DNA from: Octopus sinensis
Taxonomy: Eukaryota
Length of the DNA stretch: 52,280 nt
NCBI RefSeq assembly: GCF_006345805.1
Contig: NW_021833970.1
Coordinates: 1 to 52,280 of the forward strand
Reading direction: 5' to 3'
This document shows, one piece after another, positions 1 through 52,280 of the stretch. A program made the position numbers and the translations under genes. How positions within the stretch are numbered: the stretch's first letter is position 1; each line of letters opens with the position of its first letter. The notes beneath the pieces are model-generated. The model did no database searches, had not been told where the DNA came from, and was given only the letters and a program-made list of their open reading frames with translations.

Positions 1-35
1 AAATGACACCAACGAGATTTCCTTCTATAGATTAA
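1..35 (+). CDS. Paralogue A exon 1, 3' end (5' part outside window)
   Basis: Frame from nt 2 reads NDTNEISFYRL, matching the exon-1 ends of C (NDTNEISFYK) and D. The family GTAAGT donor is altered; GT at 36-37 keeps phase 1. Confidence 0.75.
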   Translation, partial: MTPTRFPSID

Positions 36-62
36 GTGAAGCATTCTTCTTTTCTTCTTCTT

Positions 63-137
<75 letters not shown>

Positions 138-662
138 GAGTGAGAGAGCAGTTCATGCCATCAAAGTGACACTGGGGTAAAATATACGAAGCCCAATATA
201 CCCATCATGACTACCCATCTGATAAGGGTACACCAGGCACATGCATCACAACCATATGCGCGCGACATGGTGATATCATATCAAGATAAACAGCACATGA
301 CCTTGCAGGTGGGACCTAGTTAGAATTTTCTTCGGGTTGGGTAGCCCATCCCGCTCAAAAGGTCCCTGAATAAGGGTGTCTAAGGATGTTGAAAGAATCA
401 CCCATGTTTCCAGAGGTCAATTATTCAAACCCCAAAGAATCCCTCTCAACACATGGCTATGATGCTCCCCACTACTTCTGCTCGTGATCAGAGATGCACA
501 TATCGTCAGCCACTAAGGGACATGCTCAACTGGTTAAGTCAAACAACTGACAGCAAATCTGTGGTATTGAGCAGAATATTTGCTGTAGCCCATCTTTTAT
601 AACAAGACAAAACAATGTACTGATAACACTTCCAATCAGTTAAGATCAGAAGCCATGAGAGC
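138..662. mobile_element. Interspersed repeat flanked by (TTA)n, in intron 1 of A
   Basis: Reverse complement of 16097-16757; same position relative to the exon-1 donor in A and B. Confidence 0.75.
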
Positions 663-705
<43 letters not shown>

Positions 706-709
<4 letters not shown>

Positions 710-1229
710 TAGTTTTATTTTTTTTTATAGCGTGCTTTCACTTCACTAGCGAGCGCAGCTCTGTGTGCCTTGGGTATGTGCTGTGATTGTTGTGATGCTC
801 TGATGGTTATTGTATGGAAAGTGTTCTGCGTAGGATGTGTGCAGTGCCTAGTAGTGCAATTTTCTGTATGTTATATGTGTTTGTAAGTCCTGGTGTTTTG
901 TTATGTATTTGTCTGAATATTTTTTTATCATGCCTAATGCACCTACTATGATAGGAATTGTTTCTGTTTTCAGATTCCACATTCTAGTTACCTCTATTTC
1001 CAGGTCTTTGTATTTTGAGAGTTTCTCCATTTCTTTTAGAGACACGTTGTCATCTGCCGGTACTGATACATCAATTAGAAAGCATTTTTTTCTTCATGGT
1101 CTCTGACAACTATATCTGGTCTGTTGGCCTTAATTTCTCTATCTGTGTGTATCGGCATATCCCAGAGTATGGTTGCTTTCTCGTTTTCTGTGAACTTTTC
1201 TGGTGTGTGCCTATACCATCTTTTTTCTG

Positions 1230-1235
<6 letters not shown>
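706..1235 (-). mobile_element. Dong/R4-like LINE, 3' fragment (restriction-like endonuclease region)
   Basis: Encodes MSLKEMEKLSKYKDLEIEVTRMWNLKTETIPII, nearly identical to 40764-41198; (TAA)n on both sides. Confidence 0.85.
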
Positions 1236-1267
<32 letters not shown>

Positions 1268-1730
1268 GATTATTATTATTATTATCATTATCATTATTGC
1301 TGTTGTTGTTGTAGTTGTTGCTGTTGTTGTGTGTTGTTATTATTATTATTGTTATATCATTATTATTATTATTGTTGTCGTTTTTATTATTATTATTATT
1401 ATTATATTATTATATTATTATTATTACTAGGGTACTCGTTAAGCGATGTGTAGCTTAATAATCTATTTTTCTCTTGTATACCCAAAAGTAAATGAACGTA
1501 TCATAACCAGTTTTACAAGTGTGTGTGTGTGCGTTTATGTGTGTGCGTGCATGTGTGTGTGTATGCGTGTATGCGTGTATGCATGTATGTAATCTTTCTG
1601 TCGAACAACGTAGGCTCGAAACGTAAAAGACTTTTTTCTATTCCTGAGCGCTATACTAATATATTTGTTTGTTTCTACTCCACCTGCCTTCGTCTTTTGT
1701 TTATTTTCGTAAACTTTCCCTTTATGTATG

Positions 1731-2105
1731 TACTAGCAGTATCGTCCGGCGTTGCACGGTTTGTTTCGACCCTATGGAATTGGAATTTTTGAAAAGTAAA
1801 AATTTTCCATTATGTAGCTTGTTTATTCTCTTCAAGTGAACATTTTCTGGTTGAAATACACCGAAAAGTGGCGACACAGCAGTGAAAATCGTAAAAAATC
1901 GGGATTTTCATAGAAAAAAGCACCTTTTTGATGTAAATAATTTTTGGTGTTAACATGGTCCGATTTGAATTTTATCCTCTACGGAAGGAAAAGCACCCTT
2001 TTTCTATCATACTCTCAATTTTGGTCAACTTGTGCCGCAGGGTCTCGGAGGAGATAGTGTTAGTTGAAGGTTACCAAACCTGGCGCACACAGACAACTTC
2101 AGCTA
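1731..2105. mobile_element. Helitron-like non-autonomous repeat (tentative)
   Basis: Starts TACTAGCAGTATCGTCCGGCGTTGCACGG, resembling Lep1-type Helitron ends as I recall them; not verified. Confidence 0.35.
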
Positions 2106-3742
2106 TATATAGAGAGAGATAACACGCACACACATTAATACACACACACACACACACACACATGTATGTATGTATGGATGTGTGTATGTATATATGTACA
2201 TGAACCCAGGACCATGTGTTTGGAACGTAGTTTGTTACCACGCAACCACACCTGCCCCTATGTATGTGTGTGTGTGCGTATGTGCGTATTGGTAGATATA
2301 TTATGCATGTATATATATGTATATATATGTATACATATTACATGTACATCTATATATACATCTACACATAAAATACAAAATACAAAGTTATCTTGATGTC
2401 GCTAGTGATAACAACTCAAAATATATAACAGACTGGAATTGTAGGCCCGTCTCTTGCGATTTCGATCAATTGGATCTTGTTCTCCCTCTTGTATAGAAGT
2501 ATACGGCTGCAGCGAAATTCATTTGGACTTTCTTCTATCGAAGGCATTTTAACAAAAATGCTTCCGTAAAGACGGTGAAAATATTGTCAATTTTCCCAAA
2601 CAGGGACACAATTCAATTTTTAAACAATAACAAAGCCCCTTATCCGAAGGGGGAGGGTTACGGTTTACATTATTTAACAAATGCAACACAACAACGTTTC
2701 CCTGACGCGGAACCAACAAACGTGATTATAATAGTCAAACAGTAATAATAATAACAACAAACCTCTTTAATTTATCCCCATTTATGTGAAACCATTGATG
2801 CAATTTTATACGAATTGCTAGTACACACACACATAATAAGGGTGAAAAATTGAATATTATTTGATTAATATGAATTGAAAACCAGTGATATAGCATATAA
2901 GACCATAGCGGATCTTCCTCTAGCAAAAGGATGACCAGTATTATGGTCTCATCCCTGTTATATAAATACTTGCACTTTAATTATTACACACTTGCAAAGA
3001 CCAAGTAGGAAAAGTGTGGTGGTAATGGAAGGAGTGAAGCACTTGAAATGAGAGAGGAAATCGTAAAATATTGAGTTTTCTCGAATTTTTGCTTAATTGG
3101 GCGTGAAATTGAAAAAAACTTTACATGCATGACCCAATGGAATCTACTTCGAAAAATCATAGGTAAATTCCAATTGAAGAAATTCTATATTGCACAATTG
3201 TATTAAAAACAAACTATTTGGGGCAGAGAAAATCTGCCTTTTATCATGAGATTATACAATTTTATTAAATATTTTATACACAGAGGAAAAATTCATGACA
3301 AAAATCGAATAATCGATTATAAGTAATAACCAGCCTCTCCTGTTGATGAAACCTGGATGCTTCTCTTCTCTGGCCAGCAATATCAATATTCGTAACGGAC
3401 TTTTCATAGTTACAAAACTAAGAAAATGTATGTTTAAGTAATGACTTCAAATTTATCAAAATAACGGCGTGGTACATTGACGGAGTTTTATCATTTTGAA
3501 ATACCACTATATATTCTGCTTCGTTCCATTAATATAGTATGGATTCTAATGAGCAAATCTTTATTAAAACATAGAGGTAAAAATAAATTTAAATGTTGGG
3601 TTGTCCGGAAAGTTCGTGCCGATTTTTAAAGGAAAGAAAAAGGTCAATAAATACTTGACTTAACATTTTTAATCAACCAAATATGAACCATTTTGTTGCA
3701 GAATGCGTCTCCATCTTCCTTTCACTTGAAAATTCATACATA

Positions 3743-4243
3743 CATACATACATACACACTTACATACATACATGCATGCATGCATACATGCAAGCATACA
3801 TAGATACATACATACATACACACATACATGCATGCATGCATGCATACATACATACATAAATACTTACATACATACATACATGAATAAATACATACAAACA
3901 TACATACATACATAAATTCATACATAAATTCATACATACATACATACATATATACATAACTACATACATACATACATACATACATACGTACATACGTACA
4001 TACATAAATACATACATACATACAAAAATACATACATACAAACATGCAAACATGCATACATACATACATACACACACATGCATATATGCATACATACATA
4101 CATACATTCATACATACATACGTAAATACATACATACAAACATGCATGCATGCATACATACATACACACATACATGCATACACATATACATACATACATA
4201 CATACATACATACATACATACATACATACATACATACATACAT
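3743..4243. repeat. (CATA)n microsatellite interrupting a mariner-like fragment (~3595-4310)
   Basis: Long degenerate CATA array. The left flank GGGTTGTCCGGAAAGTTC resembles a mariner terminus (tentative). Confidence 0.8.
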
Positions 4244-4378
4244 GCAAATAAAAATACCCTGTTGTTGATCTTGAAATTCCAATGAAGGAACTTGGAGGTA
4301 GGTTAGAAACCGATTATTTCTCTATGGGCAAGAAATCTTGATATAAACTGAATAATGACATACATATGAGACTCTTTG

Positions 4379-4409
<31 letters not shown>

Positions 4410-4994
4410 TTGTGGTGTGGTGTGAGCGAGCATGAGTGCGTGTATGTCTACAGTGATAGATCCGAGTGTTTCATTTATTCACAATTTGATTTATTAATTT
4501 CACCGGACTATGAATACCTATAATGGTGCCTACGCAGTCGTCCACACTCATCACTGCCCTTATCAGTGGTTACAGGGAAATGATTGCGGAGTCCCTTTTT
4601 GCCTTCTGCTTTTCCTTGTCCTTTTTTGTATTTCTTCCTTTGTTTTGCCGTTTTTTTCTCGGCTTTCAATACTCCCTCAGTCATAACTGCCACTAGCAAG
4701 CTTTCCTCGCTTTAGCATATCTGTCTCATCAAGTTCCCGAGTTCGATACCTACGCAGTCTTCCACACTTATCAGTACCCTTCCTCCATTTGCCCTCTTCG
4801 TGTAGAGACGATCAGTGTCTGCACGTGGATGATGGCCTCCATGCATCATTAGACGCTTCCTTGTCTTCCTGTCCAACTCTTATCTCTCCTCCTCTGTTCA
4901 GTGAAGGATCCCAGCGCCATACCGAACTACTGCGGCTGCGCATAAGTTCATGGCCGAAATTATGTTCCAGGTATTCAGCTTTGAAGCCAATACT

Positions 4995-5032
4995 ATTACT
5001 ACTGCTGCTGCTATTACTACTACTACTACTAT

Positions 5033-5095
<63 letters not shown>

Positions 5096-5133
5096 ACCTG
5101 CTCCTACCACTACTACTACTACTGCTGCTGTTG

Positions 5134-5195
<62 letters not shown>

Positions 5196-5365
5196 GCTAC
5201 TACTACTGCTACTGCTGCTGCTACTACTACTGCTACTACTGCTGCTGCTGCTACTGCTGCTACTGCAGATGCTACTACAACTACTACTACTGCTATTACT
5301 ACTACTACTACTACTACTACTACTGCTGCTACTACAACTACTACTACTACTACTACTACTACTAT
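4995..5365. repeat. (ACT)n/(GCT)n microsatellite abutting the A exon-2 acceptor
   Basis: Seen directly. Confidence 0.95.
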
Positions 5366-5379
5366 GATTATTATTTCAG

Positions 5380-5558
5380 ACAGCCAATGGATTAAAGCAT
5401 ATGCGATATCAATGAATGCTGGTTCGAGAGTCTATGAGTCATACATGAATATAGGAAATACTTCATCCTGGAAAGTGGACAAATGCAATGGTACCTTCTG
5501 TCCTAACTTCTTCCGACATCCCTTCCTTGATTTCTGGGAACATCTTCCAATTGATGAG
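5380..5558 (+). CDS. Paralogue A exon 2
   Basis: tttcag|...GAG|gtacgt, 179 bp, phase 1/0. Encodes SQWIKAYAISMNAGSRVYESYMNIGNTSSWKVDKCNGTFCPNFFRHPFLDFWEHLPIDE; 44/59 identical to C exon 2. Confidence 0.9.
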
Positions 5559-5611
5559 GTACGTAGCCGTATGCATACACATACACTAATATACATATAA
5601 TAATAGTAATA

Positions 5612-5883
5612 ATCGTGACGTATATTTGCCATTTAGATATGGCTAACCCCTAAGGGTGGATGCTACTGAAGTTTGTAGCCCCAGGAGGACACCTCCCAGA
5701 AACTCGAGTCCGTGTGTATCATAAGTTGAAGACGGGAAGGATGGCTTCCCTTTGCAAATACTGATAGGGCACAGAAAATGTGTCTATAGCCAGCGGAAGG
5801 AGGTGTCCTCCTGGGGCTACAAACTACAGTAGCATCCACCCTTAGGGGTTAGCCATATTTAAATGGCAAATATACATCACGAT
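5612..5883. mobile_element. Palindromic (foldback) repeat, ~86-bp arms
   Basis: ATCGTGACGTATATTTGCCATTT...AAATGGCAAATATACATCACGAT; same family as 13716-13978 and ~11605-11775. Confidence 0.8.
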
Positions 5884-7498
5884 GTGTCGTAGCTACCGTT
5901 TATAACACGCTCTAAGATTTATTATTAATAGTAATAATGATTAACAGATATTTAGATCAATTCAATTGTTTGTTACATTTTTGACCTACAAAAATGATTT
6001 ATGAGGAAGGCGAAACAGTGTTGAATAAAATTCTATCCGCGGAAAACCGCAGTAATAAGAAAAGATTATCATAGATTAAAGAATCTCCTTTTGGGGTTTG
6101 ATGAGTAAATGGGAAACAAAATCGATGAAATCAGTTTACGATTCATGACTGGTAAAAGTTTTATTGAGCTCGGCAGAAAGTAAAGCATGTGGACCTCGGT
6201 GGTACTTGGATTCAAAGCTGAATTAGTTTGTCATTCTTCTTGTGAGATGGCAAGATTGAGTAACAAACAAAACCTTGTTGGAACAGACGAATCAGGGACC
6301 TGTCAGAGCCCAGATCAAGAGCAGCCATGGATCATGGCTAGTTCAAAATTGAAATTTATTTCGTCACTGTATTTATTGCGGAGATGTGTCAATTCATAGA
6401 ATGTTTTACTCTAGATATTTCGTGTTTTCATCCACAATGGAGACGAACACCCTCCTTCCAGGTAATCGGCTTGGAAAATTGTTGACATATTAAGACATTC
6501 GCCCCTAAATGAAACTAATAATAGCCTTAATACACAAAGGGAGAAATTTTAATCAACAATGCGGTTTTGAGCGAAATACATGACCTCAGCCTGAGGTTAG
6601 CTCATCATTTTTCGGTCATTTATTTATATTCAAAAATTGCCGCTTTAAAATCGGAGATTAAATATCATTATGATATATATTATATAGAGTTATTGTACAG
6701 TTATTATACTATGAGCCTTCCATAGTAGCTTTCTCTCCGTAACTCGCAAAGCCTTTCGGGTTTACTCTTTTACTCTTTTGCATTGGTTGTCAAGAAATGC
6801 TAGGGGAACAAACACAGACATACAACCACAAACACACACACACACATATATATACATATTTACGACGGGCTTCTTTCAGTTTCCGTCTACCAAATCCAGT
6901 CACAAGGCTTTGGTCGGCCCGAGGCTATAGTAGAAGACACTTGCCCAAGATGCCACGCAGTGGGACCGAACCCGGAACCATGTGGTTGGTAAGCAAGCTA
7001 CTTACCACACAGCCACTCCTGAGCCTATATTCCTGGTATCATTACAGTAAAATCCGTAATATCCATGTACACCAGGTGAAACTTTGTTTACGTCACATAT
7101 ATGACATATATATACATATACATCTGTGTGCGTGAAAAACGTATATATATATATATATATAAATATATATTATATATATATATATTATATATATATATAT
7201 TATGTGGGGGGGGGTGTAATAGAGCTAAAAACGGATGGATTATTTGGGTATAACGACACACGTTTCCTTTCCAGAATATTGTTATTATAAACACATTATG
7301 TCATGCAACATGGAATGGAATAGCTTTGAGATCGTATGTAATACTATGAAATAAGTTTGAATAACATTACCAATTCTGTAGGTCATACTGTATTAGAGGT
7401 TAATTAGCGATGTATACCACATAGTATCATGGTAATATAGGAATTTTTCAAGTGAAGGGGTATCAAATATGTTATTTGATTCATTTAGAGATATTAAT

Positions 7499-8495
7499 CG
7501 TCTGGAAGCCGTTCAGCGACGTGCAACCGAGAGAATACCCTCCATCAGGCATTTGCCATATTCTGAACGCCTTACTTCCCTGGGCATGGACACATTGAAA
7601 CTCCAACGTCTGGCAGCTGACTTGGCAGACACCCATAAAATTATTACCCATCTTACTAACAATAACTCTGAGCACCCTTTCAAACTCTACCTGTCTAACA
7701 CCCGTGGACATTTCATTTCATTTCATTTGAGTTTGAGACCATGCTCAGGCCAAGTCGAAGACTCCACCCTCAGAGTCTGGTGTGGTTGCCAGGTTGTATT
7801 CTCTGTTTAATTTTGACATGTGTAGGAGCGAGTTTGAGTCAGTTTGTGCTCGTTGTGTATATCCTGGGAGATGGGGTTCATCTCTAATGGTGCTTAAGTA
7901 TCTATCCAGCTGCAATTTGAATGATTCCACACTGCATCCTAATAGATTTATGATATGTACTGGAATGGAGTTGAATAGTTGTGCTCCTCGAACCAACAGA
8001 CTTGATTCTCGCAGGGTTTTTGCTGCCTGGCCAGCCTTTTTGTTGATTGGTGGTAGCTGGCAGCGTCTTCCGAGGCGCAGTGAGTGGTAGGTTTTGATAC
8101 CAAAGTTTGGCACATTTTGCTCTATCATTTTCCAAATGTATATAATTCGGTATCGCTCAAATCTTCTTTCTATTGAGTACATCCTCAAGGTTTTGAGTCT
8201 TTGCCAATAGTCCAGGTCCTTCGTTTCTGAGAAGTATGAGGTAAAATTTCTTTGGAGCGATTCCATCTTAGATAGTTGGCCCTTTGTTGTTGGTGACCAC
8301 AACTGAGAACAGTAGTCAATCCTCGGAAGTATCATACTGTTCCAGAGGGTTTTCATTGTTGAGGTATCTCTTGATTTGAAGGTGCGCAAGATCCACCCGC
8401 TGACATATTTACAAAGTCAGAATATAGCACAGCTCCCATGAATTTCGGAAACATTTTTTCACGCTGACAGTTGCTGAAGCATGGAACAGACTGTG
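7499..8495. mobile_element. CR1-like LINE fragment (+) interrupted by a second CR1-like LINE 3' fragment (-, ~7714-8400)
   Basis: Outer element: INRLEAVQRRATERIPSIRHLPYSERL...NTRGH, resuming at ~8400 (KHFFTLTVAEAWNRL). Inner element: ILPRIDYCSQLWSP...ESLQRNFT with a (TGAAA)n tail. Confidence 0.85.
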
Positions 8496-8740
8496 TGTGT
8501 GTGCGTTTGTGTATGTGAGTGCGTTTGTGTGTGCGTGCGTGTGGGTGTGTGTATATTTGCGCGTGTGTGTGTGTTTGTGTGAGTGAGTTTGTGTGTCTGT
8601 GTATTTGCGTGTGCGTGTGTGTGTGTGTTTGTGTGAGTTTGTGTGTGTATGTGTGTGTGTGTTTGCGTGTGTGTGTGTGAGTGTGTGTGTGTGTACCCGT
8701 GTGTGTATGTGTGTGTGCTACATGCTCATTTCTTTTGCAG

Positions 8741-8895
8741 GTAAAACTGGTAATCTATAAAAACGGAACCGATTCGAAAACAATCATATTTGATGGACGA
8801 AATACAACCCTTAAAACCTGGTTCTCTCACGAAAACTTGAAAAGTTCACCATGGGACGACCTAGCTTCCGACCCCAGACCTAAGTTTTTAATGGA
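8741..8895 (+). CDS. Paralogue A exon 3
   Basis: ttttgcag|GTA...ATG GA|gtgagt, 155 bp, phase 0/2. Encodes VKLVIYKNGTDSKTIIFDGRNTTLKTWFSHENLKSSPWDDLASDPRPKFLM; homologous to B and C exon 3. Confidence 0.9.
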
Positions 8896-9226
8896 GTGAG
8901 TATAGTATATCTATATATCTTTTATGCTTGTTTCTTTTTCTTCATTACGTAGAGACTTATCATGTTACAAAACATATAACTTTCGTAGGCAACAGATATA
9001 AAGTTTAACCTATACATTTAGACGCTAAACTTTCTGGAGACGAACAACATATGCCCAGGCCTTCAACAGTATATCTTCATTTGTTATGATATACAGAATG
9101 CTAATTTGAACTAATACTGCTGCCGTCTGTAAAGATGAAATATATCCAGGCATTCGGCTAACTACAGCACCGCTGATTTGCTAAAAGCAACAGAAATAGG
9201 GATTTAGCTATTCCACCGCCGCTGCT

Positions 9227-9530
9227 GTGGAGGCACATGGCCTAGTGGTTAGAGCAGCGGACTCGCGGTCGAGGGGTCGCGGGTTCGAATCTCAGACCGG
9301 GTGATGAGTGTGTTTATGAGCGAAACACCTAAGCTCTACGCAGCTCCGACAGAAGGTAATGGTGAAACTTCTGATGATTCTTTCGCCACAACTTCCTCTC
9401 ACTCTTTCCTTCTACATCTTACAGCTCACCTGCGACGGATAGGCGTCCCGTCCAGGTGGGGAACTATATGCTAAGGAAACCAGGAAACCGGCCCTTATGA
9501 GCCAGGTATGGCTTGAGAAGGAACAACCAG
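9227..9530 (+). mobile_element. tRNA-derived SINE
   Basis: A-box TGGCCTAGTGG and B-box GGTTCGAATC followed by a non-tRNA body; related copy at ~11295-11600. Confidence 0.8.
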
Positions 9531-9702
9531 CCGCCGCTGCAAGAGGCTATTGCTCTATTAATGGTACAATTTCTGTATTTTCAACACTACACGACCAAAT
9601 GGAATGCTTTCTCGTGACGAACCGCACAGTTTCCTGAATTTCACATTAAGTAGCATATTTTAAAGTGGGAAGCACGAAAATGTATTTTTCACCTTAAAAT
9701 GT

Positions 9703-9878
9703 ACACTCTTTTATTCTTTTACTCGTTTCAGTCATTTGACAGCGGCCATGCTGGAGCAGTTTTAGTCGAGCAAATCGACCCCATGATTTATTCTTTGTAA
9801 GCCTAGTACTTATTCTATCGGTCTCTTATGCCGAAGTAAACACACCAGCATCGGGGGGGGGACAAACACAGACACACA

Positions 9879-9900
<22 letters not shown>
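9703..9900 (-). mobile_element. 3' half of an abundant SINE-like repeat
   Basis: Reverse complement of ~10125-10350, 42580-42780 and 45810-45990. Confidence 0.8.
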
Positions 9901-9918
<18 letters not shown>

Positions 9919-9928
9919 ACACACACAC

Positions 9929-9966
<38 letters not shown>

Positions 9967-10014
9967 TTAATCTAAACATAAAAGCACAAAAAAACACAAC
10001 GCGACATATATTTA

Positions 10015-10100
10015 CTTGGGCAAGTGTCTTCTACTATAGCCTCGGGCTGACCAAAGCCTTCTGAGTGGATTTGGTAGACGGAAACTGAAAGAAACCCGTC

Positions 10101-10132
<32 letters not shown>

Positions 10133-10350
10133 CTGTATGTTTGTCTGTGTTTGTCCCCCCAACATCGCTTGACAAAAGATGCTGGTGTGTTTACGTTCCC
10201 GTAACTTAGCGGTTCGGCAAAAGAGACAGATAGAATAAGTACTAGGCTTACAAAGAATAAGTTCTGGGGTTGATTTGCTTGACTAAAGGTGGTGCTCCAG
10301 CATCGCCGCAGTCAAAATAACTGAAACAAGTAAAAGAGTAAAAGAGTAAA
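10015..10350 (+). mobile_element. Abundant SINE-like repeat with internal (TG)n
   Basis: Core GGGCAAGTGTCTTCTACTATAGCC...GGAAACTGAAAG; other copies at ~6830-7020, 31680-32100, 42365-42780 and 45610-45990. Confidence 0.8.
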
Positions 10351-10401
10351 CGTTTAGGCTTTCATATTCTGAAACCCATCCAACTTTTATTAACTCCACA
10401 G

Positions 10402-10562
10402 CAACAATCGTCCCTTCGTTTTATCAAAACCGGGTAATTGTAACACGATGAGTGGCTGGTTCATTGTTGATGCCCGTCCGCCAATTTGTTCGTTTGGTTA
10501 CAAAGATCATTCTCCTTCAATCCGTTATTCTGATAAAAAATTGAAAGTCGTCTGGAAGAAAG
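10402..10562 (+). CDS. Paralogue A exon 4
   Basis: ctccacag|C...AAA G|gtaagt, 161 bp, phase 2/1. Encodes NNRPFVLSKPGNCNTMSGWFIVDARPPICSFGYKDHSPSIRYSDKKLKVVWKK; same length and phase as B and C exon 4. Confidence 0.85.
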
Positions 10563-10596
10563 GTAAGTGATATTTTTATTTTGTGTGTGTGAGAGT

Positions 10597-10644
<48 letters not shown>

Positions 10645-10837
10645 GTGTGTGCGCACGTGCGCGTGTATATGTTTGTGTATATGCGTATTTATGTGTGTGA
10701 GCCTTGATTCAACTGATTTATTATTAAAAGCGTTCCGACCATGACCCTCCTGTATGTTTCAGGCGTGAACGCGTACGAAGACCTTCCATGATTTATTTCC
10801 ATTCTTTGGTTATTGATGTTGTTATTGTTACTTGCAG

Positions 10838-10887
10838 GTTATGCATTAGCAGACTCCATGGCCATATTCATCCGCCTGAGGGAGTAG
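10838..10887 (+). CDS. Paralogue A exon 5 (terminal)
   Basis: cttgcag|GT TAT...GAG TAG, 50 bp. Encodes (G)YALADSMAIFIRLRE*; matches C exon 5. Confidence 0.85.
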
Positions 10888-10925
10888 AATTTATCCAGCA
10901 CATGATACTATTGTTGTTGTTCACG

Positions 10926-11100
10926 TCCATCCAATCCTGCTGACCACCACTAGTGATCCCAGTAGGTCAAGTATTAACTGTTAATAAAGAATCCATATAA
11001 ATATTCTAAGTTGTTATCCTCCATCCAATCCTGCTGACCACCACTAGTGATCCCAGTAGGTCAAGTATTACCTGTTAATAAAGAATCCATATAAATATTC
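10926..11100 (+). terminator. Tandemly duplicated ~81-bp unit carrying AATAAA (10983, 11077): candidate poly(A) signals of A
   Basis: Two near-identical units 94 bp apart, starting ~40 bp after the A stop codon. Confidence 0.5.
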
Positions 11101-11853
11101 AAAGTCCGTCTTTCGAGTTGTGATTGGCTTTCTCTGACCCCACAGACAGAGCTGTTGTTGTTGTTGTTGTTGTTTATGTTCTAGTTCATACTAAATGCTT
11201 TGCACCTTAGGTAAGTGTCTTCTACCAAAGCCTTGTGAGTGGATTTCGTAGGCGGGAACCGAAAGAAACATGTCGTATGTGTGTGTGTGTGTGTGTGGAA
11301 GCGCAATGGACCATTTGTTCAGGCAGCTGACTCGCGGTTGTAGGATCGCGGTTTCGATTCCCAGACCGGGCTTTTTGAGTGTTTATTGAGCGAAAACACC
11401 TAAAGCTCCACGAGGCTCCAGCAGGGGGGTGGTGGCGGTCCCTGCTGTACTCTTTCGCTGCAACTTTCTCTTACTCTTTCGTCTGTTGGCCTGCTCGCTT
11501 AGCCAGCGGGGGTGGCGTCATTTGAAGGCTAAAACAATGCAAAGCACATTGTGACCAGCGATGTGTAGCAACATCTGATATCTTGGTCGGTCACGGTGAC
11601 CACGGTGAAATCTCTGAACGAAGTATAAACAGTAACTGCCCGATAACGTGAGGTATATTTGCCATCTCAATATGGCTAACCACTAAGAGTGGGTGTTACT
11701 GTAGCTTATAGCCCCAGGAGAACATCTACTCCAGCTGGCTTTAGGCACCCTTTCTGTGCCCTTAATGAATTTGCACACAACAATTCCACTATTACTACTC
11801 ACAGTAAGACACACACACACACACACACACACAAAAGAGAAAACATCACTTAC

Positions 11854-12014
11854 CGTCGTTCCATACGATTTTCATTTTTGTGTCAGAATAACGGATTGAA
11901 GGAGAATGATCTTTGTAACGAAACGAATAAGATGGCGGAAGCTCATCGATAACCAGCCAGCCGCTTACTTTTGTACTTGTGTTGCCTTTTGTTATATAGA
12001 AGCTATATTTTCAT
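11854..12014 (-). pseudogene. Paralogue B exon 4 with in-frame stop
   Basis: ttcacag|A TGA AAA TAT...GAC G|gtaagt, 161 bp. TGA at 12013-12011, then KYSFYITKGNTSTKVSGWLVIDELPPSYSFRYKDHSPSIRYSDTKMKIVWND. Confidence 0.8.
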
Positions 12015-12244
12015 CTGTGAAGTTAACAAAAGTTGGTTGGGTTTCAGAATATGAAAATCTAAGCATTTATGAAATATATATCAATATGTCCGCAATACAC
12101 AATTGAATCGGTCAGTGTTCAAAATAGCCTTCAGTGTAGCATACTTAAACTATATATCTGTAGCCTACGAAAAGTGTTTCTTAATATTATATTTCTCTAC
12201 ATAACGAAACGAAAGAAAATAAGAAAAAAGATATGTAAATATAC

Positions 12245-12408
12245 TTATTTAGCTCCACTGAGAAACGCAATTTTGTGGCTGAAGCTAGATCGTCCCATGG
12301 TGAACTTTTCAAATTTTCCTGAGAGAACCAGGTTTTAAGGGTTGTATTTCGTCCATCAAATATCATAGTTACCACATCTGTTTGGTTTTCGTAGAGCACC
12401 AGTTTCAC
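12245..12408 (-). pseudogene. Paralogue B exon 3
   Basis: cttctgcag|GTG...AAT AA|gtat, 164 bp. Encodes VKLVLYENQTDVVTMIFDGRNTTLKTWFSQENLKSSPWDDLASATKLRFSVELN; open, with splice sites intact. Confidence 0.85.
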
Positions 12409-12585
12409 CTGCAGAAGAAATGTTCATTTCATTAGTTGGTTCATAAACTTTGGGACATTAAAATGTTAACTTATTTATTTATTAAAATGAAAGTTTTAAT
12501 AACATACATACATATAGTATATCATTCTATGTATATAACATAATAATACACGCAATTATTAAAAAACTTGAATATAAATTATTAT

Positions 12586-12616
<31 letters not shown>

Positions 12617-13069
12617 CATACATACATATATATATATTTATTTATACATATCGACATCTCTCTCTTCCTCTCTCTCAATATATGTATATATATATATGTG
12701 TGTGTGTCATATATATGACATGAACTAAGATTCATCTGATATCCACGCACATTACGGATCTTACTGTAATGATCCCGGGAATATGGACTAAGTTCGTACG
12801 AAATATGCGATCATCGGAAACGCGCGTAGCGAGGGATTTAAATACTTATAAATCCCATCCATGGATTATTATTACTATAACTATGTTTATCCTGCTTTGA
12901 ATCGGAACACCTCGGTACAATTCCATAAAAACGCTGTTGCAGGTTCGAATCATTGGACGGCAGCCGATGCAAAGAAATAGCAGTTTTTATATGAGTACTC
13001 AAAAAACGAGCTTGTGTGTGTGTGCGTGTGTGCATGTGTGTGCGTGCTTGCGTCTATTTATGCGCGTTT

Positions 13070-13100
<31 letters not shown>

Positions 13101-13715
13101 CGCGTGTGTATTTGTATACTTAAAATTCGAACACTTAGAACAAGTGTTCAACACCGTTTTGGTGGATAAAATTCGTCTATTTAAGCTACCATTAGTTACA
13201 CGTTCAGATGAACTTCTTAATATCTGAACAATTTTGAAAGCTAATTGCCCGCAAGGAATGGAATTCCGCTCTATTGTGGAGGAAAACACGAAAAATCTCA
13301 GGAAAAATTTCCTGAATTCACATGACATAGATTCTATGACATATAGAAACAAGTAATCAAGGGAAGTTACTCTCTAATGACAACTTTTGATTGATTACCT
13401 CCCTTGGATTTAAATACTTTGTTGGATGGTGAATTTGCATCATATCATATTATGTTATATTCTTGGTGTATGTGAAGGGAATTCCTCGGGGTAGGGTGGC
13501 ATGTGTGGAGTTCATGTGTTGTATATATTGAATGTTCACTCTTCGAGAAAGAAATTATCCTGCTGGGATTGTTGGCATGGGAGTCTCCTCTTTGAAATAT
13601 CGGAGTATGAAATATTGCTTGTGTATGTAGCGAGAGAAGGTCTCATCCCTAATATTTAAGATATTATCTGTTGACTGTATGATATTTAGCTTTTCAGTGA
13701 TACAGAGCTAATCAT

Positions 13716-14020
13716 TGTAAAGTATACTAGCCATCTCAATATGGCTAACCACTAAGGGTGGGTGTTACTGTAGCTTTTAGCCCCAGGAGATCATTGTCTC
13801 CAGCTGGCTTTAGGCACACTTTCTGTGCCCTTAAGGTATTTGCAAATACCATAAATACCATAAGGGCACAGAAAGGGTGCCTAAAGCCAGCTGGAGACGA
13901 TGATCTCCTGGGGCTACAGGCTACAGTAACACTCACCCTTAGTGGTTAGCCATATTGAGATGGCTAGTATACTTTACATTGTCATGCAGTTACTGTTTAC
14001 ATCTGGTTCAGAGATTTATT
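13716..14020. mobile_element. Near-perfect 263-bp hairpin element plus a 42-bp tail, flanked by 12-bp direct repeats
   Basis: Palindrome 13716-13978; AGAGCTAATCAT at 13704-13715 and 14021-14032. Confidence 0.8.
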
Positions 14021-14650
14021 AGAGCTAATCATCATATCTATAAAAGAGTGGATGTGTGCGCGCGCGTGTGTGTGTGTGTGTGTGTGCACATGATTGTAAT
14101 TTACGCACATCCACAAATTAGCACGCATGTCGCTCAAATTTTAGGAGGACATTTGTCAACATCCTATCTGGGTTTTGTCAACTTATGTTTTTCCCGAGGC
14201 ACCCGCGGATAGGGTGAAAATCTATTTTCAACCATTTTCAACCAGTTGTCCCCAGGTGTAGTCGTCTGTTACTTCTTCATTTTCTGTTGACATTTTCCAT
14301 GTTGTTTTCCATCCGTGACGCTTCTGTCTCCCTTGGTATATATCCTTTGGATGGTTTGTCTGGTAAAATCAGAAAGAGGTTTTCAAGCGATGTGTCCTAG
14401 CTAACCTCATTTTCTGCTCTTGATCTGGGCTCTGACAGGTTCCTGGTTCGTCTGTTCCCACAAGGTTTTGTTTGTTACTCAATCTTGCCATCTCCCAAGA
14501 AGAATGACAAACTAATTCGGCTTTGAATCCAAGTACCACCGAGGTCCACATGCTTTACTTCCTGCCGAGCTCAATAAAACTTTTACCAGTCATGTATCGT
14601 AAGCTGATTTCATCGACTTTGTTTCCCATTTACTCATCAAACCCCAAAAG

Positions 14651-15480
14651 CCGAGAAAAAAACGGCAAAACAAAGGAAGAGATACAAAAAGGACAAGGAA
14701 AAGCATAAGGCAAAAAGGGACTCCGCAATCATTTCCCTGTAACCACAAAAGAAGTTGTTGGAAAACATAGGTGGGATTGGCTGAAAAAAGGGACAGTGAA
14801 AAAAGGGACTGACAGCATTATACTGGCAGCACATAATCATGGTTTGCCCACGAATTCGAGGGTCAACCTTAGGAATGAGCAAGTGGCTCCGCTGTGCCGC
14901 ATCTGTAATAGAGTGGACGAAATCCTTGTTCATATCACTTACGAATGGCCTAGACTTGTGAAGAATCACCACAAGTTGTGGCGACACAATTAGGTAGAGA
15001 AAGTACGACGTTGGAAAGTGCGCGGAAAGTTGGGGTTAGAGAGAGGCAAGACGTGGCATGAGAACAAATTGCAGAGAATGATGGAGCCGGAGTATAGCAA
15101 AATCCTCTGAGATTTCCACATCCAAACAAATCAGGTGCTAGAGCGTAACAGAGTGGATCAAGTGGTTGCCGACTAGATGCACCACATGTGCTACATGGCT
15201 GATGTTGCGTGCCCCTTTGATCCGCGAGTAATCAACAAGGAAGGCGAAAAGAATAGATACATACAACCCTCTGAAGTGCGAAATATTCTAGCTATGGAAA
15301 CTGAAGCAGGTGAAAAATAGTGCCAATCATTGAGGGGTTCTTAGGGACAGTATCAGAAGACTGGAATACTCGCGGAGTGAATGTACGAAAATCTGGAAAT
15401 AAATGGTGTCCTGCCACATGAGCAGAAGAGTTGCAATTTTTTTGCAGACTATTATGTGGCTTGAAAATGCTTTGCATACC
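14651..15480 (+). mobile_element. Degenerate restriction-like-endonuclease LINE, C-terminal fragment
   Basis: PLCRICNRVDEILVHIT zinc-knuckle-like motif and KIL*DFHIQT...RVDQVV...MADVACPFD endonuclease-like motif, with stops. Confidence 0.7.
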
Positions 15481-15654
15481 AATGCTTTTTAATTGAACTG
15501 AATTATTATTATTATTTTTTAATTATCACCGTTATAGGCATTTATACTCTGGTGTAATTAAGAAATCAAGCCCTAAATAAAAGAAATCCTCGAATGCATC
15601 ACTGTATACACACACACACACACACACATACAACACGCATACAGTCGCATATCT

Positions 15655-15793
15655 ATGTATGATAATAATGATAATAATAATGATAATAATAATAATAATA
15701 CTGATAATAATAATAATGATAATGATAACAACAACAACAACAACAATAATAATAATAATAATAATGAAAATAATAATAATAATAATAATGATG

Positions 15794-15824
<31 letters not shown>

Positions 15825-15967
15825 CAACAACAACAACAATAATAATAATAATAACATCAACAACAACAACAACAATAATAATAATAATAATAATAATAAC
15901 AACAACAACAACAACAACAATAATAATAATAATAACAACAACAACACAACAACAGAATAATATAATA

Positions 15968-16049
<82 letters not shown>

Positions 16050-16061
16050 TATAATAATAAT

Positions 16062-16097
<36 letters not shown>
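15655..16097. repeat. (AAT)n/(AAC)n microsatellite
   Basis: Seen directly. Confidence 0.95.
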
Positions 16098-16098
<1 letters not shown>

Positions 16099-16757
16099 GC
16101 TCTCATGGCTTCTGATCTTAACTGATTGGAAGTGTTATCATGTACATTGTTTTGTCTTGGTATAAAAGATGGGCTACAGCAAATATTCTGCTCAATACCA
16201 ATGCCCTGATGCAGTACCAGGCAGTGGCTCTCATGGCTTCTGATTTTCACTGATTAGAAGTGTTATCATGTACATTGTTTTGTCTTGGTATAAAAGATGG
16301 GCTACAGCAAATATTCTGCTCAATACCACAGATTTGCTTGTCAGTTGTTTGACCTTAACCAGTTGAGCATGTCCCTTAGTGGCTGACGATATGTGCATCT
16401 CTGATCACGAGCAGAAGTAGTGGGGGAGCATCATAGCCATGTGTTGAGAGGGATTCTTTGGGGTTTGAATAGTTCACCTCTGGAAACATGGGTGGTTCTT
16501 TCAACATCCTTAAACAACCCTTATTCAGGGTCCGTTTGAGCGGGATGGGCTACTCAACCTGAAGAAAATTCTAACTGGGCCCCACCTGCAAGGTCATGTG
16601 CTGTTTATCTTGATATGAGATCACCATGTCGCGCACATATGGTTGTGATGCATGTGCCTGGTGTACCTTTATCAGACGGGTAGTCATGATGGGTATATTG
16701 GGCTTCGTATATTTTACCCCAGTGTCACTTTGATGGCATGAACTGCTCTCTCACTCA
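16097..16757. mobile_element. Interspersed repeat in intron 1 of B (paralogous to 138-662)
   Basis: Reverse complement of 138-662, with an extra ~100-bp internal duplication. Confidence 0.75.
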
Positions 16758-16782
16758 ATAATAATAATAATAATTCACTTAC

Positions 16783-17113
16783 TTCTGTAGAAGGACATCT
16801 CGTTGCTGTCATTCGTGCTGACAACTGTCATTATATTTTTCGGTGAGTAATTCTTACAAACATGGCTGACATTGTTGTAAGTGAAGAATTCCGATTGGCT
16901 GCTTAGAGAAATCGCGGCACATTTCAGTAGACATCGAGTGGAGGAGAATTGTTCTGTCGGAGGTTCCTGAAGGTAACGGTAGGAATACCCAGGAGCCAAA
17001 GATCTGTAGCTGCCTGTATAAAACTCCTGGTTTGAGGCAACGGTCAGAATTGTAGTAAGGGTTAATAGCAGCACTGTGGTCACGGTTGGAATGGTAGAAG
17101 GAAACTGGAACAT
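16783..17113 (-). pseudogene. Paralogue B exon 1: signal peptide + PAN/apple-like domain (open exon of a probably defective copy)
   Basis: ATG at 17113; hydrophobic N-terminus (TVLLLTLTTILTVAS); ends SFYR A|gtaagt (331 bp, phase 1). Exon 2 is missing downstream. Confidence 0.85.
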
Positions 17114-18929
17114 CTTGGCTCTAGAATCAGAAGAGGACTGCGTTTATAAATAAGTGTGCGCGCATATGTGTGTGTGTGTGTGTGAGCATGTGTGTTTATG
17201 TTAGAAGATGAGGGAGAAAATTTAGAGAGAGGAGGAGAGGAAGATAAAAATTCAAAAGTGGGAGAGGTAAAGAGAAAGAGACTGTAGAGAAATTGATAGA
17301 GAGATAGAAATAGGGAGAAATAGGGAGAAATCGACGATGGTATAAGGAGAGAGAGAAAGAGGAAGGGATAAGGGGGAGATGTAAAAAGAATGACTAACAG
17401 ATTAAAGAGAGTGAGAGTCATCAGAGAGAGAGAGAGAGAAGTAGAGGAGAGCATAGAATAGAGAGGGGAAGAGAATAGGTACGAGATAGCTAGAAATAGA
17501 TAGTAATACAGAGAAGGGACGAGATAAAGGAAGAGATGAAGTGCAAGAGATATATTTGTCAGGAGAAATGAAAGTAGAAAAGCTAATAGAGAATATCTGA
17601 ATTAAAAAATAGGATGGTCACGGCTGGTATATCTTTGACTGAAGAACCGTTCGATCAGGCCCGATCTGGCGCAAAATGATGACGCTAACAACAACAAACA
17701 CACAAACGAAAATAACAACATGATAATACATTCATAACAAGCGTATTTTTTAATATATGTTCTGATGGCCACGGTCGAAACGGCTTTGATCATAGATCTG
17801 CTTAATCGCTACTGACCAAGTGTTAAACAGCAAGAAATATCGTCGCTCCCTTCTCCAAAGAAACACATCATAAAGTCTGACTCGAGCCTCCAGGCCGGAG
17901 CTTATTCAGGTTGCCAAGCGTTATAGTGGGCCCTTCTCCAGCTAACAGTTGTACTTATTTTCAATAGAGTGGAGAAAATTGAAGTATCTTGCCGAAGGGT
18001 TCAATGCACCACCCGATTCAGAAGTCACAATCTTTTGCGCGTGAGTGAGCTCGAGACGTTAACCGCCACACCACGTACCATAATCCTAAATCTAACAAAC
18101 TCATGCGCTCGCGCACATGCATACACACACGCACACAGGCTCACACATACACACACACGCACAAATGTAATCTTACCTTTGTTGTGGGTAGAGGCAGTGA
18201 TTTTGCTATTCACGGGCAACGAGAGATGTTGTCAGGTCTGTCCACTATGACCGTCCAGTCACAAAATATGAAGGATGTCCACAAATGCCGCTTTCAGAAT
18301 TACCACAGATGTCACCACTGTCTCTAGATGTCAAGTCAGGACCCTTACGAATGCCAATATTGTTTACTGCATTCAAATGTTACAGAGGCCGACTTATCCT
18401 TTTTTCCTTTCAGGCTCAATAAAACAAGTAGTAGCTGAGCAGTGGGGTTCATATGATCAACTAGCCCTTTCCTGCAAAATTTCAGATCCTGTGTTTATAG
18501 TAGAAAGAATATTATCTACTGCTTCCAGAATAACCACAGAGGTCGGCACTGTCTCCAGACATCAATCCAGAGTTCCTACAGATGAAAATATTACCACTGT
18601 CTCTACAAGTGAAACAGGAGCGCAGGTTTTCGAACTGTTCACTGATAGCAGGACTGCTCGCTTCTTTCACCAGTATCTGCAGCTACGACAACTCTATATT
18701 ATGGTCAATAACATACGCAGTGAGAACAACACTTCCCATTTATGATATTATGCTTTCACCCACACTGAACTAAACTAGTGTCTCACATGAATACGAACAG
18801 TCACACTATACTGAGCACATTAGCTTCTTTCAATGGGATGTGTTCGATATTGCTGTTGGCTGTGGCGGTATTGTTGGTGCGTTTGTTGTGATAGTAACGA
18901 CTGATGTAGTGAAGATATGAGTGTGTATA

Positions 18930-18965
<36 letters not shown>

Positions 18966-19249
18966 TAAACTTTTGGACTGGTGTACAGATGTCATATAAA
19001 AATAAGAGATGGTAGTCAGGACAGGATTTAAATAAAAATCTATTTTCTAAGCACTTTCACCCTTTCAGGGATTCATCATGAATGATTTCTTATCGGAAAT
19101 TCATAACTTTTATAAAGAAGTGAGTTGAAAATAACCTGGAGTGAATTTGCTTTCTTGGGTTTTGGAAAGAGGGTGATTTAAGGGGCGATATCTGAGATGC
19201 TCTTTGTCATTTTGATTCTATAAATATGTATACATCCCTGTGTGCATGC

Positions 19250-20400
19250 ATGTGTGTATGTATGCGTATGTATGTATATGCGTATAAGGAGGCGTGTATT
19301 GCGGGTTTCTGGAAGAAAGAGAGAAAGAAGTGTTCTTCTGGGATGGGTGAATTCGATGACAGGTCAAAGGAATCAAAAATTATTATGAATGAAATTAAAT
19401 TTCTTTTAGTTATGGTGTGACTGACAAAATGTTTGGTCGGTTGTTCTGTTGGCGAGCTGAAGGAAATATAATCTATGGAATTATTTGGAAAACAGAATCT
19501 ATGGAATTATTTGGAAAACAGAATCTATGGAATTATTTGGAAAACAGAATCTATGGAATTATTTGGAAAGGCATTTAAATGTATGTTTGTGTTTGTGTCT
19601 AACCGTATGCATGAAACAAAGTGTGTGAAGGGGGAGAGGTGTTTAAGTGAATTCTTCCAGTTATTTTAGTAACAGTAGTGCTGTGAAAGTAAATATTTTG
19701 TAAGAATATTAGATCTTATATTTTTCACACGTTCACTTTTGATAGAAGTTTTCCTGTAAAATATAGTTTCGTTGTCTTTCAGAGTTTTGAATCATCCCTT
19801 GGGCATTGGTAGAAAGGCAAGCAGGATCGTGAATCTGCTGTTTCCGCATATATCTAGACGTTTGCTCAGCGAAATCTTACGTAATTCGTTTTGTCGGATG
19901 TGCTGTCTGTGGATCGTTGCTCATTGGCAAAGGGAATTGTTGGTTTTGCCAAATAGAATTCTCTTTGCAATTTTGGAAGGTGATGCAGCATATTAGATTC
20001 TGTGTCTTAGAGTTCATATTCGCATTAATTGGAGGAAGGATCTACTTTAAAATTATATATGAGAACCAGTCTTGAAATATTTGAAGTTGTTGTTACTACA
20101 TATTCCACACCTATTGTCTCCAAAATCCTTCACACAGAATTCTGAATTATCGTCTGCTGCGAATTTTGCACTTGTGATCTGTTTTTAAGATTTATTTGGT
20201 CGACGTTTGCTATTCCTTATGAGATTTCCATCAACAGAATGTTTCATTTTGGGACATTGGAAAAGTATTGATAACTTTGTTCTTATAGCATAGAATATGT
20301 TGGTCATTCCTTGGTCAGGTGTGTTGATAATTTGAACAGTATTTTCGTCAAACTTTTTCTTAGGTATCATCAGTTGAATGATATTTAGACTCATTAAAAT
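19250..20400 (-). mobile_element. Decayed Penelope-like element (GIY-YIG region)
   Basis: Minus-strand translation gives RCGIC...INANMNSKTQNLICCIT..NCKENSI, resembling the PLE endonuclease motif; many stops. Contains a 26-bp tandem repeat at 19470-19569. Confidence 0.55.
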
Positions 20401-21059
20401 CCATTGTTTGTTAATTTTAAGGGTGTTTCTGTTTATTTAGGAAAGCTTTAAGTTCATTAAGTCAAATTTGACGTATCTTTGAATCTACCATAATTGCCCA
20501 AATACGTCTTACGATGCGACATGGAATGTTCCATTTGGTGTGTGAAGGATGGCAGGAGTACAAGTTTAAATAGTAGTGTGTGTCTGTTATTTATACATAT
20601 ATACTTGTATTGTGTGTATATATGTTCAAATGTATGTATATATGTATTTGTAGAAATATATATTTGTTTCTATACTGAATTTAGTTGTCTTTTCGTTGCC
20701 CTAGGAAACACAACTCTTGTAAGTAATGGAAAACATTAAATATTACCAGAAAATTATTTGGAAACTGACAAGATTAAAATGAACCCACGAGTATGGATTT
20801 TGTAGACATGTTGCTCAGTTTTAAGCCACTTTCAACACATCGATTAAAAGCTAGTATATATGTTGAACGATTTGTAATAGTGTACTGTATCTAATGGTAT
20901 GTCGGCACGCGAGCGAAGTATGAAAGCAATATGCATAACTGAAAATGTTGGAGCAAATATTCAGTTCAGAAAATCGACAGATGAGGTTGGTTGAATTAAA
21001 TCTTATATTGATTCTCGTTAACATGACTGGCTTTCAGATTAAGAAATTCATGTTTGGGC

Positions 21060-21300
21060 GGCAGAAAATAATTCAGTGTTCAACCCGATGGATATTTCTG
21101 TTTGGTCCATTTTAGATGCGAGGCCCTCGAGCACTTCTCATGCTTCGCTCGGCAACCTGAATGCAAAACTGCGCCGGGAATGGGCTCGATTCCGCAAAAC
21201 CTGCTGCGTCCCGCGTGAGAAGCATTGGCACCTAGACTCAGGGATGTGATTCGAAACAGAGGTGGCCATATCGAATAGATTTGATGTGTTTCATTTACTA
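21060..21300 (+). mobile_element. Tc1/mariner (DD37D/maT-like) transposase C-terminal remnant
   Basis: NPMDISVWSILDAR...LGNLNAKLRREWAR, then PRLRDVIRNRGGHIE* after a frameshift. Confidence 0.65.
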
Positions 21301-21390
21301 TCGCATTGCAACACACAGATCTGAAATATAATTGTATTTTGCTGTGGCAAAATTAAAAAATTGAAAGTCTTAGTTTGGGTCTCCCCATTA

Positions 21391-21428
<38 letters not shown>

Positions 21429-23139
21429 TCTTATTAGAAAGTATTGCTAATTGCCATGATACATATAAATACATGTTTTGTGAAACTTATTAAAGCAGTT
21501 TGTGTTACGGTTGAAATAGAGAGTGTACCGATTCAGAAATATGTTTACTTTTCATCATCCATGGTGATTGATTTGAATGATTTTCTTTAATGGAAGACTT
21601 CCATCCAGCGACCTTCAACGTTCAGCTTTTATATCTCCACCTACAGAAACACCAACGCCACATCACGCCATCACCAGGTACTAATACTGCAACGTCACTA
21701 TCAAAAACATCAGAGCTGCATTACTGCTAACATCGGAACGACTTCAACAACTACACAGGCGTATCTTCTGTATGTTTCGTGAAGCGCATTTCTCTACTCA
21801 AGAAATTCTTTCCTTCGTAGTAACAAAGAAGACGTATTGAAAAGTTTGGTGTATTTTCACTCTTCTGGAGAAATACAGGCATATTAGTAAACAATATTTA
21901 TCTGAGTGGTTGGTACAGTGTTTTTTGGTCAAACTGCGTGTTTTGGTAATTTTCGGACAAGTCTAAGTCTGAAGGTGAAATAGATAAGAGAACAAAGGAC
22001 AGACAGCAGTGTACAGTGCTGGCATTTATGAAAAGTCCTGATATCTGTAGACTCTACTGTGGTTAATAGAAGAAAGTACTTACAATAGAAGACAGGAAGG
22101 AGAGCAGAGAGCAGTTGTGCCCTTAATGAACAGTCCTGACAAGAAGTCCTCACGTAACCACCTAAAGTGTAGGGGCGGCCCTCCACCTCAGTGAAAGTAA
22201 GTGGGTTCTTTTCTATCATATTCTGTTATATTTGTACACGTATATATTATGATAAGAAGGTGTAGGAAAAAAAAGATTAGTGTGTGTGCACATGTGTGTA
22301 TGTGCATTGTGAAGTGAGCAAGAGTTTGTGATGTTGTTTAATCACTAGATGAACTGTGTGTGTGTGTGTGTGTGTGTGTGTTTGTATTTGTGTATCCGAG
22401 CATATGTTACATCGATTGGAGATGACTTGTTACTAAACAACTGTAACAGAAACAAACTGGATGATGTAGCCATAAATACATTACGACTTAACAAAAGAGG
22501 AGATGGTCACATTTGGAATATTTTGTTAAGTCATAATGTATTTCTGGCTACATCATCCAGTTTGTTAGAGTTGTTGAGTAACAGGTCATCCCCGATCGAG
22601 GTAACACATTCATGAAACTGATAAACTAAATGCATTTACAATAAAGATTTGCTGTTTTATTTTGATAAAAATACCAGCTGTTCCGGAGCAAAATCTGTGA
22701 ATGCCGTTCGGCTGTCTGTACTGTCTCTCACTGACACCCACTCCATCACCGTTTGTTGTTTCACTCTTTTTTCCCCTACCGTGACCGATGGGAAGCACAC
22801 TGCATCTTATTACTTGTAAGATACTTACGAAAGAGAGAATAATTTTCTAGTTACTCTGATAGTATGCTGCAGAATATTATTATGGTTTAGGAGGCAATCA
22901 TCTGCAGCGAATGGAAGAAATAATCTGATAAATATAATTTGAAATGTTACTTTTCAAAAACCTGCTCTCTAGCTTTACAAAAGGTGATGAATAATGGATC
23001 CATAATTAGTTCTAATGAGGAATAATGTTCCTTGATCACGTGACTGATTTGAAGCATACTGCACTCTCATTTGGTGATCTTTTACTACAAGGTGGACTAT
23101 AATAACTGGTGAGTGAATACGTGTTACTCAGTTGACCAA

Positions 23140-23285
23140 GGAAGGCCTACAGGACACAAGACATCCAGCCCTGTACGACAGCGTCTTCCTCTCTGGGAAA
23201 GTTGTCTTGCTGGGTTGGTCGTCGGATTCCGAGCTTCTGACTTGGCTTTTGGTGCCATGTGTGTCTGTGTGTGTGTGTGTGTGTC

Positions 23286-23317
<32 letters not shown>

Positions 23318-23710
23318 CGTGTGCGCGTGTAGGATTTCTACTCCCACCACATCCTGACAACCAACGTATTTTTCTTATTTCCTCGTCATCTAGCAATTCG
23401 GCAAAAGATATCGATTGCATATTTGTTGTCCGGTTCTCTCTCTCAAGTATTGAGTGTTCGATAGGACTCGAGCCCGGGCAGAATGCTATGGAAGAAAGGT
23501 TGTTGTCCATGCTGTGTGTCCCTCATTTCAACGTCACTAATATATCCAAAAGAACAGCCAGGAACGTTAAAACTTGTTGTCAGCGTCGTCGCAGGATTTG
23601 CAAGAGTGAGGCTGCAGATAAAGTCGAACTCCCACACGTTCTCTGATTCCCAAATTTTCCTCCGTGTTTACACCCGAACACTTTTCCATGGTTCAGAATT
23701 GTTGCAAAGT
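23140..23710 (-). mobile_element. Decayed RTE-like LINE fragment upstream of C
   Basis: Homologous in inverted orientation to ~47230-47645, which carries an RTE-type C-terminal zinc finger. Confidence 0.55.
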
Positions 23711-24379
23711 ATCTGAGGTTTGGAATCAGGATTTTATTTCTAGATCGGTTGCCCCATCACCAGGCTAATGAGCTCCACGTGTCCAACTGAATTACTAAAT
23801 AACCCATAATTGTTATCCTGACGAGTACTTCTACTCCGGGTCAGAGTAGACCTTGGAGCAACACTGGTTAAGAGGTGATTCCAGACTCTTCAAAACCCTG
23901 GAAATCCCCAACCAGGTCCCCGTACTGAATGCAATTTAAAATCCTTCCCAGGACATGCGTCTTTATCAATGACCAAAATTTATTTAAAACATTTTATTTT
24001 AAATTGTATTTTATTCCTTTTGCGTTTCCTCATCCAAAAATCCTTCCTCTCACGTGCAAACATTTCCCCTCTTCTCATTGTATCTCTCTCTTCTTTTTCA
24101 GGATTTTTCTCTGCTACTTTCTAACTCTTTTCTACTCTCTGCCTTTTTCTTCCCCGGTCTCTCCATATATATTCATTCCTACTCTAGACACACGGCCTGA
24201 AATTTGTGGTGAGGGGCCAGTCACTTAAATCGACTGGTACATAATTTATCGGCCCCGAAAGGAGGATCTGCAAGGTCGAGCTCGGCGGAATTTTAAATCA
24301 AACCGTAAAGACAGACGAAATACCGCTAAGAATTTTACCCGGCGTGCTAACGTTCGTGCCAGTACGCCACCATTCTCTC

Positions 24380-24392
24380 TTTATATATTAAA
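24380..24392 (+). promoter_or_regulatory. TATA-like motif TTTATATATTAAA upstream of C
   Basis: Identical 13-mer at 46628-46640(-) upstream of D; ~110-115 bp before the ATG in both. Confidence 0.4.
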
Positions 24393-24505
24393 ATTCTTCT
24401 TGTCTCATTGCTGAGCTCCTCATATCTCTCTCCACTCCATTCTTTCTCTCTTTCATACCATTTCTTTTTCTCCTCTATATGCCTCTGATAATCATGGAAT
24501 CAAGA

Positions 24506-24827
24506 ATGTCCCATTTTACCCGTCCATCTGTTACGAGAGCGCTGTTGTTGACCCTTACAACAATTCTGACCGTTACCTCAGGTCAGGAACTTGAGGCCTA
24601 CTACAAAGCTTTGGATCCTGGTTATTCTTATGGTTATCTTCAGGCAAATCCATCGGAAAAATTCTATAAGAGAAAAAGTCTACTGGGATGTGCCGGCATC
24701 GCTCTAAGCAGCCAATCAGAATTCTTTACTTACAACAAAGTCAGCCATGTTTGTAAGAATTACTCACCGAAAAATATAATGACAGTCGTCAGCACGAATG
24801 ACACCAACGAGATTTCATTCTATAAAA
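24506..24827 (+). CDS. Paralogue C exon 1: signal peptide + PAN/apple-like domain
   Basis: ATG after caaga as in D; MSHFTRPSVTRALLLTLTTILTVTSG...SFYK A|gtaaga, 322 bp. In-frame upstream ATGs at 24479 and 24494 are possible alternatives. Confidence 0.9.
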
Positions 24828-25673
24828 GTAAGAGAAAATCTTTTGTTATAATTACTATTATTATTTATTATTGATTCTTCTTCCGGGTAGATATAATTAC
24901 CAGATGAAAAGTGAAGTCAATGAAATCGATTTACTCTTCTCCTCACGTAATTGCTGGCCTTGTGCCAAAAATTGAAATCAATATTATCGTTGTTGTTGTT
25001 TGTTGCTGCTCTTGTTGAACCTCCATATCTCTGCTTTCAGTTTCATTGACACTCACCTGTCTTCACTTGCTACGTTTACGGGTGAATAGATTCTGTGTTT
25101 GATTTCTTCGATTTCCAATTCTGTTAAACATTTCCTTTTTATGTTTTTCTTGCTCAATTAGTCTCTGTCAACTTACACCAAACATTCTCTTTTCAAACCA
25201 TATCTCTCTCATTCTTTCCAATGTAATCAAATCTGCTAGTTTCACTTCGGATGTATATATTCCATCACAGTTGCATTCCATCTTTCCTCCTTAATTACCC
25301 ACCGTTGTCGCTAGACGGCGACCCGGGTCTAACCTTCCAGGCGAGAGATCTTCACCTCCATCAGTTCCAATGTCATTCACACCGTTGTTCAAAGCATTTG
25401 TATTTGACATTTTTGCTCACAGTGAGGTTGCGGGAATGAGGTGATACAACCACCGATATTTTTTGAGACATCATCTTTATAGGAATTACCTAAACCCCGT
25501 CGGATGCCAGCCTGGTATTTCAGGGTCACCGTGAAGGCTCACAGGTACGACAACTTGATCATAGGTACCATGAAAGTAATTATCGTTTAGGGTAACCTCA
25601 TTATACCAATGTCGAGACACCACAAACAAGTACAGTTTCACATCATACCCAGGATTGTCGTTATTATTATTAT

Positions 25674-27385
25674 TCAATAGTCTTAATTTTATAGCGTGCT
25701 TTCACTTCACTACCGAGCGCAGCTCTGTGTGCGTTGGGTATTTGCTATGGTTTGCTGTGATGCCCTAATAGTTATTGTATTGAAAGTGTTTTGCGTAGGA
25801 AGTGTGCAGTGCCTAGTAGTGCTGTTTTCTGTATGTTATATATATTTGTTAGCCCTAGTGTTTTTCTTATGTATTTGTCAGTATATTTTCTAACATACCT
25901 AATGCGCCCATTATGATAGGAATTGATTCCGTTTTTAGACGCAACATTCGAGTTACCTCTATTTCCAGCTCTTTGTATTTTGAAAGTTTCTCCATTTCTT
26001 TTTTGAGAAACATTGTCATCTCTTGTTATTGATACAACATTTAAAAAGCCTTCTTTTCCTTCAGGAACCCCGACAACTATATCTGAGCAATTGGCCTTAA
26101 TTTCTCTATCTGTGTGTATTGGCATATCCCATAGTATTGTTGCTTTCTCATTTTCTGTGACCTTTTCTTGCGTGTGACTATAACATCTTTTTTCTGTTGT
26201 TATTCCATAATGCTGACATAGCTTCCAGTGTATGAAGGTCCCAACTCTGTCGTGTCTGTGAATATATTCCTTCTTAGCGAGGACTGGGCAACCAGAGTCA
26301 ATATGATGTTTTGTTTCTTGTCCATCTCCACATTGTTATGTTGCTTTTCTTTATATTTTTGGTAATTTCTGGTGGGGAGACTTTGGTCTTCTGCTGCAAT
26401 TAAAAATCCTCCAGTCTCTGCTTTGAGTCTTGAGCTTCTCAGCCATTGTTGGGATTTTGTTTTGTCTATTTTCTGCTTTTAGCTTAACCCAGTATTTGCC
26501 ATGTAGGGTCTTTTCTTGCCATCGTTTATTCATGAACCGTTGCTGTTCTAGTTTTAGTTTGGATTTCATTTATTTTACAGCTTTTGTTGTTTCTTCTTTT
26601 TCGTCATAGCTGTTTGGCAGTGTGACTTCTTGTTTATATTCGTCAGCTTCCTTAAAAGCTGGAAACAGTTTTTTCTTTTGTTTTGTCTGTGTTTTGTGGC
26701 TATTTGTATTAGTTGTCCTTGCACCTGAAGTAGGTATTTTTGTATTCCTATGGTGATTATTTTGTAGCAGTTTTCTAACTGTATACGTTCTCTACCACCT
26801 CATATAGGATGTATATATAACCTTTCTATGTCAGACTTTGGGTGGTGCATCCTAAATTCTGTCATTATTTTTCTTATTTTCCCGTCCATTTTGATTAGTT
26901 CATTTAGAATCCAATTAAGAATATTGTAGCTGCCATTCATACTTGGGATGGCTAGAGTGTTGTTACCTATTATCTTGTTTTTCACATCGAGTTCTGTTTT
27001 CAGTATTAATCTAACTCATCCACAGTATTTCATATCATTTTCTCTTTCATTTGTGTGTGTTGTATTGTATCTAGTTCATTGATTCATAAACATTTGAATG
27101 CCTGGCTTTGATCTATTTCTCTTACTTCTTTTGCTTTGTCTAGTGTGATGTTGCTAGGCTTCTTAACTAGTTTTCCTCTTTTCAAAGTTGCTTTGACACG
27201 TTTTTCTAATTCAAATTTCATATTTATCTCTTTAGTAAACCCATGTGAATTTGTAGTAATGTTCCCAGAAGTTTATAATTTGTAGCTCACAGTTTTAAAT
27301 CATCCACATAAGAGGTGGCTGTTTGTTTTACGGTAACAACTGTATCCCCATCCGGTTCTGTTTAGCATGTCAGATACAGGTGTCA
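25674..27385 (-). mobile_element. Old 5'-truncated Dong/R4-like LINE in intron 1 of C
   Basis: Degenerate matches to the RT-to-3' end of the 37480-41296 element (MPIHTDREIKANCSDIVV; WQEKTLHGKYW). Confidence 0.85.
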
Positions 27386-27389
27386 GTAT

Positions 27390-27433
27390 TATTATCATTA
27401 TTATCATTATTATCATTATTATTATTATTATTA

Positions 27434-27486
<53 letters not shown>

Positions 27487-27568
27487 GTTATTATTATTAC
27501 TATTATTATTGTTATTATTATTATTGTTATTATTATCATTATTATTATTATTATTATTACTATTATTA

Positions 27569-27602
<34 letters not shown>

Positions 27603-28130
27603 TACTATATTATTATTACTATTATTATTATTATTACTATTACTATTACTAATATTATTCTCATTATTATTATTATTATTATTATAACAATCATTATTAT
27701 TATTATTTTACAATCATTATTATTATTATTATTATGATTATTATCATTATTATTGTTATTGTTATCATTATTGTTGTTGTTATTATTATTTTTATTATTA
27801 TATTATTATTATTATTATTATATATTATTATTATTATTACTATTATTATTGTTATTATTATTATTGTTATTATTATCATTATTATTATATTATTATTACT
27901 ATTATTATTGTTATTATTATTATTATTATATTATTATTATTACTACTATATTATTATTACTATTATTATTATTATTACTATTACTATTACTAATATTATT
28001 CTCATTATTATTATTATTATTATTATAACAATCATTATTATTATTATTATTACAATCATTATTATTATTATTATTATGATTATTATCATTATTATTGTTA
28101 TTGTTATCATTATTGTTGTTGTTATTATTA

Positions 28131-28179
<49 letters not shown>

Positions 28180-28379
28180 AATCATTATTATTATTATTAT
28201 TATGATTATTATCATTATTATTGTTATTGTTATCATTATTGTTGTTGTTATTATTTTTATTATTATTATTATTATTATTAATATTATTATTATTATTATT
28301 ACAATCATTATTATTATTATTATTATGATTATTATCATTATTATTGTTATTGTTATCATTATTGTTGTTGTTATTATTA

Positions 28380-28433
<54 letters not shown>

Positions 28434-28445
28434 GATTGTTATTAC
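27390..28445. repeat. ~1-kb (ATT)n compound microsatellite with higher-order units, abutting the C exon-2 acceptor
   Basis: Seen directly. Confidence 0.95.
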
Positions 28446-28453
28446 TATTTCAG

Positions 28454-28632
28454 ACAGCCAATGGATCAAAGCATATGCCCTGTCAATGGGCGCTGGTACC
28501 GACGTCTATCATTCATTTATAAATAAAGGAGATTCTTCAACCTGGAACGTGGACAAATGCAATGGTGCCTTTTGTCCTAACTTCTTCCGACATCCTATTC
28601 TCGATTTCTGGAGTCATCTTCCAATTGATGAG
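28454..28632 (+). CDS. Paralogue C exon 2
   Basis: tttcag|AC...GAG|gtacgt, 179 bp. Encodes SQWIKAYALSMGAGTDVYHSFINKGDSSTWNVDKCNGAFCPNFFRHPILDFWSHLPIDE. Confidence 0.92.
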
Positions 28633-29099
28633 GTACGTGCACAAACGATCTTTATGCTCATTCATATACACATACATAGACAGACTTAATTTGGCATAAA
28701 TTCATCCATTTTGTGGGAGGAGAGAATCTATTAGAATAATTATTTTATTGATTTTAAAAATCAGAGTTTACCTTGATTGTATTTAAACTCAGAACGTCAA
28801 GACACATTAAGAAATACTTAATTACTTTACAATATTATGTTCAAAATTTAATGACACTGCCATCTAAAAACGTTCATAATATATTCATAATAAATTTTCC
28901 CACACAGACACAGACACACACACGAATGTGTTTAATAAATTTTAATCCTGAAAAATGGAATGAACAGCCTTTATTATTAATCACTGTTTCAGCGCTTCCT
29001 TACCAGCTGGTAACTGCTGAAGGTTACAAACATCATACACATTATTGCATTAATATGATTCCGAGATAGCTGTATACATACACGTCTTCAGGTCAGTAG

Positions 29100-29700
29100 A
29101 GACGAAAGCATTACTAGATCATCCATAGATTCTTTTTCATTTGCGCCTGTACCATAATGTTATTTCTAACATTCCATTGACAAAGAAGACGGAAGAAATC
29201 CCATATTCATTCCGTATGACACTGGCTTCGTTTCAAGAGGAACGGTAACAGACCAAAGAGACCAGTAATTGCTAAAGTTTATCATCTTTTGACGTTATTA
29301 ACTTAGAATGTTCATTTTTCTTCCTAAAAGTCAAGATAAATCTGTGGTCAAGGATGGAATGAGTTCAGAATTGCCTTCTTTCTTTAATAAGGAATCCCCT
29401 AATACTGCATTTGAAGAGAAATGCAGCTTCTACTGATATAGAAAAGCTTTGATTAACAAAACCCTGACGACGCGATTTGCCCGTATAGACGTATAATGCC
29501 AAAAAGCACAAAATATCAGCAACAGACAAAATTGTCAACCACTGGCAGTGGACCTGTTAGATTAGGTGTCTTCATTGTGTTTGCTCCTCATTAGAATAAA
29601 ACCCATAGTAGTATTCTGAGCTTTTTATCACTATACGTCTATACGAGATACTTTCTCAGAACGAATACTGCAAGTTTATTGCGTCCTTAAACTATTACCA
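29100..29700 (-). mobile_element. Possible highly decayed piggyBac-like transposase fragment
   Basis: LSVADILCFLALYVYTG resembles the piggyBac 'EI.AFLGL...G' segment; the rest is frameshifted. Confidence 0.3.
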
Positions 29701-29769
29701 CGTTAACTATGATATAACGATGGCAATTCAATACTAATATTGCTTCTCTCACTTTGGTTGCATGCACCA

Positions 29770-29806
<37 letters not shown>

Positions 29807-29833
29807 TAATAATACACGATTTTTGTTTTTTAG

Positions 29834-29994
29834 GTGAAACTAGTGGTTTATAAAAACCAAACAGCTGTAGCTAATATCGTGTTCGATGGACGTAATACAA
29901 CCCTTGAAAGCTGGTTTTCTCATGAAAAGTTGAAAAGTTCTCATTGGACCGACTTAACTCAAAGCCATGTGGCTTACTTCTCACTCGGACAGAA
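29834..29994 (+). CDS. Paralogue C exon 3
   Basis: tttttag|GTG...CAG AA|gtaatt, 161 bp. Encodes VKLVVYKNQTAVANIVFDGRNTTLESWFSHEKLKSSHWTDLTQSHVAYFSLGQ. Confidence 0.9.
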
Positions 29995-31315
29995 GTAATT
30001 ATAATCACTGTATATCTATTAGTTATTTGTAATTACATTCTGTGTTCAAAACCTTCTGTGATTAAAATTCTCTTGTACTCTGTTGGTGTGTATGAATAAA
30101 GTACCGGTGAAACACAGTGTCTATATAATCAGCTATATACACCTCCCCTATATTTCTATCATTGCATTAATTATTATCAATTGAATCGCGGAATTGATAT
30201 TATTTAATGTTCACCTGTAATGACTGAGGATTAACGTCGTTGCAGTTGTCGAAATTTGAGTGTGAATTCACTACGAACAACTAAGCATGCACACACGTGG
30301 GCGCCCGCAGACATATAAATACATACGTACATGTGTCTAGCAACGAAGGCACGAGTCCTAGTGGTCAGGATGTCCAGCTTGTTATTCGAAGTTCGTGGTT
30401 TCAATTGCACGCTACAAATTCGTTGAGCAGGATTTTCACTTGATCCAACAAGAGAACACTCATAGTCATCTTCGAAACAGAGTGAGATCCATTTACTTAG
30501 GAACATATATGACGAAATTCGAATGATTTTCTTTCCTCTTCTGTTTCTGTTTATCTGTACAGTAATTAAAAGAAAATCAGTTAATAACAACACAGAATGA
30601 CATGAACATACTTATATTGACTGGTGATGATCATGAATTTGACAGTCATATGATTAGTGCATAGGGATATTTTGGGTAATTCTTTGTGGATCTGCAATTA
30701 TAAAAGCACTCAGTAACCTCTGTCTATATAAGAGTTTCATATGCTAGGAATAACAGTCATTAAATATCGCTAGGAATATCACCCTACCGTCTTAGAAATG
30801 TAAATATATCATATACTGGAAAACAGGACAGTAATAACTGGAATACATTTGACCATTGATCATTCCTCACTAGGAATGACCCCTTTGAAATATTCCTTAA
30901 TCGGAAGAGTAAGGACAAAATACTGGAAGGGATAGAGTTATTCTCAGACATAAAACCTGGCCCAAATATTTGCAACAGTTTTGTCTCCTTTAAGCTTCCC
31001 TCGCCCAGGGGTGAGTTTGTAGTTTTAAACTAGCTAAATAATATAGTCTACTACATATGTATAGGGACTGTTCTTCTTAATATTGCCATATACACAGATG
31101 ACTTCTACGGATCCTTCAATCGCAAAGATTTCGCTGCTTGCAAAGTAGAAGATAGTATTTGTCCAGTGTATCACCGAGCAGTGTCGGCTTGAACTTGGAA
31201 ACCTCACAATTACGTAGTTGCCAGGCAAACCTTTAAATTACAACATCTGATAATGACAATAACAGTAAAATAAAATAAAAAAACTACAACGGTACCTTTT
31301 TTCTCCCTGTTACAG

Positions 31316-31476
31316 TTGGGGACGTCGTTTCTACGTGTGGTCTTACGAAGAAAGTTGTGAAACAGATATGGGTTGGATGGCTATTACTCAAATGAGTTGG
31401 TGTGACTGGGAGAAGAATCTTCCTTTGCCGACAATACTCTACTCAGGGAAAAGTTCGACAACCACATTTAATGAAG
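31316..31476 (+). CDS. Paralogue C exon 4
   Basis: ttacag|T TGG...GAA G|gtaagt, 161 bp. Encodes WGRRFYVWSYEESCETDMGWMAITQMSWCDWEKNLPLPTILYSGKSSTTTFNE. Confidence 0.88.
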
Positions 31477-32735
31477 GTAAGTATATTGTCATCAGTTTTA
31501 AATTGTCTCGCGGTCAGGCGAATGCAGTAAGTACTAAAAGGTTAATTATGATGATGGCGTGGCGAACACAGGAAACAACTCAGGACATATTTCGGTGTTA
31601 TTACACCTCCTCAGTGAAGCATAGGTCCCACGATACTTAACAAAGAGAATCATCATTTGATACAATATTACTCAAGTGTATGTGTGTAATTTGACAGCGG
31701 CCATGCTGGAGCATCGATAAGTTAACGGAAGTAAGCACACCAGCACCGGTTGTCAGGCGGTGGCGGGGGACTAAAACACAGGCACAAAGTCACAGGCACG
31801 CGCACACACACACTCACACACACACGGACACGCACACACACACACATACACGCACACACACACACACGCACACACGCACACACACACGCACACACATACA
31901 CGCACACGCATACACACACGCACACACGCACACACACTCACATACACGACGAGCCCCTTTGTTGCAGTCTACTAATTCCCGACACAAGGCTTTGATCGGC
32001 CCAAGGCTATAGTAGATGACACTTGCCGAAGGTTCTACGTTGTGGGACTGAACCCAGAACCACGTGGTCGGAAGGCCAGCTTCTTACCTTACAGCCACGT
32101 AATAAAGTAAATTTAGACCTAAAGTCTCCTTGTTGAAATCCTGTCTGATGGCACTTCGTCGGTTACGACGAGGAGTGTTCCAGTTGATCTGATCGAGGGA
32201 ACAACTTGCTCGTGAAAGTAATGTGAATTGGCTGAGTACACCACAGATACGCGTACCCTTAACGTAGTTCTGAGAGAAATTCAGAACGACACAGAGCATG
32301 GATAATGCTGGCCATTTGAAATACAAGTGGTTGCTCATTTCAGCCATCTGAGTGGACTAGAACAGGTTGAAATAAAGTACTTTGCTCAAGACTCAATGCG
32401 CCACTGGGGTATCGAACTCGCGGCTTTAGTATTGTGAGCTGAATACTCCTAAGCACTTAGCCACGCTCTTTTCCGCCTGATGCTATGTGTAATCTAGGAA
32501 TTGTATCCATGGTGATGTTTGCAGATGGAACTGGTTGAGATGTAGCGCAGATATAAATATTTCTAAAATAAATTATTTGTAATGAAAGTTTTAGAAATAA
32601 AGATGCCTTATCCAAATATCAGGACAGCACCAGCACCTGCAGCAGCAGTAGCAGTAGCAGTAGTGGTTGCAGCAGCAGCATCAGTAGTAGTAGTATAGTA
32701 GTAGTAGTAGTAGTAGCAGTAGCGGTAGCAGCATC

Positions 32736-32790
<55 letters not shown>

Positions 32791-33341
32791 TAGTAGTAGT
32801 AGTAGTATCTTGTACTCGCATAAGACTAAATTTAAACATGGATATATTAGTCCAGTGCTTCTCAACCGGAGTCCATTTGAACCCTTGTGGTCCTTATGAG
32901 AATTTTGGTACTTTATGCATGCAAAATAGTAAATTGGGATCCTTGAATGTTCTCCTCCGTGAGACATATCCTTGCATGTTTGTTTATGGAAGGCCAGCAG
33001 TCGCCCATGTCTGCCAGCCTCTCCTCTCCGCGCTCTCGATGTTACCCAAAGGAAAAGCAAAGGGACCGATACAGCCTGGCACCAATGACCTCGCAACTCA
33101 TTTCTACAGCTGAAATGAACTGAAGCAAGGCACATATTGTTCAAAACACGATGGAAAATTTTGGCACGAGGCCAGTAATTTCGGGGGAAAGGGTTAAGTC
33201 GATAACATCGAGCAGAGCACTCGATTTTTACTTATTTTATCGACCCCGAAAGGATGAAAGGTAAAGTAGACCACGGCAGAATTTGAACTTAGAACCTAAA
33301 GACTTATGAAATACTGCTAAGCATTTTCCGCGGTAACGATT

Positions 33342-33625
33342 TTGCCAGCTCACCGCCTTAACACGAAGGAAAATATTGCGGCACAAAATATAGAATTTTT
33401 ATCTCATCCGCCTCATTCTTCTGGTTTTGCTCCATCTGACTACCAACTTTTCAAACCATTGCAACGGTATTTAGATAGCAAACATTTTGTCAATTGTGAT
33501 GAGGACGCAAATTGTATTGAATGGTGGTTCTTTGCTTCGCAAGATGAAAGCGATTACGCCCCAAGTCTTAACTATTTTCCAAATAGACAGGATTATGTCA
33601 TCAATAGTGAAGGGAAATATTGATT
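33342..33625 (+). mobile_element. Mariner transposase C-terminal remnant
   Basis: HPPHSSGFAPSDYQLF corresponds to mariner HPPYSPDLAPSDYHLF; ends VINSEGKY. Confidence 0.8.
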
Positions 33626-33931
33626 TCAATGTCCAGCCCGCAGCTACATCTGTGTAATGCCCTTGTGGTAAATTATATGAATAAAAGTAGATTACTTTGA
33701 TCCCTGCTCTCAATTTGTACTTCTTTTATCGATCCCGAAACGAAGAGAGTCAAGTCGATCTTCTGCTAAAGGTTCCGCCAGCTCGCTACCTTAATGAAGG
33801 GAAATATTATTTTGATTAAATAGAGAAATTAAATCCAAAATTGCTTTTGTTATTACGGATTGTTGTCTTGTTAATTTTGCTGTTTATCTTGTTTTTGTTG
33901 TTGTTGTCATTGTTGCTTTATTATTTTTCAG

Positions 33932-33981
33932 GTTTGGAAATAGGTGATTCCATGGCCATCTTCATCCGCCTAAAACCTTAA
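33932..33981 (+). CDS. Paralogue C exon 5 (terminal)
   Basis: tttttcag|GT TTG...CCT TAA. Encodes (G)LEIGDSMAIFIRLKP*. Spliced CDS 322+179+161+161+50 = 873 nt = 290 aa + stop, with no internal stop. Confidence 0.88.
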
Positions 33982-34238
33982 CTAACCAATCAAAAGATTC
34001 TGTTTTATACAACGTGACCACACGGCTTCAGCCAACGGAAGCTGTTAGTTATATAGTAGAAACTGGGACAATAATTGGAAGACACTTGTCCAAGGTGTTG
34101 CACCGTAGGATTGAACTCCAAAGCACATGATTACAAAGCAAGCTTCTTAACCACATAATCACGCCTGTATCTGTGTGTCTACGTGTATGTGCATGTGTAT
34201 GTAAGCTTATTATATGTGTGTGTGTATGTGCGTACATC

Positions 34239-34774
34239 CAGGGTGTCCCAAAATTAACTATTTCAGTGAAATCGGACATTTTTTAGAAATTTCTTTTTAT
34301 TTATGTTTATCCTGTTTAATTTTTGTTAAAAATGTATAAAAGTTTAATTTTGACTCTAATTTAACAAATTTTTATAACGTATTTTTACAATTTTACTTTA
34401 ATTCCCGTTCGATCCCGCTTATCTGTCAACGACATCTTTCATTTCAATTTCGCTGCAATCATCTTCTCTAGCTCCATCCCCAGGATGGAGCAAAGGTTAA
34501 AGAATCGTTAAAGAATGTATTCAGTTAGCAGTGCAGATAAAATATTCCTAAAATGCTTCAGAATGTGTTTCACAATGCTAAGGATAGATTTGAAATTCGC
34601 AAGGATACAGACGGAACACATGTTGAAAATTTTCAATAGAATTTTGTCGTAAGATTTACAAATCTATTTGTTTTGGTATCGTAATTAACTAATAAACATA
34701 AAATTTTGTCAATTATTTAAAATTTTAATTTGTCCAATTTCAATGAAATAGAAAGTTAATTCTGGGACACCCTG
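34239..34774. mobile_element. Non-autonomous Tc1/mariner-type element
   Basis: TIRs CAGGGTGTCCCA(A/G)AATTAACT; TA present at the right end. Confidence 0.8.
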
Positions 34775-35417
34775 TATGCGGTACTCCTGCTTGTGTGTGT
34801 GTTTATATATTCATATAATCTTTAACCTACACTTTATATAGTTTAGTTTTATTTATTGATTAAATTAATTATTGAACTGCTCGACAGGCAAACAATTTGA
34901 AAACGATTAATATTCATAATCCATCTGACAATGTAAGTTTTGTTTATATTTTTAATATCCGGGGATACAGTAATTTCACTAGTCCTCTATGTAAATGTAA
35001 AAATCCCCACCCACGGACACAATTTCAAAACCGCTTGACAATGCACGAAACTTTCCTCTCTTAAGACACGTTGTAACATTCGTTGATTAAATAAAAAATA
35101 TATTAATATACACACATGTTTTCTGTTGTGTTTCCTTGTTCGAGTATAGGGGAAGAATGAGTGACCGAGAGGAGAGGGGGTGACGTTAGGAAGGGACCGG
35201 GAAAGAACAAAAATGGCGTCACGTCAAGAAGCAGCAGTTAGAAGACGGCCTGTTTCTTGAAGGGTCTGCAGCGAGGTCAAGTCGTGTTGCTGGGGACGGT
35301 GATAGAGCAGTGGTCCCTTCTGGCCAGTGGTTGGGTGAGTTTGGATACCACTTCGTATATATAAGAAGGGAAAGAAAGGGGAAAATAGGAAATCTTCTGA
35401 CAATGCGGAAGCGGAAA

Positions 35418-35504
<87 letters not shown>

Positions 35505-35685
35505 CAAAAATATTCTTTTTCTCTGTCTTCCCTTCTCGGGATCTATCCTTCTCCTTTGTTTCCGACGAAGAGCTCCGCCCGAAACGTTAAACCCTCCTTC
35601 GCTTCTTTCCTGAGCGTCAAATAATACTTTAATTGTTCCACGTCCTCGCGTTGCTGTGTTTTTTTCTGTCTTTTCCTGTTTGGAT

Positions 35686-35724
<39 letters not shown>

Positions 35725-36232
35725 TAAAATATTACAATTAACCTGAAGATTGACTGTAACCATAACACGAATTATTAATTGAATTTAAATTATTCTTATT
35801 CGAATTGGTTACGGGCATGAAACGATCGTAGTGTTTTTACTCTTTATCTTATTAAACTTTTAATACTTTTTGATAGTTTGTAAAAAATAAATAGATAGAT
35901 AAATAAATAAATATAAAAATATAAAAATATGACAAATATAAAAAATATAAAAATGTATAAAAAAATAATAAATAAGAAAATAAAAAATAAAAAATTAAAA
36001 AGAAGTAGGTATTTCGTCTGCCGTTACGTTCTGAATACAAATTCCGCCGGGGTCGACTTTGCCTTTCGTCCTTTCGGGGTCGATTAAATACGCCGAGCTC
36101 AATAAAAAACCTTAACCAGTCATGTATCGTAAATTAGTTTCATCCATCGATTTTGTTTCCTGTTTACTCGTCAATTCCAAAAAGGAGAGTCTTTTGTTTA
36201 TCCTATAGTCTATTAATACATTGTGAACGTAC

Positions 36233-36411
36233 CTCTTCGATGGGAAGATCGCTCCAGAAATCGAGAATAGGATTTCGGAAGAAGTTAGGACAAAAGGTAT
36301 CGACGCATTTCTCTACTTCCCAGGTTGAAGGACTTCCTATATTCATAAATGATTCATAGACTTTCGAACCAGCTCCCATTGATAGGGCATATGCTTTGAT
36401 CCATTGACTGT
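36233..36411 (-). pseudogene. Paralogue D exon 2
   Basis: tttcag|AC AGT CAA...GAG|gtacgt, 179 bp, open. Encodes SQWIKAYALSMGAGSKVYESFMNIGSPSTWEVEKCVDTFCPNFFRNPILDFWSDLPIEE. Confidence 0.85.
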
Positions 36412-36414
36412 CTG

Positions 36415-36415
36415 A

Positions 36416-36477
<62 letters not shown>

Positions 36478-36668
36478 GAATAATGATGATGATCATAATA
36501 ACAATAATAATAATAATCATACTAATAATAATGATGATGAAAATAATAATAATAATAATAATAACAACAACAACAATAATAATGATGATATTAATAATAA
36601 TAATAATAAGAAGAAGAATGATGATGATAATAATAATAATAATAATAATAATGATGGTGATGATGATG

Positions 36669-36708
<40 letters not shown>

Positions 36709-36742
36709 GAAGAATAATAATAATGATGATAATAATAGTAAA

Positions 36743-36780
<38 letters not shown>

Positions 36781-36785
36781 TGATG

Positions 36786-36816
<31 letters not shown>

Positions 36817-36893
36817 TGATGATGATAATAATAATAATAATATTGATGATGATAATAATAATAATAATGATAACAATAATAAAGATGATGATG

Positions 36894-36931
<38 letters not shown>

Positions 36932-37126
36932 CATAATAACAATAATGATGATGATAATAATAATAATAATAACAATAACAACAACAACAATAATAATAAT
37001 AATAATTATGATGATGATAATAATAGAAATAATAATAATGATGATGATAATAATAATAATAATAATAGTGATGATGATAATAATAATTAAAAATAAAAAA
37101 TAATAATAATAATAATAATAAGGATG

Positions 37127-37157
<31 letters not shown>

Positions 37158-37159
37158 TG

Positions 37160-37190
<31 letters not shown>

Positions 37191-37281
37191 TGGAGATGAT
37201 AATAATAATAATAATGATAATAATGATGATAATATTAATAATAATAATAATAATAATAATGATAATAATAATGATGATAAT

Positions 37282-37328
<47 letters not shown>

Positions 37329-37351
37329 GAATAATAATGATGATAATAATG

Positions 37352-37433
<82 letters not shown>

Positions 37434-37465
37434 TATTAATGATAATAATAATAATAATAATAAAA
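36415..37465. repeat. (AAT/GAT)n microsatellite abutting the D exon-2 acceptor
   Basis: Seen directly. Confidence 0.95.
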
Positions 37466-37479
37466 AGTAATGCTCATTA

Positions 37480-40400
37480 AAATTTATTTTCGAAACGAAA
37501 TGATGTATTTTGACTCGATATCATCTCCACCTCTAACACAACACATGTAAACATGCGTGTTACATTACGATCCATCCACACCAGATCATCCCCGACCCCA
37601 AACACCATGTACAAAGGAACTACGAAGAAATTAAATACCACCGATATTATTCAACCCAAAAATAACAATCGGGAGGTACGTACCTTAAGCTTACAACACA
37701 AAATGTACGAAAAACTACACGTGCAAAACAATGTGACAACAGAAATGAACGGACCGGTACCCTACGAAAATGACGACCGTCAAAATAATGGGCCGGACGT
37801 TGTTCCTCATGTCCCGCAGATAAAACCCAAAAGACATAAATGGACACGTAAGGAATACATTTCTATCCTACACGCATACTTCACAGCAGTGCTCTACCCC
37901 AAAAATGTAAAACACAACAACACATACATATAAAATATGGAAGAAAAATAACATAAATATAGACTTGGATACAGCAATGAACCCTAATAAAATAGCTAAC
38001 GTACGAAGATACATTCTCAAAAAAAAAAAATCAGAAATAGAAATAGAACATCTAAAAGAAAAAAATACACCAGGAAAATGTAGATAGAAGCCACACAGCG
38101 ATGCCCATTAATATAACACTGAAACAATAAAACACGATGACAAACGTAACATTCCCAACAAAAACGATATAAATAAAAACAACAAACCCAGACCGTAAAA
38201 ATCCATAATAATACACGACAAACAGCAAGCCAAAACACGACAAACAAACATATAAATAAGAAAGAAAGCGACACAAATCTAAAACCTAGAGACAACAAGG
38301 GGGAGCCTAATGATTATGATAATATAAAAAGTAAAATAATCAAAGAACTGAAAACCACAGAGCTCAAAATGGACCACCGACCATATCTCCCAAAAATCAA
38401 AATATACGAAACAACAACACCAATTATAAACAGCATAAACCTAGCCTTCACTGAACTAATAGCCACTGAAACAAAAAGCGATATCACTAAGCTAAATTAC
38501 TTAGTTTACGCAGCAGCCACTGCATCCACAAAAGAAGCTGGATACTCACTCAAACCCATCCAAACAGGAGTACCACAACCCAAACAAACCCTGTGGATAA
38601 ATAACATCCAAAACAAAATACAAAAAATGAGAAAAGATCTGTCGATTCTTAATGAAATCAGTAGACAATCAACGCTACTGAGCAACAAAAGAAAACAAAA
38701 ATACTCCGCAAATATAACATCACAGAAAAAGATTTACCTGAGATAAAAGAAAAGCTGAAGCAAGATATCCTTGCCAAAGCACAAAGGATCCGCCGGTACG
38801 AGAAACGCCAGCGCTTCTTTGAACAAGACAAAAAGTTCAACTCCAACCACAAAAAGTTCTACCAAGTACTTGGCAAAAATAAAAATAAAATAGAAATCAC
38901 TGCAGCACCAACGGCAGAAGAAGTGGAAGAATTCTGGAGAGAAATATGGTCGACGAACGAACAACAAAAAGAAGAAGTATCAAACAACAAACTCAGCATC
39001 TGAGCAACTTTGGACCCCCATAACAACTGAAGAGGTCACCCAGGCACTGCAAAGACTAAGCAACTGGAAGGCACCTGGGCATGACAAGATCCCCAACTTC
39101 TGGTTGAAATATCTAACAGGAATGCACAAAAAGCTGGCTGAAAACTTTAACAGCATGCTAGCAGAGCCAGAGACAATGCCTGAATGGCTCACGAAGGGGA
39201 AAACCATCTTAATTCCCAAATCAAATGAGACAGCAAAACCAGAAAACTACAGACCAATAACCTGTCTCCCTACAATATAGAAGGCACTTACTGCAGTGAT
39301 ATCGCAAAGGTTAAACAAGCACTTGGACGAAAACAGCCTGTTTCCAGAAGAGCAGATATGATGCCGCAAAGGCTTATATGGCTGTAAAGATCGACTAATG
39401 ATTAATAAAGCCATAACTAAAGACAGCCACAGAAAGAAGAAAGGCCTCAGTATGGCCTGGATCGATTACAAAAAGGCGTTTGATAGCATCCCCCACACAT
39501 GGATCCTCGAAACACTAGCCATTAACAAAGTAGCACCAACCCTTATAAAATTCACAGGGCACTCTATGAATAAATGGCAAACCGTACTACAGCTCCAAAC
39601 AAAAGAGGGACTCATGAAAACCAAAGCTATCACCATTAGAAGAGGTATATTCCAGGGAGACACTCTCTCTCCACTCCTTTTCTGCTTGGCACTGTCACCT
39701 CTATCTGATATGCTAAATAGAATTGGATGCGGATATAAATGTTACGGCAAAACGATCAGCCACCTTTTATATATGGATGACCTAAAACTATACGCTGCAA
39801 ATGACAAACAGCTGGAAACACTATTAAAGACAGTTCATGGATTTACCAAAGAAATAGAAATGAAATTTGGATTAGAAAAATGCGCCAAAGTAACCATGAA
39901 AAGAGGAAAACTAGTTAAGAGTAGCAACATCACACTAGATAAAACCAATGAAATAAAAGAATTAGACCAAAGCCAAACTTACAAATACTTAGGAATCCAT
40001 GAACTAGATAAGACACAACACACACAAATGAAAGAGAAAATAAAAAAAGAATATTATAGACGAGTTAGATCAATACTAAAAACAGAGCTCAATGCTAAAA
40101 ACAAGATAATAGGTATTAACACTTTAGCTGTCCCAGTTATAAGTTACAGCTACAATATCCTTAACTGGACACTAAATGAACTGACCAAAATAGATAGGAA
40201 AACAAGAAAAATAATGACAGGGTCTAGGATGCATCACCCAAAATCTTACATAGAAAGACAATATATATACAACGTATAGAAGGTGGTAGAGGCCTTATAC
40301 AACTGGATAACTACTATAAAATAACCACCATAGGACTTCAAAAATATCTACTTCAGAAGGAAGGGAAAACTGATACACATAACGGCAAAACACGAGCAAA

Positions 40401-41296
40401 ACAAAAAACTGTTCTCAGTATTTAAGGAAGCTGACATATACAAAGAAGAAATCATACCACCTAACAAATATGAAGAAGAAGAAGAAGAAGAAGAAGAAGA
40501 AGAAGAAGAAGAAGAAGAAGAAGAAGAAGAAGAAGAAGAAGAAGAAGAAGAAGAAGAAGAAAATGAAGAAACAACAAAAGCTATAAAACAAATGAAATCC
40601 AAACTAAAAACAGAACAGCAACGAACCATGATAAAACGATGGCAAGAAAAGCCCCTTCATGGTAAATACTGGACTAAACTAAACGCAAAAGAAATAGACA
40701 AAGAAAAATCCCAGCAATGGTTGAGAAGCTCAGTACTCAAAAGAGAGACAGAGGGATTTTTAATTGCAGCACAAGACCAAAAGTTGGTGTAGGCACACAC
40801 CAGAAAAGGTCACAGAAAACGAGAAAGCAACCATACTCTGGGATATGCCGATACACACAGATAGAGAAATTAAGGCCAACAGACCAGATATAGTTGTCAG
40901 AGATCATGAAGAAAAAAAATGCTTTCTAATTGATGTATCAATACCGGCAGATGACAACGTGTCTCTAAAAGAAATGGAGAAACTTTCAATATACAAATAC
41001 CTGGAAATAGAGGTAACCAGAATGTGGAATCTAAAAACAGAAACAATTCCTATCATAGTATGTGCATTAGGTATGATAAAAAAATATTCAGACATATACA
41101 TAACAAAAATGCCAGGACTTACAAACACATATAACATACAGAAAATTGCACTACTAGGCACTGCACACATCCTACCCAGAACGCTTTCCATACAATAACC
41201 ATCAGAGCATCACAACAAATCACAGCACATACCTAAGGCACACAGAGCTGCGCTCGGTAGTGAAGTGAAAGCACGCTATAAAAATAAAACTACTGA
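37480..41296 (+). mobile_element. Near full-length Dong/R4-clade non-LTR retrotransposon (frameshifted)
   Basis: N-terminal KRHKWTRKEY; RT motifs WIDYKKAFDSIPH, GIFQGDTLSPLLF, HLLYMDDLKLYA; endonuclease ILWDMPIHTDREIKANRPDIVV...IDVSIP; (TAA)n on both sides. Confidence 0.92.
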
Positions 41297-41427
41297 ATAA
41301 TAATATAATAATAATAATAATAATGATAATAATGATAATAATGATAATAATGATAACAATGATAAAAATAATAATAATAATGATGATGATGATAATAATA
41401 ATAATAATAATAAAAATCATGATGATG

Positions 41428-41466
<39 letters not shown>

Positions 41467-41577
41467 GTAATGATAATAATAATAATAATAATGATGATGA
41501 TGATGATAATAATAATAATAATAATGTTGATGATGAAAATGATAATAATGATAATAATAATAATAATAATGATAAAT

Positions 41578-41609
<32 letters not shown>

Positions 41610-41613
41610 AATA

Positions 41614-41644
<31 letters not shown>

Positions 41645-41724
41645 TGATAATAATAATAATGTTAATAATAATAATAATAATAATAATGATGATGATGATG
41701 ATGATAATAATAATGATAATGATA

Positions 41725-41760
<36 letters not shown>

Positions 41761-41765
41761 TAAAT

Positions 41766-41797
<32 letters not shown>

Positions 41798-41807
41798 AAT
41801 GATTATG

Positions 41808-41852
<45 letters not shown>

Positions 41853-41914
41853 TTAATAATAATAATAATAATAATAATAATGATGATGATGATGATAATA
41901 ATAATAATAATATC

Positions 41915-41945
<31 letters not shown>

Positions 41946-42080
41946 TTAATAATAATATTAATAGTAATAATGATAATAATAATAATAATATCATAGTAAT
42001 AATAATAATAACGATGATGATGATGATGAGATGATGATGATGATGACAATAATAATAATAATAATGATAATAATAATAAT

Positions 42081-42114
<34 letters not shown>

Positions 42115-42210
42115 TTAATAACAATAATAATAATAATATTAATTCGCACGGTAGCGAAGTGAAAGCACACTATAAAAATAAAATTACTGAATAATAATAA
42201 TAATAATAAT
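41297..42210. repeat. (AAT/GAT)n microsatellite containing a ~50-bp Dong 3'-end at ~42143-42192
   Basis: Seen directly; GAAGTGAAAGCAC(A/G)CTATAAAAATAAA matches the 3' end at 41261-41290. Confidence 0.9.
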
Positions 42211-44531
42211 GGATCCTAGAAATAGTAGCCATGAACAAAATAGCGCCTATAATCATAAAATATAGAAAATATTCCATGAATAAATGGTAGACAGTGCCAC
42301 AACTCCAGGCAAAAGAGGGACTCATAAAACCCAAAGCCATCCCTATTTGAAGAGGAATATTCGAGGCGCAGGTGTGGCTGTGTGGTTAGTAGCTTGCTAA
42401 CCAGCCACATGGTTCCGGGTTCAGTGTCACTGCGTGGCATCTTGGACAAGTGTCTTCTGCTATAGCCCCGGGCCGACCAATGCTTTGTGAATGGATTTGG
42501 TAGATGGAAACTGAAAGAAGCCCGTCGCATATATGTATATATATATATATATGTGTGTGTGTATGTGTTTGTGTGTCTGTGTTTGTCCCCCTAGCGTTGC
42601 TTGACGAATTGTGCTGGTGTGTTTACGTCCCCGTCACTTAGCGGTTCGGCAAAAGAGACCGATAGAAGAAGTACTGGGCTTACAAAGAATAAGTCCCGGG
42701 GTCGAGTTGCTCGACTAAAGGCGGTGCTCCAGCATGGCCGCAGTCAAATTACTGAAACAAGTAAAAGAGTAAATAGAGTAGACACACTCTCTCCCCTCTT
42801 TTTCTGCTAGCTAATGATAACTTTATTCGACATGCTAAACAAAACTGGATGTGGATACAATTGTTACCGCAAAACAATCAGCCGTCTCTTATATACGGGT
42901 ATTCTAAAACTGTACGCTACAAATGATAAGCAGCTGGAAACATTACTACAGAATGTACATGGAATTACCAAAGAAATAAACATGAAATTTTGCTTACAAA
43001 AATGTGCTAAAGCCACCTTGAAACGAGGAAGACTAGTTAAGAGTAGCAACATCAGACTAGATACAGCAAAGGAAATAAGAAAATCAGACAAAATCCAGAC
43101 ATACAGATATTTAGGAATCAATGAACTACACTTGCGTCGGAAATTAATTAGCACTTCTGAAATTTCTACATTTTCTTACATTTTCTTAATTTAATTAACT
43201 TATTATCAGAAACGAACTCGTTTTTAATCAAAAATTTATTAAAACATATCCCAGCACACCACATAATTGTTATTAATCGTGAAATTTAGTCAATATCTTG
43301 TTGCTCCTCCTTTGACAGCAATGACAGCTGCTACGCGGGTCGGCATGCTGTCTATGAGTGCCTGCAGGTACTGTGCAGGGATGGACCCCCATGCAGCAAG
43401 AAGTGCCCCAAACAGCTCGTGTCGGTTCCTGTATTGTTGCACATTCAAATCCCTACCCAATCGACTCCAGAGGTTCTTAATAGGGTTCAGGTCAGGTGAC
43501 TGGCCAGGCCAGTCCATGACCGTCACCCCATGGTCCTTGAAGAAACCGGTTGTGAGCTTGGCTGTGTGGGAAGGCGCGTTGTCCTGCTGGAGCACGTACT
43601 CCTCGCCACCAAAGAGGTATCCCGTACTATCTCAACGTACTTTGCTGCGTTGATGTTGCCTTCGACGGCATAGAGCCGCCCAACACCACTGTAGCTGAAC
43701 GCCCCTCACACCATCAGACTACCCCCACCATGCTTCATGGTGGGAGCAATGCAGTCTTTGTTGAAGCGTTCACCCCTGCGGCGTCGCACATGGACAGTCT
43801 TGTCACTGACGAGACTGAATCGCGACTCGTCAGTGAACATCACTGTCCGCCACTGCTGCACGGTCCATGTCTTGTGGGCACGGGCCCAGAGCAGCCGCCT
43901 CTTCCGGTTTTGGGCTGTAAGGAGCGGCTTACGGGTGGCCCTACAGCTTCCAGTAATCTGGTCTTGACGGTGGTTGTAGACAACTGCTTCCCTGTCATCT
44001 TTTGCATCTCCTCCGCCAGTTGCCGGCTCGTTGCCCTTCGGTTGTACAGTGACTTTCGGATCAGCATCCGGTCCTCCCGCTGGGTCGTCAGCCTCTTCCG
44101 TCCCCTACCCTTTTTGTCAGCTGCTGATCCGGTTTCCTCGTATTTCTTAAATAAGCACTGAGATGAGAAAACTTAGTACGGTGTGATTTCGGTCCTTGCG
44201 AGGCGCTACCTATATCTATTAAACAAAGGAAGATTTGTCTGCATCCGCACTCCAAGTTGTTGTTGCACTGCTATGTCAACATCATTAGGCTGTAGACTCT
44301 CAAACTGCTCTGCAAACAAAGTTACGTCATCGTTCTGCGCAACAGTGAACTCGCAACAAAGCAATAGTTCGAGATATGGCCACTAGGTGACAGCAAATAC
44401 CTTGAGTGAAGAGCAAATCAAGGGTGCTAATTAATTTCTGACGGTAGTGTAGATACGATACAATACGCACAAATGAAAGAGAACATAAGAAAAGAATACT
44501 ATAGATGAGTTAGATTATTACTGAAAACAGA
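42210..44531 (+). mobile_element. Old Dong/R4-like RT fragment split by a SINE (42365-42780) and a Tc1 element
   Basis: RT-like sequence at 42210-42364, 42781-43128 and 44450-44531 is collinear with 39499-40090. Confidence 0.8.
43129..44449 (-). mobile_element. Tc1-like DNA transposon, 1321 bp, defective transposase
   Basis: TA duplication at 43127-43128 and 44450-44451; imperfect TIRs CACT..CGTC.GAAATTAATTAGCAC; QQDNAPSHTA...WPGQSPDLNPIKNLW. Confidence 0.92.
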
Positions 44532-44649
44532 TGAGGTTCGATTCATATGAAACAGAAAGTGAACACAATGAAATACTTATAGAAAATGTTCAAGTGATAG
44601 CACAGGACGAACGTGATGTACGCGTTAGCTAACTCTGCACGACCTGTCA

Positions 44650-45570
44650 TAGATAGCTTTCCCTCAGCCCATTTCTGGGTGACAGTAGTGATCCTGCCCG
44701 TTTCCTCGTCCTAGTTTTGGTCCATCTGGGGGTCTGGAAGAAACCAGACAACAACCAGTTTAACCGGTTCGTTCATCCGGGGCCCAATCATGCTGATGGA
44801 CAGCATGGACTTGTTTCTGCAGGTGCCAATCCGCAAGCCCATTGATTTTTACTGATTAATCATCGCCCCTGAAACCACCTGGTTGTCCCTGAAAGTGGTG
44901 CCGATCATTTCTATATATTCATGATCCGACACCACCAAGATGACGTCATTGGCATATGCCGACATGCATCTCCCACATCCTAGGGCACGCAGAATACAAC
45001 TCAACGCCTCCAGATTGTGTAGTAATGGCTCGAGAAGTAGTACATACAAGAGAGACGGGAGAGGTCAACCATGCCTAATCAGGCGCATGATGTTGAACGG
45101 TTCTGAGAGGTGACCGCTCACTCTGACCACTGAACAGATGTGAACTGCGGCAATCCAGCCCTTGAACACAGGCTCGAAACCAACTGCCCTGAAGACGGTC
45201 GCCCGGTATAAATGGTCGACCCTATCAAAAGCGTGTATGTACGGACTCTTAAGCCATTAATACCCACTCTGGAAGCGTTGACATGCATCACGCGTAACCT
45301 AGGTTGTGGGAGATACGTGTCGGCATATGCCAACGACATCACCGTAAAGGTTTCGGATCATAAGCACATAGAAATTGATCAGGGATCCACCCGTGCCAGT
45401 CTCTCTAGCCACTTTCTCAAAGATATATCGCATGAGGTGGAGGTTGTCGGAGATGGATCTGTTCGGGATGGCGCATATCTTTGCCTCTACTACCAGATCA
45501 CCGACGACGACGGCCAAACTCGTAGCTACTACTTTGTGCAAAATTTTGAAATCTGCATTTATATAAGCTA
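44650..45570 (-). mobile_element. Tx1/L1-like LINE RT fragment with an inverted internal insert
   Basis: AIPNRSISDNLHLMRYIFEKV, FDRVDH, LYVLLLEPLL and SAYANDV motifs. Confidence 0.75.
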
Positions 45571-45790
45571 CCTTATCTATGTGCTGCTTATATGGCAAAT
45601 TAAATGACTAAAAGTAGCTTGAATACCAACAGCATGGTTCCGGGTTCAGTACCACAGCGTGGCACCTTGGGAAAATCTCTTCTACTATAGCCTCGGACCA
45701 ACCAACTCCTTGTGAGTGGATTTCATAGACGTAACCTGAAAGAAGCCCGTCGTATGTAGAAATATATATATATATGCGTGTGTGGGGGAG

Positions 45791-45821
<31 letters not shown>

Positions 45822-46193
45822 CTTTGTCCCCCACCATCGCTTGACGAACTTGAGGTTCGGCAAAAAGAGACCGATAGAATATGTACTAGGCTGAAAGACA
45901 ATAAATCCAGGGGGCGATTTGTTCGACTAAAGGCGGAGCTCCAGCATGGCCGCAGTCAAATGACTGAAACAAATAAAAAAAGAATAAAAGAATAAATAGG
46001 CTTCACTTACTTCAATAGAAGGAACAACAAAGATAATATTGATCTCAATTTTTGGCACAAGGCCAGCAATTACATGAGGAGAAGAGTTAGTCAATTTCAT
46101 TGACTCCACTTTTCATCTGGTAATTATATCTACTCGGAGGAAGAATCAATAATAAATAGTAATAGTAATTATAACAAAAAAAGTTTCACTTAC

Positions 46194-46521
46194 TTTTATA
46201 GAATGAAATCTCGTTGGTGTCATTCGTGCTGACGATTGCCATTATATTCTTCGGTGAGTAATTCTTACAAACACGACTCACTTTGTTGTAAGTAAAGAAT
46301 TCTGATTGGCTGCTTAGAGCGAGGCCGGCACATTCCAGCAGACTTCGTGTTGAATAGGATATTTCCGATGGTGATGACTGAAGGTAACCATAAGAGTAGC
46401 CAAGAGGCAAACGTTCGTAGCTTGCTTCACGTTCCTGATCTGAGCTAACAACCAGAATGGTTGCAAGAGTTAACAGAAGCACTGTTATCACAGCAGGATG
46501 GGTAAAAGGAAACCGGGACAT
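46194..46521 (-). pseudogene. Paralogue D exon 1: signal peptide + PAN/apple-like domain (3'-truncated copy)
   Basis: MSRFPFTHPAVITVLLLTLATILVVSS...SFYK A|gtaagt, 328 bp, open. Status depends on exons 3-5, which I did not find. Confidence 0.8.
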
Positions 46522-47229
46522 TCTTGGCTCTATAATTGCTAGAGGGAGAAAGAAAGAGAAAAGAAATTATATGAAAGAGAATGAGAGAGAGAGAGAGAGA
46601 GAGATTCGGCAAAGTGGCGAAAAGAAATTTAATATATAAAGGAAGAAGGGGTAAGAGGGTACGAGTGATGATGGGAAACTGTTAGAGAGTAACAGGGAGA
46701 AATCCTGAAAGAAAAGAGGAAAATAAATTAAGAAATTGAGAAAATGGAAAATTGCTGTGAGATTGTTGTGGGGACGCCCCCTGACGACAAAGTAGGCTAG
46801 CCCAGTACGTAGAGTATAGAGGGAGAAGCCTAGACGTCAGCAGCACAGCTGAGTAGCAATCGGAGAGTCGTAGTAGAACAGAGCAGAGGAGAGTTGTGTA
46901 GAAGGCATCCGAACGTGCGGCATAACAGAGATGCAGAAAGTGTGCATAAGAAAACGGAATAGAAATAAATTACAATTTAGAATAGAAAAATTCAAATAAA
47001 TTAGGGTAATTAGTAATAACGCAGGTCCTGGTTATGATTTTAAACTGCTTCCAGTAGTGAACTCTGGTTGGGGATTTCTAGGGTTTTAATGAGTTTGGAA
47101 TCACTCCTTAGCCACTGATGTTCCTCTGTCTACTCTCATCCAGAATCGAAGTAATCATCAGGATTCAAATAATGGGTTAATTAGCAATTACGTCGATCAT
47201 ATGGCGCTCATTACCCTAGTGTTCGTGGT

Positions 47230-47645
47230 GGTAGTGCGGCAACCCTTCAACATGGGAAAGTGTTCGGGTGTAAACAGTGAGGAAATATATCGGGAACCAG
47301 ATCCTCCGAGGCCGTTCGACTTTGTCTAAAAATTCACAGTTGCAAAACCTGCGACGACGCTGATAAATTGTAACGTTCCTTGCGGTTCCTTTGATGCTAT
47401 TAATAAGGTTGAAATGAGGGACGCATTGCATGGGAAACTGCTTATCCTCCATACCACACTGCTTAGGCTTAGGCCGTATCGAACACACTGTACTAGTGAG
47501 AGAGAACCAGTCAAAGCCCCAGAGAGGAAGGACATTTCATTGCAGTTGAGACAGCATAAAGCAGCCTACAAGTGCGGCTTATGTATCAGAGACTGCCATT
47601 AGCCCATAGGATTGTTCAGACACAAACGACAATGTTCCGATAGGG
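47230..47645 (+). mobile_element. Decayed RTE-like LINE 3' fragment upstream of D
   Basis: YKCGLCIRDCH*PIGLFRHKRQC resembles the RTE C-terminal zinc finger. Confidence 0.65.
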
Positions 47646-50600
47646 TGGGAAGTTACGGCCTTCATCCATGGCCATTAGGGAGAGACTGAGGTGCAGCGAA
47701 AGCGGATACTTTTTAACAATATGCTTCAGAGCATATAGGGATTTATGGGAACGAATTTTCCTGAGGGAGTGGAGAGAGGAGTTTGAGAAAGTTCACGCGA
47801 TCTGACTTTATTCTCACAAAAACTTCCATGAAATGGGTATATTTCAATGAAAGTTTATGCAAATATCTCTGAAACAGCATAGATTACAATAATGAAGTAA
47901 CGTGTGGGGAAAATTTTTCCGAAGTCGGGGCGAGAGGAGTTTCGGTTTAGGAAGACCAAATATGTTAGGACTCCTCTGTTTTGACGGGGATTTCTCCTCA
48001 ATTTCAAGCCACAGATTTCCAAATGATGGGTTGGAGTGAGGAGCGTTTTTGTATGACAAAAAGGTTGAAAATCCCCCCGCCCCCATAATCCCATCCGATC
48101 TTATTTTGGCCAATTCTTGTCTCACTTCAAATCCATTGTTTTCGGTAAGAAAAAAAGTAATTGATAATATTTTTGGAGGGAAAAAGTAAGTGATTTAAGG
48201 GAGATTATTTGGCTGTGGTTTCTAGCACATCCCAAGACAATCCTATCAATAACTTCCGCATTTATATGCTACAGAAAAGAAAATTTGAAAACTTATGAAT
48301 TTTTTGCAACCCCACTCCTCGCTCTCGGTGGTTTCTGCATATAAATTAAAATATTGGAAAGCCTGAGATCGAAATTATAGGAAATTCCTTAAAACAAAGA
48401 TTTATAAAAATATTTCCAGACGGTCAAAGCTTTAATAATCGCTTTCTTTTAGTGTTTTTAGTCACTGTTATATACTTAATTAATAAACAGCTTCCCCCAT
48501 TATAATATTGATACCAGTATTTCTCCACTGAAGTGAAAATGCACCAAGCTTTTCAATACGTCTTGTTTGATTGCTGTGAAGAAGAAAGTCCTTGAATAGC
48601 GACATGCACTTCACTAAACATAATTGCGCTTCACTAAACATACTGAAAAATACGATTCTATAATCACTAAAGTCGTTCTGATCTTTATGTTGTTGCTGGA
48701 GAACACACTGGATTTTAATCAGCGATAGTTGACAAAACAAAAGAAATAATATTGGAGTCGCTGACACGCTCCAACCTGCTGTTGCCCGGTATCCTAAGGG
48801 CTAAGTATGGTCATCTGAAATCTGTGCGATACTTGAGGGAAATATACTAATATTAGAATATATTTTGTGCATTAAATTATATCTAAAACTTCTGATTTTA
48901 ACAATTTGTTTAACTTAGAATCAATTCTTTATAAAACACTGGTCAACAAAATGAAACTTTTTTGAATCATCGGAGTTGTTGATTGATTTTTCTGGGTTAA
49001 TTTTTGATACTGATTACGAATCCGAAGTCCGATTTCCTCTATCAGGTCACACTTTCATGTTAATGATACCTGCTGTTTTAACTTATAGGATACGTGAAGG
49101 ATGTCTATATATAACGTATACTGAATGCAAGATACGATAATTCCATGACTTTGTAATGTAAAAAATTAAGATTATTGTGTACAAATAAGTTAGAATACAC
49201 TCAAATGCATAACAACTTAAAATCTTTGGGATTTAGACTTTCTATGGTGTTCTGTCTCAGGTTCATCCCTGTACAACATCTAACAGTAGTCAGCTAATAT
49301 TCCTGCATTCCAAAACCCTTAATATCGTTGTTCCATTGATGCGATATCTTGAGGAAATCGTTCGCCTTGCTCATCAGACACTGCTCCAAGGTTCTCTGCA
49401 AAAAAGTCCAGATGTGAATCAACGAAATGGTCTTTTAGTGCTGGGATGTATACCGTCATAGTTAAGAGCATAACAGCAACATTGATCTTCCAACACAGAA
49501 GAATGTAACGAAATAAAAACTTACCTTTGTTACTGATGCCACTAAACTAACGATGAATCTGTACAAATGTCTCAATTGTTCACTTCACATTGACTTCAAC
49601 AATCCTCTAAACTTCACAGCTATGCCAACCGTCCACTTCCGTCACTATTGTTCACTTGAGATCAGTCAAGTGAAAACAATTCTAACCTGAGTCGAAACTA
49701 TATTCGATTGATAGCAAGCCTTACTTCATTAGATATACTTAAATGATTCAATATGTTTATTTACATATGTTTTTATACAAACACACATGTATATACATGA
49801 ACAGGACATGAAGAAGAACAAGAAAGGGGAAATATTCGAAACTATATTCGATCGATAGCAAGCCATACTTCATTAAATATACTTCATAGACTTCCGGTTT
49901 TTTCATCGGGATCTTTACTATGTGTAGGTTTGAATATTGCTGTTGGTGGTGGTGGGGCGTTGGTTGTAGTAGTGGAGCGTTTAATGGGGCCTTGATAGGG
50001 ATGATGTATGGATATGATTTTTGCAGGGATGGTATTGGTGGTGCTGGTGTTGGTGGTGGTGCTGGGTAGATACAGTGATTTGTTGTACTGCGGTGATATG
50101 ACAGTGGTTGTAAGGTGTTGGTTGTGGTGTTTGTGTTTGTGGTGAGATGTTGTAGGAAGGCAGAAGTAGCGCTGGTTATAGTTGTGGTGATGGTGGCAGT
50201 GGTAGTTATGTCAATGTTGCAGCTATTGTTGTGACTGTTGTTATGAGAGTGGCGGTGGTAGTGGTGGTGATATCAATGTTGAGGTTGTAGTTGGGACATG
50301 TTTTAGCTGTATAGGTGATAGTTGGTGATGGTAGCGTGGCTAATCCACTTAGCAAATACGGGAAGAAAAGGGCAGATCTTGTGACTCCAACTTTTAAAAC
50401 TCTAGCTGTAACTGCTAGAAACAAATAGATTAAGTGTTAGCCATTGCGATGTATGGCAGGACATCGAACATATTTGAAGGGCAAGGCACTTCAGCGATGT
50501 CGAAATACTACCGGCAGAAGAAAAGAGAAAGAATATAAGAAAGAGACAAACACGCTCGTGCCGAGAGTAAGAGAGAGAGTTTGAGAGCTTGAGAGAGAGA

Positions 50601-51506
50601 GAGAGAGAGAGTGTGAGGTGGGGTTCTCTGAAGGTAGGGCAGATGAAATCGACGTTTCTCAGATACAGATATCTTCAATCAAATTTACAATGAGGCAAAG
50701 TACCTGGCACGTAAAGTGTCTTCAAGCGCTCATTCTTCTCTGCTAGTCGAGTAATGAGTAGTTAGAAACTCCACCATGGCCTTCCATAGGGAATTAATGG
50801 CCCTAGGCGTTAGCAAGAATCACACGGTTGGTCACTTCCGGGGTACTTTCGATTCAGGACCAGTGGATAATTTTCAGTGAACACTGACCTGGAATTCTTA
50901 CCGAAACCAGAATTAACTCTACAAATATGGTAGTGTCCTCAGTTCTGCTTTTACTCATACAGGGCCCAATCGCTTAAGCAGGATTCGATACAATTGTGAA
51001 GGTAACCCCGCCGCATTTTTAGGGAATGGAAAGTCATGCAGATTTTCTCTTTCTGGGAGATATGTTGAAATTAGTTTTGTAATGAAGAGAACTGAAATGG
51101 CTAATAAGAGACACAAGTTCCTCTTTGGCCGAGCCCTTTTCAACGTTTGTGAGTTCTAGCTGAAGAGGAAGGTGAGGACGGATGGGGAGGTGCAGCCCAC
51201 GGCCAGTAAAATAGTTGAAAGTTGTGTAAAAGTGGCGAGGATGGCCTGAGGTGTGGGGCCTACATTAAGCTCTTGCTTGTAGGATAGCGGGGGCTATAGT
51301 TTGTGGGTCATTGATGGGATCTCTGGTGGTTCCTTGATTACCTTAAAGGTGACCGCATCCACCCACTATCGGGAATTTGGTTATAATAATTTTCTTGATA
51401 ATTATTGTGTTGTATTATTTTTGTATTGTGATTATGCAAATATCCGCTGACCATTGTAATATCCTAACTGTTTTTGCGGTCCTTAGGGAGCAATAAATCA
51501 AACATT

Positions 51507-51555
<49 letters not shown>

Positions 51556-52280
51556 CAGTAGTAGTAGTAGTAGTAGTAGTAGAAATGAAACATACAATAA
51601 AATATTGATCAGGTAAGTTTTTGATCAAATGATTCAATATGTTTATTTACATATGTTTTTATACAAACACACAGGTATATACATGAACAGGACATGAAGA
51701 AGGACAAGAAAGGTGAAATATTCAATAACATAAAACTAGATACGTCATATTTGAATATAATGGTGGTTGCCACATTCGGATTGACTTTTATTATTGATCT
51801 TCTATACCATGATTGACCTGATGCGAAACATCAACATCAGTAAATTGAAGATCAGAAGAGATTTGTTATTCATCTCAATAAATATTTTATAAAATATAAT
51901 AGAATGCAATATAAATTATATTGCAATACTTGGGTATATTCAAATTTGGAATGAAATAGCAGTGAGGGGTACAGGAGGCCCGGGATGTGTAGTGAGTGTT
52001 TGAAATATGCGGTTCCTAAATGAAGACAGATGTTAAAGAATGTCTCTGGGAGATGGTCACTCTTCTATAAAACCAGATAATGAAGAAATGACTTTGAATA
52101 TTTTATAAACCTTTTGATTGTGTTTCAGATAACGTTGGTCCCACTTTTCTAAGACGGTGACCCGTACTGGTTCGGGGTATCTTGCACTGGCTTCTCTGTG
52201 AATCATGACACCTACTGTGGATAGGGTTTGTGAGGTGTTGTGCTAGCTTTATTGGAGCCAAAATTATGTGATCCGCAATC

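What the first reader, a model, noticed from the sequence alone, without database searches (positions are those of the whole stretch)
1..46521. Four-copy inverted cluster of an uncharacterised secreted PAN-like + unnamed-domain protein family
Seen: four paralogues share one exon architecture (phases 1-0-2-1; exon 2 always 179 bp, exon 4 always 161 bp) and are arranged A> <B C> <D. None of the spliced products appears in the ORF track. C encodes signal peptide + PAN/apple-like module + a domain with the pattern QW.KAY...C....C.NFFR.P.LD.W...VKLV.Y...FDG......WFS...L.SS.W.DL...F....C....GW......C......P.I.YS....DSMAIFI. From memory, similar unannotated domains occur in mollusc and cnidarian proteomes and may be fibrinogen-like in fold. 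Inference: a diversifying secreted recognition or effector family (immune, mucus or gland) undergoing birth-and-death evolution.
Basis: partly seen in the sequence, partly recalled or inferred. Interest (0 to 1): 0.8.

Follow-up and report, generated by a model that had tools for sequence, protein, structure and literature searches.

The report
Octopus secreted PAN-domain gene cluster
This octopus scaffold carries two intact genes and two decayed copies of a secreted protein family that joins a PAN/apple domain to a widespread animal domain with no database model, solved structure or known function.

Summary
The window is Octopus sinensis unplaced scaffold VCDQ01006013.1.

"Four paralogues with one architecture" is only partly true.
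- C is complete.
- A is intact but loses its 5' end at the scaffold edge.
- B is a pseudogene: exons 2 and 5 deleted, TGA in exon 4, both exon-4 cysteines lost.
- D is a stub of exons 1-2.

The same layout exists on an O. vulgaris chromosome, so it is not an assembly artefact.

The N-terminal module is a PAN/apple domain that has lost one cysteine pair. The ~185 aa C-terminal domain matches no Pfam, NCBIfam or PDB sequence. Yet it occurs in 1,066 protein clusters from corals, brachiopods, molluscs, echinoderms, hemichordates and amphioxus, and in two prokaryote-source proteins. A confident AlphaFold model (pLDDT 90.8) retrieves almost only fibrinogen-related domains, but below significance, and profile-profile comparison is negative.

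Birth-and-death evolution is supported. Diversifying selection is only suggested: ω is 0.4-0.5 for old pairs, about 1 for a young pair, and 1.7 (not significant) in exon 4.

The function, most likely a secreted lectin-like binder, is inferred and not shown.

The parts
1..35 (+). Gene A, last 35 nt of exon 1 (coding from position 2); the rest lies beyond the scaffold end
   Evidence: tblastn, HMM scan and direct reading; GT donor at 36-37
5380..5558 (+). Gene A exon 2 (179 bp)
   Evidence: AG/GT borders; 82.7 % nt identity to C exon 2
8741..8895 (+). Gene A exon 3 (155 bp)
   Evidence: AG/GT borders
10402..10562 (+). Gene A exon 4 (161 bp), both cysteines kept
10838..10887 (+). Gene A exon 5 (50 bp) with stop codon
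   Evidence: Open reading frame through exons 2-5
11854..12014 (-). Pseudogene B exon 4 (161 bp): TGA at 12013-12011 replaces the conserved Trp codon, and both conserved cysteines are lost
11765..11809 (-). Pseudogene B: junction of a ~3.5 kb deletion that removed exon 5
   Evidence: L003:17113-20609, which contains exon 5, has no counterpart in the window
12245..12408 (-). Pseudogene B exon 3 (164 bp); NCBI's LOC118761633 model uses it as its last exon
14647..14650 (-). Pseudogene B: junction of a ~1.4 kb deletion that removed exon 2
   Evidence: A:4566-4666 and A:6088-6324 abut here at 96-97 % identity
16783..17113 (-). Pseudogene B exon 1 (331 bp). The ORF is intact in O. sinensis; the O. 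vulgaris orthologue has a 1-nt insertion
24506..24827 (+). Gene C exon 1: signal peptide plus PAN/apple module
28454..28632 (+). Gene C exon 2 (179 bp): start of the C-terminal domain
29834..29994 (+). Gene C exon 3 (161 bp)
31316..31476 (+). Gene C exon 4 (161 bp): the Cys-bounded, most variable segment of the family
33932..33981 (+). Gene C exon 5 with stop codon
36233..36411 (-). Remnant D exon 2 (179 bp). Homology to the other copies ends at 36092, and no exons 3-5 follow
46194..46521 (-). Remnant D exon 1 (328 bp), intact ORF

Best explanation
The window is part of an octopod-specific, tandemly and invertedly duplicated gene family of about 28 annotated loci in O. sinensis. Each gene encodes a ~30 kDa secreted glycoprotein: a signal peptide, a PAN/apple domain that keeps one cysteine pair and has lost the other, and a ~185 aa cysteine-stabilised, mostly beta domain.

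That second domain has no Pfam, NCBIfam or PDB representative, but it is widespread in invertebrate deuterostomes, lophotrochozoans and cnidarians. It is probably a very distant relative of fibrinogen-related domains that lacks their N-terminal A-subdomain.

Only C (complete) and A (truncated by the scaffold end) are intact here. B and D are decayed copies. The family evolves by segmental duplication of tail-to-tail gene pairs, patchy gene conversion, deletion and pseudogenisation. Amino-acid change is concentrated in exon 4.

Inferred mechanism, not shown: the proteins are soluble extracellular binding (lectin-like recognition) molecules. The PAN module and the variable Cys-bounded segment of the C-terminal domain would contact glycan or protein ligands.
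For: Gene models and decay:
- Exon structure, splice sites and ORFs.
- B deletions and the D truncation.
- The layout is orthologous and 96-99 % identical on O. vulgaris chromosome OX597841.1.

Family size and spread:
- All close relatives are octopods (Octopus species and Argonauta).

PAN module:
- Profile A4 hits solved apple domains: Toxoplasma MIC4 at E = 4e-10, microneme antigen L2 at 4e-4, factor XI at about 0.006-0.01.
- Paralogue P0065 keeps the four-cysteine pattern, which aligns residue for residue with the family's two-cysteine version.
- A PAN domain followed by this domain is also found in a bivalve (PAN_1 just below Pfam's cut-off) and in two crinoid proteins above it.

C-terminal domain:
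- 1,066 representative clusters at E <= 1e-3 and 632 at E <= 1e-10. Taxa.
- Partner domains are all extracellular lectin or adhesion modules: C-type lectin, F5/8C, SUEL, Sushi, TSP1, ZP, EGF.
- The AF2 model has pLDDT 90.8 and pTM 0.88. At least 35 of its top 50 PDB matches are FReDs aligned over about 200 columns.
- In two prokaryote-source proteins, one annotated Myxococcota, a FReD HMM and the domain HMM overlap on the same GGGWT strand. The first 46 aa match NCBIfam GGGWT_bact at E = 2e-20.

Secretory features.

Evolution:
- ω is 0.4-0.5 for old pairs, and dS is about three times higher in exons 3-5 than in exons 1-2.
- The young pair A/A' has ω 1.07, with 1.70 in exon 4.
- Exon 4 is the least conserved region: 0.44 mean pairwise identity against 0.62-0.69 elsewhere.
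Against: - No expression, ligand or tissue data were obtainable, so the function is pure inference.
- The FReD relationship is not established. The best Foldseek match is E = 0.055 with TM 0.35-0.40. hhalign against a FReD alignment gives 0.07 % probability, although that FReD profile is shallow. There is no Pfam Fibrinogen_C hit even at E <= 10.
- The GGGWT module might simply be fused to an unrelated body in the prokaryote-source proteins.
- Positive selection is not statistically supported (Fisher p = 0.6).
- The N-terminal module was modelled poorly by AF2 (pLDDT below 50).
- Pfam PAN_3 scores 17 bits, below its 21.1-bit cut-off.
Confidence: 0.55

Rival explanations
1. The proteins are structural components of an apical extracellular matrix, mucus, egg coat or cuticle rather than recognition molecules. 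PAN and the second domain would act as polymerisation or matrix-binding modules.
For: The C-terminal domain co-occurs with ZP-N/ZP-C, EGF, Sushi, TSP1 and D8C(UMOD) domains in amphioxus and echinoderm proteins. From general knowledge, PAN plus ZP is a typical apical-matrix combination.
Against: The octopus proteins are small two-domain proteins with no polymerisation module. Rapid turnover, pseudogenes and a variable Cys-bounded segment are more typical of recognition families. Other partner domains are lectins: C-type, SUEL and discoidin.
Confidence: 0.25
2. The minus strand holds one real 34 kb gene (NCBI LOC118761633: D exon 1, D exon 2, then the exon 3 at 12408-12245), with gene C nested in its intron 2. 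On this reading there are three genes, not four.
For: NCBI's 242 aa model P0018 joins exactly these exons. The phases are compatible, and the composite reads open through exon 3.
Against: Exons B1, B3 and B4 are collinear, at 88-96 % identity, with a single intact five-exon gene (P0009) on scaffold VCDQ01005972.1, so they belong together. The NCBI model ends by reading into the intron. Exon 4 has a stop codon. Other NCBI models in this family are clearly chimeric, spanning 243 kb and 101 kb.
Confidence: 0.1
3. The irregular copies are artefacts of a small, unplaced and possibly mis-assembled or haplotig scaffold. On the real chromosome all four genes would be complete.
For: The window is an unplaced 52 kb scaffold. 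Another unplaced scaffold carries a similar A/B block.
Against: The chromosome-level O. vulgaris assembly is collinear with window 14.8-36.2 kb at 96-99 % identity. It shows the same gap of about 2.3 kb between C's stop and D exon 2, and a B exon 1 that is also damaged. The other scaffold is only 88-96 % identical, which is too divergent for an allele.
Confidence: 0.05
4. The family encodes salivary-gland or venom effectors aimed at prey.
For: The proteins are small, secreted, cysteine-containing and rapidly duplicating, with ω near 1 in a young pair.
Against: There is no similarity to any known toxin family. The domain is widespread in non-venomous filter feeders and corals, within large matrix-type proteins. 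No expression data exist.
Confidence: 0.05

Closest known systems
PAN/apple domains (Pfam PAN_1/PAN_3; apple domains of factor XI and plasma kallikrein; Toxoplasma MIC4)
   Same: The N-terminal module aligns to solved apple domains (E = 4e-10 to 0.01). It keeps the helix cysteine, the FTYN strand and the following cysteine. A more distant octopus paralogue keeps all four core cysteines.
   Different: The family in this window has replaced the inner cysteine pair with Ala and Ser. Pfam scores stay below the gathering threshold.
Fibrinogen-related domains (ficolins, angiopoietins, tenascins, invertebrate FREPs)
   Same: The domain size is comparable, the setting is extracellular, and the family is multigenic. 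FReDs dominate the Foldseek ranking of a confident model. Both have a Cys...GW...Cys loop near the C-terminus and end on a hydrophobic beta-strand. In the prokaryote-source relatives the domain starts with a true FReD A-subdomain and GGGWT strand.
   Different: The octopus and other animal versions have no A-subdomain. The family consensus shows no FReD-type acidic Ca2+-site cluster; the FReD motif itself is recalled from general knowledge. There is no HMM or profile-profile similarity. TM-scores of 0.35-0.40 are below the same-fold level.
Intelectins / X-type lectins
   Same: They are the precedent for a short FReD-like start followed by a strongly divergent lectin body. The prokaryote-source unit aligns furthest with intelectin-1 (residues 1-101, E = 0.02).
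   Different: hhalign of the domain profile against verified human intelectin-1 gives 0.15 % probability. Intelectins are not among the top 50 Foldseek hits.
Expanded invertebrate immune-lectin families (snail FREPs, bivalve C1q and C-type lectin repertoires)
   Same: All show lineage-specific tandem expansion, pseudogenes, gene conversion, and variability concentrated in one segment.
   Different: The domain combination is different. No immune expression, no somatic diversification and no ligand are known for the octopus family.

Membership tests
PAN/apple domain | Significant profile match to recognised PAN/apple domains | tested here: met
   Profile A4 (octopus modules plus four bridging relatives) hits MIC4 apple domains at E = 4.4e-10, 2yil at 4e-4 and factor XI apple domains at about 0.006-0.01. 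Caveats: the octopus-only full-length profile gave no PAN hit, and Pfam PAN_3 reaches only 17 bits against a 21.1-bit cut-off.
PAN/apple domain | Conserved core cysteine pattern (two disulfides) | tested here: inconclusive
   The window family keeps only the outer pair (C62 and C83 in C). The inner pair is Ala and Ser. Paralogue P0065 keeps all four, in register.
PAN/apple domain | Alpha/beta fold: one helix packed on an antiparallel sheet | tested here: inconclusive
   The AF2 secondary-structure order (beta-beta-alpha-beta-beta-beta-beta) is compatible, but pLDDT is below 50 for residues 1-130.
Fibrinogen-related domain (Pfam Fibrinogen_C) | HMM match to Fibrinogen_C or to solved FReD sequences | tested here: not met
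   No Pfam hit at E <= 10 for C, for 20 octopus members or for 32 diverse members. No PDB sequence hit with either profile.
Fibrinogen-related domain (Pfam Fibrinogen_C) | Profile-profile similarity | tested here: not met
   hhalign of A2 against FReD alignment A3 gives probability 0.07 % and E = 0.72. The FReD profile was shallow (Neff 2.2), so sensitivity was limited.
Fibrinogen-related domain (Pfam Fibrinogen_C) | Same three-dimensional fold | tested here: inconclusive
   FReDs make up at least 35 of the top 50 Foldseek hits over about 200 columns. However, the best is E = 0.055, probability 0.60, TM 0.35-0.40 and rmsd 8-9 Å.
Fibrinogen-related domain (Pfam Fibrinogen_C) | N-terminal A-subdomain with the CDM..GGGWT motif | tested here: not met
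   Absent from the octopus and other animal versions. Present only in the prokaryote-source relatives.
Intelectin / X-type lectin | Sequence-profile similarity to intelectin-1 | tested here: not met
   hhalign probability is 0.15 %. The intelectin sequence was verified against 4WMQ.
Birth-and-death multigene family | Clustered paralogues, lineage-specific expansion, pseudogenes and segmental duplicates | tested here: met
   About 28 annotated O. sinensis loci, all in octopods. There are two pseudogene remnants in the window. A paralogous A/B block lies on another scaffold.
Birth-and-death multigene family | Positive (diversifying) selection on a binding surface | tested here: inconclusive
   ω is 0.4-0.5 for old pairs. 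For the young pair it is 1.07 overall and 1.70 in exon 4, with Fisher p = 0.6. Exon 4 is the most variable region.

The most novel reading that the evidence does not exclude
The ~185 aa C-terminal domain is an unrecognised third branch of the fibrinogen-related superfamily, alongside canonical FReDs and intelectins. It is ancient: it occurs in prokaryote-source proteins with the GGGWT A-subdomain and in animals without it. On this reading it works as a glycan-binding recognition module, and octopods have expanded a PAN-linked version into a private repertoire of soluble pattern-recognition proteins whose specificity is set by the variable Cys-bounded loop encoded by exon 4.
Probability: 0.3. 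Interest if true: 0.65.

Novelty: new variant of a known kind. Interest (0 to 1): 0.45.

Why it matters
A domain found in more than a thousand protein clusters across at least seven animal phyla has no Pfam or NCBIfam model, no solved structure and no known function. It also occurs in two prokaryote-source proteins. Defining it would let hundreds of "uncharacterized" invertebrate proteins be annotated.

If the link to fibrinogen-related domains holds, the history of this major innate-immunity fold extends to a new branch. The octopus cluster is a compact system for study: two intact genes, two dated pseudogenes and a young duplicate pair. It could show how cephalopods, which lack the large FREP, C1q and C-type lectin expansions reported in other molluscs, might build recognition diversity.

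If the proteins turn out to be ordinary matrix components, the finding is still a useful family definition, but it is not surprising.

Tried and rejected
- Pfam on C, on 20 octopus members and on 32 diverse domain members found no model for the C-terminal domain.
- DUF7922 scored above its cut-off in one amphioxus protein with four copies of the domain. It hit none of the 32 aligned domain members, so I rejected it as the domain's model.
- NCBIfam found nothing for the animal proteins.
- PDB sequence searches with the octopus profile and with the broad profile gave only a chance hit or nothing.
- The first AF2 model, built on octopus sequences only, was poor (pLDDT 54.6), and its Foldseek hits were meaningless.
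- The viral fold library gave nothing significant.
- The second word-index homology search with the broad alignment added only Argonauta and one scallop protein.
- The third, seeded with the ficolin-2 FReD, listed only mammalian ficolins. The FReD profile for hhalign therefore had to be supplemented with PDB-verified angiopoietin-2 and fibrinogen-γ sequences, and it remained shallow.
- hhalign against FReD and against intelectin was negative in both cases.
- Five literature searches by topic, LOC number and UniProt accession returned nothing relevant.
I did not pursue these by other means, so transcript evidence could not be examined.
- My first ω estimate for exons 4-5 of the young pair used an exon boundary that was off by one base. 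It was corrected.

Full report
**Identity of the window.** The window is a eukaryotic sequence with 37 % G+C. A protein search with the spliced C product returned only Octopus proteins. One of them, P0018 (LOC118761633), lies on a contig of exactly 52,280 bp. The contig look-up identifies the window as VCDQ01006013.1 of the O. sinensis assembly GCA_006345805.1. NCBI calls two genes on it. The other is a 242 aa product spanning 12187-46521 on the minus strand.

**Checking the observation.** The five C exons have canonical AG/GT borders and join into an 873 nt complete ORF with intron phases 1-0-2-1. I searched for all family exons with a family HMM over all six frames and with blastn at word size 7. 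Both methods agree on the counts:
- exon 1 occurs four times (A tail, B, C, D);
- exons 2, 3 and 4 occur three times each;
- exon 5 occurs twice.

Gene A reads open through its whole visible part: 2-35, 5380-5558, 8741-8895, 10402-10562 and 10838-10887. On the minus strand there are only five family exons:
- D exon 1 (46521-46194);
- D exon 2 (36411-36233);
- B exon 1 (17113-16783);
- an exon 3 (12408-12245, 164 bp);
- an exon 4 (12014-11854, 161 bp).

In that exon 4 the conserved Trp codon is TGA and both conserved cysteines are replaced. So 179 bp for exon 2 and 161 bp for exon 4 hold wherever those exons exist, but the window does not contain four complete paralogues.

**What happened to B and D.** Pairwise blastn of the gene-oriented segments shows that B's intron 1 is 96-97 % identical to A's. 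A:4666 and A:6088 abut at B:~14648, so a 1.4 kb deletion removed B's exon 2 and the microsatellite in front of it.

A second unplaced scaffold (L003, VCDQ01005972.1) carries an intact five-exon gene, P0009. Its exons 1, 3 and 4 match B1, B3 and B4, and it lies tail-to-tail with an A-like gene. The whole block is collinear with the window's A/B region at 88-96 % identity. Against that template, B has also lost about 3.5 kb containing exon 5, with the junction at window 11809→11765.

B is therefore one decayed gene. NCBI's model, which joins D1 and D2 to B3 and then reads into the intron, is a chimera. Other models in this family are equally stretched, at 243 kb and 101 kb.

D's similarity to the other copies stops at 36092, about 140 bp into intron 2. 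The remaining 2.1 kb down to C's stop codon holds no family exon.

**This is not an assembly artefact.** The orthologous region of O. vulgaris chromosome OX597841.1 (L002) is collinear with window 14.8-36.2 kb at 96-99 % identity. It has the same order, B1(-), C(+), D2(-), and the same gap of about 2.3 kb after C. Its B1 carries a 1-nt insertion. Past D2 the two assemblies differ: O. vulgaris has an inverted intron-1-like segment followed by a plus-strand exon 2.

**The protein: N-terminus.** C begins with a charged stretch, a 12-residue hydrophobic core (ALLLTLTTILTV) and small residues before Gln26. It has no later hydrophobic segment, six cysteines and four N-glycosylation sequons, and the mature protein is 30.4 kDa. 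These are signal-peptide features read from the sequence; no predictor was available.

The next ~85 residues are a PAN/apple domain. Pfam PAN_3 hits 4 of 20 family members, but below threshold. The more distant octopus paralogue P0065 has the classical pattern C-x3-C-x4-C...C. The window family aligns to it in register, with the two inner cysteines replaced by Ala and Ser. A profile of these modules hits solved apple domains: MIC4 at E = 4.4e-10, 2yil at 4e-4, and factor XI at about 0.006-0.01.

**The protein: C-terminal domain.** This part is encoded by exons 2-5. It has no Pfam hit at E <= 10 in C, in 20 octopus members or in 32 diverse members. It has no NCBIfam hit and no PDB sequence hit with either a narrow or a broad profile.

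It is nevertheless widespread. An exhaustive HMM search of 1.84 billion representatives found 1,066 clusters at E <= 1e-3 and 632 at E <= 1e-10. The sampled sources are:
- cephalochordates: Branchiostoma;
- echinoderms: the crinoids Anneissia and Antedon, and the starfish Acanthaster;
- hemichordates: Ptychodera;
- molluscs: Pomacea, Aplysia, Mytilus, Mya, Mercenaria, unionid mussels, Mizuhopecten, the chiton Liolophura, and Argonauta;
- brachiopods: Lingula;
- cnidarians: the coral Oculina;
- two prokaryote-source proteins: one annotated as a Myxococcota bacterium and one unnamed ENA metagenome protein.

Nearly all are named "uncharacterized". The domain occurs singly or in 2-4 copies. Its partner domains are PAN, F5/8 type C, C-type lectin, SUEL lectin, Sushi, TSP1, EGF, ZP and D8C. 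This is a purely extracellular, lectin and adhesion context. A PAN domain followed by this domain also occurs in two crinoid proteins above Pfam's cut-off, and in a unionid bivalve just below it. The octopus architecture is therefore old, and the expansion is what is octopod-specific.

**Is it fibrinogen-like?** With the broad alignment, AlphaFold2 gave a confident model of the domain (pLDDT 90.8, pTM 0.88). Foldseek against the PDB returned almost only fibrinogen-related domains at the top: ANGPTL3 and ANGPTL6, L- and M-ficolin, fibrinogen beta and gamma, FGL1, tenascins and MFAP4. They align over about 200 columns. No hit reaches E <= 1e-3. The best is E = 0.055 with probability 0.60, TM 0.35-0.40 and rmsd 8-9 Å.

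I built a FReD alignment from ficolins plus angiopoietin-2 and fibrinogen-γ sequences, which I verified against 1Z3S and 3FIB. hhalign against the domain profile gave 0.07 % probability. The only segment it aligned was W.LVFR..G.G..VY..W against GGWTVFQRR.DGSVDF.R.W.

The best positive evidence comes from the two prokaryote-source proteins. In these, a FReD HMM covers the A-subdomain and the CDM..GGGWT strand (for example P0091 1795-1858). The domain HMM then starts on that same strand and continues for 190 residues (1836-2024, E = 1e-43). The first 46 residues match NCBIfam GGGWT_bact (E = 2e-20). They also match solved FReDs (MFAP4 at 3e-5) and, weakly but over a longer stretch, intelectin-1. 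hhalign against verified intelectin-1 is also negative.

My reading is that a remote relationship to FReDs, with loss of the A-subdomain in animals, is plausible but unproven. By sequence criteria the domain is not a member of Fibrinogen_C.

**Evolution.**
- Nei-Gojobori ω is 0.4-0.5 between A, C and the B/D pieces. dS is about 0.3 in exons 1-2 but 1.0-1.2 in exons 3-5, which indicates a mosaic history.
- Several intron segments are 95-97 % identical between copies whose exons are only 76-83 % identical.
- The C orthologues of O. sinensis and O. vulgaris are identical in exons 1, 2, 4 and 5. They differ at 8 clustered nucleotides in exon 3. There the O. vulgaris sequence resembles another O. 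vulgaris paralogue. Both patterns point to patchy gene conversion.
- For the young intact pair, window A against the A-like gene on L003, ω is 1.07 overall and 1.70 in exon 4 (21.5 non-synonymous against 3.5 synonymous changes). The counts are small (Fisher p = 0.6).
- Across 15 full-length octopus proteins, exon 4 is the least conserved part, with mean pairwise identity 0.44 against 0.62-0.69 elsewhere.

Birth-and-death evolution is shown. Diversifying selection is suggested but not shown.

**Function.** Nothing here measures function, and no paper mentions these loci. Several features point the same way:
- secretion signals;
- a PAN module;
- lectin-type partner domains in relatives;
- conserved tryptophans;
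- a variable Cys-bounded segment;
- rapid gene turnover.

From these I infer soluble extracellular binding proteins, most likely lectin-like recognition molecules. A matrix or mucus role is the main rival.

**Verdict.** This is a real, partly mis-described gene cluster from an uncharacterized family. The gene-C model and the domain description are right. The four-intact-copies claim is wrong. The fold and selection claims are only weakly supported. The most useful outcome is the definition of a widespread animal domain that the family libraries searched here do not model.

Noticed in passing
window 4991-5364, 27387-28449, 36416-37463 (also 15662-16098 in B's intron 1): Trinucleotide microsatellites of 0.4-1 kb (TAC, TAT, AAT) abut the exon 2 acceptor in A, C and D. 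They create long poly-Ile, poly-Leu or poly-Thr pseudo-ORFs that run into exon 2 (for example ORFs 4950-5600 and 36203-36934). B keeps a similar microsatellite in its intron 1, but the one that abuts exon 2 in A went with the 1.4 kb deletion.
   Followed up: partly
window 39398-40279 (+), with 40764-41198 (+) and 7745-8389 (-): The first ORF is a retroelement reverse transcriptase (Pfam RVT_1, E = 1e-21) inside D's intron 1. The other two ORFs, in D's intron 1 and A's intron 2, have no Pfam hit.
   Followed up: partly
window 6780-7030, 10015-10350, 31894-32098, 42364-42780, 45612-45990; many copies in L003: A dispersed repeat of about 250-400 bp occurs at least five times in the window in both orientations, and at least six times in L003, at 73-92 % identity. 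It is probably a SINE- or MITE-like element and was not classified.
   Followed up: no
window 10926-11105; L003:21963-22621: A 94 bp unit lies between the 3' ends of A and B. It is present in 1.9 copies here but about seven copies in the paralogous block on scaffold VCDQ01005972.1.
   Followed up: no
L002:21912-26945 (O. vulgaris OX597841.1): Beyond D exon 2 the O. vulgaris chromosome is not collinear with the window. A segment 90-94 % identical to D's intron 1 lies in inverted orientation and is followed by a plus-strand exon 2 at 26733-26945 that has no counterpart in the window.
   Followed up: partly
window 29834-29994 (C exon 3) vs L002:14686-14846: C is 100 % identical between O. sinensis and O. 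vulgaris in exons 1, 2, 4 and 5 but has 8 clustered differences in exon 3 (TQSHVAYFSLGQ against TQRNEASFSIGQ). A second O. vulgaris paralogue has TQPNEASFSIGQ there, which suggests a gene-conversion patch.
   Followed up: partly
P0082 (Myxococcota bacterium, 2194 aa) and P0091 (unnamed ENA metagenome protein, 2257 aa): These large prokaryote-source proteins have TIG or FG-GAP repeats and end in 2-3 units of GGGWT module plus the animal-type domain. Whether this reflects an ancient origin or horizontal transfer was not examined.
   Followed up: partly
NCBI and O. vulgaris gene models P0001, P0010, P0018, P0027: Automatic gene models in this family often stitch exons of neighbouring paralogues across 34-243 kb, with other family genes nested inside. 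Family counts taken from annotation are therefore unreliable.
   Followed up: partly

What the first reader, a model, noticed from the sequence alone, without database searches (positions are those of the whole stretch)
10402..10562. Exon 4 is a hypervariable cassette with conserved length, phase and cysteines
Seen: A vs C exon 4 share ~12 of 53 residues (~23%, two 1-aa gaps; R.F, C, GW, C, P.I.YS kept), whereas exon 2 is 44/59 identical and exon 5 shares DSMAIFIRL. A's version is Lys/Arg-rich and C's (31316-31476) is acidic and Trp-rich. Inference: exon 4 forms a ligand-specificity surface on a constant scaffold, diversified by positive selection or exon swapping from a distant paralogue.
Basis: partly seen in the sequence, partly recalled or inferred. 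Interest (0 to 1): 0.7.

Follow-up and report, generated by a model that had tools for sequence, protein, structure and literature searches.

The report
Fast-evolving binding-loop exon in octopus lectin-like genes
Exon 4 of these octopus genes encodes the fastest-changing part of a secreted, distantly fibrinogen/intelectin-like protein family. In some gene lineages it changes faster than neutral DNA, as expected of a recognition surface under diversifying selection, but no ligand is known.

Summary
The window is an Octopus sinensis scaffold carrying four copies (A, B, C, D) of an unannotated, octopod-expanded secreted family. Exon 4 of A (10402-10562) and of C (31316-31476) are both 161 nt, share phase and AG/GT sites, and are 12-14/52 identical. 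Exon 2 is 44/59 identical. Among 26 family members exon 4 is the least conserved exon in 96-98% of pairs.

- **For it:** in two independent close gene pairs, exon 4 changes 3-4 times faster at nonsynonymous sites than the flanking introns (p about 1e-6), with omega 1.0-1.7. Other exons give omega about 0.4.
- **For it:** my own M2a vs M1a test is significant (p 1e-4 to 1e-3). The selected sites flank the two conserved cysteines and fall in predicted loops.
- **Against a discrete cassette:** variability already starts in the last ~12 codons of exon 3.
- **Against exon-4 swapping:** no donor was found. Recombination separates exons 1-2 from exons 3-5, and this inflates the A-C contrast (dS 0.35 vs 1.2).
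- **Against continuous hypervariability:** C's exon 4 is identical in O. vulgaris.

The fold is only distantly fibrinogen/intelectin-like, and ligand binding is inferred, not shown.

The parts
1..35 (+). Gene A, 3' end of exon 1 (cut by the window start; ...NDTNEISFYRL)
   Evidence: tblastn and sequence reading
5380..5558 (+). Gene A exon 2 (SQWIKAYA...LPIDE), conserved
   Evidence: 44/59 identical to C
8741..8895 (+). Gene A exon 3; its last ~12 codons already belong to the variable zone
10402..10562 (+). Gene A exon 4 (the finding): 161 nt, encoding the variable region that carries the two conserved cysteines
   Evidence: Against its closest copy A' it shows 25/159 nt differences where introns show 5.8%. 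M2a sites are 8, 10-12, 14, 16, 25, 28, 30
10838..10887 (+). Gene A exon 5 (G)YALADSMAIFIRLRE plus stop
11854..12014 (-). Copy B exon 4, pseudo-exon: TGA as first full codon and both cysteines replaced (S, Y)
12248..12408 (-). Copy B exon 3
16783..17143 (-). Copy B exon 1 region (signal peptide, Cys-rich PAN-like part, MTVVSTNDSNEMSFYR). Exon 2 is deleted between here and exon 3
   Evidence: A:4667-6087 has no counterpart in B
24506..24827 (+). Gene C exon 1 (signal peptide plus PAN/apple-like part)
28454..28632 (+). Gene C exon 2
29834..29994 (+). Gene C exon 3. Its 3' tail (about 29963-29984) carries 6 nonsynonymous differences from the O. vulgaris orthologue
31316..31476 (+). Gene C exon 4: 161 nt, acidic and Trp-rich version, identical in O. 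vulgaris
33932..33981 (+). Gene C exon 5 plus stop
46194..46524 (-). Copy D exon 1
   Evidence: P0041
36233..36411 (-). Copy D exon 2; no exons 3-5 found downstream

Best explanation
Exon 4, together with the last ~12 codons of exon 3, encodes the variable part of a secreted protein of about 296 aa. The protein consists of a signal peptide, a PAN/apple-like Cys-rich module and a divergent fibrinogen/intelectin-like globular domain. The variable part is two loops around a conserved pair of cysteines, presumably a disulfide. The genes belong to a tandemly duplicated family known so far only from octopods (Octopus, Argonauta).

The region diversifies through episodic positive selection on the residues that flank the two cysteines. 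The strands and framework residues (RRF, GW, P, YS, W) stay fixed. At the same time, duplication, loss and recombination or gene conversion between paralogues keep exons 1-2 similar among neighbours. As a result the 5' and 3' halves of a gene have different histories.

Shown here:
- the exon-specific excess of nonsynonymous change over intron divergence;
- the site-class test;
- the mosaic history of the gene halves;
- the position of the selected sites in predicted loops.

Inferred: that the loops bind a ligand (lectin-like or pattern recognition), and that the two cysteines form a disulfide.
For: Family-wide pattern:
- Exon 4 is the least conserved exon in 96-98% of 325 pairs.

Close pair A vs A' (A' is on O. 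sinensis scaffold L001):
- Introns differ at 5.8% over 3510 nt.
- Exon 2 differs at 5/177 nt, exon 3 at 7/153, exon 4 at 25/159.
- Exon 4 dN is 0.194 and omega 1.70; dN/intron is 3.2 (p=6e-6).
- The 262 nt directly upstream of exon 4 have only 10 mismatches.

Other pairs in the A lineage:
- A vs Avul: exon 4 dN/intron 4.2 (p=8e-7).
- A' vs Avul: 15 N to 1 S.
- Polarised trio: 26 N to 5 S, where the intron rate predicts 8.8 N (p=2e-6). Three of the 5 S changes sit in multi-hit codons.

Independent lineage P0020 vs P0045:
- Exon 4 omega 1.56, dN/intron 3.5 (p=3e-6); other exons omega about 0.4.

Pooled and model-based tests:
- Five pairs pooled: omega 1.10 in exon 4 against 0.41 elsewhere (p=7.5e-4).
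- M2a vs M1a on exon 4: 2dlnL 13.9-18.0 (p 1e-3 to 1e-4). The control exons give p=0.75 and omega 0.47.

Structure:
- Selected sites 8, 10-12, 14, 16 and 25, 28, 30 map to loops 141-147 and 155-168, between strands, in the pLDDT 87.8 model.
- Foldseek top hits are almost all intelectins, ficolins, ANGPTL, FGL1 and fibrinogen.
- A bridging protein has the Pfam Fibrinogen_C N-terminal part directly followed by this domain.

Mosaic history.
Against: - The codon-model code is my own, and the data sets are small (5-7 sequences, 53 codons).
- Single-pair omega values are not individually significantly above 1.
- Synonymous differences in exon 4, counted by NG86, also exceed the intron expectation (12.5 against 5.1, p=0.007). 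Conversion from unsampled paralogues or clustered multi-nucleotide mutation could therefore contribute.
- The acceleration is absent in C vs Cvul (0/159) and in P0012 vs P0017 (omega 0.51).
- Fold matches are weak (E 1e-3 to 0.3, TM 0.3-0.42) and there is no Pfam match.
- No expression or binding data exist.
- No model coordinates were available, so burial of the variable residues could not be computed.
- A and A' may be diverged haplotypes rather than paralogues.
Confidence: 0.6

Rival explanations
1. Mosaic age only. The A-C contrast arises because exons 1-2 were recently homogenised by gene conversion or recombination between neighbouring paralogues. Exons 3-5 keep an old divergence, and exon 4 has no acceleration of its own.
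For: - A vs C dS is 0.22 (exon 1) and 0.35 (exon 2), against 0.98, 1.22 and 0.93 for exons 3-5.
- A and B are 96-97% identical in introns 1-2 but 77-79% around exons 3-4.
- P0011 and P0012 are 97% identical in exon 1 but 34% in exon 4. P0009 and P0010 are 58% in exon 1 but 94% in exons 3-4.
- Mantel ex1-ex4 r=0.19 and ex2-ex3 r=0.17, both non-significant.
- In P0012 vs P0017 it is exon 2 that is the outlier (dS 0.67).
Against: - Within the old module, exon 4 is still far more diverged than exons 3 and 5: dN 0.87 against 0.33 and 0.28 at similar dS.
- In close collinear pairs whose flanking introns are 94-96% identical, only exon 4 is in excess.
- This process is real and contributes, but it cannot be the whole explanation.
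Confidence: 0.2
2. Templated micro-conversion or local hypermutation. Short tracts of exon 4 are overwritten from diverged exon-4 copies elsewhere in the genome, or hit by clustered mutation, without selection for novelty.
For: - Differences cluster in runs: 9 changes in codons 6-15 on the A branch, and a 3-nt change in one codon on the Avul branch.
- Exon-4 synonymous counts exceed the intron expectation.
- (GT)n tracts lie next to exon 4 in all A/B-type copies.
- The family clearly recombines.
Against: - No donor for the derived tracts exists in the window or in the eight loci fetched (L001-L008). Apart from isolated 11-12-nt matches that look like chance, only the conserved block (exon-4 positions 85-131) is shared with other copies.
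- Derived states are mostly unique.
- Only 2 isolated synonymous changes occur in the trio, where 2.3 are expected.
- The N:S ratio is biased (26:5; 15:1).
- Only a small part of each genome could be searched.
Confidence: 0.12
3. Relaxed constraint or decay. Exon 4 is simply unconstrained, or the genes are dying, so it drifts neutrally.
For: - Copy B is a pseudogene: exon 2 deleted, TGA in exon 4, cysteines lost.
- D lacks exons 3-5.
- Many database models are truncated after exon 3.
- M0 omega is about 1.
Against: - Nonsynonymous divergence is 3-4 times the intron rate, which neutrality cannot produce.
- M1a is rejected in favour of M2a.
- Framework residues and the reading frame are kept in the intact copies examined.
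- C's exon 4 has 0/159 changes where 3.8 are expected (p=0.02).
Confidence: 0.06
4. Alternative-splicing cassette. Several exon-4 variants within one gene are used in a mutually exclusive way, as in Dscam.
For: - The NCBI model P0041 joins D exons 1-2 to B exon 3 across gene C.
- The NCBI gene ranges of P0009 and P0010 span 100-240 kb.
Against: - Each gene copy has exactly one exon 4 between its exon 3 and exon 5.
- No tandem exon-4 array occurs in the window or in the eight loci.
- Skipping exon 4 shifts the frame, since 161 nt is not a multiple of 3.
Confidence: 0.02

Closest known systems
Fibrinogen-related domain lectins (ficolins, tachylectin-5, mollusc FREPs) and intelectins
   Same: - Secreted globular domain; Foldseek's best matches are to these proteins.
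- A C...GW...C segment sits in the C-terminal third and a hydrophobic last strand ends the domain. From memory, this resembles the P-subdomain disulfide loop that forms the ligand site in ficolins and tachylectin-5.
- Multigene expansion and sequence diversification in molluscs.
- One relative (P0097) starts with a true Fibrinogen_C N-terminal part.
   Different: - No Pfam Fibrinogen_C match and no PDB sequence match.
- TM-scores are only 0.3-0.42.
- In the octopus proteins, the position of the canonical N-terminal subdomain (with its CDM..GGGW motif) is occupied by the exon 1 tail and exon 2 sequence, and a PAN/apple-like module precedes the domain.
- No IgSF domains, unlike Biomphalaria FREPs, and no collagen stalk, unlike ficolins.
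- Calcium and acetyl-binding residues were not identified.
Exon-specific accelerated evolution in secreted multigene families (for example cone-snail toxin genes, where a conserved signal exon accompanies a hypervariable mature-peptide exon with conserved cysteines)
   Same: - One exon evolves faster than its introns while neighbouring exons are conserved.
- The cysteine framework is kept.
- Tandem duplication.
   Different: - Here the fast part is a pair of loops inside a folded domain of about 200 aa, not a small peptide.
- Omega is modest (about 1 overall; roughly 20% of sites at 4-7) and episodic.
- There is no evidence of a venom role.
Concerted evolution with escape of recognition exons (MHC and KIR-type loci; birth-and-death multigene families)
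   Same: - The 5' module is homogenised among neighbours.
- The recognition-like module stays divergent.
- Pseudogenes and half-genes lie in the array.
   Different: - Allelic versus paralogous status was not resolved.
- No function is known.
- Invertebrate, unrelated fold.

Membership tests
Fibrinogen-related domain (Pfam PF00147 Fibrinogen_C) | Match to the Pfam model above its gathering score | tested here: not met
   No Pfam family matched the concatenated exon 2+4+5 peptides of A and C (exons 1 and 3 left out), nor the full-length family member P0009.
Fibrinogen-related domain (Pfam PF00147 Fibrinogen_C) | Same fold as solved FReD structures | tested here: inconclusive
   The AF2 model has pLDDT 87.8. 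About 44 of the top 50 Foldseek PDB hits are intelectin, ficolin, ANGPTL, FGL1, fibrinogen or tenascin. However, E is 1e-3 to 0.3 and TM 0.3-0.42.
Fibrinogen-related domain (Pfam PF00147 Fibrinogen_C) | Sequence continuity with canonical FReDs through intermediate proteins | tested here: inconclusive
   P0097 has two tandem units. Each starts with Fibrinogen_C profile positions 2-60 (35 and 32 bits; cutoff 22) and continues with this domain where the B and P subdomains would lie. The Pfam model does not extend into that part.
Fibrinogen-related domain (Pfam PF00147 Fibrinogen_C) | P-subdomain disulfide around a GW(W) motif, plus Ca2+ and ligand pocket residues | tested here: inconclusive
   Two invariant Cys flank an invariant GW. 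Their equivalence to the FReD P-domain disulfide rests on memory of the motif. Pocket and calcium residues were not identified.
PAN/Apple domain (N-terminal module) | Pfam PAN_1 match or apple-domain fold | tested here: inconclusive
   - P0009 has no Pfam hit.
- A profile hit to the Toxoplasma MIC4 apple domains has E=0.07.
- Foldseek gives prob 0.9 but short matches to MIC4 and plasminogen PAN.
- Crinoid relatives carry Pfam PAN_1.
- UniRef names P0019 an 'Apple domain-containing protein'.
Biomphalaria-type FREPs | One or two IgSF domains upstream of the fibrinogen domain | tested here: not met
   No Ig domain appears in the Pfam scan, and the N-terminal module is PAN-like.
Mutually exclusive exon cassette arrays (Dscam-like) | Several tandem alternative copies of the exon inside one gene | tested here: not met
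   There is one exon 4 per gene copy in the window and in loci L001-L008.
Genes under diversifying selection | A site class with omega >1, or dN above the neutral rate | tested here: met
   - dN/intron is 3.2-4.2 in the A lineage and 3.5 in the P0020 lineage.
- M2a vs M1a gives p 1e-4 to 1e-3, and the control exons are negative.
- The test is not met in the C or P0012 lineages.

The most novel reading that the evidence does not exclude
A and A' (and B and P0011) are not paralogues but deeply diverged haplotypes of one locus, partly shared with O. vulgaris. Exon 4 would then be a balanced, trans-species polymorphic recognition segment in a cephalopod. Alternatively, the exon is diversified by templated conversion from a hidden reservoir of exon-4 copies. 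Either reading would make this a new invertebrate system of recognition-molecule diversification built on a previously unannotated fibrinogen-like domain.
Probability: 0.12. Interest if true: 0.8.

Novelty: new variant of a known kind. Interest (0 to 1): 0.5.

Why it matters
Cephalopods have no adaptive immunity, and few candidate diversified recognition molecules are known from them (my own knowledge; two literature searches here found nothing on this family). This is an unannotated secreted family with these properties:
- It has no Pfam domain and no paper that I could find.
- Its globular domain has more than 1,000 representative clusters; the named ones I looked up are from amphioxus, crinoids and bivalves.
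- In octopods it has expanded into gene clusters that include tail-to-tail pairs.
- In some lineages it evolves faster than neutral DNA in two cysteine-flanked loops.

It therefore offers a concrete set of candidate pattern-recognition or other recognition proteins, with defined variable positions that can be swapped and tested. It is also a practical warning for annotation. Many database models of this family stop after exon 3 or skip exon 4, probably because that exon is too divergent for homology-guided gene prediction.

Tried and rejected
- **Pfam scan** of the A and C peptides and of P0009: nothing.
- **PDB sequence search** with the narrow (A1) and wide (A2) family profiles: only a marginal apple-domain hit.
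- **First AF2 model** of full-length P0009 with 17 sequences: mediocre (pLDDT 70), with weak Foldseek matches. It was replaced by a domain model built from 77 sequences.
- **Third protein-database search** with C's exon 4-5 peptide, meant to find C-type relatives or donors: no candidates, not even the known orthologue, so it is uninformative.
- **DNA look-ups** for P0009 and P0010: failed because their annotated gene ranges are 100-240 kb.
- **Literature searches** for the locus names and for octopus fibrinogen-related proteins: nothing on this family.
- **My recollection** that coral 'skeletal organic matrix protein 5' carries this domain: could not be checked and is not used.
- **Donor search** for the derived exon-4 tracts by 11-mer matching in all fetched loci: negative.
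- **Dscam-like cassette array:** rejected, because each gene has a single exon 4.
- **Weak exon-4-like tblastn hit** at window 3325-3411 (also present in O. vulgaris intron 1): judged spurious.
- **Burial of variable residues:** could not be computed because model coordinates are not returned.

Full report
**What the window is**

The sequence is eukaryotic, with introns and many microsatellites. One database protein, P0041 (LOC118761633 of Octopus sinensis), is recorded on a contig of exactly 52,280 bases. The window is therefore an unplaced O. sinensis scaffold.

tblastn with family proteins and direct reading of splice sites give four copies of one gene family.

| Copy | Strand | Exons found |
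|---|---|---|
| A | + | exon 1 cut by the window start; exon 2 5380-5558; exon 3 8741-8895; exon 4 10402-10562; exon 5 10838-10887 |
| B | - | exon 1 about 16783-17143; exon 3 12248-12408; exon 4 11854-12014 |
| C | + | complete: 24506-24827, 28454-28632, 29834-29994, 31316-31476, 33932-33981 |
| D | - | exons 1 and 2 only: 46194-46524, 36233-36411 |

In full-length relatives the exon that holds 'MTVVSTND' also encodes a signal peptide and a Cys-rich module of about 70 aa.

**Checking the observation**

Both exon 4 copies are 161 nt and are bounded by AG and GT. Each begins with one nucleotide of a split codon and ends with one.

A vs C identity is 44/59 in exon 2, 30/51 in exon 3, 12-14/52 in exon 4 and 9/15 in exon 5. 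Exon 4 differs significantly from exon 2 (Fisher p=6e-8) and from exon 3 (p=3e-4).

**The family**

Relatives with names are all 'uncharacterized' proteins of O. sinensis, O. vulgaris, O. bimaculoides and Argonauta. None has a precomputed Pfam domain, and a Pfam scan found nothing.

A profile search of 1.8 billion representative proteins found 1,132 relatives of the C-terminal ~180-aa domain at E<=1e-3. Those I looked up come from amphioxus, crinoids and bivalves. In them the domain is often embedded in extracellular multi-domain proteins with ZP, EGF, TSP1, F5/8C, PAN and C-lectin modules.

An AF2 model of P0025, built with a 77-sequence alignment, is confident (pLDDT 87.8, pTM 0.85). P0025 is the O. 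vulgaris orthologue of C, and its exon 4 has the same amino-acid sequence. Foldseek against the PDB returns almost only intelectins, ficolins, angiopoietin-like proteins, FGL1, fibrinogen and tenascin FBG domains. The scores are weak, however: E 1e-3 to 0.3 and TM 0.3-0.42.

One relative, P0097, has two tandem units. Each starts with a genuine Pfam Fibrinogen_C N-terminal segment and continues with this domain. The N-terminal module gives marginal apple/PAN matches.

I therefore call the protein 'PAN-like plus divergent fibrinogen/intelectin-like'. Membership of the FReD family is unproven.

**Is exon 4 special across the family?**

Yes. In an alignment of 26 octopod members the mean pairwise identity per exon is as follows.

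| Exon | Mean pairwise identity |
|---|---|
| 2 | 0.69 |
| 3 | 0.61 |
| 4 | 0.41 |
| 5 | 0.66 |

Exon 4 is the lowest in 96-98% of 325 pairs. Kept in exon 4 are RRF, the first Cys, GW, the second Cys, P, YS and W.

High column entropy already begins about 12 residues before the end of exon 3. The variable zone is therefore not bounded by the exon.

Exon 4 is 161 nt in the A, B and C types but 164 nt in P0012/P0017.

**Selection or age? Close pairs with their introns**

I fetched DNA for paralogues and orthologues.

Scaffold L001 of O. sinensis carries a copy, A', that is collinear with A through introns and exons. Results for A vs A':
- Aligned introns differ at 5.8% (3,510 nt).
- Exon 2 differs at 5/177 nt, exon 3 at 7/153, exon 4 at 25/159 (19 of 53 residues).
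- Exon 4 dN is 0.194, dS 0.114 and omega 1.70; dN is 3.2 times the intron divergence (p=6e-6).
- The 262 nt immediately upstream of exon 4 have only 10 mismatches (Fisher p=2e-5 against the exon).
- Among intron windows of the same size, only a microsatellite stretch is as divergent.

The same holds for other comparisons:
- A vs the O. vulgaris copy Avul: introns 4.0%, exon 4 24/159, dN/intron 4.2, p=8e-7.
- A' vs Avul: 15 N to 1 S.
- Polarising the trio gives 26 N and 5 S changes, spread over all three branches. The intron rate predicts 8.8 N (p=2e-6). Three of the five S changes lie in codons with several hits.
- An independent lineage, P0020 of O. sinensis vs P0045 of O. vulgaris, repeats the pattern: introns 5.5%, exon 4 26/159, omega 1.56, dN/intron 3.5 (p=3e-6), other exons omega about 0.4.
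- Pooled over five independent pairs, omega is 1.10 in exon 4 and 0.41 elsewhere (p=7.5e-4).

**Codon models**

I wrote a GY94-type likelihood implementation with models M0, M1a and M2a. Results for the A/B-type clade:

| Data set | M0 omega | Tree length | M2a vs M1a |
|---|---|---|---|
| Exon 4 | 0.93-0.99 | 2.3-2.9 | 2dlnL 18.0 (7 taxa), 16.1 (5 taxa), 13.9 (6 taxa, without the possible pseudogene); p 1e-4 to 1e-3 |
| Exons 2+3+5, control | 0.47 | 0.69 | p=0.75 |

In the M2a fits, 19-26% of exon-4 sites have omega 4-7.

Sites with posterior above 0.8 are 8, 10, 11, 12, 14 and 16, which flank Cys13, and 25, 28 and 30, which flank Cys29. In the AF2 model these correspond to loops 141-147 and 155-168, between beta strands. 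This fits exposed loops held by a disulfide. I could not compute solvent exposure because coordinates are not returned.

**The acceleration is episodic**

- C and its O. vulgaris orthologue differ at 2.4% in 7,706 intron positions but at 0/159 in exon 4 (probability of zero under neutrality 0.02).
- Their only cluster of change is six nonsynonymous differences within 22 nt at the 3' tail of exon 3.
- P0012 vs P0017 gives omega 0.51 in exon 4.

The extreme A-C difference is therefore an old divergence, with dS about 1.2 and close to saturation. It is not ongoing change in C.

**Exon swapping and mosaicism**

The family is clearly mosaic, but the boundary is not around exon 4.
- In the window, A and B are 96-97% identical through introns 1 and 2 but only 77-79% around exons 3 and 4.
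- Identity between A and P0011 falls from 91-94% at the 5' end to 74-76% at the 3' end.
- At protein level, P0011 and P0012 are 97% identical in exon 1 and 34% in exon 4. P0009 and P0010 are 58% in exon 1 and 94% in exons 3-4.
- P0012 and P0017 look orthologous in exons 3-5 but not in exon 2, where dS is 0.67 against an intron value of 0.115.
- Mantel correlations are 0.65 for exon 3 vs exon 4, but 0.17-0.24 between the 5' exons (1 and 2) and exons 3 and 4.
- For A vs C, dS is 0.22-0.35 in exons 1-2 and 0.9-1.2 in exons 3-5.

Against exons 3 and 5, of similar age, exon 4 still has about three times the dN.

I found no donor for exon 4 of C: the best identity to any non-orthologous member is about 0.42. 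I also found no donor for the derived tracts in A, A' or Avul within the fetched loci. Unsampled donors cannot be excluded, because no tool here can search whole octopus genomes.

**Other copies**

B is a pseudogene:
- The 1.4 kb that contain exon 2 in A are missing.
- The first full codon of exon 4 is TGA.
- Both cysteines are replaced.
- No exon 5 was found.

Its O. vulgaris orthologue also lacks exon 2 and both cysteines, but keeps the exon-4 frame open.

D has only exons 1-2. The NCBI model P0041 splices them to B's exon 3 across gene C.

**Verdict**

The finding is a real, statistically solid feature. Its most likely meaning is a variable recognition region under episodic diversifying selection. 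It sits in a previously undescribed, distantly fibrinogen/intelectin-like secreted family, and it is overlaid on a recombining tandem array.

The 'cassette swapped from a distant paralogue' idea is not supported for exon 4 on its own. Function is inferred, not shown.

Noticed in passing
window 11854-12014, 12248-12408, 14640-14655, 16783-17143 (- strand): Copy B is a pseudogene. Exon 2 is deleted (A:4667-6087 has no counterpart), TGA is the first full codon of exon 4, both cysteines are replaced, and no exon 5 was found. The O. vulgaris orthologue (L005 21769-21927) shares the Cys losses, and no exon 2 was found there either, but its exon 4 is still open.
   Followed up: partly
window 36233-36411 and 46194-46524 (- strand): Copy D has only exons 1-2. 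It aligns with C at 80-85% from exon 1 through intron 1 to exon 2. The NCBI model LOC118761633 (P0041) joins these exons to B's exon 3, 24 kb away, across the oppositely oriented gene C. This is either a prediction artefact or trans-copy splicing.
   Followed up: partly
window 29963-29984 (3' tail of C exon 3): Six nonsynonymous differences fall within 22 nt between C and its O. vulgaris orthologue (SHVAY..L vs RNEAS..I). Exons 2, 4 and 5 have none, and introns differ at 2.4%. This is a second small hot spot, in the part of exon 3 that is variable family-wide.
   Followed up: partly
window 120-706, 4566-4666, 6088-6324 vs 16774-16056, 14746-14414: Introns 1-2 of the tail-to-tail neighbours A and B are 96-97% identical, while their exon 3-4 regions are 77-79% identical. 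This points to recent homogenisation or recombination of the 5' half between inverted neighbours.
   Followed up: partly
window 8428-8735 and 10571-10700; also L001, L004, L005 next to exon 4: Long (GT)n-rich tracts lie just upstream of A's exon 3 and just downstream of exon 4. The tract after exon 4 is present in all A/B-type copies examined. It might promote recombination or conversion, but this was not tested.
   Followed up: no
window 39398-40279 (+), 7745-8389 (-), 33321-33620 (+): Transposon remnants lie inside introns: a LINE-type reverse transcriptase ORF (YMDD motif) in D's intron 1, an RT C-terminal fragment in A's intron 2, and a mariner/Tc1-like transposase fragment in C's intron 4. 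They were identified by eye from the translations only.
   Followed up: no
database proteins P0006, P0008, P0048, P0037, P0043 and others: Many predicted proteins of this family stop after exon 3, or skip exon 4 and read exon 5 out of frame ('ISRLHGHIHPPE...'). This suggests that gene predictors often miss the divergent exon 4.
   Followed up: partly
P0097 (ENA metagenome protein, 2257 aa): This protein has a lipoprotein-like signal peptide, FG-GAP repeats and MopE motifs, so it looks bacterial. It ends in two tandem units that combine a Fibrinogen_C N-terminal part with this domain. A possible bacterial occurrence of the domain was not examined.
   Followed up: no
NCBI gene ranges of P0009 and P0010 on O. 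sinensis CM016888.1: The annotated genes span 243 kb and 101 kb and enclose other family members. The cluster annotation is tangled: isoforms either share distant exons or the models are chimeric.
   Followed up: no
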